Part shown: positions 1 to 64,000 of the stretch, piece by piece
How the letters are laid out: each line of letters begins with the position of its first letter
How positions within the stretch are numbered: position 1 is the stretch's first letter
Sequence record: PP400779
From: Escherichia phage JM17
Strand: one strand, 5' to 3'
DNA: 64,000 nt
Notes under the pieces: generated by a model
Told to the model about the DNA's origin: nothing
Database searches by the model: none
The model's input: the letters and a program-made list of their open reading frames with translations, nothing else
Made by a program: the position numbers and the translations under genes

Positions 1-164
1 ACCTACTCAGCAGTTTATGTCAAAAGGAAAACGTTTCTCTGCGAATACTGTTTGGAAATCTTAATTCTATTCTCTTCCGTTCTTCTGATATTCTGTAACC
101 GGATTAATGGAAGAGACCTAAAACCATTATACTGCATTTTTATTAAAGCGTTTTTGAGGTGCTT

Positions 165-749
165 ATGACTCGTCCAGCGAGACAGATTTTTAACCAAACA
201 AATATAACAAACTTTGTTGTGGATATCCCGGATAGTACACGAACTTCAGGTTTTGTGCTCAATGCCCAAACGGCACCGTTGCCAGGTGTGAGAATTCCTG
301 TTGTTGAAACTGTGACAGGCACAATGGGGTTAGGACGTGCAATGCGTGCAGGCACCACATTTGAATATGACCCTTTTGTTGTACGATTTATAGTTGATGA
401 AGACATGACGTCCTGGATGAACATGTATAAATGGATGCTCAGCACTAATAACTATATAACCGGACATAATACGGCCCACTCCGATGGTCCTGAGTTTGTT
501 ACTTTGCACATTTTAAACAACAATAAGACTGAAGTAGTTTTGACGGCAAATTTCTATAAACCATGGATTTCTGATTTGAGTGAAATTGAATTTAGTTACA
601 CTGAAGACTCTGACCCTGCCGTTACGTGCGTAGCAACTATTCACTACGCGTATATGACGATAGAAAAGGATGGCGAAGTCATTGTGTCTCAACAACCACG
701 TCAAGCAGTCGAATCTAAATCCATTTCTAGACACCCTTCCTTGCGTTAA
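165..749 (+). CDS. 3: tail completion / sheath stabilizer protein (T4 gp3-like), assigned mainly by position
   Basis: ORF (track 159..749 uses GTG); ATG at 165 follows GAGG; lies immediately upstream of gene 1 as in T4 synteny. Confidence 0.45.
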   Translation: MTRPARQIFNQTNITNFVVDIPDSTRTSGFVLNAQTAPLPGVRIPVVETVTGTMGLGRAMRAGTTFEYDPFVVRFIVDEDMTSWMNMYKWMLSTNNYITGHNTAHSDGPEFVTLHILNNNKTEVVLTANFYKPWISDLSEIEFSYTEDSDPAVTCVATIHYAYMTIEKDGEVIVSQQPRQAVESKSISRHPSLR

Positions 750-802
750 TCGCTTCTAGCTCCGTATGTTATAATCACTCATAAATTATATGAGGAAAAC
801 CT

Positions 803-1537
803 ATGGAGCTAATCTTTTTAAGTGGCATCAAACGTAGTGGTAAAGACACTACTGCTGATTACATCAATTCAAACTTTAAATCCGTAAAATACCAATTGGC
901 ATATCCGATTAAAGACGCTCTAGCAATAGCCTGGGGACGTAAACATGCTGAAGATCCTGATGTATTCACAGAGTTGAAATACGAATACTTTGAAGGCATT
1001 GGATATGACCGTGAAACACCATTAAATCTCAATAAGTTGGATGTTATTGAATTATTGGAAGAAGCGCTAATTTATTTACAAAGTCAATATTTACCAATTA
1101 ATAATGTTAAAGTATTATCATCATTAGAAGGTGGGTATTCATATCTAGATATTAAACCATATGAAGCCCTGCGTGAAGCTATAAATAATATCAACGACAC
1201 ATGGTCAATCCGCCGTCTTATGCAAGCCCTCGGTACGGATGTTGTCGTTAATTTATTTGACCGTATGTATTGGGTTAAACTTTTTGCATTAAACTATATG
1301 GATTATATTGGAAGTGATTTCGATTACTATGTTGTAACCGATACACGCCAAGTCCATGAAATGGAAACCGCTAGAGCGATGGGTGCTACAGTTATTCATG
1401 TGGTTCGCTCTGGTACGGAATCCACTGATAAACATATTACAGAAGCTGGGTTGCCTATTGAAGAAGGCGATTTAGTTATTACAAACGACGGCTCTTTAGA
1501 AGAGCTTTATTCTAAAATTGAAACAATCTTAAGGTAA
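803..1537 (+). CDS. 1: deoxynucleoside monophosphate kinase (T4 gp1)
   Basis: 244 aa; N-terminal P-loop FLSGIKRSGKDTTADY; C-terminal ...ATVIHVVR...GLPI..GDLVITNDGSLEEL matches T4 gp1 as recalled. Confidence 0.9.
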   Translation: MELIFLSGIKRSGKDTTADYINSNFKSVKYQLAYPIKDALAIAWGRKHAEDPDVFTELKYEYFEGIGYDRETPLNLNKLDVIELLEEALIYLQSQYLPINNVKVLSSLEGGYSYLDIKPYEALREAINNINDTWSIRRLMQALGTDVVVNLFDRMYWVKLFALNYMDYIGSDFDYYVVTDTRQVHEMETARAMGATVIHVVRSGTESTDKHITEAGLPIEEGDLVITNDGSLEELYSKIETILR

Positions 1538-1541
1538 TAAA

Positions 1542-2227
<686 letters not shown>

Positions 2228-2240
2228 TTTTCACAAAACA

Positions 2241-2280
2241 GTTTACATAAGGATGATGGTGTGTTACTATCATCCTATCA
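2241..2280 (+). promoter_or_regulatory. early sigma70-type promoter (GTTTAC -35, TACTAT -10) with GGATGAT/ATCATCC inverted repeat
   Basis: GTTTAC at 2241-2246, about 17-nt spacer, TACTAT; palindrome 2251-2275; upstream of ORF 2305. Confidence 0.5.
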
Positions 2281-2304
2281 AATAAACAACCTCAAGGAAA
2301 TAAA

Positions 2305-2616
2305 ATGAAAACCTATCAAGAATTCATCGCGGAAGCTACTAAAGCAGATAAAAATTTTGTTATTAACACTAACGGCCCGTTAGATGATGAATACGCTAAT
2401 GCTATTATTAAGTCAATTTCTAATCAAGGCGTTGAAGTATCAAATTTCGAATATAAGAAAAATGATACTTATATGGTAATTAGTATCAAAAAAGGTTCAA
2501 AGGCTAAAATTAAATCTGCATTTGGTGTTATGCGAGTCGACCAAATCGATAACCACGATTTTTCACAAACAGGGGTTAAACGCCAAAATACCATTTCTTC
2601 TAAAGGCATAAAATAA
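2305..2616 (+). CDS. internal protein (IP)-like; N-terminal capsid-targeting sequence MKTYQEFIAE
   Basis: 103 aa; first 10 aa equal the T4 IPIII capsid-targeting/prohead-protease leader as recalled. Confidence 0.6.
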   Translation: MKTYQEFIAEATKADKNFVINTNGPLDDEYANAIIKSISNQGVEVSNFEYKKNDTYMVISIKKGSKAKIKSAFGVMRVDQIDNHDFSQTGVKRQNTISSKGIK

Positions 2617-2656
2617 TTTACAACACGATAGGACTATGTTATAGTAGTCCTATCAA
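2617..2656 (+). promoter_or_regulatory. PeSL-like early promoter cassette (TTTACA ... TATAGT inside palindrome ATAGGACTA/TAGTCCTAT)
   Basis: perfect 9-bp inverted repeat flanking the -10 hexamer; the same core recurs near 2955, 8003, 9300, 18835, 57800. Confidence 0.5.
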
Positions 2657-2677
2657 AACAACCAAATGGAACCTAAA

Positions 2678-2941
2678 ATGAAAACTTTCAACGAATTCAT
2701 CTCAGAATCATCTGGTGTGAAAATTAACAAAGCGGTCAATCAGGTTATTGCTGATATTCTTAATTTGTATAACATTGACTTAACTCCGCATATCACGCTT
2801 GGTAACAAACGAAACTTTTTCGTATTTGACACATCCGAACTTGATGAAAATCAGTTCAATAATATTCAACGTTTTGCTAATGATAAAGGTCTTCGACACG
2901 AGCCTGGTGGCTATAAAAAATACGCAATATATTTGAAATAA
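2678..2941 (+). CDS. internal protein-like (leader MKTFNEFISE)
   Basis: CTS-like N-terminus; alternative ATG at 2666. Confidence 0.5.
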   Translation: MKTFNEFISESSGVKINKAVNQVIADILNLYNIDLTPHITLGNKRNFFVFDTSELDENQFNNIQRFANDKGLRHEPGGYKKYAIYLK

Positions 2942-3010
2942 AGGTATACAAGCCTATAGGGATATGTTATAGTAGTCCTATCAAAACAAATGAGTAAATG
3001 GAGAAATAAA

Positions 3011-3196
3011 ATGAAACGCGCTGAACTGATTCGTAATGTTGCTGTAGTAATTGCTTCAATGGCTTTTAGTTTTTCGATGTTTGTAGGATTCATTTGCGGA
3101 CTACTGACAACAACTGAAAATTCTATCTCATTGGTAGTAGCATTTCTAATCGGTTTAATCGCTATCGTTATGGATAAAATTGCAAAAGGCGAGTAA
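3011..3196 (+). CDS. small membrane protein (two predicted TM helices)
   Basis: GGAG 7 nt upstream of ATG 3011; hydrophobic stretches. Confidence 0.4.
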   Translation: MKRAELIRNVAVVIASMAFSFSMFVGFICGLLTTTENSISLVVAFLIGLIAIVMDKIAKGE

Positions 3197-3197
3197 A

Positions 3198-3560
3198 ATG
3201 AAATATCACGTATATGCGGATTTTGAAGCAAATCCTTCTAAAGACCCCGATTGTCGTTTGATACGCAGACCATTTGATTCAGCAGCTCAAGCCTGGGCCT
3301 GGATTAAAACTTGTACTCCTTCTTACACTTTCTTTGAAGTGGTAGACGATAACGGTGTTCTGCATCCAGAACCTACAGAAACTATTAATTTCCTTCTGTT
3401 TGCTGGTTATGACTGTTATCCTCTTGGTGGTATTGACGACCTTGTTGCTACAGGAAAAACTTTTGAAGCTCTTCGCGAAATTTATAAAAACGCGGAAGAA
3501 AATTTTGACTGGTATCATATTGTTGATGCTCATACCTTTGAAATGGTGGAACATTCATGA
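3198..3560 (+). CDS. hypothetical protein
   Basis: ORF with ATG 3198 two nt after the upstream stop; no motif recognised. Confidence 0.4.
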   Translation: MKYHVYADFEANPSKDPDCRLIRRPFDSAAQAWAWIKTCTPSYTFFEVVDDNGVLHPEPTETINFLLFAGYDCYPLGGIDDLVATGKTFEALREIYKNAEENFDWYHIVDAHTFEMVEHS

Positions 3561-3841
3561 TTCTTTATGCTAAAGTATCGTCCATTGAGAACGGATATGA
3601 AAGCGACCAACGTGCAGCTAAAGCACTAGTTAATGACTACGGTATTCTGACTATCTTTGAGGTTGAAAAGGTTTATATCGACCGTTCATCTTCGCAAGTT
3701 AAATTACTCTGTGAAGACGATAAATTTAACACAGTTAACTTTGATTTCTTTATTGAAACAGAAAAAGGCCCTCTTGAATATGACATTTTCAAGAATCCTT
3801 TAGGACTTGATTGCATTCAGAACACATACACAATATGGTGA
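3557..3841 (+). CDS. hypothetical protein
   Basis: ATGA start/stop overlap with upstream ORF. Confidence 0.4.
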   Translation: MILYAKVSSIENGYESDQRAAKALVNDYGILTIFEVEKVYIDRSSSQVKLLCEDDKFNTVNFDFFIETEKGPLEYDIFKNPLGLDCIQNTYTIW

Positions 3842-3962
3842 GAAATCGTTTTGCCAACTGTTAAAATGATTGATTTGCTTTAAGAATTATGTGTTATTAT
3901 TAATTCATACCCTCTATTACCAAAGGTACTCTAAAGTGCCTTTCATAATAGAAAGTTATTTA

Positions 3963-4036
3963 GGCCCTGTAGCTCAATGGTTAGCAGCAGTCCCCTCATA
4001 AGGGAAAGGTTACCAGTTCGAATCTGGTCTGGGTCA
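3963..4036 (+). tRNA. tRNA with anticodon CAU (Met, or Ile2 if lysidine-modified)
   Basis: hand-folded cloverleaf: acceptor GGCCCTG/CTGGGTC (one U-U mismatch), D-loop with GG, anticodon loop CUCAUAA, T-arm ACCAG-TTCGAAT-CTGGT. Confidence 0.6.
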
Positions 4037-4042
4037 TATATT

Positions 4043-4119
4043 CGAGGCATAGCTCAATTGTATAGAGCAACGGATTTCTAATCCGTAGGTTGAAGGTTAG
4101 AATCCTTCTGCCTCGACCA
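4043..4119 (+). tRNA. tRNA-Arg (anticodon UCU), CCA encoded
   Basis: acceptor CGAGGCA/TGCCTCG, D-stem GCTC/GAGC, anticodon stem ACGGA/TCCGT with loop TTTCTAA, T-arm GAAGG-TTAGAAT-CCTTC, discriminator A plus CCA. Confidence 0.85.
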
Positions 4120-4435
4120 AATAAGAAGCCGGGTCGCTACCGGTAAGTCGTCGGACTGATGTTCCCTGAGTAAGGACTGGTCTTAATAAATCTTTACGAT
4201 TTGTTAATATCCCCTTACATCACAGCAGAAACGGCGCACCGAATTATCGATTCGAGGAAATATCTTTGCCGTAAGCCGAGTAGCGTTTTTGACGGAACGT
4301 TCGGATATGGTCGAGATATGGCCTTTTAAAAATATTGAGTAGCGTCAACTGCTTAATAACCGGGTTCGAATCCCGGCGTTTCGTACAAACACTTGCCTTA
4401 GCAGGTGGGACCCCGACAAGGTTGCCGCAAGGCTT
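4120..4435 (+). ncRNA. non-coding region after the tRNAs with tRNA-like T-arm (CCGGG-TTCGAAT-CCCGG at 4360-4376); candidate stable RNA or decayed tRNA
   Basis: no credible ORF; T-loop motif present but no full cloverleaf could be folded by hand. Confidence 0.25.
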
Positions 4436-4466
4436 AGCCCCTTCCTTATGGTTGGGGCTTTTTGGC
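4436..4466 (+). terminator. rho-independent terminator, copy 1 of a hairpin repeated three times
   Basis: CCCCTTCCTTATGGTTGGGGCTTTTTGG. Confidence 0.6.
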
Positions 4467-4508
4467 ATAATAATAAATAGATAAGTTAATTAACTTAGGA
4501 AAAGCAAC

Positions 4509-4973
4509 ATGAAATCATACGCTGAATTTTTGACTGAACAATCTAGTTCAGATGTAAAAGCCGCTGCGATTGCAGCAATTCAAGCAGGTAAATATTCTTA
4601 CAAAGACGCCTCTGATGAAGAACGTTTCCGTTTTATTAGAGATTTTAAAGCCGAAGGTTTTACTAATGCTAATACTGTTAGCCGAGTTTTTAAAAGCCTA
4701 GCTGCATCAGGTGAATTGTTCCAGAAAGCTACAGGTAAAGCACCTGCGCCAAAAGCGGACCCTAAAGCAGCTCAAGAAAAAAATATCGCCAAAGGAATTA
4801 TTTCTAAGTATGAAGCAATTCTTAAAGAGCTTTTAGTAATCAAAACAGAAGGACAGAAACTGGCACGAGCACATAGCTTCAAAGATAATCCTCACGCTCA
4901 TAGCCTTGAGTATGTTGAAGATATCCAAAAACTTATTAAAGACCGTATCTGGTCTGCTAAACAAATTAAATAA
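4509..4973 (+). CDS. internal protein-like basic protein (leader MKSYAEFLTE)
   Basis: 154 aa, Ala/Lys-rich; CTS-like N-terminus. Confidence 0.5.
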   Translation: MKSYAEFLTEQSSSDVKAAAIAAIQAGKYSYKDASDEERFRFIRDFKAEGFTNANTVSRVFKSLAASGELFQKATGKAPAPKADPKAAQEKNIAKGIISKYEAILKELLVIKTEGQKLARAHSFKDNPHAHSLEYVEDIQKLIKDRIWSAKQIK

Positions 4974-4979
4974 TAGAAT

Positions 4980-5010
4980 GCCCCCTTCCTTATGGTTGGG
5001 GCTTTTTGGT
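4980..5010 (+). terminator. rho-independent terminator, copy 2
   Basis: same 28-nt hairpin plus T-run as 4436-4466. Confidence 0.6.
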
Positions 5011-5097
5011 ATCTAGGGCATAAAAATATTTCATAAAGATGTTTACTTCTTCCCTAGATGTGTTACTATAGACCTATAAAAACATGAGGAAAATATT

Positions 5098-5403
5098 ATG
5101 AGTCTTTATACTGAACTGAATAAAAAATCTGAAGAATCTGCTGAAACTATTTTTAAAAACGTGCAAAAGCGTATTTTAGAAAAGATGTATAACACTGCAG
5201 CTAAAGGTGAAAAATCTTGCCGGTTTCCGATTAGGTGTTCTTCAGATTTATGCGCAAATACTATTGAATGGCTGGAAAGTGAAGGTCTTACGGTAGAGAA
5301 AAACCCGGCGACTTCTATTGACAGCGAATCATATATTAGTATTTCTTGGGATAAACCACGTATGAATGAAGGACACTACAAGTTGTTAAGTTGGAAAAAT
5401 TAA
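5098..5403 (+). CDS. hypothetical protein
   Basis: ORF behind a GTTTAC...TACTAT promoter and GAGGAAAA SD. Confidence 0.4.
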   Translation: MSLYTELNKKSEESAETIFKNVQKRILEKMYNTAAKGEKSCRFPIRCSSDLCANTIEWLESEGLTVEKNPATSIDSESYISISWDKPRMNEGHYKLLSWKN

Positions 5404-5471
5404 AAATAATGATGTACAAGCACCAAGGATGGTGATACTATAGACTTATCAACTACAGAGGAGTAAACAAA

Positions 5472-5636
5472 ATGACTACTTTAATTATTTGGTTCGATGA
5501 AAATGAAGAAACATACTGTGTGAATATTGGTGAAAGTCCAATGCCTGAATTTGAATCCTCGGATAAAAACTCTGTTGTATCTTGGGCTGAAGGTTATAAA
5601 GCCGCTAAAGGTGACGTTGAAATAATTTACATCTAA
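5472..5636 (+). CDS. small hypothetical protein (54 aa)
   Basis: not in track (under 60 aa); ATG preceded by AGAGGAG and a TGTACA...TACTAT promoter. Confidence 0.3.
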   Translation: MTTLIIWFDENEETYCVNIGESPMPEFESSDKNSVVSWAEGYKAAKGDVEIIYI

Positions 5637-5683
5637 GTACGTTTATGTTATAGTAATCACATCAAATCAAGAGGAGAAACAAA

Positions 5684-5911
5684 ATGGCTACAGTTAGTAT
5701 TGATGTCGTTGATTATGAATACACTGAAGAAGTTATTCGCAACCGTCACCCTGAAGTTCGTATCGATTCAGTCCAAGATTCCAAGTTTTGGACAACTGAG
5801 CTTAATCTGAGCGGTCCTTATGAAGCTGTTAAGAAGTTCATGGTTGAAGAATACTGCGAAGGCATGCACCCCGAAGACACCAAGTTTTATGTCAATTTGA
5901 TTAAAAAATAA
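5684..5911 (+). CDS. hypothetical protein
   Basis: ORF with SD AGAGGAGAA. Confidence 0.4.
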   Translation: MATVSIDVVDYEYTEEVIRNRHPEVRIDSVQDSKFWTTELNLSGPYEAVKKFMVEEYCEGMHPEDTKFYVNLIKK

Positions 5912-5960
5912 TTTACAAACTCTTGAGAGCAGAGTATAATGCTCTCGTTGGATAATAAAC
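5912..5960 (+). repeat. PeSL-like promoter cassette, copy A of a duplicated ~48-bp element
   Basis: ATTTACAAACTCTTGAGAGCAGAGTATAATGCTCTC...GGATAATAAA; nearly identical copy at 33140-33188. Confidence 0.6.
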
Positions 5961-5981
5961 CACCAATTGAAAGGTAATAAT

Positions 5982-6575
5982 ATGAACACACTGAAGAAAC
6001 TTGTTGAATTCATCCGCACTAAACTGGGTACTGCTATGGCTAAAAATCTGACTGTCGAAGAACAGTATAACGCAGCTGCAGATAAGTTGATCACCCAAAT
6101 CAAAGAACTAAAAACGGCTTCTGTTAAATCTATTAATGAAGAAAAACGTATTCGCGAACTTGTTAATGAAAAGAACAAGCAAGCCGCTTCTAAGGAACGT
6201 GAAATTCGTAAGCTCCTGGCTGAAGGACAAGATGTTACTATGCATGCTAAGCTTGGTCTTCTGTATCGTCGAACCGCCGAACAACTTAATACAAAAGCTG
6301 ACGGGTATGCCGCTATGCGAATTGAAATTGCTCGTAAGGTGGTTGAACTTGATGATGCTCGTCAGAATCTGGCAATCAAACTCGAATACATTCGTGAAAC
6401 TCGAGCAGCCAATGCCCTTGGTATCTCTACGGCTGATGATGTAATTGAAATCGCTGCACTGACTAAGGTTGATATCGAAGACACTCTGACTCGTGTTGAA
6501 ACGTTCAATGGCACTCCAGCCGGCGTCGAAACCACTTCTGCTGATGTACAAGAATATATTAACTCTTTGAAATAA
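5982..6575 (+). CDS. coiled-coil protein, possibly PspA/IM30-like
   Basis: 198 aa, heptad-rich Lys/Glu/Ala composition; GAAAGG SD; family assignment tentative. Confidence 0.35.
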
Positions 6576-6584
6576 AATAATACG

Positions 6585-6608
6585 GAGGACTCCGGTCCTC
6601 CTTTTGGA
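6585..6608 (+). terminator. rho-independent terminator
   Basis: GGAGGAC-TCCG-GTCCTCC followed by TTTTGG. Confidence 0.55.
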
Positions 6609-6624
6609 TAATAAAGGAGTTAAC

Positions 6625-7041
6625 ATGCGAAACCAAAATAATGATATTGACTCAATGTTCGAAGAGTTCCGAGATAAGGTAAATCCACCTACGTCTTTAG
6701 TTGATTCATTACGATATGTTGCAACTGGACGTAAATGGTACTGGTCGTCTTCTTATGAGACCACCGAGAAAACGGCTAGCCATAGCAGAAAATCTTTATT
6801 AGCCCCAGGTATTATGATTCATGATATCGGAGCTATTGCTAAACTAGTTGCAGACCATGATATTAGATTCACTGATTTCGTTGCTCCTACATGGTCTGTT
6901 TGTTGTTTAAACACCGAATTGGAATATATCAGTGAACGTTCAGATGATTACATAGGCTTTAGAGACAAGCTTTTAAGGTCTAACATGTTTTATATTGATA
7001 CAGAAGTTCTAGTCAATAATAAAAATACTACTTCACTTTAA
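6625..7041 (+). CDS. hypothetical protein
   Basis: AAGGAG SD then ATG 6625. Confidence 0.4.
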   Translation: MRNQNNDIDSMFEEFRDKVNPPTSLVDSLRYVATGRKWYWSSSYETTEKTASHSRKSLLAPGIMIHDIGAIAKLVADHDIRFTDFVAPTWSVCCLNTELEYISERSDDYIGFRDKLLRSNMFYIDTEVLVNNKNTTSL

Positions 7042-7192
7042 TCGTCGATTCTGAAACTATGTATGAAGGCAAGCCTTTGCTTAAGAGAGTTGATGCTTTA
7101 AGTGCTATTGATGCGCTTTATGAAACTATGGTTGTTAGTCCTAATTTCACTAACAATTTAATCCTTGAGCAATTTATTAAGGAATGTAGAAA

Positions 7193-7498
7193 ATGAGTAA
7201 GATTATTGAAATTAAAGTACCAGAGTTTAATGATGCCAAATCCGCTTCAGATGCAATTTATAAACTTCTGAATCAAGCTGAACGTATCGAAGAAGAAGCA
7301 ACAAAGATCGCAGACCAATATGCCGTATCATTTTCTGTAGGTGATTATGGTAGCGGTCGTACTTATTATCCTAAGGGTGAAATCGTATCCCAGTGGATGA
7401 AAAATGAAATTGAAAATAATGGTGGCGATGTTAAGCGTGAAGGTGATGGTTACGTTATTACTGAAGGTGCTTGGGTTTCGTCTTCTGCGTTGTGCTAA
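7193..7498 (+). CDS. small protein, member 1 of tandem family ending GAWVSSSALC
   Basis: 101 aa; C-terminal G-W-V-S/A-S-S-x-x-C shared with the next two ORFs. Confidence 0.45.
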   Translation: MSKIIEIKVPEFNDAKSASDAIYKLLNQAERIEEEATKIADQYAVSFSVGDYGSGRTYYPKGEIVSQWMKNEIENNGGDVKREGDGYVITEGAWVSSSALC

Positions 7499-7507
7499 GG
7501 AATCATT

Positions 7508-7780
7508 ATGTCTAAAGAACAAACCGAACTGGCTGAAGCTGTAGCAAAAATCTATGCAGCTATTGAGGCTGCCAAAGAAATTGCTGATAAACAAAACACA
7601 ACATTCGATTTGTACCCAGCTTATGGTATGGGTGGAACCTATCATTCACCAGGACATCTTAAAGCCGATCTTGAACGTTGTACAAAAAACGGCTATGCTG
7701 AATGGGCTGACGTTTACCAATACGACTACAACCTGAGCCTCGAAACTGGTGGTTGGGTCGCATCTTCTCACACTTGCTAA
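7508..7780 (+). CDS. small protein, member 2 of tandem family ending GGWVASSHTC
   Basis: 90 aa; AAGGAA SD; conserved C-terminal motif. Confidence 0.45.
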   Translation: MSKEQTELAEAVAKIYAAIEAAKEIADKQNTTFDLYPAYGMGGTYHSPGHLKADLERCTKNGYAEWADVYQYDYNLSLETGGWVASSHTC

Positions 7781-7789
7781 GGAAACAAT

Positions 7790-7987
7790 ATGTCTCGTGA
7801 ATTAGATTGTGCTGTACGTACGGCAGTAGCTGCCCTGGAAAACCTGTTCCAAATTGCAACAGAAGAACGCGAAGAAGTTACATTATGGATTGAAGATAAC
7901 GCAGGTCTGAATCTCCAGAACGCAATCTCATTATCAAATAATAGTATTACTGTTCAAGGCTGGGTATCATCTAGTTATTCTTGCTAA
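7790..7987 (+). CDS. small protein, member 3 of tandem family ending QGWVSSSYSC
   Basis: 65 aa; AAGGAAA SD; conserved C-terminal motif. Confidence 0.45.
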   Translation: MSRELDCAVRTAVAALENLFQIATEEREEVTLWIEDNAGLNLQNAISLSNNSITVQGWVSSSYSC

Positions 7988-8049
7988 AACAGTTTACAAC
8001 AAGATAGGGCTATGTTATAGTAGTCCTATCAAATTAAATGGAGTCCACA

Positions 8050-8289
8050 ATGATTTATTACGAAAGTATTGGAACCAAAGTGGTTGCTAAAACTATTACT
8101 CGTGAAAAGTTTGCAAAGATATTCGATATGCGTTATAAAAAATCTGAACACAAAGGCATCCGATTCGAAGATGCGCACTGTACAATTTGCCCTTATAATG
8201 AAGACATAAACGGTACAATCGTTCCATTGGTAGAAGCTTCACATGATGACCTCTGGGATGAATATAATATCGCATGTCGTGAAATTTAA
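8050..8289 (+). CDS. hypothetical protein
   Basis: ATG 8050 after GGAG (alternative ATG 8038); Cys/His pairs present. Confidence 0.35.
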   Translation: MIYYESIGTKVVAKTITREKFAKIFDMRYKKSEHKGIRFEDAHCTICPYNEDINGTIVPLVEASHDDLWDEYNIACREI

Positions 8290-8317
8290 GTTAATGAATT
8301 AATCCGAGGAAAATATT

Positions 8318-9274
8318 ATGATGTTAGTTATTGGTTCTCGTGCACTTCACTATCACGGTCTTATTGATTCTAGCGCTATCAAAAATAGTGATTGGGACTT
8401 TATTGCGGACCAAGGTTCTTGGAATGCATTCAAAAATCAAATGATGGGTGTATATGTCCACCAAGATAACCCTGATGTCCAAGTTTTCAAATGCTTCCAT
8501 AATGGACGCGAAACTCATTTTGAAGCATATATTGTTCCGGCAATCACTAATGTCCGTGAATTAGTCGGTGAACTCACTCCTGAAGATTTCACGTCTTCTT
8601 ATGACCTTTTAAAATACGCCAAGAAAAATTTGACTAAAGACTGTTTGAACGGGTTTTACTGGGCAACTCCTGAGATATGTCTTGCAATTAAGATGTCTCA
8701 TCGTTTCAAGAAAAATAATCCATTCTTTTTAAAGACTATGAACCATATTCAGTATCTTCGTGGTAAAGGTGTTACACTGAACGATGAACTTACTGAAATT
8801 ATGCTGAAACGCCAGAAAGAAACCTTGAACTATGCTCACCCGGTTCTTGACACTTCTAAAAGTGCGTTCTTTAAAGATGACATCTATACATATGACCATG
8901 ATACTATTCATGAAGCCATTGCACTAACAGACCGTCCAGCGTATACATTTTATATGAAAGACGGTTCTGAAGTCATGACCTCACGAGAGAAGTTCGAATC
9001 GTTACCAGAAATGGTCAAATTGGCCGGTGTATATGAAGAATCATGTGTACTAGCATTAGAACGTTCTCAGATTCCTAATGACTTTAAAATTAACCCTGAA
9101 GCCAGTTTCATGATGGCATTGGAAAAGGTCTGTACAAGCATCACCTCCGGTTGGTTCCGTGAATACGCCTGGGAAAGCTACAGCAAAGTAGTAAGTATGT
9201 ACCAAAGTTTAGGACATGACGATTACGTCAAACGTTTCAAACAAAATTTCCATATGGTAAAACCTTTCAAATAA
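8318..9274 (+). CDS. hypothetical protein with nucleotidyltransferase-fold-like N-terminal motif
   Basis: 318 aa; VIGSRALHYHGL...SDWDF resembles the GS...DxD minimal NTase signature. Confidence 0.4.
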   Translation: MMLVIGSRALHYHGLIDSSAIKNSDWDFIADQGSWNAFKNQMMGVYVHQDNPDVQVFKCFHNGRETHFEAYIVPAITNVRELVGELTPEDFTSSYDLLKYAKKNLTKDCLNGFYWATPEICLAIKMSHRFKKNNPFFLKTMNHIQYLRGKGVTLNDELTEIMLKRQKETLNYAHPVLDTSKSAFFKDDIYTYDHDTIHEAIALTDRPAYTFYMKDGSEVMTSREKFESLPEMVKLAGVYEESCVLALERSQIPNDFKINPEASFMMALEKVCTSITSGWFREYAWESYSKVVSMYQSLGHDDYVKRFKQNFHMVKPFK

Positions 9275-9344
9275 TTTCGCAAAACTGTTTACACAATTAT
9301 AGGACTATGTTATAGTAGTCCTATTAAAACATGAGGAGAATATT

Positions 9345-9650
9345 ATGAAATTAGGCGAAACCAATCGAATCGGTCTTTTTACAATATTTGCATCACCTTT
9401 TTACGTAGCTCTTTCTGTTGCAGTATTACAAAAGGCTTACAGTATGGATGGTGTTCCTGGTTTTGTATTCTTATCACCGTTTTTATTATTCGTCGGAGCT
9501 TTGTTATTATATGCCACGACTAGTTTCGACCATAACGTTTGGGTTAATTATAAATGTAAATTGTCTGAAGAAGAACACGCAGAAGCTCGTAAAAAAGCTA
9601 TTGAATCTACCAATCTAGAAAATTTCATTAAAGAATGCCGAGGAAAATAA
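9345..9650 (+). CDS. small membrane protein
   Basis: two hydrophobic helices. Confidence 0.4.
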   Translation: MKLGETNRIGLFTIFASPFYVALSVAVLQKAYSMDGVPGFVFLSPFLLFVGALLLYATTSFDHNVWVNYKCKLSEEEHAEARKKAIESTNLENFIKECRGK

Positions 9651-9651
9651 T

Positions 9652-10338
9652 ATGAATAGTTCTAAAGTGTTTAATAGTCAAGCTCGTGCAGTAGGTGGTT
9701 TTGCTCATGCGATTAAAAACGACCAGATTAAAAACGAGCCTATGTTCTTTAACTGCGATTTGAATTTTGCTTTTGATAATGGCGGTCCAATTACTCGTAG
9801 CTTTATCCAAAATCTCCCTGACGATTGGAAAGACTCGGATGTAGTATTTGATTCACGAGTCCACATGCTGATGCCTGGTTGGTACCCTGCTATCCCAGGT
9901 TATCACCATGACGATGTACCACGCCCGGATATTCCGGTTGGTCAACACTTTATTACTGCAGGACAACCTGACTATGACAATCCTCGCTATTTGTCTGAAC
10001 ATATTCTTGGTCTTGTTAACGCTGATGTGTGTCCTACTCATTTTGCAACAGGAACTGCAGAGTTCAGTCAGATTCCTGATGGTGAACTTATCTATCGCCA
10101 GTGGCACAAAGAAGTCCTCGAAAAAATCGAAAAAGGCGAACTAGAGAAATGGGAAGCTCCAGATCGTACTCTTCTTCAGTTTGATTGGCAAACATGGCAC
10201 ACTGGTTCTCGTGCAATTAGTAACGGATGGCGTTGGTTCGGACGTGTATCTCGTAATACAGACCGAGTTAAAAAGATTACCAATGAAATTCGTGTCAATG
10301 CCCAAGTTTATCTGGAATTCCCTATGGAAGGCTGGTAA
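9652..10338 (+). CDS. hypothetical protein
   Basis: 228 aa; no motif recognised. Confidence 0.45.
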   Translation: MNSSKVFNSQARAVGGFAHAIKNDQIKNEPMFFNCDLNFAFDNGGPITRSFIQNLPDDWKDSDVVFDSRVHMLMPGWYPAIPGYHHDDVPRPDIPVGQHFITAGQPDYDNPRYLSEHILGLVNADVCPTHFATGTAEFSQIPDGELIYRQWHKEVLEKIEKGELEKWEAPDRTLLQFDWQTWHTGSRAISNGWRWFGRVSRNTDRVKKITNEIRVNAQVYLEFPMEGW

Positions 10339-10829
10339 TGATTAACAAAACATATTGGTCTAATATAGACGATGGCAACGAAGGTATTTCGTATTATTCA
10401 GTAGATTGGACAGGATGTCCATCCTACTTAGTGAAACATATTTGCCAAGAATTTAAAATCAACCAGCCAGCAGGTATTATCGTGAACAGATACATTAATG
10501 GATATCAACCTATCGATGAAGTAATACGAACAACTCAAGCTGAGCTTGAAAAGTTTTTCAATAAGTGCCAATGGATAACAGGATGGATTATATTTGTACC
10601 GTCAGTGTGGTTTTTTAGTACTAAAGTAAGTGCCTTTGCTATACTAGATATTATCGCTATCTTATTAGCATCTACTATCGTAAGTATAATTGGCGGTATA
10701 ATTGGTGGAGGTACTGTAGGCATCATTATTAATCTTGTTAAAAGTAGTTTACAAGAACGTAAAGACAAGATAAAGGCCAAGAATAATGAAGTTGAACGTT
10801 TTATTACCGAATGCAGGAATTTGAGATGA
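10338..10829 (+). CDS. membrane protein with glycine-zipper helix (IIGGIIGGGTVGIII)
   Basis: 163 aa; ATGA overlap with upstream ORF. Confidence 0.45.
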   Translation: MINKTYWSNIDDGNEGISYYSVDWTGCPSYLVKHICQEFKINQPAGIIVNRYINGYQPIDEVIRTTQAELEKFFNKCQWITGWIIFVPSVWFFSTKVSAFAILDIIAILLASTIVSIIGGIIGGGTVGIIINLVKSSLQERKDKIKAKNNEVERFITECRNLR

Positions 10830-11062
10830 GTATAGCAATTTACATTAAATCAGAATCATGTGATAGTTATCTGTACACATACGATAAAGATGTGTCAGAA
10901 GAAAAAATCAAAGACGATCTTAATATGGACCTTGATATGTTCTGTCCTATTGCAGATTACAAACTTGCGGTCTCTAATAGTGAAAGTCCATCTAAAGAAA
11001 CGCGCATTGAAGAATTTATATCTGAACTAATGGCCAAATCATGGGACCGAGATGATGAGTAA
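10826..11062 (+). CDS. hypothetical acidic protein
   Basis: ATGA overlap with upstream ORF. Confidence 0.4.
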   Translation: MSIAIYIKSESCDSYLYTYDKDVSEEKIKDDLNMDLDMFCPIADYKLAVSNSESPSKETRIEEFISELMAKSWDRDDE

Positions 11063-11510
11063 GAAAAATAAAGTGAAAGAACTATCAGCCGGTATTATTT
11101 TCCTTACCGAAGATAAAGAATTATTCATGGGGCGTGTAACTGGTTCTCGTCATAAAGGTGCATTAGCTCATCGGTGGGATATTCCTAAAGGCCGTGTCGA
11201 ACCTGGCGAATCTCCTATTGAAGCCGCTATTCGTGAATGCGAAGAAGAAACTGGGTTTACACAATATGACCCTGCCTTCCTGAAAGACCTAGGTGAACAT
11301 CATTACTCAGACAATAAGAATATTCATCTGTTCCTATATACCATCCCTGTAGAGCACGAGCAATTCAGAAACAGTGTTTGTAATTCCTATCATACATTCC
11401 CAGACGGACGACAGATTCCTGAATTTGATGCATTCGCTTTAATTAAACCTTCTCAATGGGAATATGTAATGGGCAAATCATTATATAAGGTGCTCACTAC
11501 CCTCCTATAA
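11052..11510 (+). CDS. nudE: Nudix hydrolase (T4 NudE-like)
   Basis: Nudix box GRVEPGESPIEAAIRECEEETG; located next to lysozyme gene e. Confidence 0.8.
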   Translation: MMSKKNKVKELSAGIIFLTEDKELFMGRVTGSRHKGALAHRWDIPKGRVEPGESPIEAAIRECEEETGFTQYDPAFLKDLGEHHYSDNKNIHLFLYTIPVEHEQFRNSVCNSYHTFPDGRQIPEFDAFALIKPSQWEYVMGKSLYKVLTTLL

Positions 11511-11512
11511 GT

Positions 11513-11544
11513 AATAAATACCTCCTATAAACGTGGGAGGTATT
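11513..11544 (+). promoter_or_regulatory. RBS-sequestering hairpin with embedded late-promoter-like AATAAATA upstream of gene e
   Basis: stem TACCTCC (11519-11525) / GGAGGTA (11536-11542) contains the SD GGAGG; ATG at 11545. Confidence 0.5.
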
Positions 11545-12033
11545 ATGAATATATTTGAAATGCTTCGTAATGACGAAGGTCTTAGACTGACTTTATACAA
11601 AGACACTGAAGGCTTTTGGACGATTGGCATAGGCCATTTGGTAACAAAGAACCCGTCTTTAGCCATAGCTAAAGCTGAACTTGACAGAATTATCGGACGT
11701 AAATGCAACGGTACAATTACCCTTGATGAGGCTGAAAAGCTATTTAATGAAGACGTTGATAAAGCCGTTCGCGGAATCTTGGGTAATGCTAAACTTAAAC
11801 CGGTATATGATTCTTTAGATGCGGTTCGTCGATGTGCATTGGTCAATATGGTCTTCCAAATGGGTGTAGCAGGCGTCGCCGGTTTTACTAATTCTCTTCG
11901 TATGCTTCAACAGAAACGTTGGGACGAAGCGGCAGTAAATCTAGCCCAATCTAAATGGTATCGTCAGACACCTAATCGCGCGAAACGCGTAATCTCAACA
12001 TTTAAAACAGGAACTTGGAAAGCGTATATATGA
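11545..12033 (+). CDS. e: lysozyme (endolysin, T4 gene e)
   Basis: [32 protein letters not shown]... near-identical to T4 lysozyme as recalled; catalytic E11/D20/T26 context present. Confidence 0.95.
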
Positions 12034-12311
12034 AAACATACAATGAATTTTTATCAGAATCTATTCTTAACGAAGCTACTGACACATTTGCAACTAAGCT
12101 AGGTGCAGCTTTGGTTGAAGCCGAAAGTCTATTAGCACGTATTTCTGAACTTGCTAGTAAGATAGATACTCGCAAATTTGAACGTACCAGCGATATCGCT
12201 AAGCTTGAAGCCTTGTTACGTATGTGCGATAAACCGGAAGAAATCGCTAAGAACGGCTCGCTGATGAAACAACGTCTTGAAAAATATATTTCAGGCGCTT
12301 CAGAAAAATAG
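12030..12311 (+). CDS. internal protein-like (leader [10 protein letters not shown])
   Basis: CTS-like N-terminus; ATGA overlap with the e stop codon. Confidence 0.5.
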
Positions 12312-12313
12312 TT

Positions 12314-12370
12314 GTTTACTTCCTCCAAGGGTTTTGATACTATACATTCATCAACTACTTGGAGGAAATT
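12314..12370 (+). promoter_or_regulatory. PeSL-like promoter: GTTTAC, TACTAT, arms TTCCTCCAAG / CTTGGAGGAA (anti-SD / SD)
   Basis: left arm lies in the promoter spacer; right arm carries the SD before ATG 12371. Confidence 0.5.
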
Positions 12371-12480
12371 ATGACCCGTCCGAAGCGTCCATTGCGATAA
12401 ATCAAGCACGCTTAGATGAAAAAATTGCTCAACGTCCGACTTGGTACAAATACTTTGGTAAATCAATTTACTAAGGAAAA

Positions 12481-12741
12481 ATGAAAATGTATCAAGAATT
12501 TATCGTTGAAGCAGATGCCAAAGGTCCTAAATTTAAAGTTAAAGCTTTCATTGGTGATGCGGAAGACTTTGGCTCATTAAAACGTAATGGGTATTCTTTC
12601 TTAGGTGGCAATGGTAAAGAAATCAACACCTATGCAAAACGTAGTGAAATTGCTTATGTTGTAGCAAGTCCTAAAGTAGATGTTGACGATATTGGATACG
12701 ATTTTAACAACTTCGGAATTATTTCTGGCGGTAAAGCTTAA
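12481..12741 (+). CDS. internal protein-like (leader MKMYQEFIVE)
   Basis: CTS-like N-terminus; AAGGAAAA SD. Confidence 0.5.
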   Translation: MKMYQEFIVEADAKGPKFKVKAFIGDAEDFGSLKRNGYSFLGGNGKEINTYAKRSEIAYVVASPKVDVDDIGYDFNNFGIISGGKA

Positions 12742-12806
12742 ATTGTTTACGCTTAAGTATTAATATGGTATATAATTACTCTATCAAAACAAACAAGGAA
12801 ACAAAA

Positions 12807-13109
12807 ATGAAAACATATCAAGAATTTATTACTGAAGCGCGAGTGAGTGCAGGTAAATTAGAAGCCGCTATAAATAAAAAGGCCCATTCATTTCATGATT
12901 TGTCCGATAAAGACCGTAAGAAACTTGTAAGCCTTTATATTGACAAAGAGCGTATTCTCGCTCTTCCTGGCGCTAATGAAGGTAAACAGGCCAAGCCTTT
13001 GAATGCTGTCGAAAAGAAAATTGATAACTTTGCTTCTAAATTCGGTATGTCTATGGATGACCTTCAGCAAGCGGCTATCGAAGCAGCTAAAGTAATTAAA
13101 GGTAAATAA
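12807..13109 (+). CDS. internal protein-like (leader MKTYQEFITE)
   Basis: CTS-like N-terminus; GTTTAC...TATAAT promoter and AAGGAAAC SD upstream. Confidence 0.55.
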   Translation: MKTYQEFITEARVSAGKLEAAINKKAHSFHDLSDKDRKKLVSLYIDKERILALPGANEGKQAKPLNAVEKKIDNFASKFGMSMDDLQQAAIEAAKVIKGK

Positions 13110-13220
13110 CAGTTTACTTCTCCTAGAATTGTGATAGTATATTCATAATTCTAGGAGGGGTAAATACAGAAATGGACAATTCATGTGCCACGGAATGGCC
13201 CAACATAAAAGAGAAACTAA

Positions 13221-13760
13221 ATGAGAACATTTTTAACTGGACCTTATCTATCCCTGATGAATGCTTTTACACACCATTCTGATGCTAGAGTAGAAGAAAT
13301 TTGTAAGAACGGTTACGTCCCACCATTTGAAGACGTACTCAAGCAGTACTGTACACTTCGTTTAGACGGCGGCAGACAATCAGGTAAATCGACCGCAGTA
13401 ACTAATTTTGCTGTTAATTGGCTGTATGATGGTGGAACAGTTATTGTTCTTTCTAATACTTCAGCTTATGCTAAAATTTCTGCTGGCAACATTAAAAAAG
13501 AATTTTCTCGTTATTCTAGCGATGATATTCGATTCCGTTTATTTACTGATTCTGTTCGTAGTTTTATTGGCAATGAAGGTTCTAAATTCCGTGGATTAAC
13601 GCTTTCTCGTATTCTGTACATAATTGACGAGCCTATTAAAGCTCCTGATATGGATAAGATTTACAATGTCCATATTAAAACAGTCCAACACTGTTGCAAA
13701 AGCAAATATTGCATCGGCGGTATTGCTCGTCCTCAATTTTTTGTGATTGGAATGCAATGA
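13221..13760 (+). CDS. P-loop NTPase, function unknown
   Basis: Walker A GGRQSGKST, Walker B-like ILYIIDEP; start uncertain because a 36-aa ORF (13172-13282) with a strong SD overlaps. Confidence 0.4.
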   Translation: MRTFLTGPYLSLMNAFTHHSDARVEEICKNGYVPPFEDVLKQYCTLRLDGGRQSGKSTAVTNFAVNWLYDGGTVIVLSNTSAYAKISAGNIKKEFSRYSSDDIRFRLFTDSVRSFIGNEGSKFRGLTLSRILYIIDEPIKAPDMDKIYNVHIKTVQHCCKSKYCIGGIARPQFFVIGMQ

Positions 13761-14065
13761 TGACCACTATTGAAGTTTTTGAGTATTGTTATAACAGCCC
13801 AGTATGCAATAAAAGGGCTCTTGTAGAAAATTATGAGATTTACCATTTTAAACCTAAACGATATCGTTTGACTAAAGGACCGTTCGCAGGGCAGCAGGTT
13901 CTTTGTACTGCTCCTAATGCACGGTTGATGACTAGTATTCCGCATTTCAAAATGGAATTTATTGATGGGCCATTTAAGGGATTAATCACTCAAAGTTTAA
14001 TGGCGTTTAATTCCGACCCATTTTTGATTAAAGAAAAAACTTGGATAAATTTATTTTCTAATTGA
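13757..14065 (+). CDS. hypothetical protein
   Basis: ATGA overlap with upstream ORF. Confidence 0.4.
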   Translation: MMTTIEVFEYCYNSPVCNKRALVENYEIYHFKPKRYRLTKGPFAGQQVLCTAPNARLMTSIPHFKMEFIDGPFKGLITQSLMAFNSDPFLIKEKTWINLFSN

Positions 14066-14071
14066 GGTTAT

Positions 14072-14434
14072 ATGAAAGCATATCAAATTCTTGAAGGTGC
14101 ACATAAAGGCACTATTTATTTTGAAGACGGTACTCAAGCCCGGATTATTGTCTCTAAGACTTTTAAAGAAGACTCTATTGTAGACCCGGAAATTTTCTAC
14201 GGTTTGAAGGCCCGTGAAATTGAAATTGAACATCAACCTAAAGTTAAAATTGAAGGTGGTCAACATCTGAACGTTAACGTTCTGCGTCGTGAAACTCTGG
14301 AAGATGCAGTTAAGCATCCGGAAAAATATCCGCAGCTGACCATCCGTGTATCTGGTTATGCAGTTCGCTTTAACTCTCTGACTCCGGAACAGCAGCGCGA
14401 CGTTATCGCTCGTACCTTTACTGAGAGTCTATAA
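14072..14434 (+). CDS. glycyl-radical cofactor protein (GrcA/YfiD-like C-terminal module) with phage-specific N-terminus
   Basis: C-terminal ~60 aa ([63 protein letters not shown]) match E. coli GrcA as recalled, glycyl radical motif RVSGY; codon usage in this segment is host-like. Confidence 0.7.
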
Positions 14435-14658
14435 TGGCTAAATTGATTATAGAAGGGTCTGAAGATGTTTTAAAATGTTTTGCCGCCTGGTTTAGTTGCT
14501 CAGGCGAGCAATCATTCACTGAAACATTTAGAATGGGTGATATTACTGGAAACTATCCGACAACTGATATCACTGTACGTGGATATGGTATTAATGAGCC
14601 TATCCAATTGGTCGAATATGACCTTGCCACTGATGAGGAAATTCCTTATGTCGATTGA
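14434..14658 (+). CDS. hypothetical protein
   Basis: TAATG overlap with upstream ORF. Confidence 0.4.
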   Translation: MAKLIIEGSEDVLKCFAAWFSCSGEQSFTETFRMGDITGNYPTTDITVRGYGINEPIQLVEYDLATDEEIPYVD

Positions 14659-14914
14659 AGACATCAAAGGCCACAAGCCGCATACCAATGATAAAATTGG
14701 TAAAGTGAACGCTATTAAAGATGCTGAAGTCCGTCTTGGATTGTTGTTTGATGCTCTGATTGAAGAAGCATATATCTTGAAAGAAAATGAAACAGAGCAA
14801 CAAACCAAAGAAGATATGGATGCAGTGCAGGCTCTTAAGTACGCTAAGCAACATCTAAAAGAAGCCAGCATGTGGGCATGTCGTGCAGTATTTCGACCTG
14901 AGGAAAAATACTAA
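14648..14914 (+). CDS. small all-alpha protein, possibly MazG/HisE-like NTP pyrophosphohydrolase
   Basis: 88 aa; acidic pattern LIEEAYIL...E..E; assignment tentative. Confidence 0.3.
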   Translation: MSIEDIKGHKPHTNDKIGKVNAIKDAEVRLGLLFDALIEEAYILKENETEQQTKEDMDAVQALKYAKQHLKEASMWACRAVFRPEEKY

Positions 14915-15129
14915 TGGCTTCTACTATTACTGGGTTATTGGACTTCCAAGAAAAGGTCAACAAAATTTGTAGTGAATACTTAAAGTATCTTGAAGAAGAC
15001 CTTGAAGATTGTAAGGAAGAAGGCGAAGAAGACTATGCTGATCAGCGTCGACGCCAAATCGAAGAGATGAGGCGTTTCGCCAATATAGTATCTAAAGAAT
15101 CTTGGGCTTTAACTCCATTTTATCAATAA
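14914..15129 (+). CDS. hypothetical acidic protein
   Basis: start overlaps upstream stop (TAATG). Confidence 0.4.
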   Translation: MASTITGLLDFQEKVNKICSEYLKYLEEDLEDCKEEGEEDYADQRRRQIEEMRRFANIVSKESWALTPFYQ

Positions 15130-15134
15130 AGTAG

Positions 15135-15190
15135 TTTACTTCTCCTCTAGTTGTGTTACTATAGACCTGTCAACTAGAGGAGAAATCAAA
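15135..15190 (+). promoter_or_regulatory. PeSL-like promoter: GTTTAC, TACTAT, 12-bp arms CTCCTCTAGTTG / CAACTAGAGGAG
   Basis: -35 at 15135-15140, -10 at 15157-15162; right arm contains the SD for ATG 15191. Confidence 0.5.
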
Positions 15191-15649
15191 ATGACTATCA
15201 ATTCAGACGTTTTTATCCGCCGTAATAAACTCCGTCGAATCTTTGAAACGGAGTTCCGCAAAATAAATGCCGGTATAAAAGATGCTGCAAAGTCTCTTGG
15301 ACTACCAGGCTTTCATATCAAGTATTCTCAACATCTCTTAGATCGTGCCATCCAGAGAGAAATAGATGAGAATTACGTTTTTGAATTATTTCATAAAGTA
15401 AAAAATCATGTTAAAGAAGTTGCAGAATTTTTATCAATGCCGGCACGTCCAGATGTTGATGAAGATTTTGTCGAAGGTGTCGAATATCGCCCAGGCCGTT
15501 TAGAAATAACTGATGGAAATCTTTGGTTAGGACTTACAGTTTGTCGCGAAAATCCAGCATTCAAAATGAAGACTCTTCAATGCAGAATGGCTATTATTAA
15601 CAGTAAACGACTACCAGGAAAAGCTTCTAAAGCAGTGATTAAAATCTAG
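15191..15649 (+). CDS. hypothetical protein
   Basis: 152 aa; no motif recognised. Confidence 0.45.
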   Translation: MTINSDVFIRRNKLRRIFETEFRKINAGIKDAAKSLGLPGFHIKYSQHLLDRAIQREIDENYVFELFHKVKNHVKEVAEFLSMPARPDVDEDFVEGVEYRPGRLEITDGNLWLGLTVCRENPAFKMKTLQCRMAIINSKRLPGKASKAVIKI

Positions 15650-15657
15650 AGGTAAAC

Positions 15658-16200
15658 ATGAGAAAAGCACTACTCGCTGGTCTATTTGCTCTTTCGTTAT
15701 CAGCATATAGCTCCGAGCATACTTTTAGTAATGTCCAACTCGATAACTTGAATTATGCTTATCAGTTCGGGGAACAGTTTTCTAAGGACGGAAAATTTAA
15801 AACGCATGAAAATATGCATAAGAAAGGACTTGGATACATAATGGCCGCAATACTATGGCAAGAATCATCTGCCGGTATTAATCTTAAAGATAAGAAAGGT
15901 CACCATGCGTATGGAATGTTCCAAAACTATCTACCAACAATGAGGGCAAGAATTAACCAGCTTGGTTATAATATGACTGATGCCCAAATTAAGAAAATGC
16001 TATCTAAGCGGTCTAATTCAGCCAGATGGGCTTATATCGAATTTTCTTATTGGTTAAATATACATAACGGGGATATAAGGAAAGCTATATCCTCATATAA
16101 TGCGGGATGGAAGACAAGTGCTGGAAGTAAATATGCTTCTGAAGTCCTAGAAAAGGCTAATTACCTTAAATCAAATAAACTACTGGAAATAAAAGAATGA
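15658..16200 (+). CDS. secreted lytic transglycosylase-like (SLT domain) protein
   Basis: signal peptide MRKALLAGLFALSLSAYS; SLT-like motifs ILWQESS, YGMFQ, SSYNAGW. Confidence 0.5.
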   Translation: MRKALLAGLFALSLSAYSSEHTFSNVQLDNLNYAYQFGEQFSKDGKFKTHENMHKKGLGYIMAAILWQESSAGINLKDKKGHHAYGMFQNYLPTMRARINQLGYNMTDAQIKKMLSKRSNSARWAYIEFSYWLNIHNGDIRKAISSYNAGWKTSAGSKYASEVLEKANYLKSNKLLEIKE

Positions 16201-16544
16201 CCAAAATGTTGGCTTTAATAGTTGGCTTGGTTTCATTTAACGCTCTTGCTAATACTACATATACTGATGTAACGGAGTATACAAACAGAACGGCGTCTGA
16301 TTATTGTGGTAAAAGTCGAGAGTGTAAAGTAGATTTTTCACAAAAATTGTTATATGCGTATAAAGACGGAGAAAAAGATGGGGCGTCTAGTAGGTTCAAG
16401 GCGTCTACTTTAATTAAAAGATACTATAAAAAATGGCAAATATTAGAATGCTCGGTGGCGGAACCTAAAGATAAGGCAGCATGCAATTCTATGGTGGACC
16501 GTCTAGTTGACTCTTATACTAGAGGACTTGCAGCAAGTGATTAA
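16197..16544 (+). CDS. secreted/periplasmic small protein
   Basis: signal peptide MTKMLALIVGLVSFNALA. Confidence 0.4.
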   Translation: MTKMLALIVGLVSFNALANTTYTDVTEYTNRTASDYCGKSRECKVDFSQKLLYAYKDGEKDGASSRFKASTLIKRYYKKWQILECSVAEPKDKAACNSMVDRLVDSYTRGLAASD

Positions 16545-17001
16545 AAACTATATCAAGGGCGATATTGTCGCCCTGTTTTCTAAAGGTAATAATATTGCTC
16601 ATGGGTGTAATTGTTTTCATACAATGGGCGCCGGTGTGGCAGGACAATTAGCAAAGGCTTATCCAAAAATTCTGGAAGCCGATAAACTTCAAACCGAATT
16701 CGGAGACGAGTCTAAACTCGGGACTTATTCGGTTTATGAAAAATATTTTAAGACCCATAAAGCTTATTGCTTTAATCTTTATACGCAGTTTGAGCCGGGA
16801 CCTAATTTTGAGTACTCTGCTTTAATGAATTGTATAATAGAATTAAATGAATTCGGAAAGAATAAGATAATAAAGCCTGTAATTTATATGCCAAGAATTG
16901 GTGCAGGTATTGGTGGTGGAAACTGGGATGTCATCGAAGAGATTTTAGATACATATTCCACTAAACTAGAAATTGTGATTGTTGATTGGGAACCTAAATG
17001 A
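16507..17001 (+). CDS. macro-domain protein (ADP-ribose binding / putative ADP-ribosyl hydrolase)
   Basis: GDIVALFSKGNNIAHGCNCFHTMGAGVAGQLAKAYP and IGAGIGGGNWDVI resemble macro-domain motifs; start uncertain (overlaps upstream ORF). Confidence 0.5.
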   Translation: MTLILEDLQQVIKNYIKGDIVALFSKGNNIAHGCNCFHTMGAGVAGQLAKAYPKILEADKLQTEFGDESKLGTYSVYEKYFKTHKAYCFNLYTQFEPGPNFEYSALMNCIIELNEFGKNKIIKPVIYMPRIGAGIGGGNWDVIEEILDTYSTKLEIVIVDWEPK

Positions 17002-17180
17002 AATTAACTAAAGAAGAGAAAGCTAAACTGTTCGAACTTATCCATGACCTATTGGATGAACAAGCAGCCACCAATGCGTATGATGAATATGCTCCTTTGA
17101 CAGACGAAGAATATCACGCATTGATGGAATCATTTGACAGGAAAGAACAAGAACTCATTGACTATGTGAATTCACTATAA
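16998..17180 (+). CDS. hypothetical acidic protein
   Basis: ATGA overlap. Confidence 0.4.
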   Translation: MKLTKEEKAKLFELIHDLLDEQAATNAYDEYAPLTDEEYHALMESFDRKEQELIDYVNSL

Positions 17181-17189
17181 GGGACTCTT

Positions 17190-17771
17190 ATGGCTAGTTT
17201 AATTTTTACCTATGCCGCTATGAACGCTGGTAAGTCTGCTTCATTACTTACTGCTGCACATAACTATAAAGAGCGTGGCATGGGTGTATTAGTTCTTAAA
17301 CCGGCTATTGATACTCGCGATTCAAAAGGTGAAATAGTCTCTCGTATTGGTATTCGTCAGGATGCCAATATAATTACAAAAGACATGGATATCTTTGAAT
17401 TTTATAAATGGGCTGCAGCACAAAAGGATATTCATTGTGTATTTGTTGACGAAGCTCAGTTCTTAACTACTGAAAAGGTGTATCAACTTAGTCGTATTGT
17501 TGACGTGTACAATGTGCCGGTAATGGCATATGGACTACGAACAGATTTTAAAGGTAATCTATTTGAAGGTTCTCAAGCATTAATGGCTATTGCCGATAAG
17601 CTTGTTGAACTTAAAGGTGTCTGTCATTGTGGTAAAAAGGCCACAATGGTAGCTAGAGTCACGGAAGACGGACTTCCAATTACAGATGGCAGTCAAATTG
17701 AAATTGGTGATACCGATAGATATGTGTCATTATGCCGGAAGCATTGGAATGATTTGACAGGGTTGTTATAA
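17190..17771 (+). CDS. tk: thymidine kinase
   Basis: P-loop FTYAAMNAGKSASLL; C-terminal CHCGKKA...LCRKH zinc ribbon; 193 aa. Confidence 0.9.
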   Translation: MASLIFTYAAMNAGKSASLLTAAHNYKERGMGVLVLKPAIDTRDSKGEIVSRIGIRQDANIITKDMDIFEFYKWAAAQKDIHCVFVDEAQFLTTEKVYQLSRIVDVYNVPVMAYGLRTDFKGNLFEGSQALMAIADKLVELKGVCHCGKKATMVARVTEDGLPITDGSQIEIGDTDRYVSLCRKHWNDLTGLL

Positions 17772-17798
17772 ATACTAATATCTAACCAAGAGGTATAT

Positions 17799-18011
17799 AT
17801 GCAGCAATTAAACGAAAGACAACTTCGTAATCTTACTGTAACCCAATTAGATGAAATCCGAAGAGAATTAGGACATTCTATTTCTCATTTAAACGAGGAT
17901 ATCCGTCAAACTGGTTCTAAAGCTGATTATACACGCAAACGCAAGCTGGAAAAATACCTCACAGATGTTAAGGCCGTCCAAAGGCGAAAAATAAATACTG
18001 GCCAAAATTAA
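17799..18011 (+). CDS. hypothetical basic protein
   Basis: ORF with SD AAGAGG. Confidence 0.4.
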
Positions 18012-18023
18012 CAGGAGGCCTAT

Positions 18024-18326
18024 ATGGCCTTAAGAGCGATAGCTGTCATAGCGATGCTGGGGTTTTTTGCAGCAACAACTCCTATCGTTGGTACTGCACA
18101 TATCGACCCATATTTTGATAACTTTATGGAATCAGGGATTAAAAACGTATATACTTTGTTTGAAATTCAAAATGTTGAGAATTCTGAAAAATTCTATAAG
18201 TATATGGCAAAGCATTACAAAAATAGCCCCTGTGATGATGCATTTGAATGTCATGAACAAGGCGTAAAAACTGCCAGACAATTTGCTGAGTTCATGAAAA
18301 TAAAATTAGAGCCTACATCTATCTAA
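18024..18326 (+). CDS. secreted small protein
   Basis: N-terminal signal-like hydrophobic segment. Confidence 0.4.
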   Translation: MALRAIAVIAMLGFFAATTPIVGTAHIDPYFDNFMESGIKNVYTLFEIQNVENSEKFYKYMAKHYKNSPCDDAFECHEQGVKTARQFAEFMKIKLEPTSI

Positions 18327-18332
18327 TTTACT

Positions 18333-18363
18333 AGCCCCTTCCTTATGGTTGGGGCTTTTTGGC
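18333..18363 (+). terminator. rho-independent terminator, copy 3
   Basis: same hairpin as 4436 and 4980. Confidence 0.6.
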
Positions 18364-18427
18364 ATCTATCAGTTTACTTCTCCTCAGGTTGTGTTATAGT
18401 AGTCCTTACTTACTAGAGGAGAACGTT

Positions 18428-18607
18428 ATGACACGTAAAGAAAAGATTTCTAAGTTGATGTTTTTGATTGAAGAGTATGCTAATTCTGTATCCGATTGGG
18501 AAAATGCTCATGGTTGCGAAGATGGAGACATCGACATTAACAGAGCTATGAAAAAGATGGCCGACGCCCACACCGAATTGCAAATGTATGTTAACGAGAT
18601 TATGTGA
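18428..18607 (+). CDS. small hypothetical protein
   Basis: ATG 18428 after AGAGGAGAA within a PeSL-like element. Confidence 0.35.
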   Translation: MTRKEKISKLMFLIEEYANSVSDWENAHGCEDGDIDINRAMKKMADAHTELQMYVNEIM

Positions 18608-18614
18608 GGATATT

Positions 18615-18821
18615 ATGCTTTACGATTATACTGGAAAATCTGAAGACGGTGTACTTGAACTTTTACCTGAAAGCGCTGAAGATGATGATATGGTGGTGAT
18701 GTTTTGTAAAAATGGTCCTGGGGATAATGGATGGATTTATCTTCGCCAAGAAAATGACCTAATTGTTTTGGACCCAAAACAAGTTGAAGAACTTTATCAA
18801 CATTTAAAACACAATCGGTAG
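18615..18821 (+). CDS. small hypothetical protein
   Basis: ATG 18615 after GAGGA. Confidence 0.35.
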   Translation: MLYDYTGKSEDGVLELLPESAEDDDMVVMFCKNGPGDNGWIYLRQENDLIVLDPKQVEELYQHLKHNR

Positions 18822-18985
18822 TTTACATCTTGGTAGGACTATGTTATAGTAGTCCTATCAAAACAAACGGAGAACAAAATGAAACTTTTGCTTATCGCTT
18901 ATGTTGTAGTACAATACAATTATCCGATGTTTACCTATAACATGGTAAACGGCATAGTGAATCTTATTGAAACGAGTATGGTAAA

Positions 18986-19165
18986 ATGACCCGTGAACAA
19001 GCTAATAAATTGATGGACCTTATCCGTGACTTACGTGAAGCTGATTCAGATTTGAATGACGTAGCTTATCATGCGGTAAATGATAACGGAGATTTTTATG
19101 AAAATCAGGTTGACGCTTGCCAGAATGCTTTGGTGAATTTTGTTGAAACTTTAATTGGTGAATAA
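18986..19165 (+). CDS. small hypothetical acidic protein (59 aa)
   Basis: not in track (under 60 aa); ORF found by hand. Confidence 0.3.
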   Translation: MTREQANKLMDLIRDLREADSDLNDVAYHAVNDNGDFYENQVDACQNALVNFVETLIGE

Positions 19166-19166
19166 T

Positions 19167-19700
19167 ATGAAAACTGTAATTGAAACAACCGAGTTGTTCG
19201 GTGATTTATGTATCGAAAAACGTGGTTATGTGTATGTTCTGACACAAGAAGATGATGCTGCTACTATTCTTCCTATGGAACTGGATAAGATTTTGAAACT
19301 CAATCCGTCTGGACGTCGTCGAGAGGTAATTAACATTGATGAAGACCTTCAAGTTCGTTTTTATCATGGACTTTATAGTGGGGTTAATATCGAAACCGAA
19401 GATGAATGTTTTTCTATTAATAATTGGAAAACATTTGTCACTAAGGTGAAAGAATTCATGGAATCTGAAACAGCCAAAAAGGCCAAACTTCAATGGGCTA
19501 AATGCCGTAATGCTTTTATTACAAATCAGGACCGCCCTGACTATACAACAGTCCTGGGAGTTAATCCTTCTTATGAAGACGGTGATGTCGTAGTTATTCG
19601 TCAAATTGATGACCTTCGTCAACATATCATTACATTAGACAAAGATGAAGCAGTTGCTCTTAAAGCTTATCTTGATTCTATTATCCCGACTTTGAAATAA
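19167..19700 (+). CDS. hypothetical protein
   Basis: 177 aa. Confidence 0.45.
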   Translation: MKTVIETTELFGDLCIEKRGYVYVLTQEDDAATILPMELDKILKLNPSGRRREVINIDEDLQVRFYHGLYSGVNIETEDECFSINNWKTFVTKVKEFMESETAKKAKLQWAKCRNAFITNQDRPDYTTVLGVNPSYEDGDVVVIRQIDDLRQHIITLDKDEAVALKAYLDSIIPTLK

Positions 19701-19709
19701 GGAATTATT

Positions 19710-20183
19710 ATGATTATCAATGAAAACTCTTGGCATTTTAAAATTTATGCCGCATTCAATAGTACATGGAATCGTCCGAAAACGTTGTGTGCTTATTTTT
19801 GGAAAACGTTAATCCCGGTATTGGCTGTTTCAATTATTGGATTTGCGATTTTAGCAGCAGTCACAATCATTGGCCAGGAAATTTTAACTAAATTCTTTGT
19901 TTTTAGCAGTCTATGGACATTAGTTCCAGCCTCAATCGGTGTAGGCATTTTAATGGTAGCAGTCATGGCTTTTATTGCTACCGGGTTGGTAATTGGTCCT
20001 TCCTGGTTGTTAGACAAATATAACGACAGAAAATATTATAAAGAAATTGAGCTCATTGCACAAAACCAAGAACGAATTAAAAATGGACTTGAGCCTATTG
20101 AACGTAAGAAATCATTAATAGGTGAATACCTTAAAGCTCGTAAAGAAAAAGTCTGTCCTACTCTTGAATATAAGGCTAAATGA
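19710..20183 (+). CDS. membrane protein
   Basis: three hydrophobic helices. Confidence 0.45.
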   Translation: MIINENSWHFKIYAAFNSTWNRPKTLCAYFWKTLIPVLAVSIIGFAILAAVTIIGQEILTKFFVFSSLWTLVPASIGVGILMVAVMAFIATGLVIGPSWLLDKYNDRKYYKEIELIAQNQERIKNGLEPIERKKSLIGEYLKARKEKVCPTLEYKAK

Positions 20184-21169
20184 TGAAAACAATTATGAAA
20201 GGCTACTTTGGTAGCCACCTTTATGGAACGTCTACTCCTGAATCTGACGTCGATTTTAAAGAAATTTATGTCCCTCATGCTCGTGATATCTTGACCGGTA
20301 ACGTTAAAGAACACATGAGCAAGAACACGAATAACACTGCTTCTAAGAACACAAAAGACGACGTAGACCATGAGTTGTATAGTCTCAAATATTTCTTTAA
20401 ACTAGCTGCAGATGGTGAAACCGTCGCATTAGATATGCTTCACACTCCACCGAGTCTAGTAGTTAAATCTGATTTGCCTGATGTATGGAAGTATATTCAA
20501 GATAACAGGTCTCGTTTCTATACCACTAACATGAAATCTTATTTAGGGTATGTCCGTAAGCAAGCTTCTAAATACAGTGTCAAGGGTTCTCGTCTGGCTG
20601 TTCTCCGCCAAGCCCTTAAACGTTCTAATGAATGGGGACAATACTTTGATAACGGTGCAGTAATTCGTTTATCACATATGAAGAATGTTCTGCCTGTAGG
20701 TGAATTTGCTTCGTGGGTTGAAACCGAAAACGAGAAAACAGGTAAGCAAACATTCTATAATCTGTTAGACCGTAAATTCCAAGATACGTTAACCAATAAA
20801 GAGTTCAATGCCATCCTGGTTAAACTGGAAGAGAACTATGGTGAACGTGCTCGTAAGGCAGAAGCTAACGAAGGTATTGACTGGAAAGCATTGAGTCATG
20901 CATGTCGTGGTGGACTTCAACTACTGGAAATTTACAAAACCAGCGACCTGGTTTACCCACTTCAGGACGCTCCATTTATTCTTGATGTTAAGCTTGGTAA
21001 ACATACGTTTAAAACTGTACAAGAATTCCTAGAAGATATCGTTGACCAAGTTGAACAAGCATCAGAACAAGCCGCTAAGAACGGTATGCAACAAAAAGTA
21101 GATATGAGTTTCTGGGATGACTTCCTTGAACAAGTCTATCTCGAAAATCATAATTCTTACTATAAATAA
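20180..21169 (+). CDS. nucleotidyltransferase-fold protein (Pol-beta-like NTase motif)
   Basis: 329 aa; GSHLYGTSTPESDVDF equals the GS-x(9-13)-DxD NTase signature. Confidence 0.5.
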   Translation: MMKTIMKGYFGSHLYGTSTPESDVDFKEIYVPHARDILTGNVKEHMSKNTNNTASKNTKDDVDHELYSLKYFFKLAADGETVALDMLHTPPSLVVKSDLPDVWKYIQDNRSRFYTTNMKSYLGYVRKQASKYSVKGSRLAVLRQALKRSNEWGQYFDNGAVIRLSHMKNVLPVGEFASWVETENEKTGKQTFYNLLDRKFQDTLTNKEFNAILVKLEENYGERARKAEANEGIDWKALSHACRGGLQLLEIYKTSDLVYPLQDAPFILDVKLGKHTFKTVQEFLEDIVDQVEQASEQAAKNGMQQKVDMSFWDDFLEQVYLENHNSYYK

Positions 21170-21200
21170 GTAGATAAATAACCATTAACTTGAGGTAAAT

Positions 21201-21467
21201 ATGAAAAAATTAGTAATTGGTTTATTCGCAGTAATGATGACATTCTCTGTTTGTGCTACCACGGGCGCAGGAGCTGGTGGTAACCAGTCTTCTGGGCCTT
21301 CTAACGGTTCGGTAAATGCATCACATTCTCAGGGTATTGAGAACATTAAATCAAGCTATATTAATAGCACGGCCGGACAAGCAACTGAAGCATGGTCAAA
21401 GGGTCGAGTAGTTACTCGCTCTGTATTCTGTGATATGCCTAATTATGTTGCTAAGTGCGATAAGTAA
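21201..21467 (+). CDS. secreted small protein
   Basis: signal peptide MKKLVIGLFAVMMTFSVCA. Confidence 0.4.
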   Translation: MKKLVIGLFAVMMTFSVCATTGAGAGGNQSSGPSNGSVNASHSQGIENIKSSYINSTAGQATEAWSKGRVVTRSVFCDMPNYVAKCDK

Positions 21468-21575
21468 ATGTGGGGACCTTCGGGTCCCTTTAGGGGGTTA
21501 AAATATTTTTAAAAAGTAGTGTACATGCTTTTAGGATATGTTATTATAGACCTATCAAAACAAGAGGAGAACAAA

Positions 21576-21794
21576 ATGAAAACCAAAATGTTAGAAATGA
21601 TTCGTGAAGCCGGTGATAAAGGTCTTATGGTTAACACTCGTGATGCAGACCAACGTCAAGCATTCGGTGAACTGAAAGCTAAAGGTCTAGTTAAAGCATC
21701 CTTAGGAATCGGTAATGCATTACGAGTCACCTTAACCCCAGCCGGTAAAGCAGTGTTCTTTCAACCTCTTACCAAAAAATCTCGTCGCAAATAA
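21576..21794 (+). CDS. small basic protein, possibly DNA-binding
   Basis: ATG 21576 after AGAGGAGAA. Confidence 0.35.
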   Translation: MKTKMLEMIREAGDKGLMVNTRDADQRQAFGELKAKGLVKASLGIGNALRVTLTPAGKAVFFQPLTKKSRRK

Positions 21795-21863
21795 TTGTTT
21801 ACTTTTGCTTTAAACATGTTATTATAGACCTATCGAAACGAAATGAGTAAATTGGAGAATAAA

Positions 21864-22844
21864 ATGTTCAACGTTCAAATCAAAAAAGGTATCTACCGTA
21901 ATAACGAAATCTCTGGTTCTTATGTTGCCACAAAGACCTGGTTCCCGGCAAAGCTTAATCCTGAATGTTCCCACTTAGGTGATGGTAAAATTTTCGTTAT
22001 GATTGATGGTTCTGAACGTGGAGTATGGGTCTTCAAATCAGACATCGTAATGGAAGGAGTTGAGACATCACCGGTTGCAGTTGTTGAAAGCACCGAAGAT
22101 ATGAAAACTCGTATCAACAAACGCTTTAAAGTAATGAACATGATGACGAATGGCATTATCGATGGCAAAATTCGTTCACTCATTATTTCAGGTGCAGCTG
22201 GTATTGGTAAGACGTATTCTCTGGATAAAGCACTTAATAATGCTAATGATAATGGTTTCATCAAATACAAAAGCATTAATGGTAAAATCTCTGGTATTGG
22301 CCTTTACGAACAACTTTGGCTCAACCGTGATGCAGACAGCGTTCTCTTAATCGACGACGTTGACGTATTCTCAGATATGGACATCTTGAACCTTCTTAAA
22401 GCAGCATTAGATACCGGAGATAAACGCAAAGTTTGTTGGAGCACTGCGTCATCTTATCTCGATGATAAGGGTATTGATAAAGAATTTGAGTTTGAAGGTA
22501 CTATCGTTTTCATTACAAACGTTGATATCGATAAAGAGTTAGAACGCGGTTCGAAACTTGCTCCACACCTTCAAGCTTTAGTATCTCGTTCAGTGTATCT
22601 CGACCTTGGAGTACACTCTAATGAAGAGATTATGGTTCGAGTTGAAGATGTAATATTATCTACTGACATGATGCAGAAACGTGGTCTGACGGATGCAGAA
22701 ACGTATAAAGCATTGTCCTGGATGAAGGCTAATGTATCTCGTCTTCGCAATGTATCATTACGTACCGCTCTTTATGTAGCAGATTTTATTTCAACTGATA
22801 AAGATGGTTGGGAGGAAATCTCTGAAGTAACTTTACTGAAATAA
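21864..22844 (+). CDS. AAA+ / P-loop ATPase
   Basis: Walker A ISGAAGIGKT, Walker B VLLIDDVD; alternative start 21843. Confidence 0.5.
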   Translation: MFNVQIKKGIYRNNEISGSYVATKTWFPAKLNPECSHLGDGKIFVMIDGSERGVWVFKSDIVMEGVETSPVAVVESTEDMKTRINKRFKVMNMMTNGIIDGKIRSLIISGAAGIGKTYSLDKALNNANDNGFIKYKSINGKISGIGLYEQLWLNRDADSVLLIDDVDVFSDMDILNLLKAALDTGDKRKVCWSTASSYLDDKGIDKEFEFEGTIVFITNVDIDKELERGSKLAPHLQALVSRSVYLDLGVHSNEEIMVRVEDVILSTDMMQKRGLTDAETYKALSWMKANVSRLRNVSLRTALYVADFISTDKDGWEEISEVTLLK

Positions 22845-22981
22845 GCTTATAGGAAGTTCTGAGGTAACAAAAGCCATAAAGATGAATAATCATATGGCTT
22901 ACCTCAAAGAAGGACACCAGGAACCTACTGAGGGCATAGAAATATTTAAAATAATGATGTACAAATCAAAGAGGATATGTT

Positions 22982-23269
22982 ATGGATTTTATGCAAAAAA
23001 TTAAAGCCGCAGTCGAACTGTATGCTCATCGTATGGTTAGTTCTACGATGCAATATAGTGAGGAGGTTCGCCAGGACTCTTCCTTGAAAGGAAAAACTAA
23101 AGCCTTAATTACCTTAGATCGTTTGCAAAAGAATGCCATAGAGATGCTCCAGTACGACAAGGGTGTATATAAGAAAGAACAGGAAGAGAAACTTAAATCT
23201 GAAAAATTACAAAAAATCCCGAAGTCTGTTTGGTTCAGTGGAAAAAATACCGAAAAAAGTTTCTTTTAG
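22982..23269 (+). CDS. hypothetical protein
   Basis: 95 aa. Confidence 0.35.
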   Translation: MDFMQKIKAAVELYAHRMVSSTMQYSEEVRQDSSLKGKTKALITLDRLQKNAIEMLQYDKGVYKKEQEEKLKSEKLQKIPKSVWFSGKNTEKSFF

Positions 23270-23327
23270 TTGTTTACAAGGTCTATGGTTATGTTATTAT
23301 AGACCTATCAACTACTGGAGGTAAAAC

Positions 23328-23855
23328 ATGAACGCTAAAGATATTTTCAACCTGGTAAATTATAACGACGGTAAATTTAAATCTGAAGCACAAAGTAAGT
23401 TCTTTAATGACATTGCTTATGGTAACGAGATTACCGTGGACGGAGGTCAGATTTTCAAATCTCGCTGGAATTGGATTGTTATCATCGATTCAGTTGGAAT
23501 TGTGGAAGTCTACAAAAACACTAACAAAAAACGTACATTATTCTGGTCTCGTGAAACTAACGAGCAGTACAAAAAGGATAAAGCATCTCGTTTATCCAAA
23601 GTAACCCAGGAAGATATCGACTTCATTAAGAAAGATATCGAGATGTACGAAAATTTAATCGCTGAAGACCAGGCAGTACTCGATAAGTTTGATGAAATTA
23701 AAGCTTCTCGTGAAATCCCTGACTTCATGAAAGAAACAGTAAACGAACGATACGCTCTCACTTCAGAACGTATTGCAAACTATACAAAACAGAAAGCAGA
23801 ACGTATTAGTACTCTTCGGAAATTTGAAGAACGTTTAAAGACGGTTCACGCATAA
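23328..23855 (+). CDS. hypothetical protein
   Basis: 175 aa; SD GGAGG. Confidence 0.4.
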   Translation: MNAKDIFNLVNYNDGKFKSEAQSKFFNDIAYGNEITVDGGQIFKSRWNWIVIIDSVGIVEVYKNTNKKRTLFWSRETNEQYKKDKASRLSKVTQEDIDFIKKDIEMYENLIAEDQAVLDKFDEIKASREIPDFMKETVNERYALTSERIANYTKQKAERISTLRKFEERLKTVHA

Positions 23856-23917
23856 ACGCTTTACCCAAGGACGGGTTATAATGGTTTTGAGTTCCAATTC
23901 AATCTGAGGAAATAGTT

Positions 23918-24913
23918 ATGAGCATTACATCTGATGCGGTAAAACATGAAATTAACGGTTTATGTGCTTCACAGATTAAAGTGTGGTTTAAAGACCATAA
24001 TGATCGCAGAGCACTTAATTATGAGCAAATTGCTATCCAAGTTCATCAATTACTGGTTAGTAAATTTGATTTTCATATGCCGTCTGAAATCTATACTAAT
24101 CTGCCGCGAGCACTTATTAAAGCGTGTAAAGGTTACGGAAAATCAATGGCTGATGGAATCTTCAGCGCGCTGAATAAACTTAACGTTCTGTCGATGATTA
24201 ACTCTAACAACATCCTGCGTAATCTAGGACGTACTGATTTGTTCGGCCGTGAACAGGGTAAAATGCCTTTGAAATGGATTGTTGCTCATCTTAACGAGAA
24301 CCAAACACGTTTTATGGCCGTAACAGCACGTTTACAAATGGGCCTAGATCGTCAGATGAACTTTAAAACTCATCCATGTTATTCAGGTTCAACAAACTTT
24401 TATAAATGTGAGCTTCAAAAGGTCGGTGGCAAAACTGTCTTAGTAGTTCGTGTAACGTTTGAAGGACGACGTCAAGGATATTTTGACATAATCGGCTCTG
24501 GCCTTAAACATTGTGGATTTATCGACGAAGTTGATATCAAGCGAGACGGCATTGGATACCGTATTGGATATGTTTGTACTCTTAAAGAAGAGATTTCAGG
24601 ACCAGCACCAGGACTAAAAGACGTTAGATATAAAGACGAGCTCGTTGAAGAAATAAAAGAAGTTGAATATGATATCAACCAAGAAGATGCTCTTAAAGAC
24701 CTTATTGATGAACTGAATCAAGACGTTATTCCGGTTCAGAAATTTGAATCAAAACATGCTGAGCAAATCAAATACTTTGAAGCTTTGATTAACGAACTTA
24801 ATGTAACTATTCAACAGACTGACGATGAAATCTCACGATTAGCAGGCTTAAACGGTAAAAATAAAACAGAACGAGCTAATCTTATTCAAGTAGTAAAACT
24901 TCTTAAGGAATGA
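23918..24913 (+). CDS. hypothetical protein with coiled-coil C-terminus
   Basis: 331 aa. Confidence 0.45.
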   Translation: MSITSDAVKHEINGLCASQIKVWFKDHNDRRALNYEQIAIQVHQLLVSKFDFHMPSEIYTNLPRALIKACKGYGKSMADGIFSALNKLNVLSMINSNNILRNLGRTDLFGREQGKMPLKWIVAHLNENQTRFMAVTARLQMGLDRQMNFKTHPCYSGSTNFYKCELQKVGGKTVLVVRVTFEGRRQGYFDIIGSGLKHCGFIDEVDIKRDGIGYRIGYVCTLKEEISGPAPGLKDVRYKDELVEEIKEVEYDINQEDALKDLIDELNQDVIPVQKFESKHAEQIKYFEALINELNVTIQQTDDEISRLAGLNGKNKTERANLIQVVKLLKE

Positions 24914-24970
24914 TGTACAACCAAGGATGGTTGGAGTATAATGAATCTATCTTAACGAGAGGAAAATATT

Positions 24971-25924
24971 ATGACACGTTCACATTACATTGATTATTTT
25001 GCAGGTCTTATCGCTAACGTTCATGCCCAACGTGCTTCTGGTTCATTAGGATTTGATGTTCCACACCGAGTTGTAGTAAGTGGTATTCTTCGCGATTTTG
25101 GTACATACACAGGCCAAGAAAATCATATCTGTAAAGATACTCAGAATGCGTATTCTCATTCATTAGGGACACTGCTTCAATGGTTCAAACGTTCTCGTTT
25201 ATTATCTTCTACTGTAGCTCGCGATAACATTAAAAACTTTATGAAGCCGAGCTTTATTAAATCTGCGACATCTAAAACCGATTTGGTTGAATTCACTATT
25301 GTTAATGATGTTAAAAAGACTCATTTGGCTGATTGGTTATCTACCATTCCTGAAACTAAATTTGCTGATAAATTTGCTTGTGAATTCAATAACCAAGTGA
25401 ATATGCTTTTTAAACATTCTCGTAAATTATTTACAGGTGGCGATGGTCGTACAAATAAAGTTCATGCTAAAGATTGGGTTACTGCAGTATTCAAACCAAC
25501 CGGTAATGGTAACGCATCATTGTCAATTGATATCCAGGTTCCTTATTACTACTCACGTAATCTCGGTACCATGAAAGCCGAAGAAATTAATAAGCGCAAC
25601 AAAACCGTTCGTTCGCTGTCTTATAAACTTTGTACGATGTTACAGATTATGGATGTTGTTGAAATGTTCGACGAAACCGAAGATAACGGTTCAATGTTAT
25701 TCAGTTCTAATATTCGAATTAAGCTGAAGAACCCTAATACATATAAACCTAAGCCTATTAAAGAACCTAAAGTAGAAAAAGTTGATAACTTAAGAGAAGA
25801 ACGCGAATATCTCAAATCTCGTCTGAAAGAAGTCGAAGCCCAGATTGCAGAACAGACTAAATCGTTAAAAGCTCTGAATGCGAAAGCGGATGGTTTACGA
25901 AATGCCATTGAGGTATTGAAATGA
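24971..25924 (+). CDS. hypothetical protein with coiled-coil C-terminus
   Basis: 317 aa. Confidence 0.45.
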   Translation: MTRSHYIDYFAGLIANVHAQRASGSLGFDVPHRVVVSGILRDFGTYTGQENHICKDTQNAYSHSLGTLLQWFKRSRLLSSTVARDNIKNFMKPSFIKSATSKTDLVEFTIVNDVKKTHLADWLSTIPETKFADKFACEFNNQVNMLFKHSRKLFTGGDGRTNKVHAKDWVTAVFKPTGNGNASLSIDIQVPYYYSRNLGTMKAEEINKRNKTVRSLSYKLCTMLQIMDVVEMFDETEDNGSMLFSSNIRIKLKNPNTYKPKPIKEPKVEKVDNLREEREYLKSRLKEVEAQIAEQTKSLKALNAKADGLRNAIEVLK

Positions 25925-26235
25925 AAAAGCGTCTATTAGAAGACATTGCAGCTTCAAGTAATTCCAGTTTAATTAAAATTATTATGGCCGGTGAAGAAGA
26001 CGATCTGGAAATGCGCGGAAAGATTCATGGTTGTGATGATTATAGCAGCCCTATTAATTGGGATTCTGTAATGGTCATGGTTGAACGCCGCGAACGTGCT
26101 TCTAAAAACGTTCCTAATTGCCCTGAATGTGGAACTGAACAGGTGCAATTGGTCCATTGGCAGACTAATAATCTTCGTTATAAATGTCGCCATTGTAAAC
26201 ACCGATTTGACCGAGAAGAAAATGACCAAGCGTAA
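25921..26235 (+). CDS. zinc-ribbon protein
   Basis: CPECGTEQ ... CRHCKH. Confidence 0.45.
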
Positions 26236-26466
26236 AGAATATATGGAGACTGCTGAAAAGGCAGTCCGTGAATTAGCAATAGCTTATTATAATGAACATG
26301 GTAAATTTCCTGATAGATACAGCGTGCTTAAATCAGCTTTAACTCGTTCATATAAAAAATATGCTATCAGAAGTAAGTGATATTATATACAAACATAAAG
26401 AACAAACGGGCCAAAGTCTTGATTACGACGAGACTTTTAAACAAGTACTAGGAATTAAGGAATAAT

Positions 26467-26730
26467 ATGTTTAAAGTATATGGTTATGATAGCAACATCC
26501 ATAAATGTGTGTATTGCGATAATGCAAAACGTCTTTTGACCGTGAAGAAACAGCCATTTGAATTTATCAATATTATGCCGGAAAAAGGTGTTTTTGATGA
26601 TGAGAAAATTGCTGAGCTTCTGACTAAACTAGGTCGTGATACTCAAATCGGCTTGACAATGCCTCAGGTATTTGCTCCTGATGGAAGTCACATTGGTGGA
26701 TTTGACCAACTGCGAGAATATTTTAAATGA
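26467..26730 (+). CDS. nrdC: phage thioredoxin/glutaredoxin (T4 NrdC)
   Basis: 87 aa; MFKVYGYDSNIHKCVYCDNAKRLL... with CVYC active site, matches T4 thioredoxin as recalled. Confidence 0.85.
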   Translation: MFKVYGYDSNIHKCVYCDNAKRLLTVKKQPFEFINIMPEKGVFDDEKIAELLTKLGRDTQIGLTMPQVFAPDGSHIGGFDQLREYFK

Positions 26731-27062
26731 ACGATATTGATTTTGCCAAAGCATATAAATTTGTAGCAACTCTTCTCGGCCCTGACGCTCCTACTAAGCT
26801 TGAAGTTTTAAATTCGATTCCGACTTCATTGGTTCGAGATGCTGAAATATGGACATGGGACGACCCAGCTGTTTGTGAAGACCTGTACATTCTGATGAAT
26901 GACATGATGGTTAAAAAGCCTGAAACAATGGTTACTATTACTGTTGAAGAATATAATCGCCTACAAGCCATCGAAGAGCTTCTGTGGAATGTTGAATCTG
27001 ATTTGCCATCTGGGCTAGAATCCTGGGTTGATTATGAAGAGCTCAATAAGCTCCGCGGTTAA
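26727..27062 (+). CDS. hypothetical acidic protein
   Basis: ATGA overlap with nrdC. Confidence 0.45.
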   Translation: MNDIDFAKAYKFVATLLGPDAPTKLEVLNSIPTSLVRDAEIWTWDDPAVCEDLYILMNDMMVKKPETMVTITVEEYNRLQAIEELLWNVESDLPSGLESWVDYEELNKLRG

Positions 27063-27190
27063 ACCGTGGTATTCGGCTCGATGGGAGACAGTCGAGCCAG
27101 ACGTCGAAACAGTTTACAACGACGAAGAAACATGTTATGATGAGCCTTCAATAAATGAATTAATTGATATGGAAATGGGAAGAGATTATT

Positions 27191-27361
27191 ATGCAAGTTA
27201 AATTATTGTACCGTTTATTAAAAAATGGCAAGCATGATTGGTATTTGCTTATTAAAACCGATCCGAATTTTTTCTCCGGACAACCATTTACAGTTCGTCC
27301 TACTAAACGTCAGCTTCGCAAAGCTAAACGTTCTCATCGTAACTTTTATAACGTTTACTAA
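27191..27361 (+). CDS. small basic protein
   Basis: 56 aa from ATG 27191. Confidence 0.3.
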   Translation: MQVKLLYRLLKNGKHDWYLLIKTDPNFFSGQPFTVRPTKRQLRKAKRSHRNFYNVY

Positions 27362-27400
27362 ATTATAAATACCCTTATCTATTTAAGGTAAGGGTTTATC

Positions 27401-27874
27401 ATGTTATTATCAGGCGCAAAATATAAAGAAGAAAAACAAAAATTTTATGATGCACAGAATGGTAAGTGTCCTATTTGCCACCGTGAATTAGACCCTGATG
27501 TTCAAGGTAACCATCTTGACCACGACCACGAATTAAACGGGCCAAAAGCAGGTAGAGTTCGTGGGTTACTCTGTAATCTGTGCAACGCAGCAGAAGGTCA
27601 AATGAAGCATAAGTTCAACCGTTCCGGTCTTAAAGGACGTGATGTCGACTACCTCGAATGGCTTGAAGCTCTTCTTGTTTATTTGAAACAAGATTATTCT
27701 GATAATAATATCCATCCTAATTTTGTTCCAGACAAAACTAAAGAGTTCTCAAGACTAGGTAAAGAGGAAATGATGGCTGAGATGCTTCAAAGAGGATTTG
27801 AATATAATGAATCTGACACCAAAACACAGTTAATAACTTCATTTAAGAAGCAGCTTAGAAAGAGTTTAAAATGA
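27401..27874 (+). CDS. 49: endonuclease VII (Holliday junction resolvase, gp49)
   Basis: 157 aa; CPICHREL...HLDHDHE...CNLCN zinc/HNH-like motifs. Confidence 0.9.
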   Translation: MLLSGAKYKEEKQKFYDAQNGKCPICHRELDPDVQGNHLDHDHELNGPKAGRVRGLLCNLCNAAEGQMKHKFNRSGLKGRDVDYLEWLEALLVYLKQDYSDNNIHPNFVPDKTKEFSRLGKEEMMAEMLQRGFEYNESDTKTQLITSFKKQLRKSLK

Positions 27875-28692
27875 ATGTAGTATATAAACTATCATTTATT
27901 AGTAGAATTAATGCTAAAACCCCGCCATATTATTATATTGGAAGTAAAACCAATTGCACTTTTGACGGAACGAATATTATTGATAAAAATGGTAAATTTT
28001 ATTATTCGTCTTCGTCATCTTCCGAATTTCAAAAAGCTCTGTTGAAAGAAACACCGAAAGTTGAAATATTATATTTTCAATTAGTCGGAGATGAACAAAT
28101 AACTAGCATTGAAGCTGAATTTCAAAAGAATATAGAAAAAGATATATGGAATAAAGAGTATTTTAATTTAGCATATGCTAATGGTCAATTTACAACGTAT
28201 GGTGTTTCTCCTTCTAAAGAAACTAGAGAAAAGCAATCAATAACCATGATTAAAAGAAATCGTAATAAAGGTAAAAATCATGGATTTTATGGAAAGCATC
28301 ATACTAATTTAGCCAGAAAGAAAATATCAGAAGCTTCTAAAAAATACTGGAAAGAAAATCCACATCATGGATTTTCGCACACAAAGGAAGCTAAAATTAA
28401 AATTGGAATTTCATCTTCTATCAGGCATAAAGGAAGTGGAAATCCGATGTACGGCGTAAAACCTTGGAAAACTCCTAGAGCAATTAAATCTGGTACTTAT
28501 ATATTATGGTTAAAATACGCAGAAATTTTATATGATTATTTAGGTCCGGATTTTAAAAGTAAATCATCTATTTTTGCGGAGTTAAATTTACCGAAATTTA
28601 GAATTGATAATTTCATCAAAAGGTTTAAAATGGGTTGGAACCCATATTTAGACGAAGAATTTCAAAAGGATAAATTAGAATTATGTCTTTAG
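27871..28692 (+). mobile_element. free-standing GIY-YIG-type homing endonuclease gene
   Basis: VYKLSFI...YYYIGSKTN catalytic motif; NUMOD3-like repeats GKNHGFYGKHH and GSGNPMYGVKPW; AT-rich. Confidence 0.55.
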
Positions 28693-30500
28693 AGAAAGAT
28701 GTTTTAAATTTTATTTCAAATAAAGATAAAGAATTAAATACCGAAAATGCCAACAAAGATTCTCGTGTCTTTCCAACAAAAAGAGATTTAATGGCCGGTA
28801 TTGTTTCTAAACATATCGCTTGTAGTATTCTTCCGAGCCATATTGTAAATGCTCATAATGTCGGATTAATTCATTTTCACGATTTAGATTACAGTATATC
28901 ATTGCCTTTTACTAATTGCTGTTTAGTAGATTTAAAAGGAATGCTTGAGAACGGATTTAAGCTTGGTAATGCACAGATTGAAACTCCTAAATCAATTGGC
29001 GTTGCTACTGCAATTATGGCACAAATTACTGCACAGGTTGCTTCTCACCAATATGGCGGAACGACTTTTGCTAATGTAGATAAAGTACTTTCTCCTTATG
29101 TTAAACGCACCTATGCAAAACATATTGAGGATGCAGAAAAATGGCAAATCGCCGATGCGTTGAATTATGCTCAATCCAAAACAGAAAAAGATGTCTATGA
29201 CGCATTTCAAGCTTATGAGTATGAAGTAAATACTCTTTTTAGCTCAAACGGTCAAACTCCTTTTGTTACTATAACATTTGGAACAGGAACTGACTGGACT
29301 GAACGAATGATTCAGAAAGCAATTCTGAAAAATCGTATTAAAGGCCTTGGTCGTGATGGAATAACTCCTATTTTCCCTAAGCTTGTTATGTTCGTTGAAG
29401 AAGGCGTTAATCTTTATAAAGACGATCCGAATTACGACATTAAGCAACTTGCTTTAGAGTGCGCAAGCAAAAGGATGTATCCTGATATTATTTCAGCTAA
29501 GAATAATAAAGCTATCACTGGTTCATCTGTTCCTGTTTCTCCAATGGGTTGTCGTAGTTTCTTGAGTGCATGGAAAGATTCGACTGGTAATGAAATTCTT
29601 GATGGACGTAATAATCTTGGTGTTGTAACACTGAATCTTCCTCGTATTGCGTTAGATTCTTATATTGGAACACAGTTCAATGAACAGAAATTTGTTGAGC
29701 TATTTAACGAACGAATGGACCTGTGTTTTGAAGCTTTGATGTGTAGAATTAGTTCCTTAAAAGGAGTTAAAGCGACTGTTGCTCCTATTCTTTACCAAGA
29801 AGGTGCATTTGGGGTTCGTCTTAAACCTGATGACGACATAATTGAGTTATTTAAAAACGGTAGAAGTTCAGTGTCCCTAGGATACATTGGTATTCACGAA
29901 TTGAATATTCTTGTCGGTCGTGATATTGGGCAAGAAATTTTAACTAAAATGAATGCTCATCTTAAACAGTGGACTGAAAGAACCGGATTTGCTTTTAGTT
30001 TATATTCTACTCCTGCTGAAAACCTTTGTTATCGCTTCTGTAAACTTGATACAGAAAAATATGGAAGTGTAAAGGATGTCACTGATAAAGGCTGGTACAC
30101 TAACAGTTTCCATGTTTCAGTAGAAGAAAATATTACTCCGTTTGAAAAGATTTCTCGTGAAGCGCCATATCATTTCATTGCGACAGGTGGTCACATTTCT
30201 TATGTTGAACTTCCTGATATGAAAAATAACTTAAAAGGTCTTGAGGCCGTATGGGATTATGCTGCACAACATTTAGATTATTTTGGCGTTAATATGCCAG
30301 TAGATAAATGTTTTACATGCGGAAGTACCCATGAAATGACTCCTACTGAAAACGGATTTGTTTGTTCAGTTTGTGGAGAAAGTGATCCTAAAAAGATGAA
30401 CACCATAAGAAGAACATGCGGTTATTTGGGAAATCCGAACGAACGAGGATTTAATCTCGGTAAAAATAAAGAAATCATGCATAGGGTTAAACACCAATGA
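28683..30500 (+). CDS. nrdD: anaerobic ribonucleoside-triphosphate reductase (class III, NrdD)
   Basis: 605 aa; C-terminal glycyl radical motif RRTCGYLG; Cys-rich zinc site; uninterrupted (no intron). Confidence 0.95.
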   Translation: MSLEKDVLNFISNKDKELNTENANKDSRVFPTKRDLMAGIVSKHIACSILPSHIVNAHNVGLIHFHDLDYSISLPFTNCCLVDLKGMLENGFKLGNAQIETPKSIGVATAIMAQITAQVASHQYGGTTFANVDKVLSPYVKRTYAKHIEDAEKWQIADALNYAQSKTEKDVYDAFQAYEYEVNTLFSSNGQTPFVTITFGTGTDWTERMIQKAILKNRIKGLGRDGITPIFPKLVMFVEEGVNLYKDDPNYDIKQLALECASKRMYPDIISAKNNKAITGSSVPVSPMGCRSFLSAWKDSTGNEILDGRNNLGVVTLNLPRIALDSYIGTQFNEQKFVELFNERMDLCFEALMCRISSLKGVKATVAPILYQEGAFGVRLKPDDDIIELFKNGRSSVSLGYIGIHELNILVGRDIGQEILTKMNAHLKQWTERTGFAFSLYSTPAENLCYRFCKLDTEKYGSVKDVTDKGWYTNSFHVSVEENITPFEKISREAPYHFIATGGHISYVELPDMKNNLKGLEAVWDYAAQHLDYFGVNMPVDKCFTCGSTHEMTPTENGFVCSVCGESDPKKMNTIRRTCGYLGNPNERGFNLGKNKEIMHRVKHQ

Positions 30501-30967
30501 ATTATGATAGATTTTATCCTTGCGATTTTGTGAATGGCCCTGGTTGCAGGGTCGTTCTTTTCGTTACAGGTTGTTTGCATAAATGTGAAGGGTGTTATAA
30601 TAAATCAACATGGAATGCTAGAAATGGTATTCCATTCACTGGTGAAACACTAGAACAATTAATTGAATGCTTGAATAATGATTATATAGAAGGATTGACT
30701 ATAACCGGAGGAGACCCTCTCTATCCTGACAACCGAGATGTTATTCATTGCATTGCTCAAACAGTAAAAAATCTTTATCCCAATAAAAGCATTTGGTTGT
30801 GGACAGGATATAAGTTTGAAGATATTAAACAACTAGAAATGCTTAAATATGTTGATGTTATTATTGATGGGAAGTATGAGAAAAATCTTCCGACTAAAAA
30901 GCTGTGGCGAGGATCAGATAATCAGCGACTTTGGTCAAATACCGATGGGGTGTGGAAACATGATTAA
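30497..30967 (+). CDS. nrdG: anaerobic RNR activating enzyme (radical SAM, NrdG)
   Basis: radical-SAM cysteine cluster in GCLHKCEGCYN; ATGA-coupled to nrdD. Confidence 0.9.
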   Translation: MNYDRFYPCDFVNGPGCRVVLFVTGCLHKCEGCYNKSTWNARNGIPFTGETLEQLIECLNNDYIEGLTITGGDPLYPDNRDVIHCIAQTVKNLYPNKSIWLWTGYKFEDIKQLEMLKYVDVIIDGKYEKNLPTKKLWRGSDNQRLWSNTDGVWKHD

Positions 30968-31077
30968 ATTGAATTACATTATGGATACTATAAATGATAT
31001 GATTTTTCGTTTTGGTCCAGAATTTTATTCGCAATATAGTTTAGTGCTTATCAATGCTTAGTTAATTAAGGGCAAAT

Positions 31078-31293
31078 ATGTATAAATTTCGTAAAGGTTT
31101 AGCTGATTTTCTTACAACTGTAACGTTCTTTTTGTTTATGGCAGTTGGAGCTATTTTTCTTATTCCTTTTACTGGTGTATTTTTCGTGATTAGTTTAATT
31201 TCTCCAGAAAAGGGTTTATCCTCCAGCGAATTCAATGAACGTTTGGACAAAATTACTAATAAACTGAATTCTGTTCTTGATAAAAAGGCTTAA
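31078..31293 (+). CDS. small membrane protein
   Basis: two TM helices. Confidence 0.4.
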   Translation: MYKFRKGLADFLTTVTFFLFMAVGAIFLIPFTGVFFVISLISPEKGLSSSEFNERLDKITNKLNSVLDKKA

Positions 31294-31295
31294 TT

Positions 31296-31613
31296 ATGAT
31301 TAGTTTTGAGCGGTATGTAGTAGAGAGTTGGAATGGTTTTGATATGTTCGGTAATGACTATTATTTCTATGAATGTAGTCTGAACCCAAGCTTCTGGGCT
31401 GGACGTGAACAAGACCTCGAAGAAATCAACGCTCGTGCCGATTTGTTAGGTGAACTGCCTACGGTTTATTTTACCTTTGATGAATCCGGCTTCGTTATCC
31501 AGGTTTATTTTCCTGAAGAAAACTCTGGTGAGGATTCTGTTAATCCTCCTTATTGGGCTTACCAAGGAATTATTTCTCGTGGAACAAAACTCGAACTTAA
31601 AGAACAAGATTGA
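31296..31613 (+). CDS. hypothetical acidic protein
   Basis: 105 aa. Confidence 0.4.
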   Translation: MISFERYVVESWNGFDMFGNDYYFYECSLNPSFWAGREQDLEEINARADLLGELPTVYFTFDESGFVIQVYFPEENSGEDSVNPPYWAYQGIISRGTKLELKEQD

Positions 31614-31902
31614 AATTTATGGCATCCCTGAAGAAGTTGGACGTTGTCCAGGATGTTATACTGTTACAAAACTTTTAAAGGAGCTCAATGCTCCTTATAC
31701 ATTTTATAAAGTCCTCACTAATAATGGTAAGATTGAATATGACCGTCCTTTAATCGTATCTCTTGCTAAACGTGCAGGATTCACTTCACTTAATATTCGT
31801 TATCCTGTCATATTTTTAAATGATAAGAAACAAAAGAATATTGCAGAGTTTAAAAAGTCCTTGATTTCATTAGGATATGACTCTGATATCATAGAAGATT
31901 GA
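31579..31902 (+). CDS. glutaredoxin-like redoxin (NrdH-like)
   Basis: CPGC active site after KIEIYG; only in-frame ATG is 31450 inside the upstream gene, so a GTG start at 31579 is proposed (uncertain). Confidence 0.45.
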   Translation: MEQNSNLKNKIEIYGIPEEVGRCPGCYTVTKLLKELNAPYTFYKVLTNNGKIEYDRPLIVSLAKRAGFTSLNIRYPVIFLNDKKQKNIAEFKKSLISLGYDSDIIED

Positions 31903-32069
31903 CCAGGTGCCGCCTGGTCTTCTTTATCTCATTTCTAATATAATCCATTGGAATCTTCACTTCACTATCTCCTTGTGCCCCTCTCAAATCAAAAATATTT
32001 TCATAAAACCAGTTTACATCCTCGATAGATATGTTAAGATTAACACCATCTACTATAGAGGAAAATAAA

Positions 32070-32252
32070 ATGACAATTGAAGATAAAGAAATTAAGGTTG
32101 ACCAGTACTATTCGGTCAACGGTAATGCAGTACAGATAACCAAAGTTTCAAGCCTGGATGTTTGGTACCGTTCAATCAAATATCCAGAAATTGGTGAAAT
32201 GATTTGTGACCGTGGTATCTTCTGTTCAATTGCGAAGGAAATTAAGTCATGA
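32070..32252 (+). CDS. small hypothetical protein
   Basis: ATG after AGAGGAAAA. Confidence 0.35.
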   Translation: MTIEDKEIKVDQYYSVNGNAVQITKVSSLDVWYRSIKYPEIGEMICDRGIFCSIAKEIKS

Positions 32253-32497
32253 TTAGTTTAGATTCAAAGAAAGTTGTTCTAACCCTTAAAGTTAATGACG
32301 AACGTCCGGTATTCGTTACCATTTCCGATTTGCATGTTGAAATTGCTAATGACGTTCGTACTTATCAAGCAAATAAAACTCATTGGGATTATATCCCGAT
32401 GTTGACGCTTACTCAGCGTTTAGAATCAATCGGTCTTAAAGACCTTTCAGTAAGTGAAGTGAATTTTATCAAACGCGTTGTATCAATCAACCTCTGA
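32249..32497 (+). CDS. hypothetical protein
   Basis: ATGA overlap. Confidence 0.4.
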   Translation: MISLDSKKVVLTLKVNDERPVFVTISDLHVEIANDVRTYQANKTHWDYIPMLTLTQRLESIGLKDLSVSEVNFIKRVVSINL

Positions 32498-32504
32498 GGT
32501 ACTT

Positions 32505-32798
32505 ATGGGTAAAACATATCGTCGTAAAGATTTGAAAGTTCGCGATTACGACTATTTTGGTAAGCGTAAAGCTCCTGACGGTGTTAGCCACAAAGACATG
32601 GTTGAAAACATTTTCCGCTCAGATAAATGGAAACGTATGAAAGGCATTGATTCTGAAGTCAAGAATGAAATGAATCGACAACTCCGCAAAGAAGTTCGTA
32701 AGTTGAAAAAAGATGTTTACAGTAAAGAAGAGTATGATTATAATACTTCTCATACTGAAGCCAAACGTAAAGCTAACGAATGTTATCGTTACAGTTGA
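32505..32798 (+). CDS. hypothetical basic protein
   Basis: ATG after GAGG. Confidence 0.4.
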   Translation: MGKTYRRKDLKVRDYDYFGKRKAPDGVSHKDMVENIFRSDKWKRMKGIDSEVKNEMNRQLRKEVRKLKKDVYSKEEYDYNTSHTEAKRKANECYRYS

Positions 32799-32936
32799 GG
32801 AAATTATGAATATCAAACGAATGCTTTTTAAGCAGGGATTATATACTTTAAATGTTAATCCAAAGGGTGATACAACTAAATGGTCTGTAAATGACTGGAT
32901 TAAGTTCATCGATGAAAATGGGGCGTGGAACACAAA

Positions 32937-33137
32937 ATGAATCCTGAAAATATTGTGTCATGGCAACTTCGTGAAGAACGTGCCGAATTCTTTGCCAATA
33001 TGAAACTCAACGGCGTTGAGGATGAAGACTTCTTACGCTGGTTCTGGATTTACAAATACAAAGAATGCCAGTACGCTGTACTACTGACTTGTGCAGTTAT
33101 GTACGAAGGCTGGAAAGGCGCTAAAAAGTTCGGATAA
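32937..33137 (+). CDS. hypothetical protein
   Basis: ATGA overlap. Confidence 0.4.
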   Translation: MNPENIVSWQLREERAEFFANMKLNGVEDEDFLRWFWIYKYKECQYAVLLTCAVMYEGWKGAKKFG

Positions 33138-33139
33138 CG

Positions 33140-33188
33140 ATTTACAAACTCTTGAGAGCAGAGTATAATGCTCTCATTGGATAATAAA
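33140..33188 (+). repeat. PeSL-like promoter cassette, copy B of the duplicated ~48-bp element
   Basis: identical to 5912-5960 except one base (CTCTCATTGG versus CTCTCGTTGG). Confidence 0.6.
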
Positions 33189-33206
33189 ATAACCGAGGAA
33201 AATAAT

Positions 33207-33539
33207 ATGTCTACTAAAATCAAAAACGTAGTTAATTCTTTCGCTTTCGATAAAGTTGTTGCTCTTCTGGAATCCGGCAATATTGTTACTCCTCAAGTTC
33301 TTGACGCATGGGAATTCCGTCTTTATGAAATCATGCAAAAACACGACCAGAAAATTGGACGTAATTCTATTCGCGAAATTCTAGTACAATATATTCTTTC
33401 TGAATTTGACGTTGCTGCATTTGGTGTTGAATCTAAAGCTTATCAGAAACATGAAATCTCTGAAAAGACTATCCGTCGTATGAAAAATCAGCGTAAGAAA
33501 AAATTCGTTGACCTGAAAATTGTTAAGGCGGCAAAATGA
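33207..33539 (+). CDS. hypothetical protein
   Basis: ATG after GAGGAAAA. Confidence 0.45.
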   Translation: MSTKIKNVVNSFAFDKVVALLESGNIVTPQVLDAWEFRLYEIMQKHDQKIGRNSIREILVQYILSEFDVAAFGVESKAYQKHEISEKTIRRMKNQRKKKFVDLKIVKAAK

Positions 33540-33763
33540 GCGTATTAACAGAAACCTTTATTAATGACCTGCGTCTAGCTGGTTACGAAGTTGGTACAAA
33601 TAGCCTAGGTCTTCCTCAGATTGAAGGTCCTGGATTTATTCTAGAATACGAATTCAAACAATGGTGGTTATATGCTACGGTTGACGATGCGTTAAATATT
33701 GATTTTGTTGACCAATTTGATTCGTTGGATGCCGCCTTATTTGCAGCAAAGGAAATAGAATGA
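33536..33763 (+). CDS. hypothetical acidic protein
   Basis: ATGA overlap. Confidence 0.4.
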   Translation: MSVLTETFINDLRLAGYEVGTNSLGLPQIEGPGFILEYEFKQWWLYATVDDALNIDFVDQFDSLDAALFAAKEIE

Positions 33764-33853
33764 AACTATCTTGAATCGCTATAACCGAAGAAAAGTTTGG
33801 TGAATTTTAAGTCGATAACTTTATGAAAGTTACGTATCTTTGATAGTATCTCG

Positions 33854-33890
33854 TGCTTTAAGATAGGTCTCTAAATATTATGATATAATA
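33854..33890 (+). promoter_or_regulatory. candidate middle-type promoter (MotA-box-like TGCTTTA plus TATTAT/TATAAT) inside palindrome ATAGGTCT/AGACCTAT upstream of gene 55
   Basis: TGCTTTA at 33854-33860; -10 candidates 33876-33890; inverted repeat flanks. Confidence 0.35.
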
Positions 33891-33918
33891 GACCTATGAA
33901 TTGAGCCAAGAGGTACTT

Positions 33919-34476
33919 ATGACTGAACAAAAACCTAAAAATAACTATGTGAATAATAAAGAGCTTCTCGCCGCTATAATCGAGTGGAAAAAGGAGCTCT
34001 TAAATAATAAAGACCCAAACAAAATTATTCGTCAGAATGATACCATCGGTTTAGCAATTATGCTTATCGCCGAAGGCCTGTCCAAACGTTTCAACTTTTC
34101 AGGATATACCCAGTCTTGGAAGCAGGAGATGATTGCAGATGGGATTGAAGCCTCTATTAAGGGACTTCATAATTTCGACGAAACTAAGTACAATAACCCA
34201 CATGCATACATAACTCGAGCTTGTTTTAATGCTTTTGTCCAACGTATCAAAAAAGAACGTAAGGAAGTTGCAAAGAAATATAGTTACTTCGTTCATAATG
34301 TCTATGACAGTCATGACGATGATATGGTAGCGTTGGTAGATGAAACGTTTATTCAAGACATCTACGATAAAATGACGCATTATGAAGAATCCGCTTATAA
34401 AGCTCCTGGGGCTGAAAAGAAGGAAGTTGTTAGCGATTCGCCTAGTTTGGATTTTTTATATGAGGATGACAATTGA
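33919..34476 (+). CDS. 55: late-transcription sigma factor gp55
   Basis: 185 aa; ...[49 protein letters not shown]... matches T4 gp55 as recalled. Confidence 0.9.
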
Positions 34477-34675
34477 CATCTCTAACTACTTAGAAGAACC
34501 TTTTGACGAAGCAATCCCTTATTTGGTAAAACTGTTGGGTCGTGAATTTAAAATTAATTTTGACATCGACCCTTTGAACCCACATGACGTGTCATTTTCG
34601 ATAAATGGGACTCCGGTTGAGTATGAGTTCTGTATTGAAGAGGGTGGACGTTTTTATTTTAATTTAATGAGATAA
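34466..34675 (+). CDS. hypothetical protein (in the slot where T4 carries alpha-gt)
   Basis: start overlaps the 3' end of gene 55. Confidence 0.35.
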
Positions 34676-34676
34676 T

Positions 34677-35000
34677 ATGACTACCGAGATTATTGAAAAT
34701 AAAGAAGCAGAAGATGCAGTAGCTAAAATGCTACAAGAAATCCAAAAGAAAAATGAAGCTGAAGCACGTAAAAAATCAGAAAAGATTCTTAAAAAGAATC
34801 GTTTTGAACTAAACCGTCTTTATGCTCATGCTCAAGAAGCAGCAATTCAAAACAACTTCGAAGCTTACGAATATGCTATTAAGAAATCTCGGGATATTCT
34901 ACGACAACCATATAATGACAAGTTAATTAAAATCCAGTGGGTTACTACTCGTCAGGCTATTGAGGACATCATTAATGGCGCTAGTTCAAACAAAGTTTAA
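34677..35000 (+). CDS. hypothetical coiled-coil protein
   Basis: 107 aa. Confidence 0.4.
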   Translation: MTTEIIENKEAEDAVAKMLQEIQKKNEAEARKKSEKILKKNRFELNRLYAHAQEAAIQNNFEAYEYAIKKSRDILRQPYNDKLIKIQWVTTRQAIEDIINGASSNKV

Positions 35001-35220
35001 ACGTCTGAAGCTGAACGCAGGGTTCACCCTTAAATTGGGAGGTCCTCTTTGTGTTAAAATTTCTGAAAAGGAATATCACGACGGTTCTATTACAGAAATT
35101 TGTCCGCCTATTGTAAAGGCAGACCCAAAACAACTCGTGTGGGCTGATTCATTTCAAGTTAAGAAATGGTGGAAACGATGAGAGAAATCGGTTTAGGTAT
35201 TTTCTGAGAGATGATTATGC

Positions 35221-35394
35221 ATGACGAACGACCTGACCTCTGAAAATTTCGATAAAATCCGTAAAGGCAAAGCAGAAAGAATGAGACGTTTTAAAGAGTC
35301 TTACGATAAAGCTAAAGCCGAAGGAACTATTACATACAAGCCCATTCGATTTAAAAGTTCAAATGAGCCTCTGTACGGTGTACTATGTGGATAG
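35221..35394 (+). CDS. small hypothetical basic protein (57 aa)
   Basis: not in track; followed directly by a terminator. Confidence 0.3.
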   Translation: MTNDLTSENFDKIRKGKAERMRRFKESYDKAKAEGTITYKPIRFKSSNEPLYGVLCG

Positions 35395-35418
35395 GAACTC
35401 TTCGGAGTTCCTTTTTTG
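35394..35418 (+). terminator. rho-independent terminator
   Basis: GGAACTC-TTCG-GAGTTCC followed by TTTTTTG. Confidence 0.6.
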
Positions 35419-35463
35419 CTTTATAAACGGATGATAGAATGAATTAACTAATGAGGAAATAAT

Positions 35464-36483
35464 ATGAAAATTTTGCACTTAGGCGACTTCCATATCGGAG
35501 TCAAACAAGACGACCCATGGGTTCAAGATATTCAACGTGATGGTATTCGTCAAGCAATTGAATACTCTAAGAAACACGGGATTAAAACTTGGATTCAGTA
35601 CGGTGATTGGTTTGACGTCCGTAAAGCAATAACACATCGTACAATGGAATTCAATCGTGAAATCGTTGATATGATTTCTAAAGCAGGCATTCACGTTCAT
35701 GTCACGATAGGAAACCATGACATGGCGTTTAAGAATACAATAACACCTAACACTGTTTCTGAATTGTTAACTCAATTTGAAAACTTTACTATTTACGAGC
35801 ATCCGACTACTGTAGATTTTGACGGATGTCTGATTGATATCGTTCCATGGATGTGTGAAGAAAATACAGGTGAAATCTTAGAGCACATCAAGACTTCTTC
35901 TGCCGCGTATTGTGTTGGGCACTGGGAACTGAACGGCTTTTATTTCTATAAAGGGATGAAGTCTCATGGGCTTGAACCTGATTTCTTAAAGACCTATAAA
36001 CAAGTCTGGTCTGGCCACTTCCACACAATCTCTGAAGCTGCTAACGTCAAATATATTGGGACACCATGGACCCTTACTGCAGGTGATGAGAACGACCCGC
36101 GCGGATTCTGGGTATTTGACACTGATGTTGAACGTATGGAATTTATTCCTAATGAAACAACATGGCATCGACGAATCACTTATCCATTTAAAGGCAAAAT
36201 CAATTATTCTGATTATACTAATCTAGCCGTACGTGTTATAGTATCAGAAATTGATTCAGAGTTGACTAAGTTTGAATCTGAACTTGAAAAAGTAGTTCAC
36301 TCTCTTCGTATGGTTTCTAAAGTTGATAACAGTGTTGAATCTGATGACGACCAGGAAATCGAGATTAAATCACTTCAAGATATCATTAAAGAATATATTG
36401 ACGCGATTCCAGATATCTCAGACGAAGACAGAGAAGCGCTGGTCAAATATTCCAACGAACTTTATATTGAGGCGACACAATGA
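35464..36483 (+). CDS. 47: recombination endonuclease subunit gp47 (Mre11-like)
   Basis: 339 aa; phosphoesterase motifs LHLGDFH, GDWFD, GNHD. Confidence 0.9.
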   Translation: MKILHLGDFHIGVKQDDPWVQDIQRDGIRQAIEYSKKHGIKTWIQYGDWFDVRKAITHRTMEFNREIVDMISKAGIHVHVTIGNHDMAFKNTITPNTVSELLTQFENFTIYEHPTTVDFDGCLIDIVPWMCEENTGEILEHIKTSSAAYCVGHWELNGFYFYKGMKSHGLEPDFLKTYKQVWSGHFHTISEAANVKYIGTPWTLTAGDENDPRGFWVFDTDVERMEFIPNETTWHRRITYPFKGKINYSDYTNLAVRVIVSEIDSELTKFESELEKVVHSLRMVSKVDNSVESDDDQEIEIKSLQDIIKEYIDAIPDISDEDREALVKYSNELYIEATQ

Positions 36484-36737
36484 CTTTAGATGAATTTAAT
36501 AATGCTGGTCTTGGGCTTGAAGTTGAAATAGACGTTAAAGATGATGATGGATTCGAGAACACTATCAAGTATTGGATTGAACCATTACGTGTTGAAGGCA
36601 ATGAAGTTAAAGCAGTTCATGTCTGCACCGACTGGGCTATTGAATTTAGCTTTAATATAATGGACAACGATACTCCCGGCTCTATTCTTAAAATGGCTGA
36701 AGCGTGTATTGAGGATGCGTATAATGACGAAGACTGA
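36480..36737 (+). CDS. hypothetical acidic protein
   Basis: ATGA overlap with gene 47. Confidence 0.45.
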   Translation: MTLDEFNNAGLGLEVEIDVKDDDGFENTIKYWIEPLRVEGNEVKAVHVCTDWAIEFSFNIMDNDTPGSILKMAEACIEDAYNDED

Positions 36738-36963
36738 TTATGAAATCCATCGTCATGAATTTAGTATTGGTGACGGTTATATTGGTATCGTTGAATGGAC
36801 TGAGAATTACGAGGAATCAACTCCTCGTTTCTTTGGAACAATGTATGTTACCTGTGAGTACGCACCAGGTGTTGTTATGTATGCAGAACTAGATGAATAT
36901 TTTGCTGATAGGGATGACATGTTAAAATATGTAGAGGACTTCATTCGAAGAGAATACATATGA
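36709..36963 (+). CDS. hypothetical protein
   Basis: alternative ATG at 36718. Confidence 0.4.
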   Translation: MRMRIMTKTDYEIHRHEFSIGDGYIGIVEWTENYEESTPRFFGTMYVTCEYAPGVVMYAELDEYFADRDDMLKYVEDFIRREYI

Positions 36964-38648
36964 AATCATTTAAATTAAATCGTGTTCGTTATCAAAACAT
37001 CATGTCGGTAGGTGGGAATCCTATTGATATCCAATTAGATAAAGTCCAAAAGACATTAATCACTGGTAAAAATGGTGGCGGTAAATCTACGATGTTAGAA
37101 GCCATTACTTTCGGACTTTTCGGTAAACCATTTCGTGATGTTAAGAAAGGACAAATCATTAATAGCACGAACAAGAAAGAGCTCTTAGTTGAGCTTTGGA
37201 TGGAATTCGATGATAAAAAATACTTCATTAAACGTGGCCAAAAGCCCAATATTTTCGAAATCTCCGTTGACGGTGTTCGTCTTGATGAATCTGCCAGCAG
37301 TCGCGACTTCCAAGAAGAATTTGAACGTAGCATCGGAATGTCATACGCGTCTTTTAAACAAATCGTTGTGCTTGGGACGGCAGGATATACCCCTTTCATG
37401 GCTCTTAGCACCCCTGCTCGTAGAAAACTTGTCGAAGACCTTTTAGAAGTCGGCACACTCGCTGAAATGGATAAAATCAATAAGTCTCAAGTTCGCGAAC
37501 TTAATTCTCAGGGACAAGTTCTTGATGCCAAGAAAGATGGTGTTATCCAACAAATTAAGATTTATAACGAGAATATCGAACGTCAAAAGAAATTATCTGG
37601 TGATAATGTAGCGCGTCTACAGAATATGTATGACGACCTAGCCAAAGAAGCTCGTTCATTAAAAGCAGAAATTGAAGAAGCTAATGAGCGACTACTTAAT
37701 ATCGTTCTTGATGAAGACCCTACTGAGGCATTCAACAAGATAGGACAAGAAGCATTCTTGATTAAATCTAAAATCGACTCATATAACAAAGTTATTAAGA
37801 TGTATCATGATGGCGGTACATGTCCTACTTGTGCATCACAGTTGCACCAGGGTGACCCTATTGTCTCTAAGATTACCGATAAGCTTCATGAATGTAATCA
37901 CTCATTCGAGCAACTTACCTGTCACAGAGATAATCTGAGTGTCCTAGTGGACGAATATCGAGCTAATGTTAAGACTAAACAGGACCTTGCATCCGATATT
38001 CGTACCAAGAAACAAGCAATGATTGCCACTATTGATAAAGCTAAGAAAGTTAAAGCTGCAATAGAACAAGCCTCGGCGGAATTTATCGACCATGCTGATG
38101 AGATAGCTTTGCTTCAAAAAGAACTTGATAAAATCATTAAAACAAAATCAGATATCGTTCTTGAAAAATATCATCGTGGTATTATCACAGATATGTTAAA
38201 AGATTCTGGTATTAAAGGTGCTATCATTAAAAAATATGTGCCTCTGTTTAATAAGCAGATTAACCATTATCTTAAAATCATGGAAGCCGATTACGTGTTT
38301 TCTATTGACGAAGAATTCAATGAATCTATAAAATCACGTGGCCGTGAAGAGTTCAGTTATGCTTCATTTAGTCAAGGTGAAAAGGCACGTATCGATATCG
38401 CATTGTTGTTTACATGGCGAGATATTGCTGAAAAGGTTTCTGGTGTTAAAATCAACACTCTAATTCTTGATGAGGTTTTTGATGGTGCTGTCGATTCTGA
38501 GGCTGTTAAGGCTATAGATACCATCCTTGGTAGTTTACAAAATACTAACGTGTTCATTATCTCTCATCGAGACCATGACCCTCAACGTTATGGACAACAT
38601 CTTCAAATGAGCAAAGTTGGACGATTTACTGTGATGACTGTCTCATAA
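36960..38648 (+). CDS. 46: recombination endonuclease subunit gp46 (Rad50/SbcC-like ATPase)
   Basis: 562 aa; Walker A GKNGGGKST; central coiled coil with CPTC zinc hook; Walker B LILDEVFDG. Confidence 0.9.
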   Translation: MKSFKLNRVRYQNIMSVGGNPIDIQLDKVQKTLITGKNGGGKSTMLEAITFGLFGKPFRDVKKGQIINSTNKKELLVELWMEFDDKKYFIKRGQKPNIFEISVDGVRLDESASSRDFQEEFERSIGMSYASFKQIVVLGTAGYTPFMALSTPARRKLVEDLLEVGTLAEMDKINKSQVRELNSQGQVLDAKKDGVIQQIKIYNENIERQKKLSGDNVARLQNMYDDLAKEARSLKAEIEEANERLLNIVLDEDPTEAFNKIGQEAFLIKSKIDSYNKVIKMYHDGGTCPTCASQLHQGDPIVSKITDKLHECNHSFEQLTCHRDNLSVLVDEYRANVKTKQDLASDIRTKKQAMIATIDKAKKVKAAIEQASAEFIDHADEIALLQKELDKIIKTKSDIVLEKYHRGIITDMLKDSGIKGAIIKKYVPLFNKQINHYLKIMEADYVFSIDEEFNESIKSRGREEFSYASFSQGEKARIDIALLFTWRDIAEKVSGVKINTLILDEVFDGAVDSEAVKAIDTILGSLQNTNVFIISHRDHDPQRYGQHLQMSKVGRFTVMTVS

Positions 38649-38702
38649 ACGCTTTAACATGATGTGGTTATAATGACCACATCAAATTAAATGGAGAACA
38701 AC

Positions 38703-38891
38703 ATGGAGTATTCAACCGGTCAACATCTTCTTGTTGTCCCTGAAATTAAAAAATATGTTTTGACCAATACGTTTTCAGGTGAAGAACATATTGTTACTGA
38801 ACAAATGCTCAAATCTGCTTTTAAAGATGAGTATAATAAAATAATGTCTAATCGCAATTCCGCATGGACAGTTACCGACTTCTACGAATAA
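38703..38891 (+). CDS. small hypothetical protein
   Basis: ATG after GGAG. Confidence 0.4.
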   Translation: MEYSTGQHLLVVPEIKKYVLTNTFSGEEHIVTEQMLKSAFKDEYNKIMSNRNSAWTVTDFYE

Positions 38892-38903
38892 GAGAGAAAT
38901 AAT

Positions 38904-39320
38904 ATGTTTACTACTGTTAAAGGTTTCACTGCTGCTGATCTGAAAGTTACTTCTATCCGTACTGACGCTAACCCACATAACCATAATCGTGTTCGTAAAG
39001 CATGGGTCCTGCATTGTGATGAAGCAAGTGCTAAAAAACTCCAATCTTTGCCACAAGAAACTCGTTTTATGATTTATGGTTTTATTGATAACGATGTATC
39101 TGATATGTGGATTCATCTGATGCGTAAGCACTATAAAGATTCTATCGAAGCAGGTGCTAAAATCGTTCTTGATAAAGACGGTTCTGAGCGTCTGGAAGAT
39201 TTCTACTGTGTTGATGCCGACGAACAACTAATTGCAGCTGGCGAAATTGTTGCTTCTAAAATTCCAGAATATATTGAATCACTGCCTGAAGCTATTAAAA
39301 AGCAGATGGTTGCTGCTTGA
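38904..39320 (+). CDS. rpbA: RpbA-like protein (assigned by position)
   Basis: 138 aa between 46 and 45 as in T4. Confidence 0.4.
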   Translation: MFTTVKGFTAADLKVTSIRTDANPHNHNRVRKAWVLHCDEASAKKLQSLPQETRFMIYGFIDNDVSDMWIHLMRKHYKDSIEAGAKIVLDKDGSERLEDFYCVDADEQLIAAGEIVASKIPEYIESLPEAIKKQMVAA

Positions 39321-39850
39321 TAATTATGAATTTAATATATCTTATAACCTTTTATAATCGTGAGATTAAAAATGAATACCCGTGTTATTATATAGGTTCT
39401 AAAGTTTCGTGTCATTTTAATGGAAAGGATATTATTGAAGATTCTACCGGTAAAATATATACCGGTAGTGTTAATTCCTCGTATTCTCCTTTATATAACA
39501 GATTAATAGACCAAGGCGAATATTCTGTAAAAATTTTAGGCGAAACCACATTAGACCCTAGAAGAATAGAAAGACTATTCCAACTCAATGTTAAAGCCGT
39601 TTCAAATGAAAAATATTTTAATAAGGCTTATGCTAACGAGAAGTCTAGAATATCAGCTAAAGGATATGCACCGTATAAAAATTTAAAAACAGGCAAAATA
39701 GTAAAACTTTCTAAAAACGAAATAAACGAAGATTACGTCGGTGTTAGAAAAAATTGCAAATTGTCGGAGAATCATTTAAACGCAATTAGAGAATTTCAAA
39801 AAAACATATTGGACCAAAGAACGAAGAGAGAAAGTTTCTATTCGTTCTAA
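39317..39850 (+). mobile_element. GIY-YIG-like homing endonuclease gene, N-terminal (catalytic) part; possibly split
   Basis: IYLITFYNREIKNEYPCYYIGSK paralogous to ORF 27871; ends 4 nt before the next ORF. Confidence 0.45.
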
Positions 39851-39854
39851 AAAA

Positions 39855-40217
39855 ATGTTTAACGATAGAGATTTTGCTTTAAAATTTAAAGATATAATGA
39901 ATTCTCCTAATGTTAAAGATAAAATAAAAATATCTAAAACATTGTATTGGTCTAAACCTGAAAATAGAGCAAAGGCCTCTATCGCAGCTTCGAAAAGAAA
40001 TGCAACCAAAGAATTTAAGGATAAATTCAGAAAATCTAAAGCTAGAGGTACATGGATATTTCATGAACAAAAATTAAAGGAATTGTGGATTGCTTTAGGA
40101 AAACCAAGTTATATTACATTTAGAAAACATGCAATTCAGCATGGTTTTAATGATGAATCATACCAAGGTGCTATCCGGTCTTGGACAAATTATTATGCTA
40201 ATAGGAAACCTAAATGA
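39855..40217 (+). mobile_element. C-terminal basic (DNA-binding-like) part of the split homing endonuclease
   Basis: Lys/Arg-rich 120 aa immediately downstream; together the two ORFs equal one HEG in size. Confidence 0.4.
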
Positions 40218-40900
40218 AACTTAGCCGTGAAACCGTAAATATTCTGAAAAACTTCGCTTCTATTAACTCTGGCATTCTGCTGAGTCAAGGTAAATTTATT
40301 ATGACTCGTGCAGTTAATGGCACCACTTATGCGGAAGCAAATATCTCTGATGAAATTGATTTTGACGTAGCACTTTATGATTTGAATAGCTTCTTAAGCA
40401 TTTTGAGTCTAGTGTCTGATGATGCTGAAATTTCAATGCACACTGATGGCAATATTAAAATTGCAGATACACGTTCCACAGTTTATTGGCCTGCCGCTGA
40501 CAAGAGCACCATTGTTTTTCCTAATAAGCCAATTCAATTCCCAGTGGCTTCTGTGATTACTGAAATTAAAGCTGAAGACCTTCAACAATTGCTTCGAGTT
40601 TCACGTGGACTTCAGATTGATACAATTGCTATTACAAATAAAGATGGTAAAATTGTTATCAATGGCTATAATAAAGTTGAAGATTCCGGACTAACTCGTC
40701 CTAAGTATTCTTTGACTCTTACTGATTATGACGGTTCTAATAACTTTAACTTCGTAATCAATATGGCTAATATGAAAATCCAGCCAGGTAACTATAAAGT
40801 AATGTTGTGGGGAGCTGGTGATAAAGTTGCAGCTAAGTTTGAAAGCTCTCAAGTAAGTTATGTTATTGCGATGGAAGCCGATTCTACTCACGACTTCTAA
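40214..40900 (+). CDS. 45: sliding clamp gp45
   Basis: 228 aa; matches T4/RB69-type gp45 as recalled. Confidence 0.9.
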   Translation: MKLSRETVNILKNFASINSGILLSQGKFIMTRAVNGTTYAEANISDEIDFDVALYDLNSFLSILSLVSDDAEISMHTDGNIKIADTRSTVYWPAADKSTIVFPNKPIQFPVASVITEIKAEDLQQLLRVSRGLQIDTIAITNKDGKIVINGYNKVEDSGLTRPKYSLTLTDYDGSNNFNFVINMANMKIQPGNYKVMLWGAGDKVAAKFESSQVSYVIAMEADSTHDF

Positions 40901-40975
40901 GTCAAAGCTTTACGTTTATTGTGATACGATTATGGAGGAGAAATCCTCCAGTTTAATGATAATGAGGAAAATTAC

Positions 40976-41938
40976 ATGATTACTATCAATTCCAAAGAAC
41001 ACATTCTAGAACAGAAATATCGTCCTTCTTCCATTGACGAATGTATTCTGCCTGCGTATGACCATGAAACATTCAAGTCTTTAGTATCTAAAGGAAAACT
41101 TCCTCATATTATTTTGCACTCTCCATCTCCTGGTACCGGTAAAACAACCGTAGCAAAAGCATTATGTAATGATATCAATGCCGAAATGATGTTCGTCAAC
41201 GGTTCTGATTGTAAGATTGATTTTGTGCGTGGTCCATTAACTGCATTCGCTCGTTCAGTCTCAATGGAAGGCAAGCCTAAAGTTATTGTTATTGATGAAT
41301 TTGACCGTAGTGGCCTCGCCGAATCACAACGGCACCTTCGTACATTCATGGAAGAATTCTCTAGTAACTGTTCTATTATTATTACTGCCAACAACATCGA
41401 TGGAATTATCGAACCGTTACGTAGTCGTTGTCGAGTTATCGAATTCGGACGTCCAACCGAAGAAGATAAAATCTCGATGATGAAGAAAATGATTCATCGT
41501 ATGGTTGAAATCTGTAAGAATGAAAATATCGAAATCGCGGATATGAAAGTTGTTGCAGCTCTGGTTAAAAAGAACTTCCCAGACTTTCGTCGTACAATTG
41601 GTCAATTAGACCAGTACTCGTCTAAAGGTGTTCTTGATGCGGGTATTTTGTCTATCGTAACTAATGACCGTGGCACAGTCTCTGATGTTATCGAAGCAAT
41701 GAAGAACAAAGATATCAAACAGCTTCGTGCATTAGCTCCAAAATATGCCGCTGATTATTCATGGTTCATCGATAAATTAGTTTCAGAATGTTATGACCAA
41801 GTTGCACCTGGTAAAAGTATTATTTCGCTTTACGAAATTGCAGGTGAAAATAATAAGTTTCATGGACTAGCTAGTAATATTGAATTACATGTTATGTATA
41901 TGCTTCTTCAACTGACTTGTGAATTGACTTGGAAATAA
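40976..41938 (+). CDS. 44: clamp loader large subunit gp44 (AAA+)
   Basis: Walker [11 protein letters not shown], Walker B VIVIDEFD, sensor motifs. Confidence 0.9.
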
Positions 41939-41939
41939 T

Positions 41940-42503
41940 ATGAACTTATTTGATGATGACGTCCAGCTTAACGAGCACCAAATTGCATGGAAGTCTAACG
42001 ACGCTGATGCGATTCAAAAATGTGCTGACATGTTTAAAGAAAAACCTGAGAATGAATTCTTTAAAATCATTAATGCTATTAATGAAAAGAAATCTATGTC
42101 AATTGCTCAGGTCGACTACTCAAAATTTATGGTTGAGAACTCATTATCCCAGTTCCCAGAATGTATGCCAGCCGTTTACATGATGAACTTAGTCGGTTCT
42201 GAATTAAGTGATGAAGCGCACTTCAACTATATGATGGCGGCAATTCCACGTGGTCGTCGATTCTCTAAATGGGCTAAACTAGTCGAAGACACTTCAGAGT
42301 TACTAGTTATCAAACTGTTGATGAAACATTACACAATCAACATGAATGATGCTACCGAGTATAAGCGGCTCCTTGAAAAAAATAACAAGTTGCCAATAGT
42401 CCTTAAAGAACTGAAGGCCATGGTCACTGATGAGTTTCTCAAAGAAGTTACAAAAAATGTGAAAGAACAAAAACAATTTAAAAAATTAGCATTGGAATGG
42501 TAA
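41940..42503 (+). CDS. 62: clamp loader small subunit gp62
   Basis: 187 aa directly after gene 44. Confidence 0.75.
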
Positions 42504-42505
42504 AA

Positions 42506-42874
42506 ATGATCGAAATTAAATTGAAGAACCCCGAAGATTTTCTGAAAGTCAAAGAGACTCTGACCCGTATGGGCATCGCTAATAACAAGGATAAAGTTCT
42601 TTATCAGTCCTGTCATATCCTCCAAAAGCAAGGTAAATATTACATCGTCCACTTTAAAGAAATGCTGCGTATGGACGGACGTCAGGTTGATATTGATGGT
42701 GAAGACTATCAGCGACGTGATTCGATTGCTCAGTTGCTTGAAGACTGGGGCTTGATTGTTATTGAAGACTCTGCTCGTGAAGATCTGTTTGGCCTGACTA
42801 ATAACTTCCGTGTTATCTCTTTTAAACAGAAAGATGACTGGACTTTGAAAGCAAAATATACAATTGGTAATTAA
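42506..42874 (+). CDS. regA: translational repressor RegA
   Basis: 122 aa; MIEIKLKNPEDFLKVKETLTRMGIANNKDKVLYQSCHILQK... matches T4 RegA as recalled. Confidence 0.8.
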   Translation: MIEIKLKNPEDFLKVKETLTRMGIANNKDKVLYQSCHILQKQGKYYIVHFKEMLRMDGRQVDIDGEDYQRRDSIAQLLEDWGLIVIEDSAREDLFGLTNNFRVISFKQKDDWTLKAKYTIGN

Positions 42875-42955
42875 AGCAATGGGACTTCGGTCCCATTTGG
42901 AGTATAATAAGTTCATCAACAAACAAAAGACAATAACTCGTCTAAAGGAAATTAA

Positions 42956-45667
42956 ATGAAAGAATTTTACTTAACGGTTGAACAGATTGGTGATTCAATT
43001 TTTGAACGTTACATCGATTCTAATGGCCGTGAACGTACTCGTGAAGTAGAATATAAACCATCACTGTTTGCTCATTGTCCAGAAAGTCAGGCTACGAAAT
43101 ATTTCGATATCTACGGTAAGCCGTGTACTCGTAAGTTGTTCGCTAATATGCGTGATGCCTCCCAATGGATTAAACGCATGGAAGATATCGGACTTGAAGC
43201 ACTTGGCATGGACGATTTCAAATTGGCGTATTTGTCTGACACTTATAACTATGAAATCAAATACGACCATACAAAAATTCGTGTGGCTAACTTCGACATC
43301 GAAGTAACATCTCCGGATGGGTTCCCTGAGCCATCACAAGCAAAACATCCGATTGATGCTATCACCCATTATGACTCAATTGACGACAGGTTCTACGTAT
43401 TTGATCTATTGAATTCTCCATATGGTAATGTAGAAGAATGGTCTATTGAAATCGCTGCTAAGCTTCAAGAACAAGGCGGTGATGAAGTTCCATCTGAAAT
43501 TATCGATAAAATCATTTATATGCCGTTCGATAACGAAAAAGAATTGTTGATGGAATATCTCAACTTCTGGCAACAGAAAACTCCTGTCATTTTGACTGGA
43601 TGGAACGTTGAGTCATTCGATATTCCATATGTGTATAACCGAATCAAGAATATTTTTGGCGAATCTACTGCGAAACGTTTATCACCACATCGTAAAACTC
43701 GTGTTAAAGTTATCGAAAACATGTATGGTTCTCGTGAAATCATTACATTGTTCGGTATCTCTGTTCTTGATTACATTGACCTTTACAAAAAATTCTCTTT
43801 TACCAATCAACCGTCGTATTCTCTGGATTACATTTCAGAATTTGAATTGAACGTTGGTAAACTGAAATATGATGGCCCTATTTCTAAGCTTCGTGAAAGC
43901 AATCACCAACGATATATTTCTTATAACATTATCGACGTGTATCGTGTATTGCAAATTGATGCTAAGCGTCAGTTCATCAACTTGAGCTTGGACATGGGTT
44001 ATTATGCTAAGATACAGATTCAATCTGTGTTTAGCCCAATTAAAACATGGGATGCTATTATTTTTAATAGCCTTAAAGAGCAGAACAAGGTGATTCCACA
44101 AGGTCGTTCTCACCCGGTTCAACCTTATCCCGGCGCTTTTGTTAAGGAACCTATTCCAAATCGATACAAATATGTAATGAGTTTCGACCTTACATCTCTG
44201 TATCCAAGTATTATTCGCCAAGTGAATATTAGCCCGGAAACAATAGCAGGAACGTTTAAAGTAGCTCCATTGCATGATTATATTAACGCAATCGCTGAAC
44301 GTCCTTCAGATGTGTACAGTTGCTCTCCTAACGGCATGATGTATTATAAAGACCGTGATGGTGTAGTTCCAACTGAAATCACTAAGGTCTTTAATCAACG
44401 TAAAGAACATAAAGGTTACATGCTTGCAGCTCAACGTAATGGTGAAATAATTAAAGAGGCATTGCATAATCCTAATCTTTCTGTTGACGAACCATTAGAT
44501 GTTGATTATCGTTTCGACTTCAGTGATGAGATTAAAGAAAAGATTAAAAAGTTGTCTGCTAAATCTCTTAATGAAATGTTGTTTAGAGCTCAACGTACTG
44601 AAGTTGCAGGTATGACCGCACAAATTAACCGTAAATTGCTCATCAACTCACTTTATGGTGCACTTGGAAACGTTTGGTTCCGTTATTATGATTTGCGTAA
44701 TGCTACTGCAATCACAACATTCGGGCAAATGGCTTTACAGTGGATTGAACGTAAAGTTAATGAATATCTGAATGAAGTTTGTGGTACAGAAGGTGAAGCT
44801 TTCGTTCTTTATGGTGATACGGACTCTATTTACGTATCTGCTGATAAAATTATCGATAAGGTTGGTGAATCTAAATTCCGTGATACTAACCATTGGGTAG
44901 ACTTCTTAGATAAGTTTGCACGTGAACGTATGGAACCTGCTATTGATAGAGGTTTCCGTGAAATGTGCGAATACATGAACAATAAACAACACTTAATGTT
45001 CATGGACCGAGAAGCTATCGCTGGGCCTCCGCTTGGTTCTAAAGGTATTGGCGGATTTTGGACTGGTAAGAAACGTTATGCATTAAACGTGTGGGATATG
45101 GAAGGTACTCGTTACGCTGAGCCTAAACTCAAAATCATGGGTCTAGAAACTCAGAAATCTTCGACCCCTAAAGCAGTACAGAAAGCTCTTAAAGAATGTA
45201 TTCGTCGTATGCTTCAAGAAGGTGAAGAATCATTACAAGAATATTTTAAAGAGTTTGAAAAAGAATTCCGTCAATTGAATTATATTAGCATCGCGTCGGT
45301 ATCTTCTGCGAATAACATTGCTAAATATGACGTCGGTGGATTCCCTGGTCCTAAATGCCCGTTCCATATTCGTGGAATTCTGACATATAACCGAGCTATC
45401 AAAGGTAATATCGATGCACCACAAGTTGTAGAAGGTGAAAAAGTATATGTTCTGCCTTTACGTGAAGGAAACCCATTCGGTGATAAATGTATCGCATGGC
45501 CTTCTGGTACTGAAATCACAGATTTAATTAAAGACGATGTACTTCATTGGATGGACTACACTGTTCTCCTTGAGAAGACATTTATTAAACCACTTGAAGG
45601 ATTCACATCAGCAGCGAAACTCGATTATGAGAAGAAAGCATCTCTGTTCGATATGTTCGATTTTTGA
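42956..45667 (+). CDS. 43: DNA polymerase (family B, gp43)
   Basis: 903 aa; exonuclease motifs FDIEV and YNIIDV; polymerase motifs DLTSLYPSII, KLLINSLYGALG, YGDTDS; from memory resembles the RB69-type polymerase. Confidence 0.97.
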   Translation: MKEFYLTVEQIGDSIFERYIDSNGRERTREVEYKPSLFAHCPESQATKYFDIYGKPCTRKLFANMRDASQWIKRMEDIGLEALGMDDFKLAYLSDTYNYEIKYDHTKIRVANFDIEVTSPDGFPEPSQAKHPIDAITHYDSIDDRFYVFDLLNSPYGNVEEWSIEIAAKLQEQGGDEVPSEIIDKIIYMPFDNEKELLMEYLNFWQQKTPVILTGWNVESFDIPYVYNRIKNIFGESTAKRLSPHRKTRVKVIENMYGSREIITLFGISVLDYIDLYKKFSFTNQPSYSLDYISEFELNVGKLKYDGPISKLRESNHQRYISYNIIDVYRVLQIDAKRQFINLSLDMGYYAKIQIQSVFSPIKTWDAIIFNSLKEQNKVIPQGRSHPVQPYPGAFVKEPIPNRYKYVMSFDLTSLYPSIIRQVNISPETIAGTFKVAPLHDYINAIAERPSDVYSCSPNGMMYYKDRDGVVPTEITKVFNQRKEHKGYMLAAQRNGEIIKEALHNPNLSVDEPLDVDYRFDFSDEIKEKIKKLSAKSLNEMLFRAQRTEVAGMTAQINRKLLINSLYGALGNVWFRYYDLRNATAITTFGQMALQWIERKVNEYLNEVCGTEGEAFVLYGDTDSIYVSADKIIDKVGESKFRDTNHWVDFLDKFARERMEPAIDRGFREMCEYMNNKQHLMFMDREAIAGPPLGSKGIGGFWTGKKRYALNVWDMEGTRYAEPKLKIMGLETQKSSTPKAVQKALKECIRRMLQEGEESLQEYFKEFEKEFRQLNYISIASVSSANNIAKYDVGGFPGPKCPFHIRGILTYNRAIKGNIDAPQVVEGEKVYVLPLREGNPFGDKCIAWPSGTEITDLIKDDVLHWMDYTVLLEKTFIKPLEGFTSAAKLDYEKKASLFDMFDF

Positions 45668-45707
45668 TATAATGTCATGGACGGTAAACTAATTAAATGA
45701 GAGAAAT

Positions 45708-46343
45708 ATGAAAACTACTCCTATTACTATCGCTATTGACGCAATCATAAAACAAGCTTCTTCTTTGGCCGCTATGGCCAAAGTAATTAGTCAAAACCCT
45801 GCTCGTTATAATGCTATTCTAGAAACTCTTCGACGCCCTGGACTTAGTAATTATGAAAGCCGGGTAATTATTACAGGTGTTGGTAAGAATGCTAATATCG
45901 CAACTAAAGCTTCCGAGACATTTGCTTCACTAGGTATTCCTAGCATGTATTTGAACACTGGGCATTATTCTCACGGTGATGCAGGATTCATTGCGCCTAA
46001 TGATGTGTTGATTCATATTAGTCGTTCTGGTAAGACTGAAGAAATGATAGGTGTTGCTAAACATCTTCGTATGATTCGTCCTCAGGTTAAACAGATTCTG
46101 TTACATTGTAACCCAGACATTCCACAAGAATACGAAGCTCTTTTTGATTATACGTTCTGTACTGGCATCGCGGTAGAGGTTGATGAGAATTCTCTGGCTC
46201 CGACTATGTCCACTACATTGTTGTTAGCGCTTATCGATACGTTTGCTATCAACCTTTCGTCTGAACGTGGATTTACCTCTAATGATTTCCTTAAGTTCCA
46301 TCCAGGCGGTGCACTAGGTGCCATGTTACGAGGCGAACAATGA
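45708..46343 (+). CDS. SIS-domain sugar-phosphate isomerase (KdsD/KpsF/GmhA-like)
   Basis: 211 aa; SIS motifs ITGVGKNANIATK and ISRSGKTEE. Confidence 0.55.
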   Translation: MKTTPITIAIDAIIKQASSLAAMAKVISQNPARYNAILETLRRPGLSNYESRVIITGVGKNANIATKASETFASLGIPSMYLNTGHYSHGDAGFIAPNDVLIHISRSGKTEEMIGVAKHLRMIRPQVKQILLHCNPDIPQEYEALFDYTFCTGIAVEVDENSLAPTMSTTLLLALIDTFAINLSSERGFTSNDFLKFHPGGALGAMLRGEQ

Positions 46344-46483
46344 AAGCAATAACAATAGGACTTTTACTATTGATGCTTGTCATGACTATCTACTGGAGCT
46401 TAACGGCTCCGGTAATGATTCCAACACTTGTAATTGGATGGATTATGATTGGACTACAAGCAAAGTATGAATGCTTTAACTAG
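46340..46483 (+). CDS. small hydrophobic membrane peptide (47 aa)
   Basis: ATGA overlap with the SIS gene stop; not in track. Confidence 0.3.
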   Translation: MKAITIGLLLLMLVMTIYWSLTAPVMIPTLVIGWIMIGLQAKYECFN

Positions 46484-46524
46484 AATAGTGTACAATACTC
46501 CTACTTACCAATGAGGACTTTAAC

Positions 46525-48210
46525 ATGAAAAAAGCTGTTATTCTTGGTGCTGGACTGGCAACTCGTTTGTATCCAATAACGCATCATATTCCTAAGGTGC
46601 TTGTTAACTATAAACAAGATACTATTCTGAGCAATTTGTATACAATTTATTCTGACCTTGGCGCAGATGAAATTATTGTAGTAGTTCATTCAAAATTTGC
46701 TGAAACTGTTCGAGCTTATTGTGAACAAGAAGGGTTCAATGTGACTATTCGTACAGTTGATGAAGCGTATGGTTCTGCTTATGCTCTTGCTAAATTACAC
46801 AAAGATTTAGACGGCCATAATGTAATTGTTAACTGGTGTGATATTATTCCTGATTTTGGTTCATGGTCTTGGAATGTTAACGCAATCTATGTTAAGGGTG
46901 ACGAATGTCGATATAATTTCGACGGTGAAAATATCACTAACGTAGGTTCAACAGGTGGTAATGTTGTAGGAATTTATCAGTTCAAAGACTGGGAATTCTA
47001 TATGGGTTCTACTGATGAGGAAATTCATGAATACTGCAAAGGACGTGATTTCGTAGAATTCCTTTACGGCAGCGCATTCAATAAATCAGAGCTTATGAAT
47101 CTAATTGATTTAGGTGATATGCCTAAACTTGAAAAAGCTCATGAAGTTCGTGAACTTAATCGTAGTTTTAATGCAGTTGAAATTGGTGAAGAAACTGTAA
47201 CTAAATTCGCATTAACCGAACAGGGTCGAGCTCTTCAGAAAGATGAGATTTCGTGGTATCTTAAAGTGAAATCAGATTCAGTTCCTCAGTTAGTTTCTGT
47301 TAATGAAAATAACTTTGAAATGGAACGCATTAAAGGTAAGCCTGCATTTGAATATATTAAATCCAAATCAAGTCTTGCTCGTCCACAAATTGTTGATGCA
47401 ATTTTAGATGCACTGAAATTCAGCACAGACACTTATTTTGTAAGTCCTGAAACTGTTCGTCGTGATTTCACTAAAGAATTCTATACGAAAGTTATTGATC
47501 GTTGTGAAAGCATTCAACCATTGATTGATTCATTTGGTAAAATCACACATGTGAACTACACTAAGATTGGACGTCTGAAGCCAATGCTGAAACAAGCTTT
47601 AGAACACCTCATTCGTTATCATAACCGTTCTCAGGGACAGTACTCTGTTATTCACGGTGACCCGAACTTCAGTAATACTATGATTACTGATAATGGCGAA
47701 GTCAAGTTTATCGACCCTCGTGGATATTTTGGTGAAACCAAGATTTACGGGCCAAAATTGTACGATGAAGCTAAAGTGCTTTACGCTGTTTCAGGTTATG
47801 ATGAATTCAATGCTAATCCGACTTGGGGACAGTTTACTATTGATGAAACAACTTGTAATGTGACTATTAACATCAATCCATTAGTTTACAAATATGGAAA
47901 GATGAGTTCGTTTAACGAGTATCATCATTTGGCAGTGGCAATTATCTGGATTGCATTAGGTGGTTATTTCAAGAATAATCCACTTAAAGCGGTAGCCGCA
48001 TATTATAAAGGTATGGAACTTCTGACTAAGCAATTACGTAACATGGGCCGTGTACTTCAGGACGGCTCTATTAGTTATGACGTAGCAGAACCTGTAACGG
48101 CTACTCTGATTACAAAAAATCCTGGTAAATGGGTACTAACTGATAAAGAAACTGGTGTTTCCTATCGTCCAATCGGTGGCGATATCACTCATCAATGGGA
48201 ACGAATTTGA
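46525..48210 (+). CDS. bifunctional sugar-1-phosphate nucleotidyltransferase / sugar kinase (N-terminal NDP-sugar pyrophosphorylase, C-terminal APH/choline-kinase-like kinase)
   Basis: 561 aa; N-terminal GAGLATRLYP..PK signature; C-terminal Brenner motif HGDPNFSNTMITDNGEVKFIDPRGYFG. Confidence 0.6.
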   Translation: MKKAVILGAGLATRLYPITHHIPKVLVNYKQDTILSNLYTIYSDLGADEIIVVVHSKFAETVRAYCEQEGFNVTIRTVDEAYGSAYALAKLHKDLDGHNVIVNWCDIIPDFGSWSWNVNAIYVKGDECRYNFDGENITNVGSTGGNVVGIYQFKDWEFYMGSTDEEIHEYCKGRDFVEFLYGSAFNKSELMNLIDLGDMPKLEKAHEVRELNRSFNAVEIGEETVTKFALTEQGRALQKDEISWYLKVKSDSVPQLVSVNENNFEMERIKGKPAFEYIKSKSSLARPQIVDAILDALKFSTDTYFVSPETVRRDFTKEFYTKVIDRCESIQPLIDSFGKITHVNYTKIGRLKPMLKQALEHLIRYHNRSQGQYSVIHGDPNFSNTMITDNGEVKFIDPRGYFGETKIYGPKLYDEAKVLYAVSGYDEFNANPTWGQFTIDETTCNVTININPLVYKYGKMSSFNEYHHLAVAIIWIALGGYFKNNPLKAVAAYYKGMELLTKQLRNMGRVLQDGSISYDVAEPVTATLITKNPGKWVLTDKETGVSYRPIGGDITHQWERI

Positions 48211-48956
48211 TACATTATCTCTACAAAACTACTAATCTTATAAACGGTAAAGTTTATTTAGGAATGCACTCGGCTGAAGAAGCCGAGCCTTTAGATTTAT
48301 ATAAAGGTTCTGGTAAATTATATAAAAAGGCTGAAAGGAAATATGGGAAGGAAAATTTTCTTAAAGAAATCATTTCCTACCATAGCTCAAGAGAAGAATT
48401 AAAAATAGCTGAAAAGGCTCTAATAACATTAGACATAGTTAAAGACCCAAATTATTACAATCTTAAAACTGGTGGCGAAGGTGGTTCTGACGGGTTATCC
48501 CAAAGGTCCAAGGATAAAATTTCTAAGGCAAATAAAGGACGTTTAGTTGGTGATAAAAACCCAAGATGGGGTAAAACTTTGTCAGCTGAATCTATAGCTA
48601 GGGGTAAAGAAAAGCACAGGAGGTATGGTAAACCTGCATTACATGGTCTAAAGATTAATGTAGATGGCAAATATTATGAATCCTGTCGGGAAGCGGCTAA
48701 AGATTTAGGTATATCTTCTGCCACGATTCAAAAGAGAGTAAAATCGCCTAAATATCTTAATTATCGGTATCAGGACGAAAGCAAAAATGCTCACAAGTCT
48801 CAAAAATTTGTTAAAATAAACGAAAATTACTATGAATCTCTTAGGATAGCTGAAAAGAAAACGGGTATTCCTAGAAAGCGTATAGCTGATAATATTAAAA
48901 ATTCTATTGAAGGATATTGCTATGAAACCATTACATCTTTGCGTGGACGTCGATGA
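48195..48956 (+). mobile_element. GIY-YIG homing endonuclease gene (Seg-like)
   Basis: IHYLYKTTNLINGKVYLGMHS; NUMOD3-like repeats; overlaps both neighbours (16 nt upstream, 35 nt downstream). Confidence 0.55.
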
Positions 48957-49296
48957 TTGTATAACAGAGTGGAATAACAATCGTGATTACGTGAACTTCA
49001 AACCAGACGTCGAAATGGTGTCTGCCATTAATGCCCTGTATGATGCAGGGCATACAATAACGCTTTACACTGCTCGAGGTATGAAGTCAGTAGGTCCTGG
49101 TCGTATAGCAATTGACATTCTCCCAAGTCTGATTCAGAACTTGGCAAACATTGGCTTGAAGTACCATAATTTGCTAACACATAAACCAGTATATGATTGG
49201 ATTATCGACGACAAAGCTATGCGTCCTGACGAATTCAAAGCTCTTATGAATAAAGGCGAATTCGAAACATTTAAATCATATAAACCGAATCTATAA
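48922..49296 (+). CDS. HAD-superfamily phosphatase (KdsC-like small sugar-phosphate phosphatase)
   Basis: motif I LHLCVDVDDCIT, motif II TLYTARG, Lys in THKP, motif IV WIIDD. Confidence 0.55.
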   Translation: MKPLHLCVDVDDCITEWNNNRDYVNFKPDVEMVSAINALYDAGHTITLYTARGMKSVGPGRIAIDILPSLIQNLANIGLKYHNLLTHKPVYDWIIDDKAMRPDEFKALMNKGEFETFKSYKPNL

Positions 49297-49353
49297 TAAT
49301 TTAAGTAAGACCTGCAAAAACCATCGCATCAATTAACGTGAGATGCAAAAAAA

Positions 49354-50514
49354 ATGAATACTTTTAAAATTGGAACGAATTTTGATTTAGCTCTTCTTGA
49401 TAAAATCGTAGAGCTCAATAAAACTTATCCTAATAGCTTGATAAACGAAGTATACGGCTCTACAAGAGAAATGGCTTTTGTAGCAGCCAGACCTGATTTT
49501 AGGCTTCCTGACGTTGACAAAAAGATGTTAGAAGATTACGTTAAACGTTGTAACGAATTAGGTATTTGCTTTAACTATACACTCAACACGATAAATCCTG
49601 GTTCAAAAAGAGAACTAGTTGAGTGGAAGAAGAAAGCTATTCAGGATTATGTTCAGTATCTTTGGTCAATAGGCGTATGGCGTATTACTATCGCTAACCC
49701 TGTTGTTATGGAAATTGTTCGTGAAGTCAATAAAGACATTGAGATTGAAGTTTCAACAATTCTACATGTCGATGCTGTAACTCAAATCAAATACTTGCAT
49801 GACCAGTATAATATCAAAAAGGTCTGCTGTGGAATTCATAAGAACCGTTCAGTTTCTTTCCTGAAGCGTGCAGCAGAGTTTTGCAATAAGAACAATATAA
49901 TATTTGAAGTTCTTGTAAATGAGTTCTGTTCTAATGCCGGTAAAGGGTATACAACACATTGTAGCTATCGTGACTCTTGCTATATTTTCCATAGTACTGA
50001 TGTTACAGCTGATGATGCTAAATCCTTAAACGGATATCCTATGCAGCACTGTATTAAAGCTCGTGATACAGACCCATTTAACTGGTTGAGAACTCGTTTT
50101 GTTCGTCCTCAAGATTTGAAACTTTATAATGATATTGGTATCACTCAATTCAAAGTTTCAGGACGTACAGGTAGCACAGACTACATTTTGAAAGTTCTTG
50201 AAGCATACGCTTCTGAAAAGTTTGAAGGTAATTTGTTAGAACTGTGGAAGCCTTTAGAGACTATTTTCACTCTTGAAAATGAGACCGAGTTTTCACATAC
50301 GGTAAATATTGAAACCTCTTTGTTAGATGGCTTTTTAGAAAAAAGGTGGTTCAGACATCCAGATTTCGATTGTGCTAATGAGATCTGCGGGACGACGTGT
50401 ACATATTGTGAAAGATATTATAAACGTCAGTTATCTAAAAATGGGTTAGCAGAAAACTCTATATCTATTATTGATATAACTAACTCTGATGACGCTTTGA
50501 GGTACCCGGAATGA
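49354..50514 (+). CDS. Cys-rich enzyme of unknown function (possible metal/Fe-S protein, U32-like features tentative)
   Basis: 386 aa; Cys clusters VCCGIH, FCSNAGKGYTTHCSYRDSCY, CANEICGTTCTYCERY. Confidence 0.45.
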   Translation: MNTFKIGTNFDLALLDKIVELNKTYPNSLINEVYGSTREMAFVAARPDFRLPDVDKKMLEDYVKRCNELGICFNYTLNTINPGSKRELVEWKKKAIQDYVQYLWSIGVWRITIANPVVMEIVREVNKDIEIEVSTILHVDAVTQIKYLHDQYNIKKVCCGIHKNRSVSFLKRAAEFCNKNNIIFEVLVNEFCSNAGKGYTTHCSYRDSCYIFHSTDVTADDAKSLNGYPMQHCIKARDTDPFNWLRTRFVRPQDLKLYNDIGITQFKVSGRTGSTDYILKVLEAYASEKFEGNLLELWKPLETIFTLENETEFSHTVNIETSLLDGFLEKRWFRHPDFDCANEICGTTCTYCERYYKRQLSKNGLAENSISIIDITNSDDALRYPE

Positions 50515-50750
50515 TTTCTAGAAAAACTTTTAATCACCAACTTAATGAAGAGATTTTGACTACGAAACTGAACACTAACGAACAAATTCTTAAAAAGGCC
50601 CTTATGGGCCTGTTTGAAACCAAAGCGGCTAAAGTGATTAAAGGACCTGTTCAATTAGAATATTACGCTGATACATTTCTTCATAGTGTTCTTGGAAGTA
50701 TCGATGCTGAAGCTTTACGTTATATCAACATTGCCAAGAAATTCAAATAA
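50511..50750 (+). CDS. hypothetical protein (doubtful)
   Basis: ATGA overlap; an internal hairpin GGCCC-TTAT-GGGCC (50590-50607) could instead be a terminator. Confidence 0.3.
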   Translation: MISRKTFNHQLNEEILTTKLNTNEQILKKALMGLFETKAAKVIKGPVQLEYYADTFLHSVLGSIDAEALRYINIAKKFK

Positions 50751-50792
50751 GCTTTACGAATTGAGTATATAATAAATTGTATTGAGGTAAAC

Positions 50793-51509
50793 ATGGGAAA
50801 ACATAACACAATGAAATATATCAAAGCCGCAGATTTTCAAACCGCATTTAAAGCAGTCAATCGTGAAATTTTAGAAAACCCGGAATTCGTAACTGATTCT
50901 CGTATTGGACGTTGTAATGAAATTGGGTCTATGACAGTAGTTGTTGACACTCCATCATCATTCAAAATGACTGACCCACGTATTAACCGCATCTCTTATG
51001 AATATGCCGAAGACTTCTGGAAGTTTATGATTTCTGGTGGTACCAACGCAGAAGAAGCGTTTAAGGCATATCCTAATGTCGCTAAATTTATTTCTAAACC
51101 AAAATCAGATGTTTTGCCGGCGAACTTCAATACTTTCTATGGTCCTCGCATTGCGGCCCAATTACCAGCTCTTCTAAAAGAACTTAAAGAGAAGCCTAAC
51201 TCTCGAAGAGTTGTGTTCCAAATTCTAGAAAGTTCTGATCAGGCTTTGCTTGATTCGGATGAAACGCTTGAATATCCATGTACTGACTCAGTGACTTATT
51301 ATATTCGTGATGGTAAGCTTTATACCCACTGTCATATGCGTTCTCAGAACTGTGCTGTTGTTATGCAGTTGGATTTTTATCTCCAAGGAAAATTACTTCA
51401 TTATATCGCTAACGAATGCGGTGTAGAAGTTGGTGATTATACTCATACCATGGTAAGTGCCCATGTGTTTGAACGTGATTTTGATTATGTTAAAGGATTC
51501 CTTGACTAA
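50793..51509 (+). CDS. 42: dCMP hydroxymethylase (thymidylate synthase family, gp42-like, divergent)
   Basis: 238 aa; nucleophile Cys in EYPCTDSVTYYIRD; MRSQNCAVVMQLDFY with Asp at the pyrimidine-specificity position (Asn in thymidylate synthases). Confidence 0.65.
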   Translation: MGKHNTMKYIKAADFQTAFKAVNREILENPEFVTDSRIGRCNEIGSMTVVVDTPSSFKMTDPRINRISYEYAEDFWKFMISGGTNAEEAFKAYPNVAKFISKPKSDVLPANFNTFYGPRIAAQLPALLKELKEKPNSRRVVFQILESSDQALLDSDETLEYPCTDSVTYYIRDGKLYTHCHMRSQNCAVVMQLDFYLQGKLLHYIANECGVEVGDYTHTMVSAHVFERDFDYVKGFLD

Positions 51510-52408
51510 TGGCTATTTTCCGCGTACCAATCTTGAGTATGCGGTCTTATGAAACTGGACAGTATGCTATCCTTAAGGATGGCAACTTCCAACTTCATTT
51601 GCACCGTGCTAATCCGGGTGATGTGATTACATATCCACGTAATGCATCTGATATTAAAGAATGCGAACGTCTTTTCCCAGAATTTAAGTTTGTTCCATTA
51701 TGGTATAAAGATAACGCTTATAACACTCGTAAATATTTCTGGTCTGAAAATGAATTTGTGGTTGATTCATTAATTGCTTATTATGATTGCGATTTTCTAA
51801 TCACAGATATAACTGGATATGACGGCGCTTTTGATGTAGAATTCAATTTCAATATCACTGCAGACCCTAATAAACCACGTTTTTATATTGACGAATTCTT
51901 AAAAACCGACATGTTGTCGGTTAATCGTTCAATCCAAACAACTGTGTTGAATGAACGTCAAAAAGAAGTGCTGGTTAACGCAGGTGCAGATGGTAATAAG
52001 ATTATCGTAACGCAGAAAGTTATACGTCCTTCCATCATGCAGCGTCTTGTAGGTGATTTGGCTCCTATTTATCTAGATGGTATTTTTCATCCATTTCGAA
52101 TTAGTGACCCGTGCTATCGTTTTGAACAAGTGGTTGAATGTGCAATTCAATTAGGTCAACCGCTTTATATAACCGATCCAAATAATAGCTTTGACAGAAA
52201 TAAGTATCCTGAAGAAGCGTTGATTCGAATTTTTAAACCAACTAAAACTGAGTACTATCAAATTCTTAAAGGACGTCCGAAGATTCAATATTTCGAAAAT
52301 CCTGAAGAAGTATTTCATCCAGGTCTTGGTGAGTTCATCTACTTTAATGCTTTAATTTCTTCACCGTATAATATACCTAAATATGAAGATGTCGTAATCG
52401 AGGAATAA
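51509..52408 (+). CDS. protein of unknown function in the beta-gt slot (candidate DNA glycosyltransferase, unproven)
   Basis: 299 aa; no resemblance to T4 beta-gt recognised. Confidence 0.4.
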   Translation: MAIFRVPILSMRSYETGQYAILKDGNFQLHLHRANPGDVITYPRNASDIKECERLFPEFKFVPLWYKDNAYNTRKYFWSENEFVVDSLIAYYDCDFLITDITGYDGAFDVEFNFNITADPNKPRFYIDEFLKTDMLSVNRSIQTTVLNERQKEVLVNAGADGNKIIVTQKVIRPSIMQRLVGDLAPIYLDGIFHPFRISDPCYRFEQVVECAIQLGQPLYITDPNNSFDRNKYPEEALIRIFKPTKTEYYQILKGRPKIQYFENPEEVFHPGLGEFIYFNALISSPYNIPKYEDVVIEE

Positions 52409-52409
52409 A

Positions 52410-52958
52410 ATGGCTAAAATTATTTTAGTAGATGGCCCGGATAATGCTGGTAAAACAACTTTCATTAATGACATAATGGAAATTAGTGAAAGATATGTAA
52501 AAATTGATTTCCCTAAACGAACAGTTGATGGACGTTTCGATGTTAAGTCTCGAAATGAAGTTGGCTGTTTTGAAACGATGTTGAATTATTTAGACCCTAC
52601 TAAGATTTATCTGTTAGACCGTGGATATATTAGTAACTGGGTTTACGGACGTATTCGACAAGATGCGGACTCGGTTCTTGACGTTTATGAACAGGATTAT
52701 ATTCGTCTTTGCCAAAACCATGATGTGTTCACAATTATTTTAACACGTAACGAAATGACTGAAAGTTTTGAAGATGACCTTATTACTTTGTCTTCATTAG
52801 GTTTTAATACAGTCATTTCACATTTTGAAGAGTTTGCAATTCATAACAAAATCCAAACGTATCAATTACTTAATCATGATGGTGCTAACAAAGTTATAGG
52901 ATTTAATGCAAGCGAACGTAATGATTTGATTACAGAAATCATCAAATGGGCTCGTTAA
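52410..52958 (+). CDS. P-loop nucleotide kinase (thymidylate-kinase-like)
   Basis: IILVDGPDNAGKTT plus DRGY motif in LLDRGYISNW. Confidence 0.5.
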   Translation: MAKIILVDGPDNAGKTTFINDIMEISERYVKIDFPKRTVDGRFDVKSRNEVGCFETMLNYLDPTKIYLLDRGYISNWVYGRIRQDADSVLDVYEQDYIRLCQNHDVFTIILTRNEMTESFEDDLITLSSLGFNTVISHFEEFAIHNKIQTYQLLNHDGANKVIGFNASERNDLITEIIKWAR

Positions 52959-53056
52959 GAGCCATTTAAAGTTTTAAATGCTGTATAACCCTTAGTATAT
53001 AATCATTTTATCTTTTAAACATGAGTAAAATATAATGATGCCTATGGAAAAATACA

Positions 53057-54229
53057 ATGTCTGATTTAAAATCTCGTCTGATTAAAGCTTCTACTTCTAA
53101 AATGACTGCAGACTTGACTAAGTCTAAGCTGTTTAATAATCGTGATGAAGTCCCTACTCGTATTCCGATGTTGAATATTGCACTAGGTGGTGCTCTGAAT
53201 GCAGGATTGCAATCAGGCTTGACTATTTTTGCTGCACCTTCTAAACATTTTAAAACATTGTTTGGACTAACTATGGTCGCAGCGTATATGAAGAAATATA
53301 AAGATGCAATCTGTTTGTTTTATGACTCAGAATTCGGTGCTTCAGAATCTTACTTCCGTTCGATGGGTGTTGATTTAGACCGTGTAGTTCATACTCCGAT
53401 TCAATCTGTCGAACAACTTAAAGTCGATATGACTAATCAGCTTGACGCTATTGAACGCGGTGATAAAGTTATTATCTTTATCGATTCAATCGGTAATACT
53501 GCATCTAAGAAAGAAACCGAAGATGCATTGAACGAGAAAGTTGTAGGTGATATGTCTCGTGCTAAGGCACTTAAATCTCTTTTCCGTATTGTGACTCCTT
53601 ATCTGACTATTAAAGATATTCCATGTGTTGCAATCAACCATACCGCAATGGAAATTGGCGGATTGTACCCTAAAGAGATTATGGGCGGCGGTACAGGTAT
53701 TCTTTATTCTGCTAACACTGTATTCTTTATCTCTAAACGTCAGGTTAAAGAAGGTACAGAATTGACCGGTTATGACTTCACGTTGAAAGCAGAAAAATCT
53801 CGCACAGTTAAAGAGAAATCTACTTTCCCGATCACGGTTAATTTTGATGGCGGTATTGACCCATTCAGTGGCTTGTTAGAAATGGCAACTGAAATTGGTT
53901 TTGTAGTTAAGCCTAAAGCCGGTTGGTATGCTCGCGAATTCCTTGACGAAGAAACAGGTGAAATGATTCGTGAAGAAAAATCATGGCGTGCTAAAGCTAC
54001 TGATTGTGTAGAATTCTGGGGGCCGTTGTTTAAACATAAGCCTTTCCGAGATGCAATTGAAACTAAATATAAACTAGGTGCTATCTCTTCTATTAAAGAA
54101 GTTGATGACGCTGTTAACGACCTTATTAATTGCAAAGCAACAACTAAAGTTCCGGTTAAAACTTCTGATGCTCCGTCTGCAGCAGATATAGAAAACGACC
54201 TTGACGAAATGGAAGATTTCGATGAATAA
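53057..54229 (+). CDS. uvsX: recombinase UvsX (RecA-like)
   Basis: 390 aa; Walker A-like segment and acidic C-terminus; matches T4 UvsX as recalled. Confidence 0.9.
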   Translation: MSDLKSRLIKASTSKMTADLTKSKLFNNRDEVPTRIPMLNIALGGALNAGLQSGLTIFAAPSKHFKTLFGLTMVAAYMKKYKDAICLFYDSEFGASESYFRSMGVDLDRVVHTPIQSVEQLKVDMTNQLDAIERGDKVIIFIDSIGNTASKKETEDALNEKVVGDMSRAKALKSLFRIVTPYLTIKDIPCVAINHTAMEIGGLYPKEIMGGGTGILYSANTVFFISKRQVKEGTELTGYDFTLKAEKSRTVKEKSTFPITVNFDGGIDPFSGLLEMATEIGFVVKPKAGWYAREFLDEETGEMIREEKSWRAKATDCVEFWGPLFKHKPFRDAIETKYKLGAISSIKEVDDAVNDLINCKATTKVPVKTSDAPSAADIENDLDEMEDFDE

Positions 54230-54563
54230 TCTCGATGATTTAAATCTAGAAATCGTTGATGAATCCCCTTCTTCGGAAGGGGAAGACATTCGCAAAGAAC
54301 GAGTGTTTAATGAATCTCTTAAAATTATCCGTTCAGCAATGGAAAATGTCATTCAAGAGATTCTGATTACACTTGAAGACGGTTCCCATCATATAGTCTA
54401 TATTACAAAACTAGACTGGGTTGATGGTAAAATCGTAATGGACTTTGCAGTTCTTGACCAGGACAGAAAAGCAGAACTTGCACCACATGTTGAAAAATGT
54501 GTTACAATGCAAGTACAACAAGCTTTTAATGAACGAACCAAGAAAAAATTTAAATTCTTTTAA
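54222..54563 (+). CDS. 40: gp40-like head vertex assembly chaperone (by position)
   Basis: ATGAATAA overlap with the uvsX stop. Confidence 0.45.
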   Translation: MNNLDDLNLEIVDESPSSEGEDIRKERVFNESLKIIRSAMENVIQEILITLEDGSHHIVYITKLDWVDGKIVMDFAVLDQDRKAELAPHVEKCVTMQVQQAFNERTKKKFKFF

Positions 54564-54572
54564 GGAGTTATC

Positions 54573-56015
54573 GTGGTAGAAATTATTTTGTCTCATCTCG
54601 TATATGACCAGGCTTATTTTTCTAAGGTCTGGCCTTATATGGATTCTGAGTATTTTGAGCGTGGACCGGCAAAAAATGTCTTTAAAATTATAAAGAGCCA
54701 TGTTAACGAATATAATGCAATGCCATCTATCAATGCGTTAAAGGTGGCTTTAGATAACAGTTCTTTAACTGAAGCCGAATATAAAGGAACTTCAGACCTA
54801 ATTGAAAAATTGGCTGATACTCCTGAAGACCATGAATGGTTGGTTAAAGAAACTGAGAAATATGTCCAGCAAAAAGCGATGTATAATGCTACGTCCAAAA
54901 TCATTGAGATTCAGTCTAATGCTGAACTACCTCCAGAACAACGTAACAAGAAAATGCCTGACGTAGGAGCTATTCCTGATATTATGCGTCAAGCACTTTC
55001 AATTTCGTTCGATAGTTATGTTGGACATGACTGGATGGAAGACTACGAAGCACGCTGGCTTTCTTATCTAAATAAAGCACGTAAGGTCCCGTTCAAATTA
55101 AACATTTTGAATAAAATAACCAAAGGCGGTGCAGAAACAGGTACACTAAACGTTTTAATGGCTGGTGTTAACGTCGGTAAATCTTTAGGCCTTTGTTCAC
55201 TTGCTGCAGATTATCTTCAAACAGGTCATAACGTTCTTTATATTTCTATGGAAATGGCTGAAGAAGTTTGCGCTAAGCGTATAGATGCAAACATGCTTGA
55301 CGTATCACTTGATGATATCGATGATGGTAACGTATCTTATGCTGAATATAAAGCCAAGATGGAAAAATGGCGTTCAAAAACAACATTAGGACGTTTAGTA
55401 GTTAAACAGTATCCTACTGGTGGAGCTAATGCTAATACATTTCGTGCATTGCTTAATGAGTTAAAACTTAAGAAGAACTTTGTGCCATCTGTAATCATGG
55501 TTGATTACTTAGGTATTTGTGGGTCTTGTCGTATCAGAGTTTACACTGAAAATAGCTACACATTAGTTAAAGCTATCGCAGAAGAACTTCGTGCATTAGC
55601 AGTAGAATCTGAAACAGTTCTATGGACTGCAGCTCAAGTGGGACGTGCAGCATGGGATGCTTCAGACATGAACATGAGTGATATCGCAGAATCAGCAGGT
55701 TTACCAGCAACGGCAGATTTCATGTTGGCTGTAATTGAAACCGAAGAACTTGCACAAGCTGAACAACAACTTATCAAACAAATCAAATCACGATACGGCG
55801 ATAAGAATAAGTGGAATAAATTCCTGATGGGTGTACGTAAAGGCAATCAGAAATGGGTTGAGATTGAGCAAGAAGGCATGAACACACCTAACACAGTAAA
55901 TGAAAACGCAGGTGCTCAGATGCGTCAGGCAGAGGTGAATCGTACGGAACGCGTAGGTAAAGCCAAAGCAACACGTGCTGACCTAGATAGCTTAGCCAAT
56001 GAGTTAAAATTTTAA
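54573..56015 (+). CDS. 41: replicative DNA helicase gp41 (DnaB-like)
   Basis: 480 aa; GTG start after AAGGAG; Walker A GVNVGKSLG; matches T4 gp41 as recalled. Confidence 0.9.
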   Translation: MVEIILSHLVYDQAYFSKVWPYMDSEYFERGPAKNVFKIIKSHVNEYNAMPSINALKVALDNSSLTEAEYKGTSDLIEKLADTPEDHEWLVKETEKYVQQKAMYNATSKIIEIQSNAELPPEQRNKKMPDVGAIPDIMRQALSISFDSYVGHDWMEDYEARWLSYLNKARKVPFKLNILNKITKGGAETGTLNVLMAGVNVGKSLGLCSLAADYLQTGHNVLYISMEMAEEVCAKRIDANMLDVSLDDIDDGNVSYAEYKAKMEKWRSKTTLGRLVVKQYPTGGANANTFRALLNELKLKKNFVPSVIMVDYLGICGSCRIRVYTENSYTLVKAIAEELRALAVESETVLWTAAQVGRAAWDASDMNMSDIAESAGLPATADFMLAVIETEELAQAEQQLIKQIKSRYGDKNKWNKFLMGVRKGNQKWVEIEQEGMNTPNTVNENAGAQMRQAEVNRTERVGKAKATRADLDSLANELKF

Positions 56016-56021
56016 TAAAAA

Positions 56022-56043
56022 GGAGACTTCGGTCTCCTTTCGG
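56022..56043 (+). terminator. rho-independent terminator
   Basis: GGAGAC-TTCG-GTCTCC followed by TTTCGGGGTTT. Confidence 0.5.
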
Positions 56044-56103
56044 GGTTTACATCTTCCTCTAGGCATGATATGATGTACTTACACAAACCAAGAGGAAAAC
56101 ATT

Positions 56104-56478
56104 ATGAATATGTCTCAAGCAATTTTTACTGCAATCACCGAAAACACAACTGTTGAAGTAGTTTCTCCGCTGGCAACCTACGTTATTCTTGCTCCTAAAA
56201 CTATTGTATCTCGTATGGAAAACATGGGCAAACGTATCGTACAAATTGTTGGAGCTGGAAATCAAAAACTTGATTATCTACGAACCATCAAAGCTTATGA
56301 ACATTTCCAACTCGAAAAAGGTTCTCCTATCCAGGTAGAACTCGTAAATGGTGATATCGTTCGAGCAATGTTCCATCATTTCTATGCATTGAATGACCCA
56401 TCTAAAGCGGTTCGTTTAATTGCATATGACGCAAACCAAAACGAAATCAACGCAGATGTATCTAAATTACGTTTTTAA
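56104..56478 (+). CDS. hypothetical protein
   Basis: 124 aa. Confidence 0.45.
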   Translation: MNMSQAIFTAITENTTVEVVSPLATYVILAPKTIVSRMENMGKRIVQIVGAGNQKLDYLRTIKAYEHFQLEKGSPIQVELVNGDIVRAMFHHFYALNDPSKAVRLIAYDANQNEINADVSKLRF

Positions 56479-56533
56479 GTTTACTTCTCCAGTAGTTGTG
56501 TTATTATAGATCTATCAACTACCGGAGAACAAA

Positions 56534-56851
56534 ATGAAAACCATCGATTGTAAAGCAGAATTTAAGATTTTTTATCATGGTTCAAGTAGTTCAGCTAACA
56601 TCGAAAACATGCTTTGTCCTCCTGAAGAAACAGGAGTTCTGTCTGAAACTGGACGTAAGAAAAACTTGGATCGTGTATTCTTTACTGAAGATATCGGTTT
56701 AGCAAAGATTTATGCAGGACGAGCAGCACGCTCTTATGGAGGTGAACCACGTCTCTATCGAGTAATTTCTCCGGTAGATGTAGTTCAAATGAATGATACT
56801 AAAGGTGCTACAGTTTATCACGCTGAATGGGCATTTTGCGAGGAAATATGA
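56534..56851 (+). CDS. hypothetical protein with H-G-S, Tyr, Glu pattern (possible ART-like fold, speculative)
   Basis: KIFYHGSSS ... RLYRV ... TVYHAEWAF. Confidence 0.35.
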   Translation: MKTIDCKAEFKIFYHGSSSSANIENMLCPPEETGVLSETGRKKNLDRVFFTEDIGLAKIYAGRAARSYGGEPRLYRVISPVDVVQMNDTKGATVYHAEWAFCEEI

Positions 56852-57036
56852 GCAAATTAACTAAAGTTACTTTTATCGGTTGGTTTAAAAGCGGTGAGAT
56901 GTTCACTAAAGATATCATGTTATCAGGTGATCGCGAAGAAATCGAGTGGGTTACGGTACAACTTGCTGAAGTGAACAACGCATTAGTTAAAGCATTTGTT
57001 AATGACGAGAAAGTTTTCGAAGCAGATTTTCGATAA
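56848..57036 (+). CDS. small hypothetical protein
   Basis: ATGA overlap. Confidence 0.4.
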   Translation: MSKLTKVTFIGWFKSGEMFTKDIMLSGDREEIEWVTVQLAEVNNALVKAFVNDEKVFEADFR

Positions 57037-57107
57037 TTTTAAAATAACTGTTTACAAGCCCCACATACTGTGTTACTATCTTTCTATCAACTACAGAGGA
57101 AATTGAA

Positions 57108-57476
57108 ATGAAAAAATTAATCGCTTTAGCAATGGTATTTGGATTAACCGGATGTGGTGCTCATGGCTTTATCCCTAATAACGTCGGCCAACTGATTTAC
57201 AATCCGAATGTTAAACAATATGAACAACCTAAAGTTGAAGTGGAAGACCCGGTTACTGTAGGTAATCGAATGATTCAAGCTGATGCCCATGCTCAACGTT
57301 ATCGTGACTCTGATACCGTAGCATTGTCAAAAGAACAACGCGTTAAAGAACATTGTCTACAGGCTACTGAAATCGCATTCATTCGCTATGTTGAAACAAC
57401 TGGTAAAGAGCCTACCCAGAAACAAATCGCGAATAACTACGTCCAGTGTATTGAACGTTTAAACAAATTTAATTAA
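57108..57476 (+). CDS. lipoprotein
   Basis: signal peptide with lipobox LTGC. Confidence 0.45.
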   Translation: MKKLIALAMVFGLTGCGAHGFIPNNVGQLIYNPNVKQYEQPKVEVEDPVTVGNRMIQADAHAQRYRDSDTVALSKEQRVKEHCLQATEIAFIRYVETTGKEPTQKQIANNYVQCIERLNKFN

Positions 57477-57537
57477 TTGGTTTACACCAAAGTTAAAACA
57501 AGATACTATAAACATAACAAATCAAGAGGAAATTAAC

Positions 57538-57786
57538 ATGGAATTATTCGTAGCTAGTTCAGTAGCAGTTTTAATCGCAGGTATTGGTTCAATCATCATT
57601 TACATGTTGCCTTGGGTAATAGCACTTATTCGTGGCACAAAAAGCACAACAGCAATCTTCTTTGTATCTTTACTCTTTAACTGGACGATGATTGGTTGGA
57701 TTGGAACTTTAATTTGGTCTATCGTTGCCGAAAAGAAATCTGCTCAGCAGCCTCAACAAGTAATTATTATTCGCGAAAAAGAATAA
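57538..57786 (+). CDS. small two-TM membrane protein (superinfection-immunity-like)
   Basis: 82 aa; two TM helices with WTMIGWIGTLIWSI. Confidence 0.4.
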   Translation: MELFVASSVAVLIAGIGSIIIYMLPWVIALIRGTKSTTAIFFVSLLFNWTMIGWIGTLIWSIVAEKKSAQQPQQVIIIREKE

Positions 57787-57844
57787 ACTTGTTTACATTA
57801 TAGATGGACTATAGTAGTCCTATCAAATCAACTAAGGAGTTAAA

Positions 57845-58138
57845 ATGAAAAAGTTATCATTGGCAGCAATCTTACTTGCAGTATCATGTGCACCGTCTCC
57901 AGTTACGGCAGGTTATGATAAAGACCTCTGTGAGTGGTCAATGACTGCAAATCAAGAAGATGTTGAACAACAAATCTTCTCTGATATCATGAACATCACT
58001 AAACGAGACCGTCCTAATATGGTTAATAAAGTTGTTGAACAACTTAAGTCTGGCGGTATCATGCAGTACAATTATGTTTTGTATTGTGACCCTAATTTCG
58101 ATAACAAAGATATCGTAACCGAAATCACAGGTGAATAA
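57845..58138 (+). CDS. secreted/periplasmic 97-aa protein (spackle-like by size and position)
   Basis: signal peptide MKKLSLAAILLAVSCA; located between 41 and 61. Confidence 0.35.
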   Translation: MKKLSLAAILLAVSCAPSPVTAGYDKDLCEWSMTANQEDVEQQIFSDIMNITKRDRPNMVNKVVEQLKSGGIMQYNYVLYCDPNFDNKDIVTEITGE

Positions 58139-58790
58139 TATGATTTATTATATGCACAAAAATGCGCCATTTAAATATGGTAAATTTCCTAATGCACAAT
58201 GTTATAATATAACGCCGAATGAAAATAATAACGGATACCATCTCGGTGTAATTTTTGTAATTGTTAAAGATAACGAAATCGTTGCCTGGGCAGATTTTAA
58301 AGGTACAACATATGATGTTAATCCTGTGCCTTTCACATATTACAATATAATGGATTTGGCATATGATTATAATTGGTTTACTCATGACACGTTGGCTCAT
58401 ATTGAAGGTGTAGGATTTGACATCTCTTATTCTAGCTATTCATTATGTCCTATGAGCCGATCTCACGGTAAAGATGTATCATATCTTTCAATTCGGAAAC
58501 GTGTAAACTTCAAACGTAGTACAGAGTATGTTGGTGGACTCTTTGTTAAAGATAATAAAATAACCCGTATTAGTTATCCTTTAAGTGTAGGTCAAAAAGA
58601 TGTTGATGTTGATTTAGACTTAACTGAAAGTAACATTAATCGTATTGCTTCTGTATATTTTGATATCGATGAAAAAATTGTAGTGTGTGGATACGAATTA
58701 CCACCTGAAGAAAAGGCTGAAACAATTGAAGTCGAATTAGAAATTTCTGTTGATGACCAAATATTTAACGCATTTATGAATCGAGGTTAA
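58131..58790 (+). CDS. hypothetical protein
   Basis: 219 aa. Confidence 0.45.
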   Translation: MNNMIYYMHKNAPFKYGKFPNAQCYNITPNENNNGYHLGVIFVIVKDNEIVAWADFKGTTYDVNPVPFTYYNIMDLAYDYNWFTHDTLAHIEGVGFDISYSSYSLCPMSRSHGKDVSYLSIRKRVNFKRSTEYVGGLFVKDNKITRISYPLSVGQKDVDVDLDLTESNINRIASVYFDIDEKIVVCGYELPPEEKAETIEVELEISVDDQIFNAFMNRG

Positions 58791-58791
58791 A

Positions 58792-58989
58792 ATGACTACT
58801 GCAATTTGCACTGGTTCTAAAATTAGTGTTTTTACAAGTTTTGAAGATTATGAAGTTGTTTCAAAACACCAATGCCATATTAGCGTAAAAGCTAATGATG
58901 GTGTAATTTGGAATATTCCACACTATGAAGACACTACATATGAAGTCACAGATGCGAACGGTGATAAAGCGATCTTTGTGATTGATTAA
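58792..58989 (+). CDS. small hypothetical protein
   Basis: 65 aa. Confidence 0.4.
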   Translation: MTTAICTGSKISVFTSFEDYEVVSKHQCHISVKANDGVIWNIPHYEDTTYEVTDANGDKAIFVID

Positions 58990-59008
58990 ATATACTCAGG
59001 AGGTACCT

Positions 59009-59476
59009 ATGGGTATTATTAACACTGCAATAGATTCTGTTTATGCATATAAGTTTATTCGACTAATGCAAAAACCTTTTACCGAATGGAAAGCATACGA
59101 AGCCAAAATCATCGATGAACGTGGAAGTGTTCTTAAACGTCCTTCTACTCCAGAAGAGAAAGCGGCTTATACACCTTTTCATGCTTCAGTTCGTTCAATG
59201 AAGCGAATGATGAGCACTGTTCCAGGTCTTAATGGAATGGCCTCAATGATGTCTGCCTGGAGTGCTGTAGCTTCACGCTATAACATTACAGAAGAACAAC
59301 AGAAAGAAATATTTAAAGAACTCCCTTTATTTGAGGATATGGTTGCTGGTGATTCAGGTGGCAGCCCTCAAGCTATTGCATCAGGAACAACTACAGGTGC
59401 AGTCGTAAATAAAGGCCCCGAACAAATTCCTTCCAAGAAAAGAAAGCGAATTAAAGTAAATATTAATAAGTTGTGA
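59009..59476 (+). CDS. hypothetical protein
   Basis: ATG after AGGAGG. Confidence 0.4.
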   Translation: MGIINTAIDSVYAYKFIRLMQKPFTEWKAYEAKIIDERGSVLKRPSTPEEKAAYTPFHASVRSMKRMMSTVPGLNGMASMMSAWSAVASRYNITEEQQKEIFKELPLFEDMVAGDSGGSPQAIASGTTTGAVVNKGPEQIPSKKRKRIKVNINKL

Positions 59477-59515
59477 TAAGATGGCCTTATTAATTTAAGG
59501 CCTCTGGAGAATACT

Positions 59516-60538
59516 ATGGCTGAATGGATAGATAATGAATTTGCTTATCGTGCGTTTTCTCACCTACCTCGTTTTAGACAAATCAATAATTCAAGCACAT
59601 TTAAATTAACATTTCGATGTCCAGTTTGTGGCGACTCCCAGACAGATGCAATGAAAGCTCGCGGATGGTATTACGGTGGTACTCCTGGTAATGTACATTG
59701 CTATAACTGTCAATACCACAATACAATTTCCGGATACTTAAAAGAGTACGATGAAGAGCTTTATCGCGAATATCTAATGGAAGTTCGTAAAGAAAAAGCT
59801 AGAATGGAACCAAAGATTGAAAAGGTTCCTGAAGCTAAGCCGGAGCCAGAGAAAAAGACTATAAATTCTTTGCCGTCTTGTTCTCGTCTGGACAAGTTGC
59901 CTGAAGAGCATCCTATTGTGAAATATGTTAAGTCTCGGTGTATTCCTAAAGAATCATGGAACAGATTATGGTTCACATTAGAATGGCCCAAATTGGTCAA
60001 CAAGATTCAACCTGGTACGTATAAGAAAGAGATTCCCGAACCACGTTTAGTGATTCCTATTTTTAATAAAGACGGGAAGGCCGAGTCATTCCAAGGACGT
60101 GCACTTCGTAAAGATGCTCCTCAGAAATATATCACTATTAAAGCATTTGAGTCTGCAACAAAAATTTATGGTGTTGAACGTGTTAAGGAAGGAGACGTCT
60201 GGGTAATGGAAGGCCCTATTGATAGTTTATTCATACCCAATGCAATCGCTATTACAGGCGGCTCAATAGATTTAGATGTGGTACCATTTAAAGAACGTCG
60301 GGTATGGGTAATGGATAATGAACCTAGGCATCCGGATACTATAGCTCGCATGAAGCGATTAGTTGATGCAGGCGAACGTGTCATGTTCTGGGACCGAGCT
60401 CCATGGAGTTCAAAGGATGTGAATGATATGGTAATGAAAGAAAATGCAACACCACAAGAAATTTTAGAATATATGAAACAGAATATTTCAAGTGGGTTGC
60501 ATGCTAAAATGAGATTATCTCGTTATTCGAAGATTTAA
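59516..60538 (+). CDS. 61: DNA primase gp61
   Basis: 340 aa; zinc ribbon CPVCGDS...CYNC; TOPRIM-like WVMEGPID. Confidence 0.85.
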   Translation: MAEWIDNEFAYRAFSHLPRFRQINNSSTFKLTFRCPVCGDSQTDAMKARGWYYGGTPGNVHCYNCQYHNTISGYLKEYDEELYREYLMEVRKEKARMEPKIEKVPEAKPEPEKKTINSLPSCSRLDKLPEEHPIVKYVKSRCIPKESWNRLWFTLEWPKLVNKIQPGTYKKEIPEPRLVIPIFNKDGKAESFQGRALRKDAPQKYITIKAFESATKIYGVERVKEGDVWVMEGPIDSLFIPNAIAITGGSIDLDVVPFKERRVWVMDNEPRHPDTIARMKRLVDAGERVMFWDRAPWSSKDVNDMVMKENATPQEILEYMKQNISSGLHAKMRLSRYSKI

Positions 60539-60732
60539 ACCAGACCTATAATAGCAAAGGCCAAATCAACTACAGTATCCAATGGAACAGAAGGAACTAT
60601 AATACCATGGGCAACTAACAATGGTGCAATCCCGAAGTTCCATGAAATAATGCCACCTACAACTATTGCAGCGATAGCAGTTTTCTTTTTATTGCCTTTA
60701 ATAGCGTTGATTAACGATGGAAGTTTAAACAT
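60535..60732 (-). CDS. small membrane protein encoded on the opposite strand
   Basis: the only convincing minus-strand gene: strong RBS TAAGGAGATATT-ATG; two hydrophobic helices; AATAAATA late-promoter-like box upstream. Confidence 0.4.
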   Translation of the reverse strand: MFKLPSLINAIKGNKKKTAIAAIVVGGIISWNFGIAPLLVAHGIIVPSVPLDTVVDLAFAIIGLV

Positions 60733-60821
60733 AATATCTCCTTAGTTACCTTATTATTTATTACGCTTTATAAAATTAATGTTAGAATTAACTCTCTTAT
60801 ACTGAATTGAAAGGAAAAATA

Positions 60822-61343
60822 ATGGCACACTTTAACGAATGTTCACAACTTATTTCTGGTGTTGATAAAGCAGAAGAAGCTTATTTTAATGCTCTGATTC
60901 ACGAAGATAAAGACCCACTGCAGGTAATGCTTGATATGCAGAAATCTTTACAGGTTCGTCTGGCAAATGACAAGCCTGAACATAACAAACATCCTGATGA
61001 ATTGGCTACTGCTGGTGATGTTGTTGATTGGCTGCGTAATCAGAAAGATTATATTGATGATGAATTTCGTGAACTGCTGACTTCACTTGGCGGTATGAGC
61101 AATGGTGAAAAAGCTGCCAGCAGTGTATGGAAGCCGTGGAAGGCACAACACGCTGAATATCGAAATCGTCGTATCGATGAACTGTCTCCTGAAGACCAGC
61201 TTGAAATTAAATTTGAAATGATTGATATTCTGCATTTCGTTCTAAATATGTTCCAAGGTCTAGGACTTTCTGCTGAAGAAATCTTCAAACTGTATTATCT
61301 GAAAAACCAACACAACTTTGAACGTCAGGATAATGGTTACTGA
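60822..61343 (+). CDS. 56: dCTPase/dUTPase gp56 (MazG-like)
   Basis: MAHFNEC... matches T4 gp56 as recalled. Confidence 0.8.
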   Translation: MAHFNECSQLISGVDKAEEAYFNALIHEDKDPLQVMLDMQKSLQVRLANDKPEHNKHPDELATAGDVVDWLRNQKDYIDDEFRELLTSLGGMSNGEKAASSVWKPWKAQHAEYRNRRIDELSPEDQLEIKFEMIDILHFVLNMFQGLGLSAEEIFKLYYLKNQHNFERQDNGY

Positions 61344-61388
61344 TTAAGTTATAAATACACCTGTAATTAAACAACAAAGGAGTTAATT

Positions 61389-61625
61389 ATGGGTGGTTAT
61401 GTAAACATCAAAACCTTTACGCATCCTGCTGGTGAAGGTAAAGAAGTTAAAGGTATGGAAGTTTCTGTGCCGTTTGAGATTTATTCAAACGAACATCGGA
61501 TTGCAGATTCTCATTACCAAATCTTTCCATCAGAAAAGGCAGCTTATTCTACTGTAGTTTCTGATGCAGCTGACTGGAAAACTAAGAACGCTGCAATGTT
61601 TACCCCTACACCAGTAAGCGGTTAA
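61389..61625 (+). CDS. hypothetical protein
   Basis: 78 aa, followed by a terminator. Confidence 0.4.
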   Translation: MGGYVNIKTFTHPAGEGKEVKGMEVSVPFEIYSNEHRIADSHYQIFPSEKAAYSTVVSDAADWKTKNAAMFTPTPVSG

Positions 61626-61634
61626 ATAATTTAA

Positions 61635-61661
61635 GGAATCCTTCGGGATTCCTTTTTTTTT
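61635..61661 (+). terminator. rho-independent terminator
   Basis: GGAATCC-TTCG-GGATTCC followed by T9. Confidence 0.65.
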
Positions 61662-61728
61662 GTTTCTACAGTTTACAACCACTAAAAACTGTGTTAAGAT
61701 ATTTTTACTTACTCAAGAGGAGAACAAT

Positions 61729-61956
61729 ATGTTAAATCGTTGGATTAAACCTAATAACACATTAGGTGCTTTGATTGCTCAAGAAGTTTCGTTGAAATAC
61801 GGTCTTGGATATTACGATGATGTGGTCGTACACTCATTCATGATGGATGGTGAAGACGTCAAATTTAATGCCGAAATCCGTTGGGATGATGGTGGTGTTC
61901 GTTTTGTTCGAGGAACAATTAATGCTTACGATACTGAAGAAGTTGTTTGCTGTTAA
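61729..61956 (+). CDS. hypothetical protein
   Basis: ATG after AGAGGAGAA behind a GTTTAC promoter. Confidence 0.4.
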   Translation: MLNRWIKPNNTLGALIAQEVSLKYGLGYYDDVVVHSFMMDGEDVKFNAEIRWDDGGVRFVRGTINAYDTEEVVCC

Positions 61957-62333
61957 ACCAGGCGAAGGTATGATGCCTATTCCTGATACACACGAAAAAA
62001 GTTGGGAATATATCGGTGACGGAATGATGGAAGAAGTTGTTCGTCCTAAGTCTGCTTCAAGCTCTTCAAGTTATAATCATTCATACGTATCGTCTTGGCC
62101 TGGTGATTCTGGGTCAAGTTATTCTGATTGTGGTTCAAGCTCAGGGAGCTGCGAATGAACAGATTGGTAAGATGGTTTAAAAGCTGGGACGATGGTGTCG
62201 GTCCAGAAGATTGGCTGGATGTTCTTGAAGAGAATATGGCTAAAGAATTCCAGAAACACGAAGAAAAGCTCGTCGAAGATGAAGGCGAACGTATTGTAAA
62301 ACTTTATATGGGTGAACCATCGAGGAAATTATA

Positions 62334-62798
62334 ATGGATGCTATGTTATTTAAAATGTATTTGCTTGAAGCCAAGTCGTTTAAACATATACCAGTAGAAG
62401 ATAAGACTCCACTAGAAATAGCTATTCTCATTAACAAAAGTCTAAATAATCCGCAATATATCGTAGAAGAATTCTGCAAATTGCAGATTCCTAAAGGTTA
62501 CAAAATTCGTGTAGATCGAGTTGGAGCTATTACTCATTCTAAAAATTCTCCGTTTAGTCTTGAAGAAGGCATAAAGGACTTAGGTTATGAATCTACGGAA
62601 AATGCCGTTTATGTGAATCCTGAAAAGCGTTTAGACTTGTTTGAAAAGCGAGACCATAAGTATTTTGCCAAAAAATACTTTATTACATCATTAGCAGATT
62701 TAATCCATTTGCAACGAGCTATTTGGAAATTTTTTAAGACAAAAGGTGTAGCACTAGAAACATTCTCTGAACCTGCTAGTTTTTATTTAGGTGAATAA
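62334..62798 (+). CDS. hypothetical protein
   Basis: 154 aa. Confidence 0.4.
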   Translation: MDAMLFKMYLLEAKSFKHIPVEDKTPLEIAILINKSLNNPQYIVEEFCKLQIPKGYKIRVDRVGAITHSKNSPFSLEEGIKDLGYESTENAVYVNPEKRLDLFEKRDHKYFAKKYFITSLADLIHLQRAIWKFFKTKGVALETFSEPASFYLGE

Positions 62799-62799
62799 T

Positions 62800-62988
62800 A
62801 TGGACCTTATGAGTATGTTTGACGAGCCTGAAGTTGAGGCTCCTAAAGTGCATCGTAGTGAACTTGTTGATGAACTAGATAGTATTATACAGCGTCATGG
62901 CTTTAGTTTACCATTAGATGTCCTGAAAGACCTCGCCTCTTATTATGATGACCCTCCACCATGGAGTCCTTGGAGTCCTTGGAAATGA
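62800..62988 (+). CDS. small acidic protein ending PPPWSPWSPWK
   Basis: coding region contains tandem 9-bp repeat AGTCCTTGG x2. Confidence 0.35.
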   Translation: MDLMSMFDEPEVEAPKVHRSELVDELDSIIQRHGFSLPLDVLKDLASYYDDPPPWSPWSPWK

Positions 62989-63204
62989 AAGAGAAATTGA
63001 AAGAGAAATTCTTACTAGAAATCAAGGAAAAAGACTTTGAGACATGGTATCGAATGGTGAAAGGGTTGACATTGCTTTTTAAAACATCCTTATTCATGTT
63101 AGAACAACCTGGTCCTGATGGACCTTTAGTAGGAAAGCTTAAAAAGTAGTTTACATTCCCTCCTCTCGTGTTATGATAGGCTTATCTTTAAATGGAGGTC
63201 TATC

Positions 63205-63786
63205 ATGACATGTCAATCTGAACTTCAAGAACGTGAATACCTAACAAATCTGATTGATAGCAAATTCACCCGCCAAGAACAAAACATTCTCTGGGCTTGC
63301 ACCGATTCTAAGGAAGACCCGGATTTTCACTATGAATTAGACCATCTTGTTCGTAAGCATATGACTTCTACAGTACCAGTAGAACTCTACCGCGGTGTAA
63401 CTCCAGAAGAAGTAGAACGTCTTTCCCTTCTTTCTGTTGGATGCCATTGGTCTCCTGGACGAGTAACATCGTTCACAACTGATTTCAGTACAGCTCGTCA
63501 ATTCTCTGGGAGATGGGAATATCAGACGTACACTATTCTTAGTCTCAGGAATGCTCCATTCATTTTTGATTACTACCAAAACATGATTAACATTGTACTC
63601 GCCGGAAAGAACCCTAAGCATGTTATGGAAGAAACGCGTGTTGACGTCCTAGATATGATTGAATCTGAACAAGAGTACATGGTCTCAAGTATCTCTAGAT
63701 TTGAGATTGTGGAAATTGAAGAGTTAGAGTATGACCCTTTGTCTCGAGTATACAAAATCATTCATTTGAAAATGTTGAATTTTTAG
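63205..63786 (+). CDS. putative ADP-ribosyltransferase (ModA/ModB-like), first of two tandem paralogues
   Basis: 193 aa; R-S-E-type pattern ELYRG ... FSTAR ... EQEYM; N-terminus similar to the next ORF. Confidence 0.35.
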   Translation: MTCQSELQEREYLTNLIDSKFTRQEQNILWACTDSKEDPDFHYELDHLVRKHMTSTVPVELYRGVTPEEVERLSLLSVGCHWSPGRVTSFTTDFSTARQFSGRWEYQTYTILSLRNAPFIFDYYQNMINIVLAGKNPKHVMEETRVDVLDMIESEQEYMVSSISRFEIVEIEELEYDPLSRVYKIIHLKMLNF

Positions 63787-63841
63787 TGTACAAACTCTAC
63801 AGACGATGATACTATACCTTTATCAACCAGAGGAGAAACCA

Positions 63842-64000
63842 AAATGTTTATGCCGTATAACGAGTGTGAAATTGAAGAAATGGTTCGTCGTGCTCAAAAC
63901 CCTGAATATCAAGATGAATTGCAGTATGAAATTGATAGTCAATTCAGCGACATTGAACAAAGTGTCCTGTGGCAGTGTATGGAAAACAAGCCAGACTGTA
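63842..64000 (+). CDS. second ModA/ModB-like paralogue (3' end beyond the window)
   Basis: N-terminal QFSDIEQSVLWQCMENKPD parallels KFTRQEQNILWACTDSKED of the upstream ORF. Confidence 0.3.

Follow-up and report, generated by a model that had tools for sequence, protein, structure and literature searches.

We consider it probable that the early promoters of this phage use their own DNA to gate the translation of a subset of genes, and that the cassettes carrying these promoters double as patches for gene shuffling. In the proposed mechanism, which rests on folding models, a hairpin would take its 5' arm from the promoter DNA and its 3' arm from the Shine-Dalgarno sequence (SD) or AUG of the gene itself. 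Locally begun RNA would start downstream of the 5' arm and so lack it, keeping a free ribosome-binding site (RBS); an arm in the promoter spacer is upstream of any possible start, so that only read-through RNA would form the stem. Read-through RNA from upstream promoters would fold the stem once the SD emerges, and its SD would be hidden from ribosomes and also from RegB, because RegB needs single-stranded GGAG. The gated genes would be denV, regB, mobD.2a, 55.6, the ORF040c homologue and modB and, more weakly, those at the cassettes at 5041 and 56045. We infer that they would be translated only from their own immediate-early promoters, in a brief burst that would stop when the early promoters shut off and RegB cuts the local transcripts. 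Such a burst, if true, would suit dose-sensitive enzymes (the RegB RNase, the DenV endonuclease and the ModB ADP-ribosyltransferase). The start-site position, the folding in vivo, the sensitivity to RegB and all functional consequences are predictions.

Early transcripts are known to run on into downstream genes (PMC2988021), and RegB needs single-stranded GGAGRAYARAA, with structure inhibiting the cut (PMC1702504). The promoters and the shuffling of promoter-early stem-loop (PeSL) cassettes are already in the literature. That the DNA of an early promoter itself gates translation appears not to have been described before; the known cases (e, soc, 49 and I-TevI) use late promoters.

Early promoter cassettes in the window

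The window, the whole stretch of 64,000 nt that was analysed, is an RB69-like Mosigvirus early region (T4-type phage). The anatomy and statistics of its cassettes, the covariation and the junction positions are direct observations. A position-weight promoter model identifies 30 sites on the plus strand and one on the minus strand, where random sequence gives about 0.4 (0-2 each), and a search for GTTTAC-N16-19-TANNNT finds 23 matches (4.0 expected). Early promoters are restricted to the variable regions of the window: about 20 are found in 2.2-27.2 kb, and the same scan finds none between 33.2 and 56.0 kb. In the consensus cassette, A-rich upstream DNA leads into a GTTTAC -35, a 17-18-nt spacer and a TGn-extended -10, followed by a 20-30-nt leader, an SD that often fits the RegB target GGAGRAYARAA, and the ATG; transcription would start at the A of a conserved CCTATCAA. 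This consensus agrees with the published T4/RB69 early promoter, including the C residues at -3 to -1, and the identification of the cassettes as sigma-70-type early promoters, that is, T4-type immediate-early expression modules, is supported. As dispersed repeats, the cassettes share 60-90% identity over about 60 nt. All features given below are on the plus strand.

We curated 29 cassettes. A significant stem is present in 17-19 of the 29 and in about 12 of the 20 in 2.2-27.2 kb, and about a third of cassettes have none. The first-pass annotation had described more than 20 cassettes in about 2.2-27 kb, each embedded in a palindrome; the number is roughly right and the word "each" overstated. 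A cassette exists at every coordinate that it listed, with refined starts at 2944 (for 2955), 7992 (7990), 9287 (9285), 13112 (13110), 18372 (18362), 21519 (21525), 57050 (57040), 61671 (61665) and 63786 (63785). Those listed at 12742 and 57785 are present too, but as altered copies, 12746 having a 20-nt spacer and 57790 a 13-nt spacer with the stem intact. Its PeSL-like reading fits what we see: promoter, SD and ATG, often a stem-loop, variable regions and indel junctions inside.

In class 1 (about nine cassettes), the spacer pairs with positions -7 to +3, in the -10/start-site region, and leaves the RBS free; these stems likewise would form only on read-through RNA. Class 2 includes six strong and two weak cassettes in which the spacer pairs with the SD. 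Class 3 is a single cassette, at modB, in which the -10 pairs with the SD and AUG. The -10 element is always in the loop or at the beginning of the 3' arm. The type that occludes the RBS accounts for only 7-9 of the 29 cassettes, and to that extent the earlier claim of an occluded RBS on read-through RNA is supported computationally, with 7-13 kcal/mol and compensatory changes behind it.

Hairpins predicted to occlude the ribosome-binding site

Predicted folding energies are about 0 to -3 kcal/mol for locally started RNA and reach -12 to -32 kcal/mol on read-through RNA. The folding of read-through versus promoter-proximal RNA, suggested in the first-pass annotation, predicts that opening the RBS would cost +7 to +13 kcal/mol more on read-through RNA in classes 2 and 3, and about 0-2 kcal/mol more in the other cassettes. 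The mean folding energy is -12.8 kcal/mol for native cassettes and -9.6 kcal/mol for chimeras (0/20000 permutations as low), and the spacer-shuffle z-score is -3.3 or lower in about 11 cassettes.

The regB cassette (15134-15193, class 2) has arms TTCTCCTCTAGTTG/CAACTAGAGGAGAA and an extra opening cost of +10 to +11 kcal/mol. It was the chief example of the earlier annotation, which quoted its arms correctly as CTCCTCTAGTTG (15142-15153) and CAACTAGAGGAG (15171-15182). In the denV cassette (12314-12373, class 2; TTCCTCCAAG/CTTGGAGGAA, +9.6 kcal/mol), the gene itself is deleted downstream and a 9-codon remnant is left. The other class 2 cassettes are those of mobD.2a (18372-18430; TTCTCCTC/GAGGAGAA), with a copy of the D12 terminator repeat (18324-18368) directly 5' of it, of 55.6 (32012-32072; TCCTCGATAG/CTATAGAGGA with one mismatch, +7.2 kcal/mol) and of the ORF040c homologue (56479-56536; TTCTCCAGTAGTTG/CAACTACCGGAGAA with one A.C mismatch, +11 to +13 kcal/mol). 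Weaker cases are the ORF041c homologue (56045-56106, weak class 2; TTCCTCT/AGAGGAA), preceded by a terminator GGAGAC-TTCG-GTCTCC-TTT, and the cassette at 5041-5100, with weak anti-SD pairing only and another D12 copy (4971-5015) directly upstream. Given the upstream terminators, read-through at 18372 and 56045 may be small. In class 3, the -10/discriminator arm ATGATAGGCTT of the modB cassette (63149-63207) pairs with the SD-AUG sequence AGGTCTATCAT, and the extra opening cost is +13.3 kcal/mol. T4 regB, denV, nrdC.8 and modB have extra opening costs of +9.6 to +13.1 kcal/mol. One gene can have hairpins of different classes: the nrdC.8 cassette belongs to class 2 in T4 but to class 1 in the window (23272-23330; AGGTCTAT/ATAGACCT). 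The TTCTCC/GGAGAA part of the class 2 pairing could arise where members of one promoter subfamily (repeat family D3) meet the SD consensus, so that only the inner stem is independent evidence.

Comparison across many T4-like lineages supports the maintenance of the pairing by compensatory changes at regB, denV and modB. The regB upstream regions form about 13 lineages, of which at least 11 sequester the RBS with differing inner arms; in those of the most distant, L079-L082, no stem was found. By the anchored pair count, 8 of 11 regB pairs changed on both sides, and the covariation score is 0.457 against 0.163 for shuffles (0/500 as high) and 0.07-0.11 for slid registers. Native regB lineages fold at -21.3 kcal/mol and chimeras at -11.9 kcal/mol, and of 120 permutations only the native pairing is as low. 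For denV, the corresponding energies are -19.4 and -12.1 kcal/mol (0/20000 permutations as low), and the SD or AUG is sequestered in about 27 of 36 distinct upstream sequences, through two geometries and at least a dozen unrelated arms. T4, the RB69-like phages and L083/84 all keep the modB stem. Such covariation between lineages at orthologous genes (regB, denV) speaks, as do the chimera and spacer-shuffle controls, against palindromes that are chance or unselected hitch-hikers on duplicated cassettes. That reading gains from the third of cassettes without a stem and from the class 1 cassettes at 2616, 7992, 9287, 18821 and 57790, which have near-identical arms and are probably copies of one another; between lineages, however, class 1 arms and the discriminator sequence vary in concert. 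The chimera, shuffle and lineage tests already disfavour it, and we hold it to be extremely improbable.

Between cassettes and between lineages the arm sequences are unrelated, and complementarity alone is conserved. Internal mismatches in strong stems are G.U in 9 cases and A.C in 2 in a first set, and 23 and 7 in a larger one (p = 0.003); collapsing evident homologues leaves about 16 to 6, in a sample that is small and partly non-independent. These observations bear on whether the inverted repeats act in DNA, as cruciforms or hairpins that aid promoter opening, as the binding site of a dimeric protein (an early-promoter repressor, for example), or as the target of a recombination protein, with the RNA structures as by-products. 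Such a role would suit the fixed place of the -10 and the indel junctions inside stems; the PeSL authors raised a stem-specific recombination protein, and the mechanism of early-promoter shut-off is not understood (PMC3014915). It is nevertheless improbable: unrelated arms leave no common operator, the bias of G.U over A.C fits one strand only, the 3' arm of classes 2 and 3 tracks the SD or AUG, which is meaningless in DNA, and loops of 17-30 nt make poor cruciforms.

A possible, if somewhat doubtful, alternative is that class 2 and 3 stems mainly shield intergenic GGAG from RegB on polycistronic RNA, keeping downstream cistrons intact, and that silencing translation of the gene is not the purpose. 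RegB cuts only single-stranded GGAG, sixteen RegB-resistant T4 GGAG sites are in stable structures, the T4 denV SD resists RegB in vivo, and structure has been seen in vitro in T4 modB RNA (PMC1702504). Many cassette SDs fit the RegB consensus. Yet the stems of the second geometry (denV lineages L096, L103 and L113; modB) reach over the AUG, the regB lineage L065 pairs a GAGGA SD without GGAG, and a paired SD blocks ribosomes regardless of RegB. Shielding and gating are not exclusive, and the gating mechanism includes shielding as a second consequence.

The stems could also be translational-coupling devices, opened on read-through RNA by the ribosome that completes the upstream ORF; translation of the downstream gene would then depend on that of the upstream one. 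At 12314, 13112, 15134 and 56479, no more than 6-10 nt separate the upstream stop codon from the 5' arm. A terminating ribosome unwinds about 7 nt beyond the stop codon, its usual footprint, and, in stems of 10-15 bp, would get no further than the first one or two outer pairs. With the 5' arm more than 25 nt from the stop codon in the -10/discriminator-SD-AUG geometry, and a terminator separating cassette 18372 from its upstream ORF, we find coupling quite improbable.

Class 1, stemless and degraded cassettes

The arms ATAGGACTA/TAGTCCTAT noted in the first-pass annotation recur, with G.U variants, in four class 1 cassettes: 2616-2680, before an ipI-like gene (GATAGGACTA/TAGTCCTATC; -16.9 kcal/mol, z -7.0), 7992-8052 (GATAGGGCTA/TAGTCCTATC with one G.U pair; z -6.4), 9287-9347 (ATAGGACTA/TAGTCCTAT) and 18821-18881 (TTGGTAGGACTA/TAGTCCTATCAA with one G.U pair; z -5.0). 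The SD region of the last, GGAGAACAAAA, is an exact RegB target consensus. The sp cassette (57790-57848) has a degraded promoter and an intact GGACTA/TAGTCC stem. Another class 1 cassette (2241-2307; AGGATGAT/ATCATCCT around the -10, -16.6 kcal/mol, spacer-shuffle z -3.4) is upstream of a 103-aa internal-protein-like ORF beginning MKTYQEFI. The class 1 cassettes of e.6 (5911-5984; GAGAGCA/TGCTCTC, repeat family D14) and 55.2 (33140-33209; TGAGAGCA/TGCTCTCA) are 98% identical over 49 nt. The cassette before the trna.4 homologue (2944-3013) combines a GTATAC -35 with a degenerate class 1 stem, and the long spacer of that before an internal-protein gene (12746-12809) reflects a TA insertion relative to a T4-like copy. 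An orphan cassette of the internal-protein type (13112-13174) has a long stem, CTCCTAGAATTGTGA/TCATAATTCTAGGAG (-32.5 kcal/mol), whose homologues are the promoter hairpins of T4 ipII/ipIII; it is not followed by an ORF, and the SD-like sequence covered by the stem serves none.

By promoter model and folding, no stem is found in the cassettes at 5625-5686, imm.1 (57050-57110) and imm (57480-57540), and no strong one at nrdC.10 (21797-21866). Cassette 5412-5474 (ATGTAC -35) has no significant stem, 21519-21578 (GTGTAC -35) no strong stem, modA (63786-63846; GTGTAC -35) no stem, and 61671-61731, with a T-run terminator before it, no spanning stem. A weak cassette precedes nrdC.3 (24913-24973; ATGTAC -35, TATAAT -10), and a strong early promoter without a palindrome (27112-27141; score 28.4) is within the 49.1 coding sequence, upstream of pin.

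Class 1 stems follow closely on the upstream stop codon, the place expected of a terminator, and the original PeSL proposal was that the stem-loops are attenuators or terminators for RNA polymerase coming from upstream, which would make the overlap with the SD incidental. In RB49/phi1, one PeSL stem-loop placed before lacZ cut expression as much as the rrnB T1 terminator did (PMC2839356), although the assay read lacZ output and not termination itself. We think this explanation unlikely for the window: a terminator scan flags no cassette stem, and none is followed by a T-run, an A-rich leader standing there instead; the genuine terminators are separate elements upstream of the promoter (the D12 family and the one before 56045). 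Nor does attenuation need what is seen at regB, denV and modB, where the 3' arm is always on the SD or AUG despite changing arm sequence and geometry.

Cassettes at the junctions of gene modules

As homology patches, the cassettes would let recombination add, remove or swap promoter-plus-ORF modules, as in the published PeSL model. A comparison of insertion boundaries, also suggested in the first-pass annotation, places a boundary within a cassette in 17 of 35 indels relative to relatives. Counted singly, 23 of 70 boundaries are in cassettes, which cover 5.4% of the region; the enrichment is modest when account is taken of the fact that an indel of a whole gene has to end between genes, where cassettes make up about half of the DNA. 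Inside cassettes there are junction homologies of 33, 34 and 53 nt.

Two ORF modules are flanked by cassettes. Those at 5412 and 5625 are the left and right junctions of a 177-nt module (33 nt overlap, in cassette 5412) that NicPhage and NHEP29 lack, and those at 21519 and 21797 are the junctions of a 227-nt module (53 nt overlap, in cassette 21519) that locus L021 lacks. Where nrdC.5 is missing, cassette 24913 is inside the 53-nt overlap of that junction. Cassette 2944 is an indel boundary relative to RB69, NicPhage, NHEP29 and KMB38, and a replacement boundary relative to RB69 falls at 5084, between the start site and ATG of cassette 5041. An insertion of 262 nt in NicPhage and NHEP29 falls exactly at the -35 of cassette 9287, and relatives have about 296 extra nt exactly at the -35 of cassette 33140. 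Locus L019 has a hybrid cassette with its 3' half from cassette 9287, and several indel boundaries lie at 13158-13182, at the orphan cassette 13112. Copies of the D12 terminator repeat (GCCCC...GGGGCTTTTT) coincide with junctions as well: the copy at 4427-4471 is a replacement boundary relative to RB69, NicPhage and NHEP29, and NHEP29 and KMB38 have a 594-nt insertion, with 29 nt overlap, at the copy at 18324.

Early promoters and their stems

The window comes from an RB69-like Mosigvirus, a T4-type coliphage, of which it is the early (prereplicative) region; its identity to NicPhage, APCEc01, RB69 and similar phages is about 97-98%. The reverse-complemented RB69 genome, between about 76.5 and 12.5 kb, is collinear with it, and the window's genes are on the plus strand. 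From 2241 to 33890 the gene order is the ipI/tRNA region, e, denV, regB, tk, rI, the nrdC genes, 49, nrdD/G and 55.x, and the later sites at 56-64 kb fall between gene 41 and modA. The pattern GTTTAC-N16-19-TANNNT has 23 matches in the window against 4.0 expected. From the core -35 and TGn/-10 blocks alone we built a position-weight model, which finds 30 sites in the plus strand, one in the minus strand, and 0-2 in each random sequence of the same composition. The promoter consensus (...ataa.tttcataaAa.aGTTTACat ... TaTGTTAt.AT) includes an A-rich or AT-rich upstream region, GTTTAC, a spacer of 17-18 nt, TGT-TAnnnT, and then AG(T/A)CCTATCAA. The predicted start is the A of CCTATCAA, 7 nt past the -10, in agreement with the RB69 logo (Nolan 2006); we place it there, at the A of ATCAA, because this matches the published preference for C at -3 to -1 in the T4 and RB69 early promoter (PMC1524935; PMC2988021). 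Of the 57 early promoters that Nolan et al. 2006 predicted in RB69, 13 precede novel ORFs (PMC1524935), and the early promoters predicted in RB69 and T4 share all their elements with the cassettes described here: GTTTAC -35, TGn, -10, C at -3 to -1, and an UP-like region. Inverted repeats or secondary structure at early promoters are not mentioned in PMC1524935 or PMC2988021.

The promoter sites are confined to 2.2-33.2 kb or 56.0-63.8 kb; the core replication and recombination genes at 33.2-56.0 kb have no promoter-model site. Four model matches are within coding sequence (10838, 27112, 30573 and 32715), and the one at 27112 (score 28.4), within gene 49.1, is the counterpart of the T4 pin promoter. 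Every position at which the first-pass annotation had placed a promoter embedded in a palindrome carries a cassette, that is, a unit of early promoter, leader, Shine-Dalgarno (SD) and ATG, which we name by its start coordinate. Two of these are altered copies. Cassette 12746 has a 20-nt spacer, and the sp (spackle) cassette at 57790-57846 lacks 5 nt (TGTTA) of the spacer and extended -10, which reduces the spacer to 13 nt. Judging by that spacer, the sp promoter should be inactive; its GGACTA/TAGTCC stem is nonetheless intact.

We folded each of 29 curated cassettes both as read-through RNA, begun further upstream, and as local RNA, begun at the predicted +1. Stems were called by ungapped arm detection with a score threshold; minimum-energy folds put weak structures (-2 to -7 kcal/mol) into class 2 too often. 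In class 1, with about nine cassettes (2241, 2616, a degenerate 2944, 5911, 7992, 9287, 18821, 23272 and 33140), a stem of 7-12 bp joins the spacer, which supplies the 5' arm, to a 3' arm that begins at the final -10 base and extends to about +3, such that the -10 is within the loop and the ribosome-binding site is left unpaired. Class 2 includes cassettes in which a CTCC-containing arm in the spacer pairs with the SD (12314, 13112, 15134, 18372, 32012 and 56479, with weak cases at 5041 and 56045). In class 3, of which 63149 is the example, the -10/discriminator pairs with the SD and AUG. The ATG is 26-41 nt past the -10 in 26 cassettes, the exception being 13112, where an SD-like sequence is followed by no ORF. 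A significant stem is present in about 17-19 of the 29 cassettes and absent from about 10. Both arm classes that the first-pass annotation described are therefore real, and its palindrome at every promoter is an overstatement.

The local RNA is nearly unstructured (0 to -3 kcal/mol). The mean folding energy of the native cassettes is -12.8 kcal/mol, compared to -9.6 kcal/mol for chimeras whose upstream and downstream halves come from different cassettes, and none of 20000 permutations is as low. Shuffling the spacer gives z ≤ -3.3 in about 11 cassettes. The cassette stems are not due to chance. At the gathering threshold, Rfam has no known RNA family at any cassette; the tRNA-Met and tRNA-Arg (by RB69 homology) at 3963-4116 are its only two matches in the entire window. 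Class 1 stems are under selection, because their arms covary with the discriminator sequence across lineages. They may serve in attenuation, insulate the ribosome-binding site, or protect the 3' end of the upstream cistron once RegB has cut the downstream SD.

Two other readings of the stems were rejected. Intrinsic (Rho-independent) terminators should be followed by a T-run; scans for intrinsic terminators flag none of the cassette stems, and an A-rich leader, not a U-run, follows the 3' arms. A common protein operator should leave a shared sequence, and the arms share none. Structure in the sense RNA is favored over a protein operator, and also over a DNA cruciform, by the mismatches that the arms tolerate, since G.U pairs are possible on the sense strand only. 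We scored the arms with equal penalties for G.U and A.C, because folded structures bias G.U counts, and counted internal mismatches of strong stems. G.U exceeds A.C by 9 to 2 in a first set, and by 23 to 7 (p = 0.003) in a larger set of 54 stems from 178 distinct cassettes, or about 16 to 6 after merging evident homologues.

Terminators do exist in the window as a separate element, and we accepted them upstream of cassettes only when they could be read directly in the sequence. A 45-nt repeat (GCCCC...GGGGCTTTTT; GCCCCTTCCTTATGGTTGGGGCTTTTTGG), family D12, has copies at 4427-4471, 4971-5015 and 18324-18368, of which those at 4971 and 18324 directly adjoin early promoters downstream. Other terminators are found upstream of cassettes 56045 and 61671.

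Predicted gating of translation at regB, denV and modB

Unpairing the region from the SD to the AUG costs 7-13 kcal/mol more on read-through than on local RNA for class 2 and class 3 cassettes, and about 0-2 kcal/mol more for the others. Pairing of the SD/AUG on read-through RNA is predicted at 12314 (denV), 13112, 15134 (regB), 18372, 32012, 56479 and 63149 (modB), at +7 to +13 kcal/mol. The 5' arms are in the spacer (-30 to -17) or in the -10/discriminator (-11 to -1). They are upstream of the start, whichever the exact start may be, and so are absent from all RNA of the cassette's own promoter. For classes 2 and 3, folding thus predicts what had been proposed from the sequence in the first reading, a ribosome-binding site hidden on read-through RNA and free on local RNA.

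The strongest support for gating comes from the comparative data. Both stem classes are found in T4, at orthologous genes. The regB upstream regions in IMG/VR include about 13 lineages, of which at least 11 sequester the ribosome-binding site by a promoter-borne arm with differing inner stems, as in TCTAGTTG/CAACTAGA, TCTTGACTG/CAGTTAAGA, TCTTTATG/CATAAAGA, TGTAAGT/ACTTACA, TTTTAGT/ACTAAAA and ATTTGATTGTG/CACAAACAAAT. Two regB lineages have a -10-to-AUG stem in place of the spacer-SD stem. Chimeras across regB lineages are about 9 kcal/mol weaker, and of 120 permutations only the native pairing is that stable. A MAFFT alignment of whole regB cassettes left the stems out of register, so we counted pairs in anchored arm extracts. 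In these, 8 of 11 pairs are altered on both sides; the four outer pairs (helix positions 1-4) are set by the anchoring and carry no evidential weight. The regB covariation score is 0.457, compared to 0.163 for shuffled arms (0 of 500 as high) and 0.07-0.11 for slid registers.

For denV, the SD or AUG is sequestered in about 27 of 36 distinct upstream sequences, using at least a dozen unrelated arms and two geometries, spacer/SD or -10/discriminator/SD-AUG. The mean energies are -19.4 kcal/mol for native read-through RNA, -12.1 for chimeras (0 of 20000 as low) and -1.0 for local RNA. The modB stem, G.U pairs included, is common to T4, RB69-like phages and a third lineage; the search of viral contigs for ModB returned only three loci, which makes the modB evidence thin. 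The stem class can also change between lineages, as for nrdC.8, which is class 1 here and class 2 in T4.

If these stems work as predicted, the promoter DNA of classes 2 and 3 would be dual-coding, with the spacer or the -10/discriminator also encoding an anti-Shine-Dalgarno arm, and translation would be possible only on RNA started at the gene's own promoter. RegB would meet the same restriction. The target of this nuclease is GGAGRAYARAA in single-stranded form, and secondary structure inhibits the cut (PMC1702504). Many cassette SDs fit that consensus, and those of 18821, 21519 and 56479 are exact (GGAGAACAAAA). Because RegB requires a single-stranded target, a class 2 stem on read-through RNA would shield the SD from RegB as well as from ribosomes, and the read-through RNA would be untranslatable and RegB-resistant at once. 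T4 regB is under tight control and its own SD is cut by RegB (PMC3014915 section 11); the T4 denV SD is RegB-resistant in vivo, and modB RNA is structured in vitro (PMC1702504). PMC3014915 (section 11) and PMC1702504 ascribe the control of T4 regB to promoter shut-off and self-cleavage only, to which the cassettes would add a promoter-borne arm. Neither PMC3014915 nor PMC1702504 describes a regB SD paired with the regB promoter spacer, or any promoter-borne arm.

Translational coupling, in which ribosomes finishing the upstream ORF would open the stem, is unlikely as a general explanation. Such terminating ribosomes would reach the outermost stem pairs at most, and arms borne in the -10 are out of their reach.

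The gated core set that we propose is regB, denV and modB, with lineage additions nrdC.8 in T4 and 55.6, mobD.2a and ORF040c here. Amongst the ORFs behind class 2 cassettes, Pfam assigns DUF7438 to mobD.2a and has no match for 55.6, ORF040c or ORF041c, a yield so sparse that the "dose-sensitive enzyme" rationale is drawn from regB, denV and modB only. In T4, a founding model of gene regulation, early protein synthesis stops sharply, for a cause that is only partly explained, with promoter shut-off and RegB as the known contributors. Gating by promoter-borne arms would be a third, hard-wired layer, by which certain enzymes are made only from RNA of their own immediate-early promoter, and the many long transcripts that arise by read-through or in the middle mode would yield no product of the gated genes. 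Tentatively, and as a serious possibility that falls slightly short of probable, we suggest that across T4-like myoviruses dose-sensitive immediate-early genes are translated only by licence of their own promoter, that the immediate-early class is in this way defined post-transcriptionally, and that this is one cause of the abrupt stop in early synthesis. We infer these functions from covariation and folding as well as from the sequence itself. The promoter DNA would be doubly constrained, by RNA polymerase recognition and by RNA pairing, which would account for the conserved spacer sequence of early promoters that promoter alignments note without interpretation. Gating is directly testable in T4, because T4 regB, denV, nrdC.8 and modB carry the same stems. 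Gating stems would matter as well for the re-use of these promoters, or for moving genes within such genomes.

Relation to PeSLs and to late-promoter hairpins

Promoter-early stem-loops (PeSLs) have been published for RB49/phi1 (Arbiol et al. 2010, PMC2839356), and for T4/PST and nt-1/KVP40 (Comeau et al. 2014, PMC4122927); RB69-type phages were outside both analyses. Like the cassettes, PeSLs combine an early promoter of the sigma-70 type, strong and with AT-rich DNA upstream, with a stem-loop and a Shine-Dalgarno with ATG; both cluster in hyperplastic regions beside small variable ORFs, and both have indel junctions inside them. The class 1 arrangement corresponds to the commonest RB49 stem position (between the -35 and -10 or overlapping the -10), and the T4/PST type, with a stem just upstream of the promoter, resembles the pairs of D12 terminator and promoter in the window. 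The cassettes differ from PeSLs in that their stems are neither made of G/C tracts nor followed by a U-run, and in that the 3' arm of classes 2 and 3 is on the Shine-Dalgarno/AUG, which is the case in none of the five published stem positions. Translational gating is proposed in neither PeSL paper. The suggested likeness to the cassettes of T4-type phages thus holds for each PeSL feature that could be tested here, namely the promoter, the stem-loop (in about 17-19 of 29), the SD with start codon, the hyperplastic location and the recombination between cassettes, and stops at the terminator features, which the stems lack.

In the T4 genes e, soc, 49 and I-TevI, translation is known to be gated by transcript origin: the ribosome-binding site is in a hairpin with a late promoter in its 5' strand (Uzan and Miller 2010, PMC3014915 section 29). 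As predicted for the cassettes, the Shine-Dalgarno/AUG is paired on the longer RNA, and the proximal promoter starts inside or beyond the 5' arm, such that only its own transcripts are translated. The difference is that those promoters are gp55-dependent late promoters (TATAAATA) that delay expression to late infection, whereas the cassettes have sigma-70 early promoters (GTTTAC / TGn / TAnnnT) and fall outside the late-promoter set. With an immediate-early sigma-70 promoter and the arm in the spacer or -10/discriminator, the predicted effect is reversed, allowing expression in the first minutes only. The published list of e, soc, 49 and I-TevI does not include regB, denV, modB or the other genes predicted to be gated here (PMC3014915). 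Early promoters, the PeSL concept and late-promoter gating by transcript origin are already known; what is apparently new is the gating logic within immediate-early promoters, with the opposite timing and conserved at regB, denV and modB, which the older T4 literature may already mention.

The RBS-sequestering hairpin of gene e (lysozyme) is present in the window at about 11516-11545 (AATACCTCCTAT...GTGGGAGGTATT, then ATG), with a late-promoter-like motif (AATAAATA) at its 5' arm. We use it as a positive control for the gating logic.

Cassettes as sites of gene gain and loss

The first-pass annotation pointed to similar cassettes of T4-type phages as known vehicles of gene shuffling, and the indel boundaries seen against relatives, with junction homologies of 33, 34 and 53 nt inside cassettes, agree with such a role. 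The comparison includes RB69, three other Mosigvirus genomes and three IMG/VR contigs (seven relatives), and finds 35 distinct indels in 2-34 kb, 17 of which have a boundary in a cassette. Counting boundaries, 23 of 70 are in cassettes, which make up 5.4% of the sequence; because whole-gene indels must end in intergenic DNA, about half of it cassette, this enrichment is modest and less striking than the raw counts. Copies of the D12 terminator repeat hold five more boundaries, and another five coincide with the end of a conserved internal-protein leader. Those within D12 copies include that of a 594-nt insertion in NHEP29 and KMB38 with a 29-nt overlap.

The junction homologies are better evidence for shuffling than the boundary enrichment. 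Cassettes 5412 and 5625 bracket a 177-nt ORF module, with a 33-nt overlap (5478|5656), and a 227-nt module between 21519 and 21797 has a 53-nt overlap (21578|21806). Insertions are found precisely at the -35 of cassettes 9287 and 33140. In L019 (IMG/VR UViG 2706795553), one of the viral contigs compared, positions 3050-3160 are a hybrid cassette with the 5' half of 2944 and the 3' half of 9287, joined at a 34-nt overlap (2988|9298) with about 6.3 kb removed; this 121-kb contig could stem from a phage with several deletions, or from repeats collapsed in assembly. These four events carry the signature expected of recombination between cassettes. In T4-type therapeutic phages, the cassettes mark sites of gene gain and loss.

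The two promoter cassettes at 5911-5959 and 33140-33188 (repeat family D14) are 98% identical over 49 nt, 27 kb apart, and stand before the unrelated genes e.6 and 55.2. At 24916-24968, nrdC.5 is missing relative to RB69, NHEP29 and KMB38, with a 53-nt junction overlap that holds a weak ATGTAC/TATAAT promoter and a cassette-type leader. The denV gene, present in all seven relatives compared, is deleted in JM17 (RB69 64557-64855 is missing, with a 13-nt junction microhomology, AATTATGACCCGT); the remnant at 12367-12400 has only 9 codons after the ATG at 12371, and JM17 still keeps an intact class 2 denV promoter cassette. The internal-protein leader MKTYQEFI opens four ORFs (2305, 2678, 12481 and 12807; repeat families D9 and D11). 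Replacements relative to relatives begin precisely at the end of this leader (2327, 2704/2709 and 12829/12836) and stop at the next promoter cassette, so that what is exchanged is the mature part of each internal protein, with a conserved anchor on either side. The orphan cassette at 13112-13182, with the longest stem of the window (-32.5 kcal/mol), is a homologue of the T4 ipII/ipIII promoter hairpins; it has an SD-like sequence and an ATG without an ORF, and resembles a remnant left by the loss of an internal-protein gene.

Between 49 and nrdD, a 273-aa ORF (27871-28692) is an insertion relative to RB69, NicPhage, NHEP29 and KMB38; given its NUMOD3 motif, the product is probably a free-standing homing endonuclease. 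Flanking the two tRNAs, relatives have extra ORFs (523 and 356 nt) that are absent from JM17.

Follow-up and report, generated by a model that had tools for sequence, protein, structure and literature searches.

Six open reading frames in the 64-kb window (the whole stretch of DNA analysed) begin with almost the same ten residues and continue into dissimilar proteins, and the question raised by this locus is whether they encode T4-type internal proteins carried into the head by that leader, and what their varied payloads would do in the host. A six-frame scan with MKTYQEFIAE, allowing up to four substitutions, was found to return six ORFs of 86-154 aa, all on the plus strand (genes A-F, Table 1); the earlier note had reported six ORFs with such starts, and the scan recovered exactly these, with the same ends. 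Looser patterns, e.g. MK.[YFW].EF, detected no further leader ORF anywhere in the 64 kb, and MK.[YFW].EF[ILVM].E was matched in none of 200 shuffles of the window.

Table 1. Coordinates of the internal protein genes and associated features in the window
Feature	Coordinates	Strand	Leader or motif	Predicted mature protein (aa)	Predicted mature pI	Remark
Early-type promoter for gene A	2242..2270	+	TTTACA-N17-TACTAT			promoter scan
Internal protein gene A	2305..2616	+	MKTYQEFIAE	93	9.5	Ip7 family
Early-type promoter for gene B	2617..2645	+	TTTACA-N17-TATAGT			promoter scan
Internal protein gene B	2678..2941	+	MKTFNEFISE	77	9.0	Ip9 family
Internal protein gene C	4509..4973	+	MKSYAEFLTE	144	9.6	
Internal protein gene D	12030..12311	+		83	6.3	
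denV remnant	12277..12474	+				~last 65 codons of endonuclease V; between D and E
Internal protein gene E	12481..12741	+	MKMYQEFIVE	76	8.2	
Promoter-like element before gene F	12746..12776	+	TTTACG ... TATAAT			
Internal protein gene F	12807..13109	+	MKTYQEFITE	90	9.7	T4 ipII orthologue

The pattern common to all six leaders was found to be MK[TSM][YF]xEF[IL]xE, with conserved Y/F at position 4, F at position 7, I/L at position 8 and E at position 10. Residues 8-10 of genes A to F were IAE, ISE, LTE, LSE, IVE and ITE, respectively, followed by the presence of A, S or Q as the next residue, and the gene D leader was found to contain a second candidate cleavage site, LNE, at residues 13-15. Experiments with T4 IPIII assigned residues 4 and 7 to capsid targeting and residues 8 and 10 to cleavage by gp21 (PMC9026906, summarising Mullaney & Black 1996), and ten leader residues were enough for the packaging of foreign proteins in T4 (PMC9026906).

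Past the leader the six proteins were found to diverge as previously described. Pairwise BLASTP alignments hardly went beyond the leader and the first residues after it, the longest match being 65 residues at 28% identity (E=0.001) between genes A and E. The predicted mature proteins (76-144 aa) resembled the T4 IPs in their pI values, with gene D as the exception. A, B, D and F (4 of the 6) matched over their full length with PHROG families that carry an internal head or virion protein name. The proposal that these are T4-type internal proteins with a leader, diverse payloads and a candidate role as injected anti-defence effectors is supported at the sequence level by the targeting and cleavage determinants in all six leaders, by the four PHROG assignments and by gene F as an IpII orthologue. 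The family had also been called expanded, which holds relative to T4 but is usual for a Mosigvirus, as judged from two other genomes, RB69 (at least six leader ORFs) and mogra (seven).

The window was assigned to an RB69-like Mosigvirus, and a 311-base junction stretch was found to be 100% identical to Escherichia phage FL18. A gene cluster for the addition of arabinose to the phage's modified cytosine was present, and the phage DNA probably carries arabosyl-5-hydroxycytosine in place of the glucosyl-hmC of T4. The gene order was found to be as in T4 (1-57A-57B-ip...tRNA...nudE-e-ip-ip-vs.8-vs.7-vs.6), with genes A and B located after 57B, gene C after the tRNA genes and genes D, E and F after e. 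The genes for gp21 and gp22 fall outside the window and were looked up in mogra, a 97%-identical relative, which was found to contain a Peptidase_S77 protease (gp21, E=3e-107) and a T4_CASP scaffold (gp22, E=2e-89). The 200 bases upstream of each of the six genes contained no exact TATAAATA late promoter, and one-mismatch variants of it were present upstream of C, E and F only; the sequence thus does not show how enough protein would be supplied when proheads assemble.

Gene A was found to match phrog_2667 'internal head protein' (E=7e-39), and its homologues carry the names 'Ip7 protein' or 'internal head protein 7'. Its AF2 model contained a ferredoxin-like beta-alpha-beta-beta-alpha-beta core (pLDDT ~90) followed by the presence of a C-terminal tail that is disordered yet conserved. 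Gene B matched phrog_7673 'internal head protein' (E=5e-49), and its counterpart mogra_129 is labelled 'Ip9 putative internal head protein'. From a comparison of the upstream sequences, an ATG at 2666, in frame with gene B, is probably not its true start but a Shine-Dalgarno sequence altered by mutation (AAGGAA to ATGGAA). The -10 boxes of the promoters for genes A and B were found to be enclosed in hairpins of 12 bp and 11 bp, respectively, with a fold energy of -16.6 kcal/mol before both genes. The PeSL consensus is TTTACW-N17-TAYWAT (PMC4122927), and the promoter and stem-loop before each of these genes were classified as PeSL-type elements. The layout before gene A was found to be that upstream of T4 ipI.

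The ATG of gene D was found to overlap the stop codon of the lysozyme gene e (ATGA). Gene D matched phrog_3499 'internal head protein' (E=2e-46), and its counterpart mogra_153 is labelled 'putative internal head protein'. Gene E matched phrog_35655 and phrog_2667, encodes a protein 100% identical to an FL18 protein and was present in 217 phage records; among the 40 matches listed of these 217, some were annotated 'internal head protein' and most 'hypothetical'. The stretch between the two genes was found to be a denV remnant, with ~298 bp of the mogra denV absent from the window, and we take its translation to match the C-terminus of T4 EndoV. This remnant is the context of a rearranged locus and not an internal protein.

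Gene F was found to be 93% identical to T4 IpII over 100 aa and to match phrog_7857 (E=5e-55). A three-way alignment placed a promoter and 5′UTR of the mogra ipIII type upstream of gene F, fused to the ipII coding sequence, with the crossover at this ipIII-less junction lying within ATGAAAAC, where the gene F leader begins. The junction was common to 65 phage records, and the alignment shows an apparent gain or loss of ipIII with the junction inside the leader. Compared with mogra, the gene F promoter contained two inserted base pairs (TA), giving a spacer of 19 nt and not 17 nt; a 19-nt spacer is non-optimal, and the element before gene F was not called by a standard promoter scan.

Gene C was found to encode a 154-aa precursor and to match phrog_2280, 'unknown function'; the tRNA-Met and tRNA-Arg genes lie ~390 bases upstream of it. 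It was present in 511 phage records; among the 40 matches listed of these 511, each annotation reads 'hypothetical protein' and a few matches carry none, and the named members of its cluster are all hypothetical or uncharacterised. Gene C is the sole gene of the six without an internal-protein label in the records examined. Its homologues at 74-79% identity were found to keep the leader, e.g. MKSYAQFLNE, and RB69 ORF149c at the same site contained the leader followed by a payload that differs from that of gene C. Other phages were found to have three more leader-bearing payload families downstream of 57B. To our knowledge, the Ip literature describes two Ip loci; there is evidence here for the site after the tRNA genes as a putative third ip cassette locus. 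The AF2 model of gene C contained a three-helix N-terminal domain followed by the presence of a Pro/Ala/Lys linker and a helical hairpin, and it had no PDB fold match. Structure prediction of the payload domains, which the earlier note had suggested, gave only generic folds and no clue to function.

The behaviour of these genes across T4-like phages was examined in ~40 genomes, in which the surroundings of 57B and e yielded 138 leader ORFs. The sampled phages were found to contain 28 mutually unrelated payload families, whereas T-even phages reportedly have at least 10 Ips (Repoila 1994), the figure given in the literature. Profile-profile comparison of the 28 families, with the leader stripped, gave no convincing kinship, the best pair (not two window proteins) reaching 53% probability. 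The Ip7 family was located after 57B in the window and after e in six other phages, and seven different payload families were found to adjoin the e stop codon junction, the site of gene D, in other phages. The shared similarity of genes A, B and F was found to reach upstream of the ATG into the 5′UTR and the promoter/stem-loop, and genes C, D and E kept the peptide leader without shared upstream DNA. The ip genes act like exchangeable cassettes whose payloads swap at three sites (after 57B, the tRNA genes and e), the recombination joints presumably being the common leader and, for some genes, the common promoter/stem-loop element.

Positions 8 and 10 of the leader had played no part in the selection of these ORFs. 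Among the 92 distinct leaders of the sample, I, L or M was found at position 8 in 88 and E at position 10 in 83, and Glu10 was kept in 103 of the 112 distinct leader DNAs. The codons ACT, ACA, ACC and ACG were all used for Thr3 and six codons were used for I/L8, and this variety points to selection for the encoded residue rather than for the nucleotide sequence.

It is very probable that the six ip genes of this RB69-like T-even phage encode proteins that are packaged, processed and injected, and that act as inhibitors of host nucleases in the first minute. The precursors, with the first ten residues as the CTS, can be read directly from the sequence. Through its aromatic residue 4 and Phe7, the CTS would direct each precursor to the gp22 scaffolding core while the prohead is being assembled, as suggested by the genetics of T4 IPIII, and the gp21 prohead protease would then cleave the (I/L)-x-E motif seen in the leaders on the C-terminal side of Glu10. 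The mature proteins, of 8-16 kDa and mostly basic, would be kept in the head beside the DNA, would pass into the host along with it and would serve as pre-made inhibitors of host nucleases aimed at hypermodified phage DNA. For gene F this action is suggested by its identity to T4 Ip2, an inhibitor of the E. coli ECOR21 GmrSD, a type IV restriction enzyme of the BrxU type (PMC12373910).

Ip1, Ip2 and Ip3 each inhibit one distinct GmrSD type IV restriction enzyme, with a like role proposed for other Ips (Silas 2025, PMC12373910), and ipIII is required for growth on ECOR17 (PMC9391042). No reproducible inhibition was reported for ip4-10, including ip7, against 15 GmrSD groups (Silas 2025, PMC12373910, Supplementary Fig. 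9), so the role of GmrSD inhibitor is not simply extendable to genes A-E. Other type IV restriction variants are the most likely candidate targets of A-E, possibly variants that recognise arabinosylated cytosine. The joint proposal that gene C is a packaged Ip at a third locus and that A-E counter either systems that sense arabinosylated DNA or first-response defences other than GmrSD is put forward tentatively, as somewhat doubtful in its entirety. If it is true, phrog_2280 would represent a real packaged internal protein and a third ip locus after the tRNA genes, and non-GmrSD or arabinosyl-DNA targets would account for the negative results of ip4-10 in the GmrSD panels, for which T2, T4 and T6 were the challenge phages.

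The proteins might instead be packaged for a mainly structural purpose without an anti-defence role, neutralising or condensing the head DNA as small basic proteins or aiding core and head morphogenesis, which is considered unlikely. The predicted mature proteins are basic in five of the six (pI 8.2-9.7), ~1000 internal protein molecules are embedded in the DNA of each T4 head (PMC3012670) and the increase of polyheads in IPIII-minus and triple-IP mutants suggests a role in morphogenesis (PMC9026906), but the gene D product is not basic, and a structural role predicts neither the 28 unrelated payload families exchanged among close relatives nor the difference in ipIII presence between 97%-identical phages. 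All three T4 IPs, moreover, have specific restriction-enzyme targets, and IPIII expressed in the host works without the CTS (PMC12373910, PMC9391042). It is highly improbable that the 5′ end is kept mainly as a DNA module for translation initiation or recombination, with some products (especially of C, D and E) remaining cytoplasmic and never packaged: the upstream similarity of A, B and F, the recombination junctions at the leader, the proposed mediation of shuffling by PeSL elements (PMC4122927) and the unlabelled records of gene C would fit such a module, whereas the codon variety at Thr3 and I/L8, the retention of Glu10 without selection for it, the peptide kept by C, D and E without shared upstream DNA and the sufficiency of ten T4 leader residues for packaging foreign proteins (PMC9026906) argue against it.

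As putative packaged and injected inhibitors, the six proteins were compared with known systems. They were found to be like the T4 internal proteins in the ten-residue leader, its functional residues, the gp21 (L/I)-x-E motif, the range of size and charge and the loci adjoining 57B and e, with gene F as a true IpII orthologue. T4 differs in containing three ip genes against six here, where the putative third locus after the tRNA genes comes in addition; genes A-E have no T4 counterpart, and the window contains neither ipI nor ipIII. The T-even Ip repertoire (Ip4-Ip13, Repoila 1994; ip4-10, Silas 2025) was alike in its conserved leader with unrelated payloads and its cassette exchange, A falling in the Ip7 and B in the Ip9 family, and it differed in that gene C has no Ip name in the records examined. 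The promoters of A and B resembled the PeSL elements (Arbiol 2010; Comeau 2014), with the same layout as before T4 ipI, ipII and ipIII and different stem sequences, whereas no such element was found before C, D and E, D being coupled to the e stop codon, and that of F was weak or altered. P1 DarA/DarB and T7 Ocr (an early-expressed analogue) likewise have anti-restriction activity in place at DNA entry, but are unrelated proteins with another packaging route that resemble the internal proteins neither in sequence nor in fold.

All six genes belong, without any special status, to the known hypervariable T4-type internal-protein family, and this reading is already published (Repoila 1994; Silas 2025) and not a new idea; with principle and family established, the window adds mainly catalogue detail. 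The Ip set of an FL18-like Mosigvirus was found to comprise Ip7, Ip9, the unnamed family of gene C, two further families and IpII, without IpI and IpIII. The practical value lies in a shortlist of five orphan putative injected proteins (A-E) relevant to arabinosyl-DNA phages. Since internal proteins enter with the DNA, ahead of phage gene expression, they would co-determine the wild hosts of a therapeutic T-even phage.

A weaker resemblance to the leader had also been pointed out in ORF 14072. This is a real ORF, sharing only MK-Y-Q with the leader and containing Y4 but L7, E8 and A10, and it was rejected as a member of the internal-protein family. It was found to be 94% identical to T4 vs.6 and to contain a Gly_radical domain (E=2e-18), and was assigned as the T4 vs.6/GrcA orthologue, a predicted GrcA-like glycyl-radical protein.

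The sequence MKTYQEFIAE, with four or fewer substitutions allowed, was found exactly six times in a six-frame scan of the 64 kb window, each time on the + strand, and the ORFs that it opens (A to F, 86-154 aa) are listed in the table. Looser leader patterns gave no further match anywhere in the 64 kb, and none of 200 shuffled versions of the window contained the pattern MK.[YFW].EF[ILVM].E. The six positions reported in the earlier note were therefore exact, and the leader observation is far beyond chance. The sequence shows the leaders with their cleavage motifs, the placement of the genes, the orthology of F with T4 IpII and the cassette organisation. The T4-type internal-protein identity proposed there was likewise upheld, A to F being, by every feature testable in sequence, members of the T4 internal protein (Ip) family. 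The internal head protein label was found in at least some public records for five of the six genes; the sixth, C, was present in 511 phage records and was hypothetical or uncharacterised in every annotation given under the 40 matches listed and in every named cluster member. None of the six proteins was matched in the NCBIfam search, and the Pfam search of the six gave nothing beyond sub-threshold noise.

Leader-bearing ORFs and the DNA-modification cluster of Escherichia phage JM17 (leader ORFs by start position; other features by start or span)
Feature	Position	Best family (score)	Public name or remark
A	2305	phrog_2667 (7e-39)	internal head protein; relatives called Ip7
B	2678	phrog_7673 (5e-49)	internal head protein; relatives called Ip9
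C	4509	phrog_2280 (1e-53)	unknown function
D	12030	phrog_3499 (2e-46)	internal head protein
E	12481	phrog_35655 (3e-26); phrog_2667 (7e-21)	internal head protein in some records, hypothetical in most matches listed
F	12807	phrog_7857 (5e-55)	internal virion protein; 93% identity to T4 IpII
Cytosine arabinosylation cluster, RB69-type	45708-52958		includes two downstream ORFs
SIS isomerase	45708		in the arabinosylation cluster
NTP-transferase (NTP-transferase/kinase)	46525		in the arabinosylation cluster
U32-like protein	49354		in the arabinosylation cluster
Thymidylate-synthase homologue	50793		in the arabinosylation cluster

In PMC9026906, the first 10 residues of T4 IPIII are described as enough for packaging (Mullaney and Black), residues 4 and 7 as controlling targeting and residues 8 and 10 as controlling cleavage, and the prohead protease gp21 as cleaving after the Glu of an L/I-x-E motif. 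In each of the six leaders of the window, position 4 was Y or F, position 7 was F, position 8 was I or L and position 10 was E. A wider sample, taken from the 57B- and e-flanking regions of IMG/VR contigs, contained 138 leader ORFs, every one on the strand of its flanking genes. Although positions 8 and 10 were not used in the selection of these ORFs, residue 8 was I, L or M in 88 of the 92 distinct leaders and residue 10 was E in 83 of the 92. The codons were found to be variable, Thr3 being encoded by ACT, ACA, ACC and ACG and I/L8 by six codons, which shows that the constraint on the leader acts at the peptide level. A degenerate DNA pattern for the leader lacked the specificity needed for a count of all leader genes in IMG/VR, the matches listed being mostly to unrelated contigs.

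By analogy with T4, the six precursors would be packaged into the scaffolding core and cleaved after Glu10, and the mature proteins would be kept in the head alongside the DNA and injected into the host. The genes of gp21 and of the core protein gp22 lie outside the window, and the 97%-identical phage mogra was found to encode a Peptidase_S77 and a T4 scaffold family protein. No Mosigvirus virion proteome was found in the literature search.

The claim that the six proteins diverge completely after the leader was borne out when the six were compared by BLASTP with one another and with the three T4 IPs: the alignments covered essentially the leaders alone, with the exception of F against IpII. 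The 138 sampled ORFs fell into 28 payload clusters, and no convincing link between any two was found in leader-stripped profile-profile comparison, the top pair reaching 53% probability. A distant homology of A and E, suggested by the match of phrog_2667 to both, was rejected, the leader-stripped profile comparison giving 0.6% probability. The predicted mature proteins were of 76-144 aa with a pI of 8.2-9.7, D excepted at 6.3, and resembled the T4 IPs in this respect. Structure prediction of the payloads, as suggested in the earlier note, yielded folds for A and C but no specific structural match. The AlphaFold model of C (pLDDT 71) contained an N-terminal domain of three helices, followed by a Pro/Ala/Lys linker and then a helical hairpin, and its fold search gave no PDB match at E<1. 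The model of A contained a ferredoxin-like core (pLDDT about 90); its matches were to generic ferredoxin-like ACT/HMA/RRM domains, in the hundreds and with Z about 7, without functional meaning, and to no known anti-restriction protein. The C-terminal tail of A, DNHDFSQTGVKRQNTISSKGIK (residues 82-103), predicted to be disordered, was near-invariant among Ip7 homologues at 64-72% identity and may be a binding motif for a target or for DNA. By sequence search of the PDB, neither F nor C had a match with E under 0.2.

The conserved leader, the unrelated payloads, the hypervariability of the loci and the proposal of an anti-restriction role have reportedly been in print since 1994. The anti-restriction hypothesis was substantiated in 2025, when T4 Ip1, Ip2 and Ip3 were found to block a different GmrSD type IV restriction enzyme each; ip4-10, ip7 included, gave no reproducible inhibition across 15 GmrSD groups (PMC12373910). 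The ipIII gene was needed on ECOR17 and works without the capsid-targeting sequence (PMC9391042). Since each of Ip1-3 inhibits one GmrSD and F is the IpII orthologue, F would most likely inhibit a BrxU-type GmrSD. The literature search on Ip7, Ip8 and Ip9 found no relevant paper, and internal proteins were not discussed in Petrov 2010. What is new here is small: the family of C, together with the location it occupies behind the tRNA genes, belongs to the Ip system, a modest sample already contains at least 28 payload families, and the joint of the ipIII indel falls within the leader. The orphan, putatively injected proteins of an arabinosyl-DNA phage are a reasonable experimental starting list.

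The region 2200-14500 matched more than 1000 T-even phage records, with the Escherichia phages JM10, mogra and FL18 as the best at 97-99.6% identity, and the window was collinear across its full length with mogra, which is classed as a Mosigvirus of the RB69 group. The gene order was that of T4 read backwards, namely 1, 57A, 57B, ip genes, trna.4-.2, tRNAs, e.x genes, nudE, e, ip genes, vs.8, vs.7 and vs.6. One payload family was found at different loci in different phages, the Ip7 family following 57B in the window and e in six sampled genomes. The stop codon of e was the exact start point of seven different payload families, D being joined there by an ATGA overlap. Two Ip loci were described by Silas et al. 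(PMC12373910); the site of C after the tRNA genes, occupied in RB69 by another leader ORF (ORF149c), is evidence in the sequence for a third cassette site, and in other phages three more leader-bearing families were present beyond the 57B locus on its downstream side.

Relative to mogra, the window was found to lack ipIII (window 12741-12830 against mogra 13680-14400). In F, the ipII coding sequence was preceded by an ipIII-type promoter and 5′UTR, and as the switch lies within ATGAAAAC at the leader start, ipII is driven by an ipIII-type promoter, whose spacer was of 19 nt against 17 in mogra through a 2-bp TA insertion. A stretch of 311 bases across the junction (12650-12960) was 100% identical to FL18. 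The absence of ipIII was first read as a deletion; this reading was dropped, as the ipIII-less junction was common to 65 phage records, and either a loss here or a gain in mogra is left.

Upstream of A (2242-2270) and B (2617-2645), TTTACA-N17-TAnnAT promoters were found with the -10 box inside an 11-12 bp hairpin, and T4 ipI, ipII and ipIII contained the same design with other stem sequences and the pairing kept. These are early promoter plus stem-loop (PeSL) elements (Arbiol 2010; Comeau 2014), whose tie to IP gene shuffling was already made (PMC4122927), and the hairpin may serve as a terminator for upstream transcripts, an operator or a recombination site. None of the six genes was found to have an exact late promoter immediately before it. 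The stretch directly upstream of C (4430-4508) contained a GC-rich, terminator-like hairpin with a T run behind it (GCCCC...GGGGCTTTTT) and then AATAAATA, which differs at one base from the late promoter of T4, TATAAATA, and lies 37 bases ahead of the start codon. T4 carries the small RNAs rnaC and rnaD at the matching position after tRNA-Arg. Four codons before the start of B (2666-2680) lies an in-frame ATG that gives MEPKMKTF... and is the annotated start in some records, e.g. the 91-aa form in FL18; since it aligns with the AAGGAA Shine-Dalgarno of other ip genes, it probably represents a ribosome-binding site altered by mutation rather than the real start.

ORF 14072 (14072-14434), in which the earlier note saw a weaker leader, was found to be the T4 vs.6 orthologue (94% identity), a GrcA-like autonomous glycyl-radical protein with a Gly_radical domain. 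The likeness of its N-terminus (MKAYQILE) is superficial, three of the four leader determinants being absent, and membership in the internal proteins was ruled out.

Protein E was identical to an FL18 protein. In a 90%-identity protein collection, the representative and many members of its cluster were 137-aa endonuclease V proteins, sequence-unrelated to E, probably an artefact tied to the neighbouring denV gene. The denV gene (endonuclease V, UV repair) was found reduced to roughly its final 65 codons (12277-12474), with about 298 bp of the mogra sequence missing, so that JM17 probably lacks a working pyrimidine-dimer glycosylase.

The RB69 arabinosylation cluster produces arabinosylated 5-hydroxycytosine DNA (PMC13326640), and the presence of a cluster of this type suggests that JM17 DNA probably contains arabinosyl-5-hydroxycytosine and not glucosyl-hmC. 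Inside the cluster, a homing-endonuclease-like ORF (48195-48956) was found to contain I-TevI-type DNA-binding, NUMOD1 and NUMOD3 motifs, and was absent at the same position in mogra.

Follow-up and report, generated by a model that had tools for sequence, protein, structure and literature searches.

Probable orthologues of the T4 small stable RNAs rnaD and rnaC follow the two tRNA genes of a Mosigvirus-like Escherichia phage, and rnaC has a conserved tRNA-like fold

The DNA analysed here is a stretch of 64,000 nt from Escherichia phage JM17 (sequence record PP400779; hereafter the window). It comes from an RB69/T4-type, Mosigvirus-like phage, the best DNA matches being RB69-type (Mosigvirus) T4-like phages with ~98% identity. 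In agreement with the first-pass annotation, which had noted two clean tRNAs with anticodons CAU and UCU (Arg), ARAGORN and Rfam detect exactly two tRNA genes in the 64 kb, and its description of a reduced tRNA locus is a fair one, as the corresponding locus of T4 carries eight. The reference order in T4 is tRNA-Arg, rnaD (species 2 RNA, T4s002, 119 nt), a 6-nt spacer and rnaC (species 1 RNA, T4s001, 139 nt), followed by a trailer; the whole of this block aligns with the window base for base, with the same gene order and with window lengths of 120 nt for rnaD and 139 nt for rnaC. On this homology, the interval behind the tRNAs very probably consists of the orthologues of T4 rnaD and rnaC and, after them, the trailer and terminator of the operon (Table 1; the exact 5' and 3' ends of both RNAs are transferred from the T4 annotation). 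The earlier suggestion of a stable small RNA at 4120-4435 was thus right in kind, since the homologous T4 genes are annotated as small stable RNAs, but the region holds two RNAs and not one; similarly, the proposed box does span both RNA genes but takes in only part of the operon trailer, the terminator reaching 4463.

Table 1 Features of the tRNA/stable-RNA locus, in window coordinates
Feature	Position	Strand	Basis or details
tRNA, anticodon CAU	3963-4036	+	ARAGORN; Rfam tRNA, 54 bits; 73/74 identical to T4 tRNA-Ile
tRNA-Arg (UCU), CCA encoded	4043-4119	+	ARAGORN; Rfam tRNA, 72.6 bits
rnaD (T4 'species 2' stable RNA), 120 nt	4121-4240	+	106/121 identical to annotated T4 rnaD
rnaD 5' hairpin P1	4128-4144	+	Predicted fold; GCCGG, loop GUCGCUA, CCGGU
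rnaD long rod	4147-4237	+	P2, G(U)CGUCG 4147-4153 with CGGCGC 4232-4237; inner helices; variable apical hairpin
rnaD 3' tail ACC	4238-4240	+	T4 tail is ACCA
Spacer GAAUUA, 6 nt, rnaD to rnaC	4241-4246	+	T4 annotation mapped through the alignment
rnaC (T4 'species 1' stable RNA), 139 nt, tRNA-like	4247-4385	+	137/139 identical to T4 rnaC
rnaC acceptor-like stem, 5' strand CGAUUCG	4248-4254	+	Pairs with 4377-4383; two invariant U·U mismatches
rnaC long irregular hairpin, D-arm position, ~70 nt	4255-4324	+	Base AGG/CCU; apical loop UUGACG 4289-4294
rnaC 10-bp hairpin, anticodon-arm position	4333-4358	+	Loop CGUCAA 4343-4348; 9/10 pairs covary
rnaC T-arm	4360-4376	+	CCGGG, loop UUCGAAU, CCCGG; middle pair covaries; unique in the window
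rnaC acceptor-like stem, 3' strand CGUUUCG	4377-4383	+	Followed by U-A-C-A-A
Trailer hairpin CACUUGC-CUUA-GCAGGUG	4390-4407	+	Conserved in T4; kept in Dhakavirus phages without rnaC
Intrinsic-terminator-like hairpin AGCCCCUUCC-UUAU-GGUUGGGGCU and U run	4436-4463	+	Folding

The two tRNAs differ in their relation to T4. Although ARAGORN labels the CAU tRNA as Met, its T4 homologue is annotated as tRNA-Ile, and the near-identity of the two genes (Table 1) makes it probably a lysidine-type, AUA-reading Ile tRNA; the modified nucleoside k2C34 has been reported on the CAU tRNA of a T4-like vibriophage (PMC13191261). The tRNA-Arg, in contrast, is only 44/75 identical to that of T4 (locus L002, 2674-2748) and represents a different sequence lineage, despite having the same anticodon and occupying the same slot directly before rnaD, which argues that the tRNA gene was replaced while rnaD and rnaC were retained. 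Both in the window and in T4, rnaD starts 1 nt past the CCA of tRNA-Arg. Close relatives differ at this junction: a 345-bp open reading frame, RB69ORF150c (114 aa, phrog_3355), lies between tRNA-Arg and rnaD in ATK47, JK45 and APCEc01 (locus L001, 1737-2081). It is absent at the 4119/4121 junction of the window, where CCAA runs directly into ATAAGAAG, and apparently also from JM10, to which the full query aligns as a single ungapped piece.

The assignment of the two RNAs rests on several concurring observations. The window rnaC is homologous over its full length to annotated T4 rnaC, belongs to the tRNA transcription unit, where it comes next after tRNA-Arg and rnaD on the same (+) strand, and shares its fold with members from other genera, as seen both in an end-to-end covariance-model match and in pair counts (see below). 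For rnaD, homology to the T4 gene is combined with a position immediately 3' of tRNA-Arg; the encoded 3' end differs, being CCA in T4 and CCG in the window. By blastn, 801 phage records match the interval, the match extending over 80% or more of its length in 679, and rnaC or rnaD is annotated at the homologous place in ATK47, RB5, RB10 and Aplg8 (rnaC in the close relative ATK47). The identity of the locus is therefore already known from T4, where the two small stable RNAs have been known since the 1970s, and what the present work adds is their annotation in the window and a structure derived by comparison. A 2022 omics study validated T4 RNAC by Northern blot (PMC9697503), and RNAC and RNAD are classed as late RNAs 'of yet unknown functions' (PMC9697503; PMC3014915).

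Records of related phages present the region differently. Over the equivalents of window positions 4201-4484, many GenBank phage records carry a 'hypothetical protein' CDS and one a 'tRNA-OTHER', while few annotate rnaC or rnaD. If these CDSs were real, the interval would encode small proteins, and mechanical open reading frames of 42 and 49 aa (plus strand) and 74 aa (minus strand) do overlap it. Both plus-strand frames start with TTG, however, and the 74-aa frame is interrupted in T4, VR7 and VR25; none of the frames is conserved, all being broken in these close relatives. The alignment in addition contains 1-nt indels among close relatives, and the substitutions track RNA pairing rather than codon positions. 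A coding role is accordingly extremely unlikely, and the view of the first-pass annotation that the interval holds no credible open reading frame stands. An origin from the host was likewise rejected, as blastn found no match to the interval in 5,426 complete E. coli genomes.

To describe the structure of rnaC we collected 28 distinct homologues, of which 23 were aligned (alignment A3), drawn from ~9 genera (Tequatro-, Mosig-, Gapriver-, Karam-, Gelderland-, Winkler-, Moon-, Kanagawa- and Marfavirus) and from IMG/VR. A loose pattern search of IMG/VR returned 63 loci, ~50 of which were chance matches in GC-rich contigs; the metagenome scan contributed only three further true homologues and no new loop variants. 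RNAalifold, the fold of the single sequence (MFE -50.2 kcal/mol, z = -4.55) and explicit counting of pairs concur on a three-armed, tRNA-like structure. In A3, 92% of the proposed pair cells form, compared with 34-47% once the partners are displaced by 1-3 columns; 17 pairs show changes on both sides, and the observed values were reached by none of 500 shuffles. The fold of rnaC is thus tRNA-like and supported by covariation. In this fold a 7-bp acceptor-like stem closes the molecule, with four invariant pairs, the two U·U mismatches at its centre and one covarying pair, the third (A-U in 8 sequences, G-C in 15). The long irregular hairpin begins right after the 5' acceptor strand and shows covariation at each of the five pairs of its apical stem; the linker that follows is A-rich, contains the invariant AAAAU and leads to the 10-bp hairpin, and the T-arm adjoins the 3' strand of the acceptor-like stem. 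The hairpin domain in the D-arm position occurs in two markedly different sequence types, that of T4 and a 'type 2', whose independently predicted folds are alike and both of which keep the apical loop.

The perfect T-arm that had been noticed in the interval is indeed at 4360-4376 on the plus strand, and it is the sole match in the 64 kb even when two mismatches are allowed (matches expected by chance: 0 in 100 shuffles). The statement that the region contains no foldable cloverleaf survives in part: neither ARAGORN nor Rfam recognizes a standard tRNA, but 4247-4385 does fold as the three-armed tRNA-like structure. ARAGORN detects no tRNA or tmRNA in 4120-4435. At the gathering score of Rfam 15, only the two tRNAs are found in the window, and relaxing the threshold to E<=10 over 3800-4600 yields nothing significant, a tRNA-Sec threading scoring 16.6 bits (E=2.6). 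We also built a covariance model, R1, from nine type-2 sequences only, all from other genera; its only match in the window spans the whole of 4247-4385 (95.2 bits, E ~2e-23). A covariance-model search, which had been proposed as a check on whether the interval specifies an RNA, is therefore ambiguous in its outcome: no Rfam 15 family matches, but the purpose-built model matches strongly. An alternative acceptor pairing, CGGAACG (4293-4299) with CGUUUCG, agreed with the weak tRNA-Sec threading; it was rejected, as a G·U in it becomes A·C in COW86c-type sequences, whereas the pairing of the 5'-terminal CGAUUCG covaries correctly.

The T-loop itself is not invariant. In Serratia phage LC53 and in one metagenome contig (loci L019, 1126-1265, and L087, 5057-5196) it reads UGCAUCC or UGCAUGC, with the remainder of the RNA conserved. 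A tRNA-type elbow is consequently not kept universally in rnaC, since two lineages have this non-canonical loop.

The two other arms have complementary loops. In all 23 sequences, the 6-mer at the apex of the long hairpin is perfectly complementary to the 6-mer in the loop of the 10-bp hairpin; both are invariant outside Marfavirus, in both domain types, and in the three Marfavirus sequences both change together, to UUGGCG and CGCCAA, converting an A-U into a G-C pair. As two fixed 6-mers are complementary by chance with a probability of only ~1/4,096, a loop-loop (kissing) pairing of 4289-4294 with 4343-4348 is likely, its support consisting of one compensatory event in one clade and of the invariance elsewhere. 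For such a contact the long hairpin must fold back on itself, and the pairing could equally occur between molecules. Kissing complexes with fully paired 6-nt loops are exemplified by HIV TAR-TAR*, to which the rnaC loops correspond in being complementary over six bases; they differ in lying within one molecule and in that their pairing is predicted from sequence alone. A reading of the same motifs at the DNA level, with TTGACG or CGTCAA as -35 boxes, was rejected: no suitable -10 is present, a promoter scan was empty there, and the loops co-change in Marfavirus.

These comparisons bear directly on the proposal that the interval is a decayed tRNA. If it consisted of one or more decayed tRNA genes, the neutral leftovers of a larger tRNA cluster, one could account for the presence of two tRNAs here as against eight in T4, and for a perfect T-arm and acceptor-like stem that persist although neither a canonical D arm nor a canonical anticodon arm is present; rnaC, moreover, probably does have a tRNA gene as its distant ancestor. 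Neutral decay and loss of pairing, as expected of a tRNA pseudogene, are the opposite of what is observed. rnaC is 98.6% identical to its T4 counterpart (137/139), and the flanking protein-coding genes only 70-82% at the DNA level, so that rnaC is conserved like a tRNA and is under strong purifying selection. Its helices have been maintained over ~9 genera by compensatory substitutions, those at the 17 pairs described above; the parts foreign to a tRNA, the loop 6-mers and the AAAAU linker among them, do not vary; and a stable RNA is produced from rnaC in T4 (PMC9697503). Decay can thus be set aside as most improbable, and that rnaD and rnaC are conserved, structured non-coding RNA genes, neither decayed tRNAs nor protein genes, is firmly supported.

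For rnaD, modelling (MFE -36.2 kcal/mol, z = -2.75) predicts a 5' hairpin, P1, followed by a long rod. A hairpin is kept at the position of P1 with other sequence, as GUCGG...CCGAU in LTH01 and CAGAA-GACG-UUCUG in Karamvirus and Jiaodavirus. RNAalifold, applied to 13 sequences, retains P2, in which the closing G-C is replaced by A-U in KP182, and shows covariation in the inner helices; at -9.45 kcal/mol the consensus energy is weak, and most of P1 and P2 is invariant in this 13-sequence sample. The fold of rnaD is less well supported than that of rnaC because so much of the molecule is invariant in the sample. A 5-6-nt match between the P1 loop and GUAGCG in rnaC was also considered as a contact between the two RNAs and was taken as chance, since in Karamvirus the P1 loop differs while rnaC is the same.

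Homologues of rnaD are found in the Tevenvirinae and in one phage of the Vequintavirinae, LTH01, where an unannotated copy follows tRNA-Met (locus L079, 1197-1300). Karamvirus and Jiaodavirus have a shorter type, also unannotated, flanked by tRNA-Asn and tRNA-Asp (loci L081 and L082, ~480-590 in each). AnYang has an extra rnaD-like mini element of ~65 nt upstream of rnaD, and the IMG/VR contig L046, which shows the same 12-nt flank upstream of rnaD, apparently carries it too.

The genomic setting of the two RNAs varies between genera. Three phages, Erwinia phage COW86c, Salmonella phage Melville and Klebsiella phage VPA32, carry rnaC flanked by tRNA-Trp and tRNA-Gly, and in Serratia phage LC53 its neighbours are tRNA-Phe and tRNA-Trp; the spacers around it in these arrays measure 5-11 nt, as for a tRNA gene. 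Its 3' flank is always U-(A/C)-C-A-A, which in Marfavirus phages gives an encoded U-CCA. In the Dhakavirus phages VR5, AnYang and IME281 the trailer follows directly after rnaD, an exact deletion of rnaC (loci L005, 1499-1640; L006, 1415-1640; L080, 598-730). rnaC and rnaD are separable modules, and each is dispensable in some lineages, given that Dhakavirus lacks rnaC and several genera have a diverged, short rnaD.

Downstream of the trailer hairpin, the hairpin at 4436-4463 probably marks the end of the tRNA/stable-RNA transcription unit, to judge from its predicted fold; an internal 2x2 mismatch explains why a simple terminator scanner missed it. This terminator-like hairpin with its T run is present twice in the window, at 4438-4468 and 4982-5012 (97% identical), and the two copies flank an open reading frame at 4509-4973 (154 aa, phrog_2280); together, the frame and the repeats look like a cassette bounded by repeated regulatory stem-loops. 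Further along lies a 48-nt direct repeat (5465-5512 and 5677-5724, 71% identical) that spans the starts of two small adjacent open reading frames, at 5472-5636 and 5684-5911, which may be diverged tandem paralogues.

The position of rnaC between tRNA genes with such short spacers in other genera leads us to infer that both RNAs would be transcribed together with the tRNAs and excised by the host enzymes that mature them. This could involve recognition of the stacked acceptor and T-arm in the manner of RNase P, then trimming of the 3' end and possibly CCA repair. A different reading of the same setting is that rnaD and rnaC are cis-acting modules for the processing or stability of the tRNA transcript (for instance by letting in RNase III, RNase E or RNase P, or by protecting the 3' end of tRNA-Arg), which would have no function in trans and would accumulate merely from being well folded. 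Both RNAs are invariably located within tRNA transcription units or at their end, which agrees with this, as does the status of species 1 RNA and its precursor, which from work of Paddock, Abelson, Pragai and Apirion in the 1970s-80s are reportedly classic substrates of RNase III and RNase P. Nothing in such a role, however, would call for 139 nearly invariant nucleotides, for loop 6-mers that complement each other or for two U·U mismatches that never vary. Neither does it fit easily with an rnaC that stays constant while its neighbours vary by genus (Arg/rnaD, Trp/Gly, Phe/Trp), or with Dhakavirus, which retains tRNA-Arg and rnaD without rnaC, and we regard a purely cis-acting function as quite unlikely.

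rnaC shares with canonical tRNA (RF00005) the closing 7-bp acceptor-type stem, the three-arm junction, the 5-bp T-stem with its UUCGAAU loop (the UUCRANY type) directly 5' of the acceptor 3' strand, a genomic slot between tRNA genes and a CCA-like 3' tail. It differs in having no D-stem and loop, no 7-nt anticodon loop and no variable region, and in possessing the ~70-nt hairpin in the position of the D arm and the two acceptor-stem U·U mismatches; in line with this, neither ARAGORN nor RF00005 finds, within 4120-4435, a tRNA with a D arm and a 5-bp anticodon stem carrying a 7-nt loop. Retention of the acceptor/T-arm half with replacement of the decoding half recalls the tRNA-like domain of tmRNA and the YrlA or Y-RNA-like modules, a likeness that is a functional analogy only; rnaC has no sequence relationship with either. 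At only 139 nt, and unlike tmRNA, it has neither G3·U70 (its pair 3-70 is A-U or G-C) nor a tag reading frame, and over rnaC there is neither an ARAGORN tmRNA call nor an Rfam tmRNA match. The sole YrlA-type match in Rfam (17.8 bits, E=0.78) falls on the tRNAs and not on rnaC.

Because it retains the acceptor/T-arm half but has other, internally paired structure in place of the decoding half, rnaC could act as a tRNA mimic, decoy or scaffold. In such a scheme the acceptor/T-arm half would be bound by a protein that recognizes tRNAs, and the part equivalent to the anticodon would be locked by the loop-loop pairing, which would make the molecule a decoy or scaffold and not a decoder or an antisense regulator. 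A mimic or decoy is the likeliest of the roles considered, though we hold it only with low confidence; the fuller version, in which rnaC is a dedicated mimic locked by the kissing interaction and, together with rnaD, inhibits a host activity directed at tRNA (for example a defence nuclease or an enzyme of processing or repair), is quite unlikely. The two lineages with a non-canonical T-loop and the whole genera that lack one of the RNAs caution against over-reading the mimicry. On laboratory strains, T4 is able to grow with its tRNA region deleted.

Base-pairing regulation would be another way of acting in trans, with rnaC and/or rnaD serving as small RNAs that target host or phage mRNAs through conserved unpaired stretches. 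Conserved single-stranded segments suited to this do exist, namely the AAAAU linker of rnaC and GUUCCCUGA of rnaD. The best seeds in rnaC are nevertheless complementary to each other and co-vary, pointing to internal pairing, and the blastn search of the E. coli genomes gave no match, a result that excludes only extended complementarity or homology. Altogether we consider antisense regulation very unlikely.

A hint that rnaD or rnaC has a host-dependent role comes from a 2025 study in which lines of a T4-like phage were evolved on semi-permissive E. coli: one SNP, located inside rnaD, was common to all of them (PMC12685909).

The present finding is a rediscovery, from sequence alone, of two RNA genes known in T4 for ~50 years. 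In most deposited genomes of this phage group, rnaD and rnaC are either unannotated or lie under spurious 'hypothetical protein' CDSs, and no Rfam family represents them. The comparative picture, with its tRNA-like fold and invariant U·U pairs, complementary loops that co-vary, modular gain and loss within tRNA arrays, and rnaD homologues outside the Straboviridae, offers concrete mutants. Should the reading of rnaC as a mimic and inhibitor prove true, rnaC would be a determinant of host range, which would fit with the convergent mutation of rnaD on a semi-permissive host (PMC12685909).

Follow-up and report, generated by a model that had tools for sequence, protein, structure and literature searches.

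The 64,000-nt stretch of the genome of Escherichia phage JM17 that was analyzed here (record PP400779; referred to as the window), which comes from a T4-like Mosigvirus, raises the question of why a single stem-loop occurs with the same sequence at three places between genes, and whether such a hairpin serves transcription, recombination, or both. An initial annotation had described three identical terminator hairpins and had proposed that they form a mobile regulatory module or a recombination hot spot that complements the promoter cassettes of the region.

Copies of the hairpin and their surroundings

An exact search of the 64-kb window located the 28-mer CCCCTTCCTTATGGTTGGGGCTTTTTGG at three + strand sites (4438-4465, 4982-5009 and 18335-18362) with 0 mismatches, and no further match was found in the window when up to 3 mismatches were allowed. 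This realignment upheld the identity of the three hairpins that had been claimed; the sites were also right, except that each of the starts given (4436, 4980 and 18333) was 2 nt too low. The 28-mer had 0 matches in 100 dinucleotide-preserving shuffles, so that none is expected by chance, and the structure pattern GCCCCNNCCNNNNGGNNGGGGC, searched with up to 1 mismatch, had the same three sites as its sole matches in the window. Copies 1 and 3 have a common stretch of 33 nt (AGCCCC...GGCAT), while in copies 2 and 3 the common 28-mer is followed by one mismatch and then by ATCTA in both, and copy 2 has one extra C at its 5′ end (GCCCCC). All three copies are on the same strand as all local genes, and their setting is a hyperplastic small-ORF region of this T4-like Mosigvirus. 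The features of each joint are listed in Table 1.

Table 1. Hairpin copies and neighboring features, in coordinates of the window.
Feature	Position	Strand	Description
rnaC homolog (species 1 RNA)	4248..4385	+	Alignment with T4 annotation; primary transcript closed by copy 1
CCCCGACAAGGTTG	4411..4424	+	Half of a T4-type hairpin in degenerate form; upstream of copy 1
Copy 1	4437..4465	+	Hairpin GCCCC-TT-CC-TTAT-GG-TT-GGGGC, then T5GG; exact match; closes tRNA-rnaD-rnaC unit
AATAAATA	4472..4479	+	Late-promoter-like octamer just past copy 1; one mismatch to T4 TATAAATA
ORF154 (phrog_2280)	4509..4973	+	154-aa cassette between copies 1 and 2
Copy 2	4981..5009	+	Same hairpin, extra 5′ C, T5GG; 8 nt after ORF154 stop codon
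T4-type early promoter GTTTAC ... TACTAT	5041..5069	+	33 nt past copy 2 T-run; repeat families D2, D3, D5
rI (lysis inhibition)	18024..18326	+	phrog_1246, E = 3e-30; annotation in relatives; closed by copy 3
Copy 3	18334..18362	+	Same hairpin, T5GG; 8 nt after rI stop codon
T4-type early promoter GTTTAC ... TATAGT	18372..18400	+	11 nt past copy 3 T-run; repeat family D3

The proposed link with promoter cassettes holds for copies 2 and 3 and fails for copy 1. Copies 2 and 3 are followed, at 33 and 11 nt, by an early promoter, then GAGG, and then ATG, and in phage SA79RD the site orthologous to the promoter at 18372..18400 carries an early-promoter annotation. Copy 1 lacks such a promoter and is followed only by the octamer AATAAATA, which is a putative promoter on the strength of its likeness to the T4 box. 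In relatives, the same position past the hairpin is occupied by the exact TATAAATA in 11 hairpin instances and by AATAAATA in 9. In phage mogra, 30 nt have been lost between the GGTTG of the CCCCGACAAGGTTG half-copy and the GGTTG of the hairpin. Copy 3 is part of an 81-nt stretch that is identical in 37 phage records.

Evidence for a transcription terminator

RNAfold predicted a G+C-rich hairpin of 7 bp (5+2) with a fold of -13.7 kcal/mol, which is followed by T5; none of the copies has a T-run on the opposite strand. The anatomy is that of an intrinsic terminator in both respects, a hairpin running into a U-run and a site in the same orientation just past a gene end, with copies 2 and 3 placed 8 nt past stop codons and copy 1 placed 52 nt past rnaC. 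The orthologs of copies 2 and 3 in SA79RD are annotated as terminators (WebGeSTer, TransTermHP), and the ortholog of copy 2 in KAW3E185 is annotated as a rho-independent terminator (ARNOLD). The internal loop hid all three copies from a simple terminator scan, and a custom RNAfold scan recovered them. In Rfam the window matched the two tRNAs only; the database lacks families for rnaC, rnaD and the hairpin.

The terminator of T4 past the tRNA-rnaD-rnaC genes is the ortholog of copy 1, as indicated by the same upstream trailer, stem ends, T5GG and position, which in T4 is about 60 nt after rnaC. The T4 hairpin differs from that of JM17 in having a perfect 9-bp stem and a GAAA tetraloop (-18.2 kcal/mol, compared with -13.7), and T4 has no second copy in the tk-tRNA region that was examined, where the ORF154 cassette is also absent.

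Variation among 11 hairpin variants was confined to the loop and internal loop, save for a G-U wobble or compensatory pair flip in the stem. The stem changes amount to one compensatory flip of C-G to G-C and two wobbles, in variants that had been chosen for pairing, which makes the pair count across them partly circular. Because the U-run has only 5 U before GG, and because a 2x2 U.U internal loop interrupts the stem, termination at these sites may be partial. A literature search for 3′-end mapping, Term-seq or reporter data from T4-like phages returned none that was usable. Overall, the prediction that the three copies are transcription terminators is well supported by sequence: the initial annotation was sound as to anatomy, given the hairpin and U-run, the position after genes, the terminator calls in relatives and the T4 ortholog after rnaC, and termination itself is predicted.

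Probable cassette exchange and loop conversion at the hairpin

The reading that we favor, with a probability of roughly three in four, is that each copy is a predicted terminator or attenuator that doubles as a homology patch for cassette exchange and loop conversion. The + strand transcript would fold as 5'-GCCCC/UU/CC-UUAU-GG/UU/GGGGC-3' followed by U5, giving factor-independent termination or attenuation, and transcription would restart a few bases on, from the late-promoter-like box at copy 1 and from the T4-type early promoters at copies 2 and 3. Short homology suffices for T4-type recombination. Since the same ~30-35 nt recur at several intergenic joints, the copies would act as portable homology patches: unequal exchange of one copy with another, or with a copy on a cassette, would remove or add one hairpin along with the ORF in between, and short-patch gene conversion would carry loop variants from site to site.

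Most of the comparisons that bear on this were made with GenBank phage records; protein-anchored searches for the loci in IMG/VR gave 8 and 3 loci, and a degenerate structural pattern run against IMG/VR was uninformative, as it matched at least 120 unrelated phage terminators. BLAST alignments with 817 phage records have clusters of end points at the 3′ edge of copy 1 (query 264-269) and at that of copy 2 (811-818). In the tRNA-e-tk-rI region, relatives with 96-99% identity differ by many insertions and deletions, and their alignments fall into 2-10 BLAST pieces. Selection against disrupted genes would in part be enough to place breakpoints at gene boundaries.

ORF154 is absent from T4, T6, RB3 and phiEC1, and the breakpoints are at the hairpin. 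Comparison of T4 with the ORF154-bearing phages gave a match of 94-95% upstream of site 1 and of 87-94% downstream of site 2; T4, which joins these two flanks, therefore lacks exactly one unit of ORF plus hairpin (535-555 bp). In TH12 and FL18, ORF154 is replaced by a 208-aa member of phrog_2280, and a swap for an unrelated gene in TH12 was rejected because this ORF is in the same phrog_2280 as ORF154. At site 3, a 624-bp unit consisting of a DUF7338 ORF and a hairpin is inserted in FL18 and TH58, to which JM17 has a 3a-upstream match of 96% and a 3b-downstream match of 92%. Two cassettes thus have hairpin direct repeats as their bounds, ORF154 plus hairpin and the DUF7338 ORF plus hairpin. 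In RZ, the DUF7338 ORF family is also represented immediately past the rnaC hairpin, and in L126 and L129 it follows ORF154. The boundaries of the RZ cassette have only GGGCTTTTTTATA in common and the hairpin there is different. The upstream junctions of the cassettes carry the late-promoter box as TATAAATA or AATAAATA.

The loops were compared base by base in about 20 relatives. These phages have the hairpin at the same sites with GAAA or TTAC loops, and TTAT at all three sites is found only in JM17. At site 1 the loop is GAAA in all sampled relatives with an intact hairpin there, except KAW3E185, whose TTAC is that of its own site 2, just as the TTAT at site 1 of JM17 is that of its own sites 2 and 3. 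No full-length match above 97.5% to site 1 of JM17 was found among 50,697 records. Site 1 of SA79RD and site 3 of mogra have a GGTC variant in common, and L129 has a flipped-pair variant (GGCCC..GGGCC) in both of its copies. The confinement of TTAT at all three sites to JM17 indicates, at the level of sequence, short-patch gene conversion between hairpin copies, which would account for the identity of the three.

Alternatively, the copies may be ordinary terminators, kept identical by common descent and purifying selection and having no role in recombination. Conservation of the hairpin at orthologous sites in Tequatrovirus, Mosigvirus and Gaprivervirus fits this, as does the maintained pairing of the stem. 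However, the loops vary freely among relatives (GAAA, AAAA, TTAC, TTAT), which implies that the hairpin sequence is not fixed by selection; site 1 of JM17 equals its own paralogs, yet differs from nearly all orthologs at three adjacent loop bases; and two cassette insertions or deletions are precisely bounded by hairpin direct repeats. We consider descent alone to be unlikely.

The hairpin may also be the site for a dedicated factor, either an attC-like DNA target of a recombinase or nuclease, or the target of an RNA-binding or processing factor that needs the exact sequence. Arbiol et al. speculated on a DNA-binding protein that targets GGGG...CCCC stems and cited T4 deletions that end at GGGC/GCCC motifs (PMC2839356), and a unit of one ORF and one repeat resembles an integron cassette. 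This explanation appears quite improbable, however, as the loop and internal-loop bases are variable, no recombinase was identified in the ORFs beside the hairpin sites, and the cassette ORFs belong to families of unknown function (phrog_2280, DUF7338) and not to nucleases. The RZ boundaries, with only GGGCTTTTTTATA in common, fit homology-driven exchange and not site-specific exchange. We infer that the exchange proceeds by general homologous recombination and does not depend on a dedicated enzyme.

An inverted repeat in several identical copies could, finally, be a small mobile element, MITE-like or homing-associated and autonomous or not, with the capacity for self-insertion at new sites. 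In the relatives examined, however, a genome has no more than 3-4 copies, and these are without exception at the same orthologous joints between genes; the three copies have no flanking duplication in common, and the adjacent ORFs that were scanned contain no transposase or homing endonuclease. A MITE or transposon was rejected on the grounds of copy number, orthologous sites and the lack of target-site duplications, and self-insertion of any kind is hardly credible. Of the two roles proposed initially, that of a mobile regulatory module applies to the ORF cassettes that carry the hairpin, which are the units that move, and not to the hairpin as an autonomous element. The role of recombination hot spot agrees with the comparative evidence, in which homology breakpoints, two cassette insertions or deletions and the exchange of loop variants all fall at the hairpin.

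Relation to known cassette systems and significance

The hairpin joints fit the published concept of promoter-early stem-loop (PeSL) regulatory cassettes, and cassette shuffling has already been described for T4-type phages (Arbiol et al. 2010, PMC2839356; Comeau et al. 2014, PMC4122927); in that work a PeSL terminator was tested with a reporter and mini-circles were detected by inverse PCR. Copies 2 and 3 resemble PeSLs in that an intergenic stem-loop terminator is found beside an early promoter, a Shine-Dalgarno sequence and a start codon. The location among hyperplastic small ORFs, the repetition of the element within the genome, and the ORF insertions, deletions and replacements between close relatives that are bounded by hairpins (the ORF154 unit, the DUF7338 unit and the replacement of ORF154 by ORF208) are also PeSL-like. 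In contrast, the JM17 stem, GCCCC...GGGGC with an internal loop, is unlike both the G-tract-loop-C-tract stem of RB49/phi1 and the AGNA...TCNT stem described from PST/T4. The homology for recombination is supplied mainly by the hairpin, and the box found at copy 1 and the upstream cassette junctions is of the late-promoter and not the early-promoter type. Copy 1, for want of an early promoter, falls outside a strict definition of the PeSL.

In T-even phages, the polymorphic loci for internal proteins (IP) exchange their small variable genes within promoter and stem-loop flanks that are themselves conserved (Repoila et al. 1994, related in PMC2839356 and PMC4122927). The start of ORF154, MKSYAEFLTE, resembles the IP leader MKTYQEFI, which hints at a possible kinship.

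The units also recall integron cassettes with attC sites, as promoter-poor ORFs, each with one imperfect inverted repeat, are found at different repeat-bearing sites. They differ in that the hairpin doubles as a terminator, exchange is apparently homology-driven, and no integrase was identified in the ORFs adjoining the copies. It is very unlikely that the hairpin is the recognition structure of an active integron-like capture system in Tevenvirinae, in which a phage factor (for instance, a structure-specific nuclease that attacks the hairpin once it is extruded as a cruciform) would promote cassette excision and integration, and in which the mobile unit would be late promoter, ORF and hairpin. 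If true, active capture would explain the presence of the same DUF7338 cassette at three different hairpin joints.

The current picture of phage genome evolution is not changed by these copies acting as terminators and homology patches. The PeSL concept is modestly extended in two ways, in that the homology can be the terminator itself and that incoming cassettes start with a late-promoter box and not an early promoter. Across Tequatrovirus, Mosigvirus and Gaprivervirus, two independent polymorphisms of cassettes and several probable conversions between sites can be traced to the hairpin, which provides a base-resolved example of accessory-gene reshuffling in T4-like phages with one terminator hairpin as the common joint. 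For therapeutic Mosigvirus phages, the hairpin repeats mark predictable spots for spontaneous deletion or gene gain, and they offer convenient landing pads for engineering.

Hairpin copies and their setting

Three perfect matches to the 28-mer CCCCTTCCTTATGGTTGGGGCTTTTTGG were found in the window, all on the + strand with 0 mismatches, while no fourth match was found in the window at up to 3 mismatches and none occurred in 100 dinucleotide-preserving shuffles. The structure-only pattern GCCCCNNCCNNNNGGNNGGGGC (at most 1 mismatch) returned those three sites alone across the 64 kb. The three identical hairpins reported in the initial annotation are thus real and non-random, with coordinates that were 2 nt too low for each copy. 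The identity of copies 1 and 3 spans 33 nt. In copy 2 the stem is one C longer on its 5′ side, with CCCCC (window 4980-4985) against CCCC in all relatives; the best match of site 2 in phage records is 98.8% (sites 1, 2 and 3 are the joints of the copies and the orthologous joints in relatives). Homopolymer runs of the hairpin vary in length, as in TH58 site 1 (L137 about 16246-16255), which has T10 versus T5.

Hairpin copies and adjoining features
Feature	Position	Strand	Remarks
T4 small RNA homolog rnaD	about 4121-4240		upstream of copy 1
T4 small RNA homolog rnaC	about 4248-4385		copy 1 begins 52 nt downstream
Copy 1	4438-4465	+	exact 28-mer
ORF154	4509-4973		phrog_2280, function unknown; copy 2 begins 8 nt past stop codon
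Copy 2	4982-5009	+	exact 28-mer
rI (lysis inhibition)	18024-18326		phrog_1246; copy 3 begins 8 nt past stop codon
Copy 3	18335-18362	+	exact 28-mer

Mosigvirus phages (T4-like, RB69 group) of Escherichia and Shigella share 96-99% identity with the window, and all genes in 1-19 kb are on the + strand. Upstream of copy 1 lie, in order, tRNA-Met, tRNA-Arg and the rnaD and rnaC homologs; Rfam at gathering thresholds found only the two tRNAs, and the rnaD/rnaC homologs (4121-4385) match no family. T4-type early promoters of one repeat family (D3) follow copy 2 at +33 from the T-run (GTTTAC...TACTAT) and copy 3 at +11 (GTTTAC...TATAGT). Downstream of copy 1 is AATAAATA, which has 1 mismatch to the T4 late-promoter octamer. 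A degenerate half-copy of the T4-type hairpin, CCCCGACAAGGTTG, is located just 5′ of copy 1 (window 4411-4424). In mogra (L001 3230-3260), 30 nt were lost between the half-copy GGTTG and the hairpin GGTTG; what remains is a weaker, fused hairpin (-10.5 kcal/mol) with T7 behind it. A further insertion or deletion within the copy 1 region is a 345-nt RB69ORF150c-like ORF, which is absent between tRNA-Arg and rnaD in the window (4119-4125) and present in mogra, SA79RD and KAW3E185 (L001 2602-2946; L123 81-425).

ORF154, the 154-aa ORF between copies 1 and 2, has no match in Pfam. Its start, MKSYAEFLTE (4509-4538), resembles the MKTYQEFI... starts of four further small ORFs (repeat family D11; 2305, 2678, 12481 and 12807), which look like internal-head-protein capsid-targeting leaders, so ORF154 may be an internal protein that is packaged. 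The window also has two copies, 27 kb apart and with 98% identity, of a 49-nt promoter-like sequence (ATTTACA...TATAAT plus palindrome; 5911-5959 and 33140-33188).

Fold and predicted termination

As RNA, each copy folds as GCCCC/UU/CC-UUAU-GG/UU/GGGGC (-13.7 kcal/mol) followed by U5; the stem has 7 base pairs and is interrupted by a 2x2 U.U internal loop. The hairpin is directional, because its reverse complement has no T-run. A simple terminator scan of the window missed the copies because of the internal loop, and an RNAfold-based scan recovered them as part of a small set of compact, strong hairpin-plus-T-run sites. In the annotation of SA79RD, terminators are predicted by WebGeSTer and TransTermHP at the orthologs of copies 2 and 3, and in that of KAW3E185 ARNOLD predicts one at the copy 2 ortholog. 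A literature search for experimental 3′-end data found none. Hairpin, T-run, gene-end position and the annotations of relatives all agree with the terminator reading of the initial annotation; termination itself is still predicted, and the prediction is well supported.

The sites were read in T4, about 17 GenBank relatives and 11 IMG/VR loci, for a total of 54 hairpin instances with the family form GCCCC-NN-CC-NNNN-GG-TT-GGGGC-T(5-10). In T4, the internal loop has GA and is closed by G.U and A-U pairs, so that the stem is perfect over 9 bp and is capped by a GAAA tetraloop (-18.2 kcal/mol). The variable positions are mostly those of the loop (GAAA, AAAA, TTAC, TTAT) and the 5′ internal-loop bases. 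Stem changes are restricted to wobbles or one compensatory C-G to G-C flip (GGCCC...GGGCC), a count that is partly circular because pairing sequences were the ones selected. Of the 54 hairpins, 26 have an early promoter behind them, 11 have an exact TATAAATA box and 9 have AATAAATA.

Cassette exchange and loop identity

When window 4200-5300 was compared by BLAST with 817 phage records, alignment ends clustered at the 3′ edge of copy 1 (query 264-269; T4, T6, RB3 and others) and at that of copy 2 (query 811-818; many Tequatroviruses). Set against ORF154-bearing phages, the single hairpin of T4 has site-1-type sequence upstream (94-95%) and site-2-type sequence downstream (87-94%), and the difference from these phages is exactly one 535-555 bp unit, ORF154 plus one hairpin; the Mosigvirus phiEC1 is arranged in this short form too. 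TH12, MRostami-2023e and FL18 have, in place of ORF154, a 208-aa phrog_2280 member that closes with a different (UUCG) hairpin. In FL18 and TH58, a 624-bp insertion at site 3 contains a 185-aa DUF7338 ORF between two identical hairpin copies, and the window matches upstream of the first hairpin (96%) and downstream of the second (92%). Homologs of this ORF (75-77% identity) lie directly behind the rnaC hairpin in Gaprivervirus RZ and behind ORF154 in L126 and L129, where GGCCC-type hairpins flank the two-gene block. The hairpin joint that holds this cargo thus differs from phage to phage. At their upstream edge, these cassettes usually have an exact TATAAATA box that overlaps the T-run. This comparative evidence supports the recombination hot spot proposed earlier. 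A MITE-like mobile element was rejected, given no target duplications, orthologous sites and at most 3-4 copies per genome in the relatives examined. The DUF7338 ORF (FL18, L146 16651-17208) is widespread in T4-like phages of Escherichia, Klebsiella, Enterobacter and Cronobacter and occurs in Felixounaviruses at about 60% identity, which suggests exchange across phage families.

Hairpin loops at the three sites
Phage	Site 1	Site 2	Site 3
Window	TTAT	TTAT	TTAT
KAW3E185	TTAC	TTAC	GAAA
SA79RD	GAAA + GGTC	TTAT	TTAT
mogra	30-nt deletion	TTAC	GAAA + GGTC
BEU50	GAAA	TTAT	GAAA
EP02SG	GAAA	TTAC	TTAT
F31	GAAA	TTAT	TTAT
TH58	GAAA	TTAC	GAAA (two copies)

In a search of 50,697 phage records, window site 1 was matched best over its full length by KAW3E185 (97.5%), and the common form reached 93.8%; site 3 is identical in 37 phage records. 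Three adjacent loop bases of window site 1 are unlike nearly all orthologs, yet equal those of the paralogs in the same genome. Likewise, site 1 of KAW3E185 equals site 2 of that phage. One phage has the rare GGTC variant at site 1 and another has it at site 3, and L129 has the flipped-pair variant in both hairpin copies. Short-patch gene conversion from copy to copy, with ordinary allelic recombination among phages afterwards, is the best explanation of these patterns.

Proposed dual role and relation to PeSLs

Most likely, the hairpin is a dual-use element that acts at the RNA and DNA levels. As RNA, it would end or attenuate the upstream unit and the downstream promoter would restart transcription, so that each ORF cassette would be transcriptionally insulated. 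As DNA, the repeated 30-35 nt, lengthened at copies 2 and 3 by promoter similarity, may provide enough homology for T4-type recombination, for which a requirement under 50 bp is cited by Arbiol et al. (PMC2839356). Unequal exchange at the copies would delete or insert cassettes, and conversion would homogenise the copies. The cassette boundaries in RZ have GGGCTTTTTTATA alone in common and the second hairpin is different, which favours plain homology over a dedicated factor.

Promoter-early stem-loops (PeSLs) are composite cassettes of hyperplastic regions in T4-type phages; their terminator activity was assayed by lacZ reporter, and ORF insertions, deletions and replacements as well as mini-circles have been associated with them (PMC2839356, PMC4122927). 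At the sequence level, the repeated hairpin joints match this concept, and copies 2 and 3 have the features of PeSLs. In contrast, the boxes at copy 1 and at the upstream junctions of the cassettes are late-type, which makes these joints analogs of PeSLs and not strict members, and the stem of the window hairpin is unlike those reported for RB49/phi1 and PST/T4. Elsewhere in the window, two similar UUCG-tetraloop hairpins, each with a T-run behind it, are GGAACTC-TTCG-GAGTTCC (35394-35411) and GGAATCC-TTCG-GGATTCC (61635-61652); with an early promoter behind it at 61671, the latter forms another PeSL-like joint. The phenomenon is of a known kind; what is somewhat new is limited to the homogenisation within this lineage and to cassette joints of the late-promoter type.
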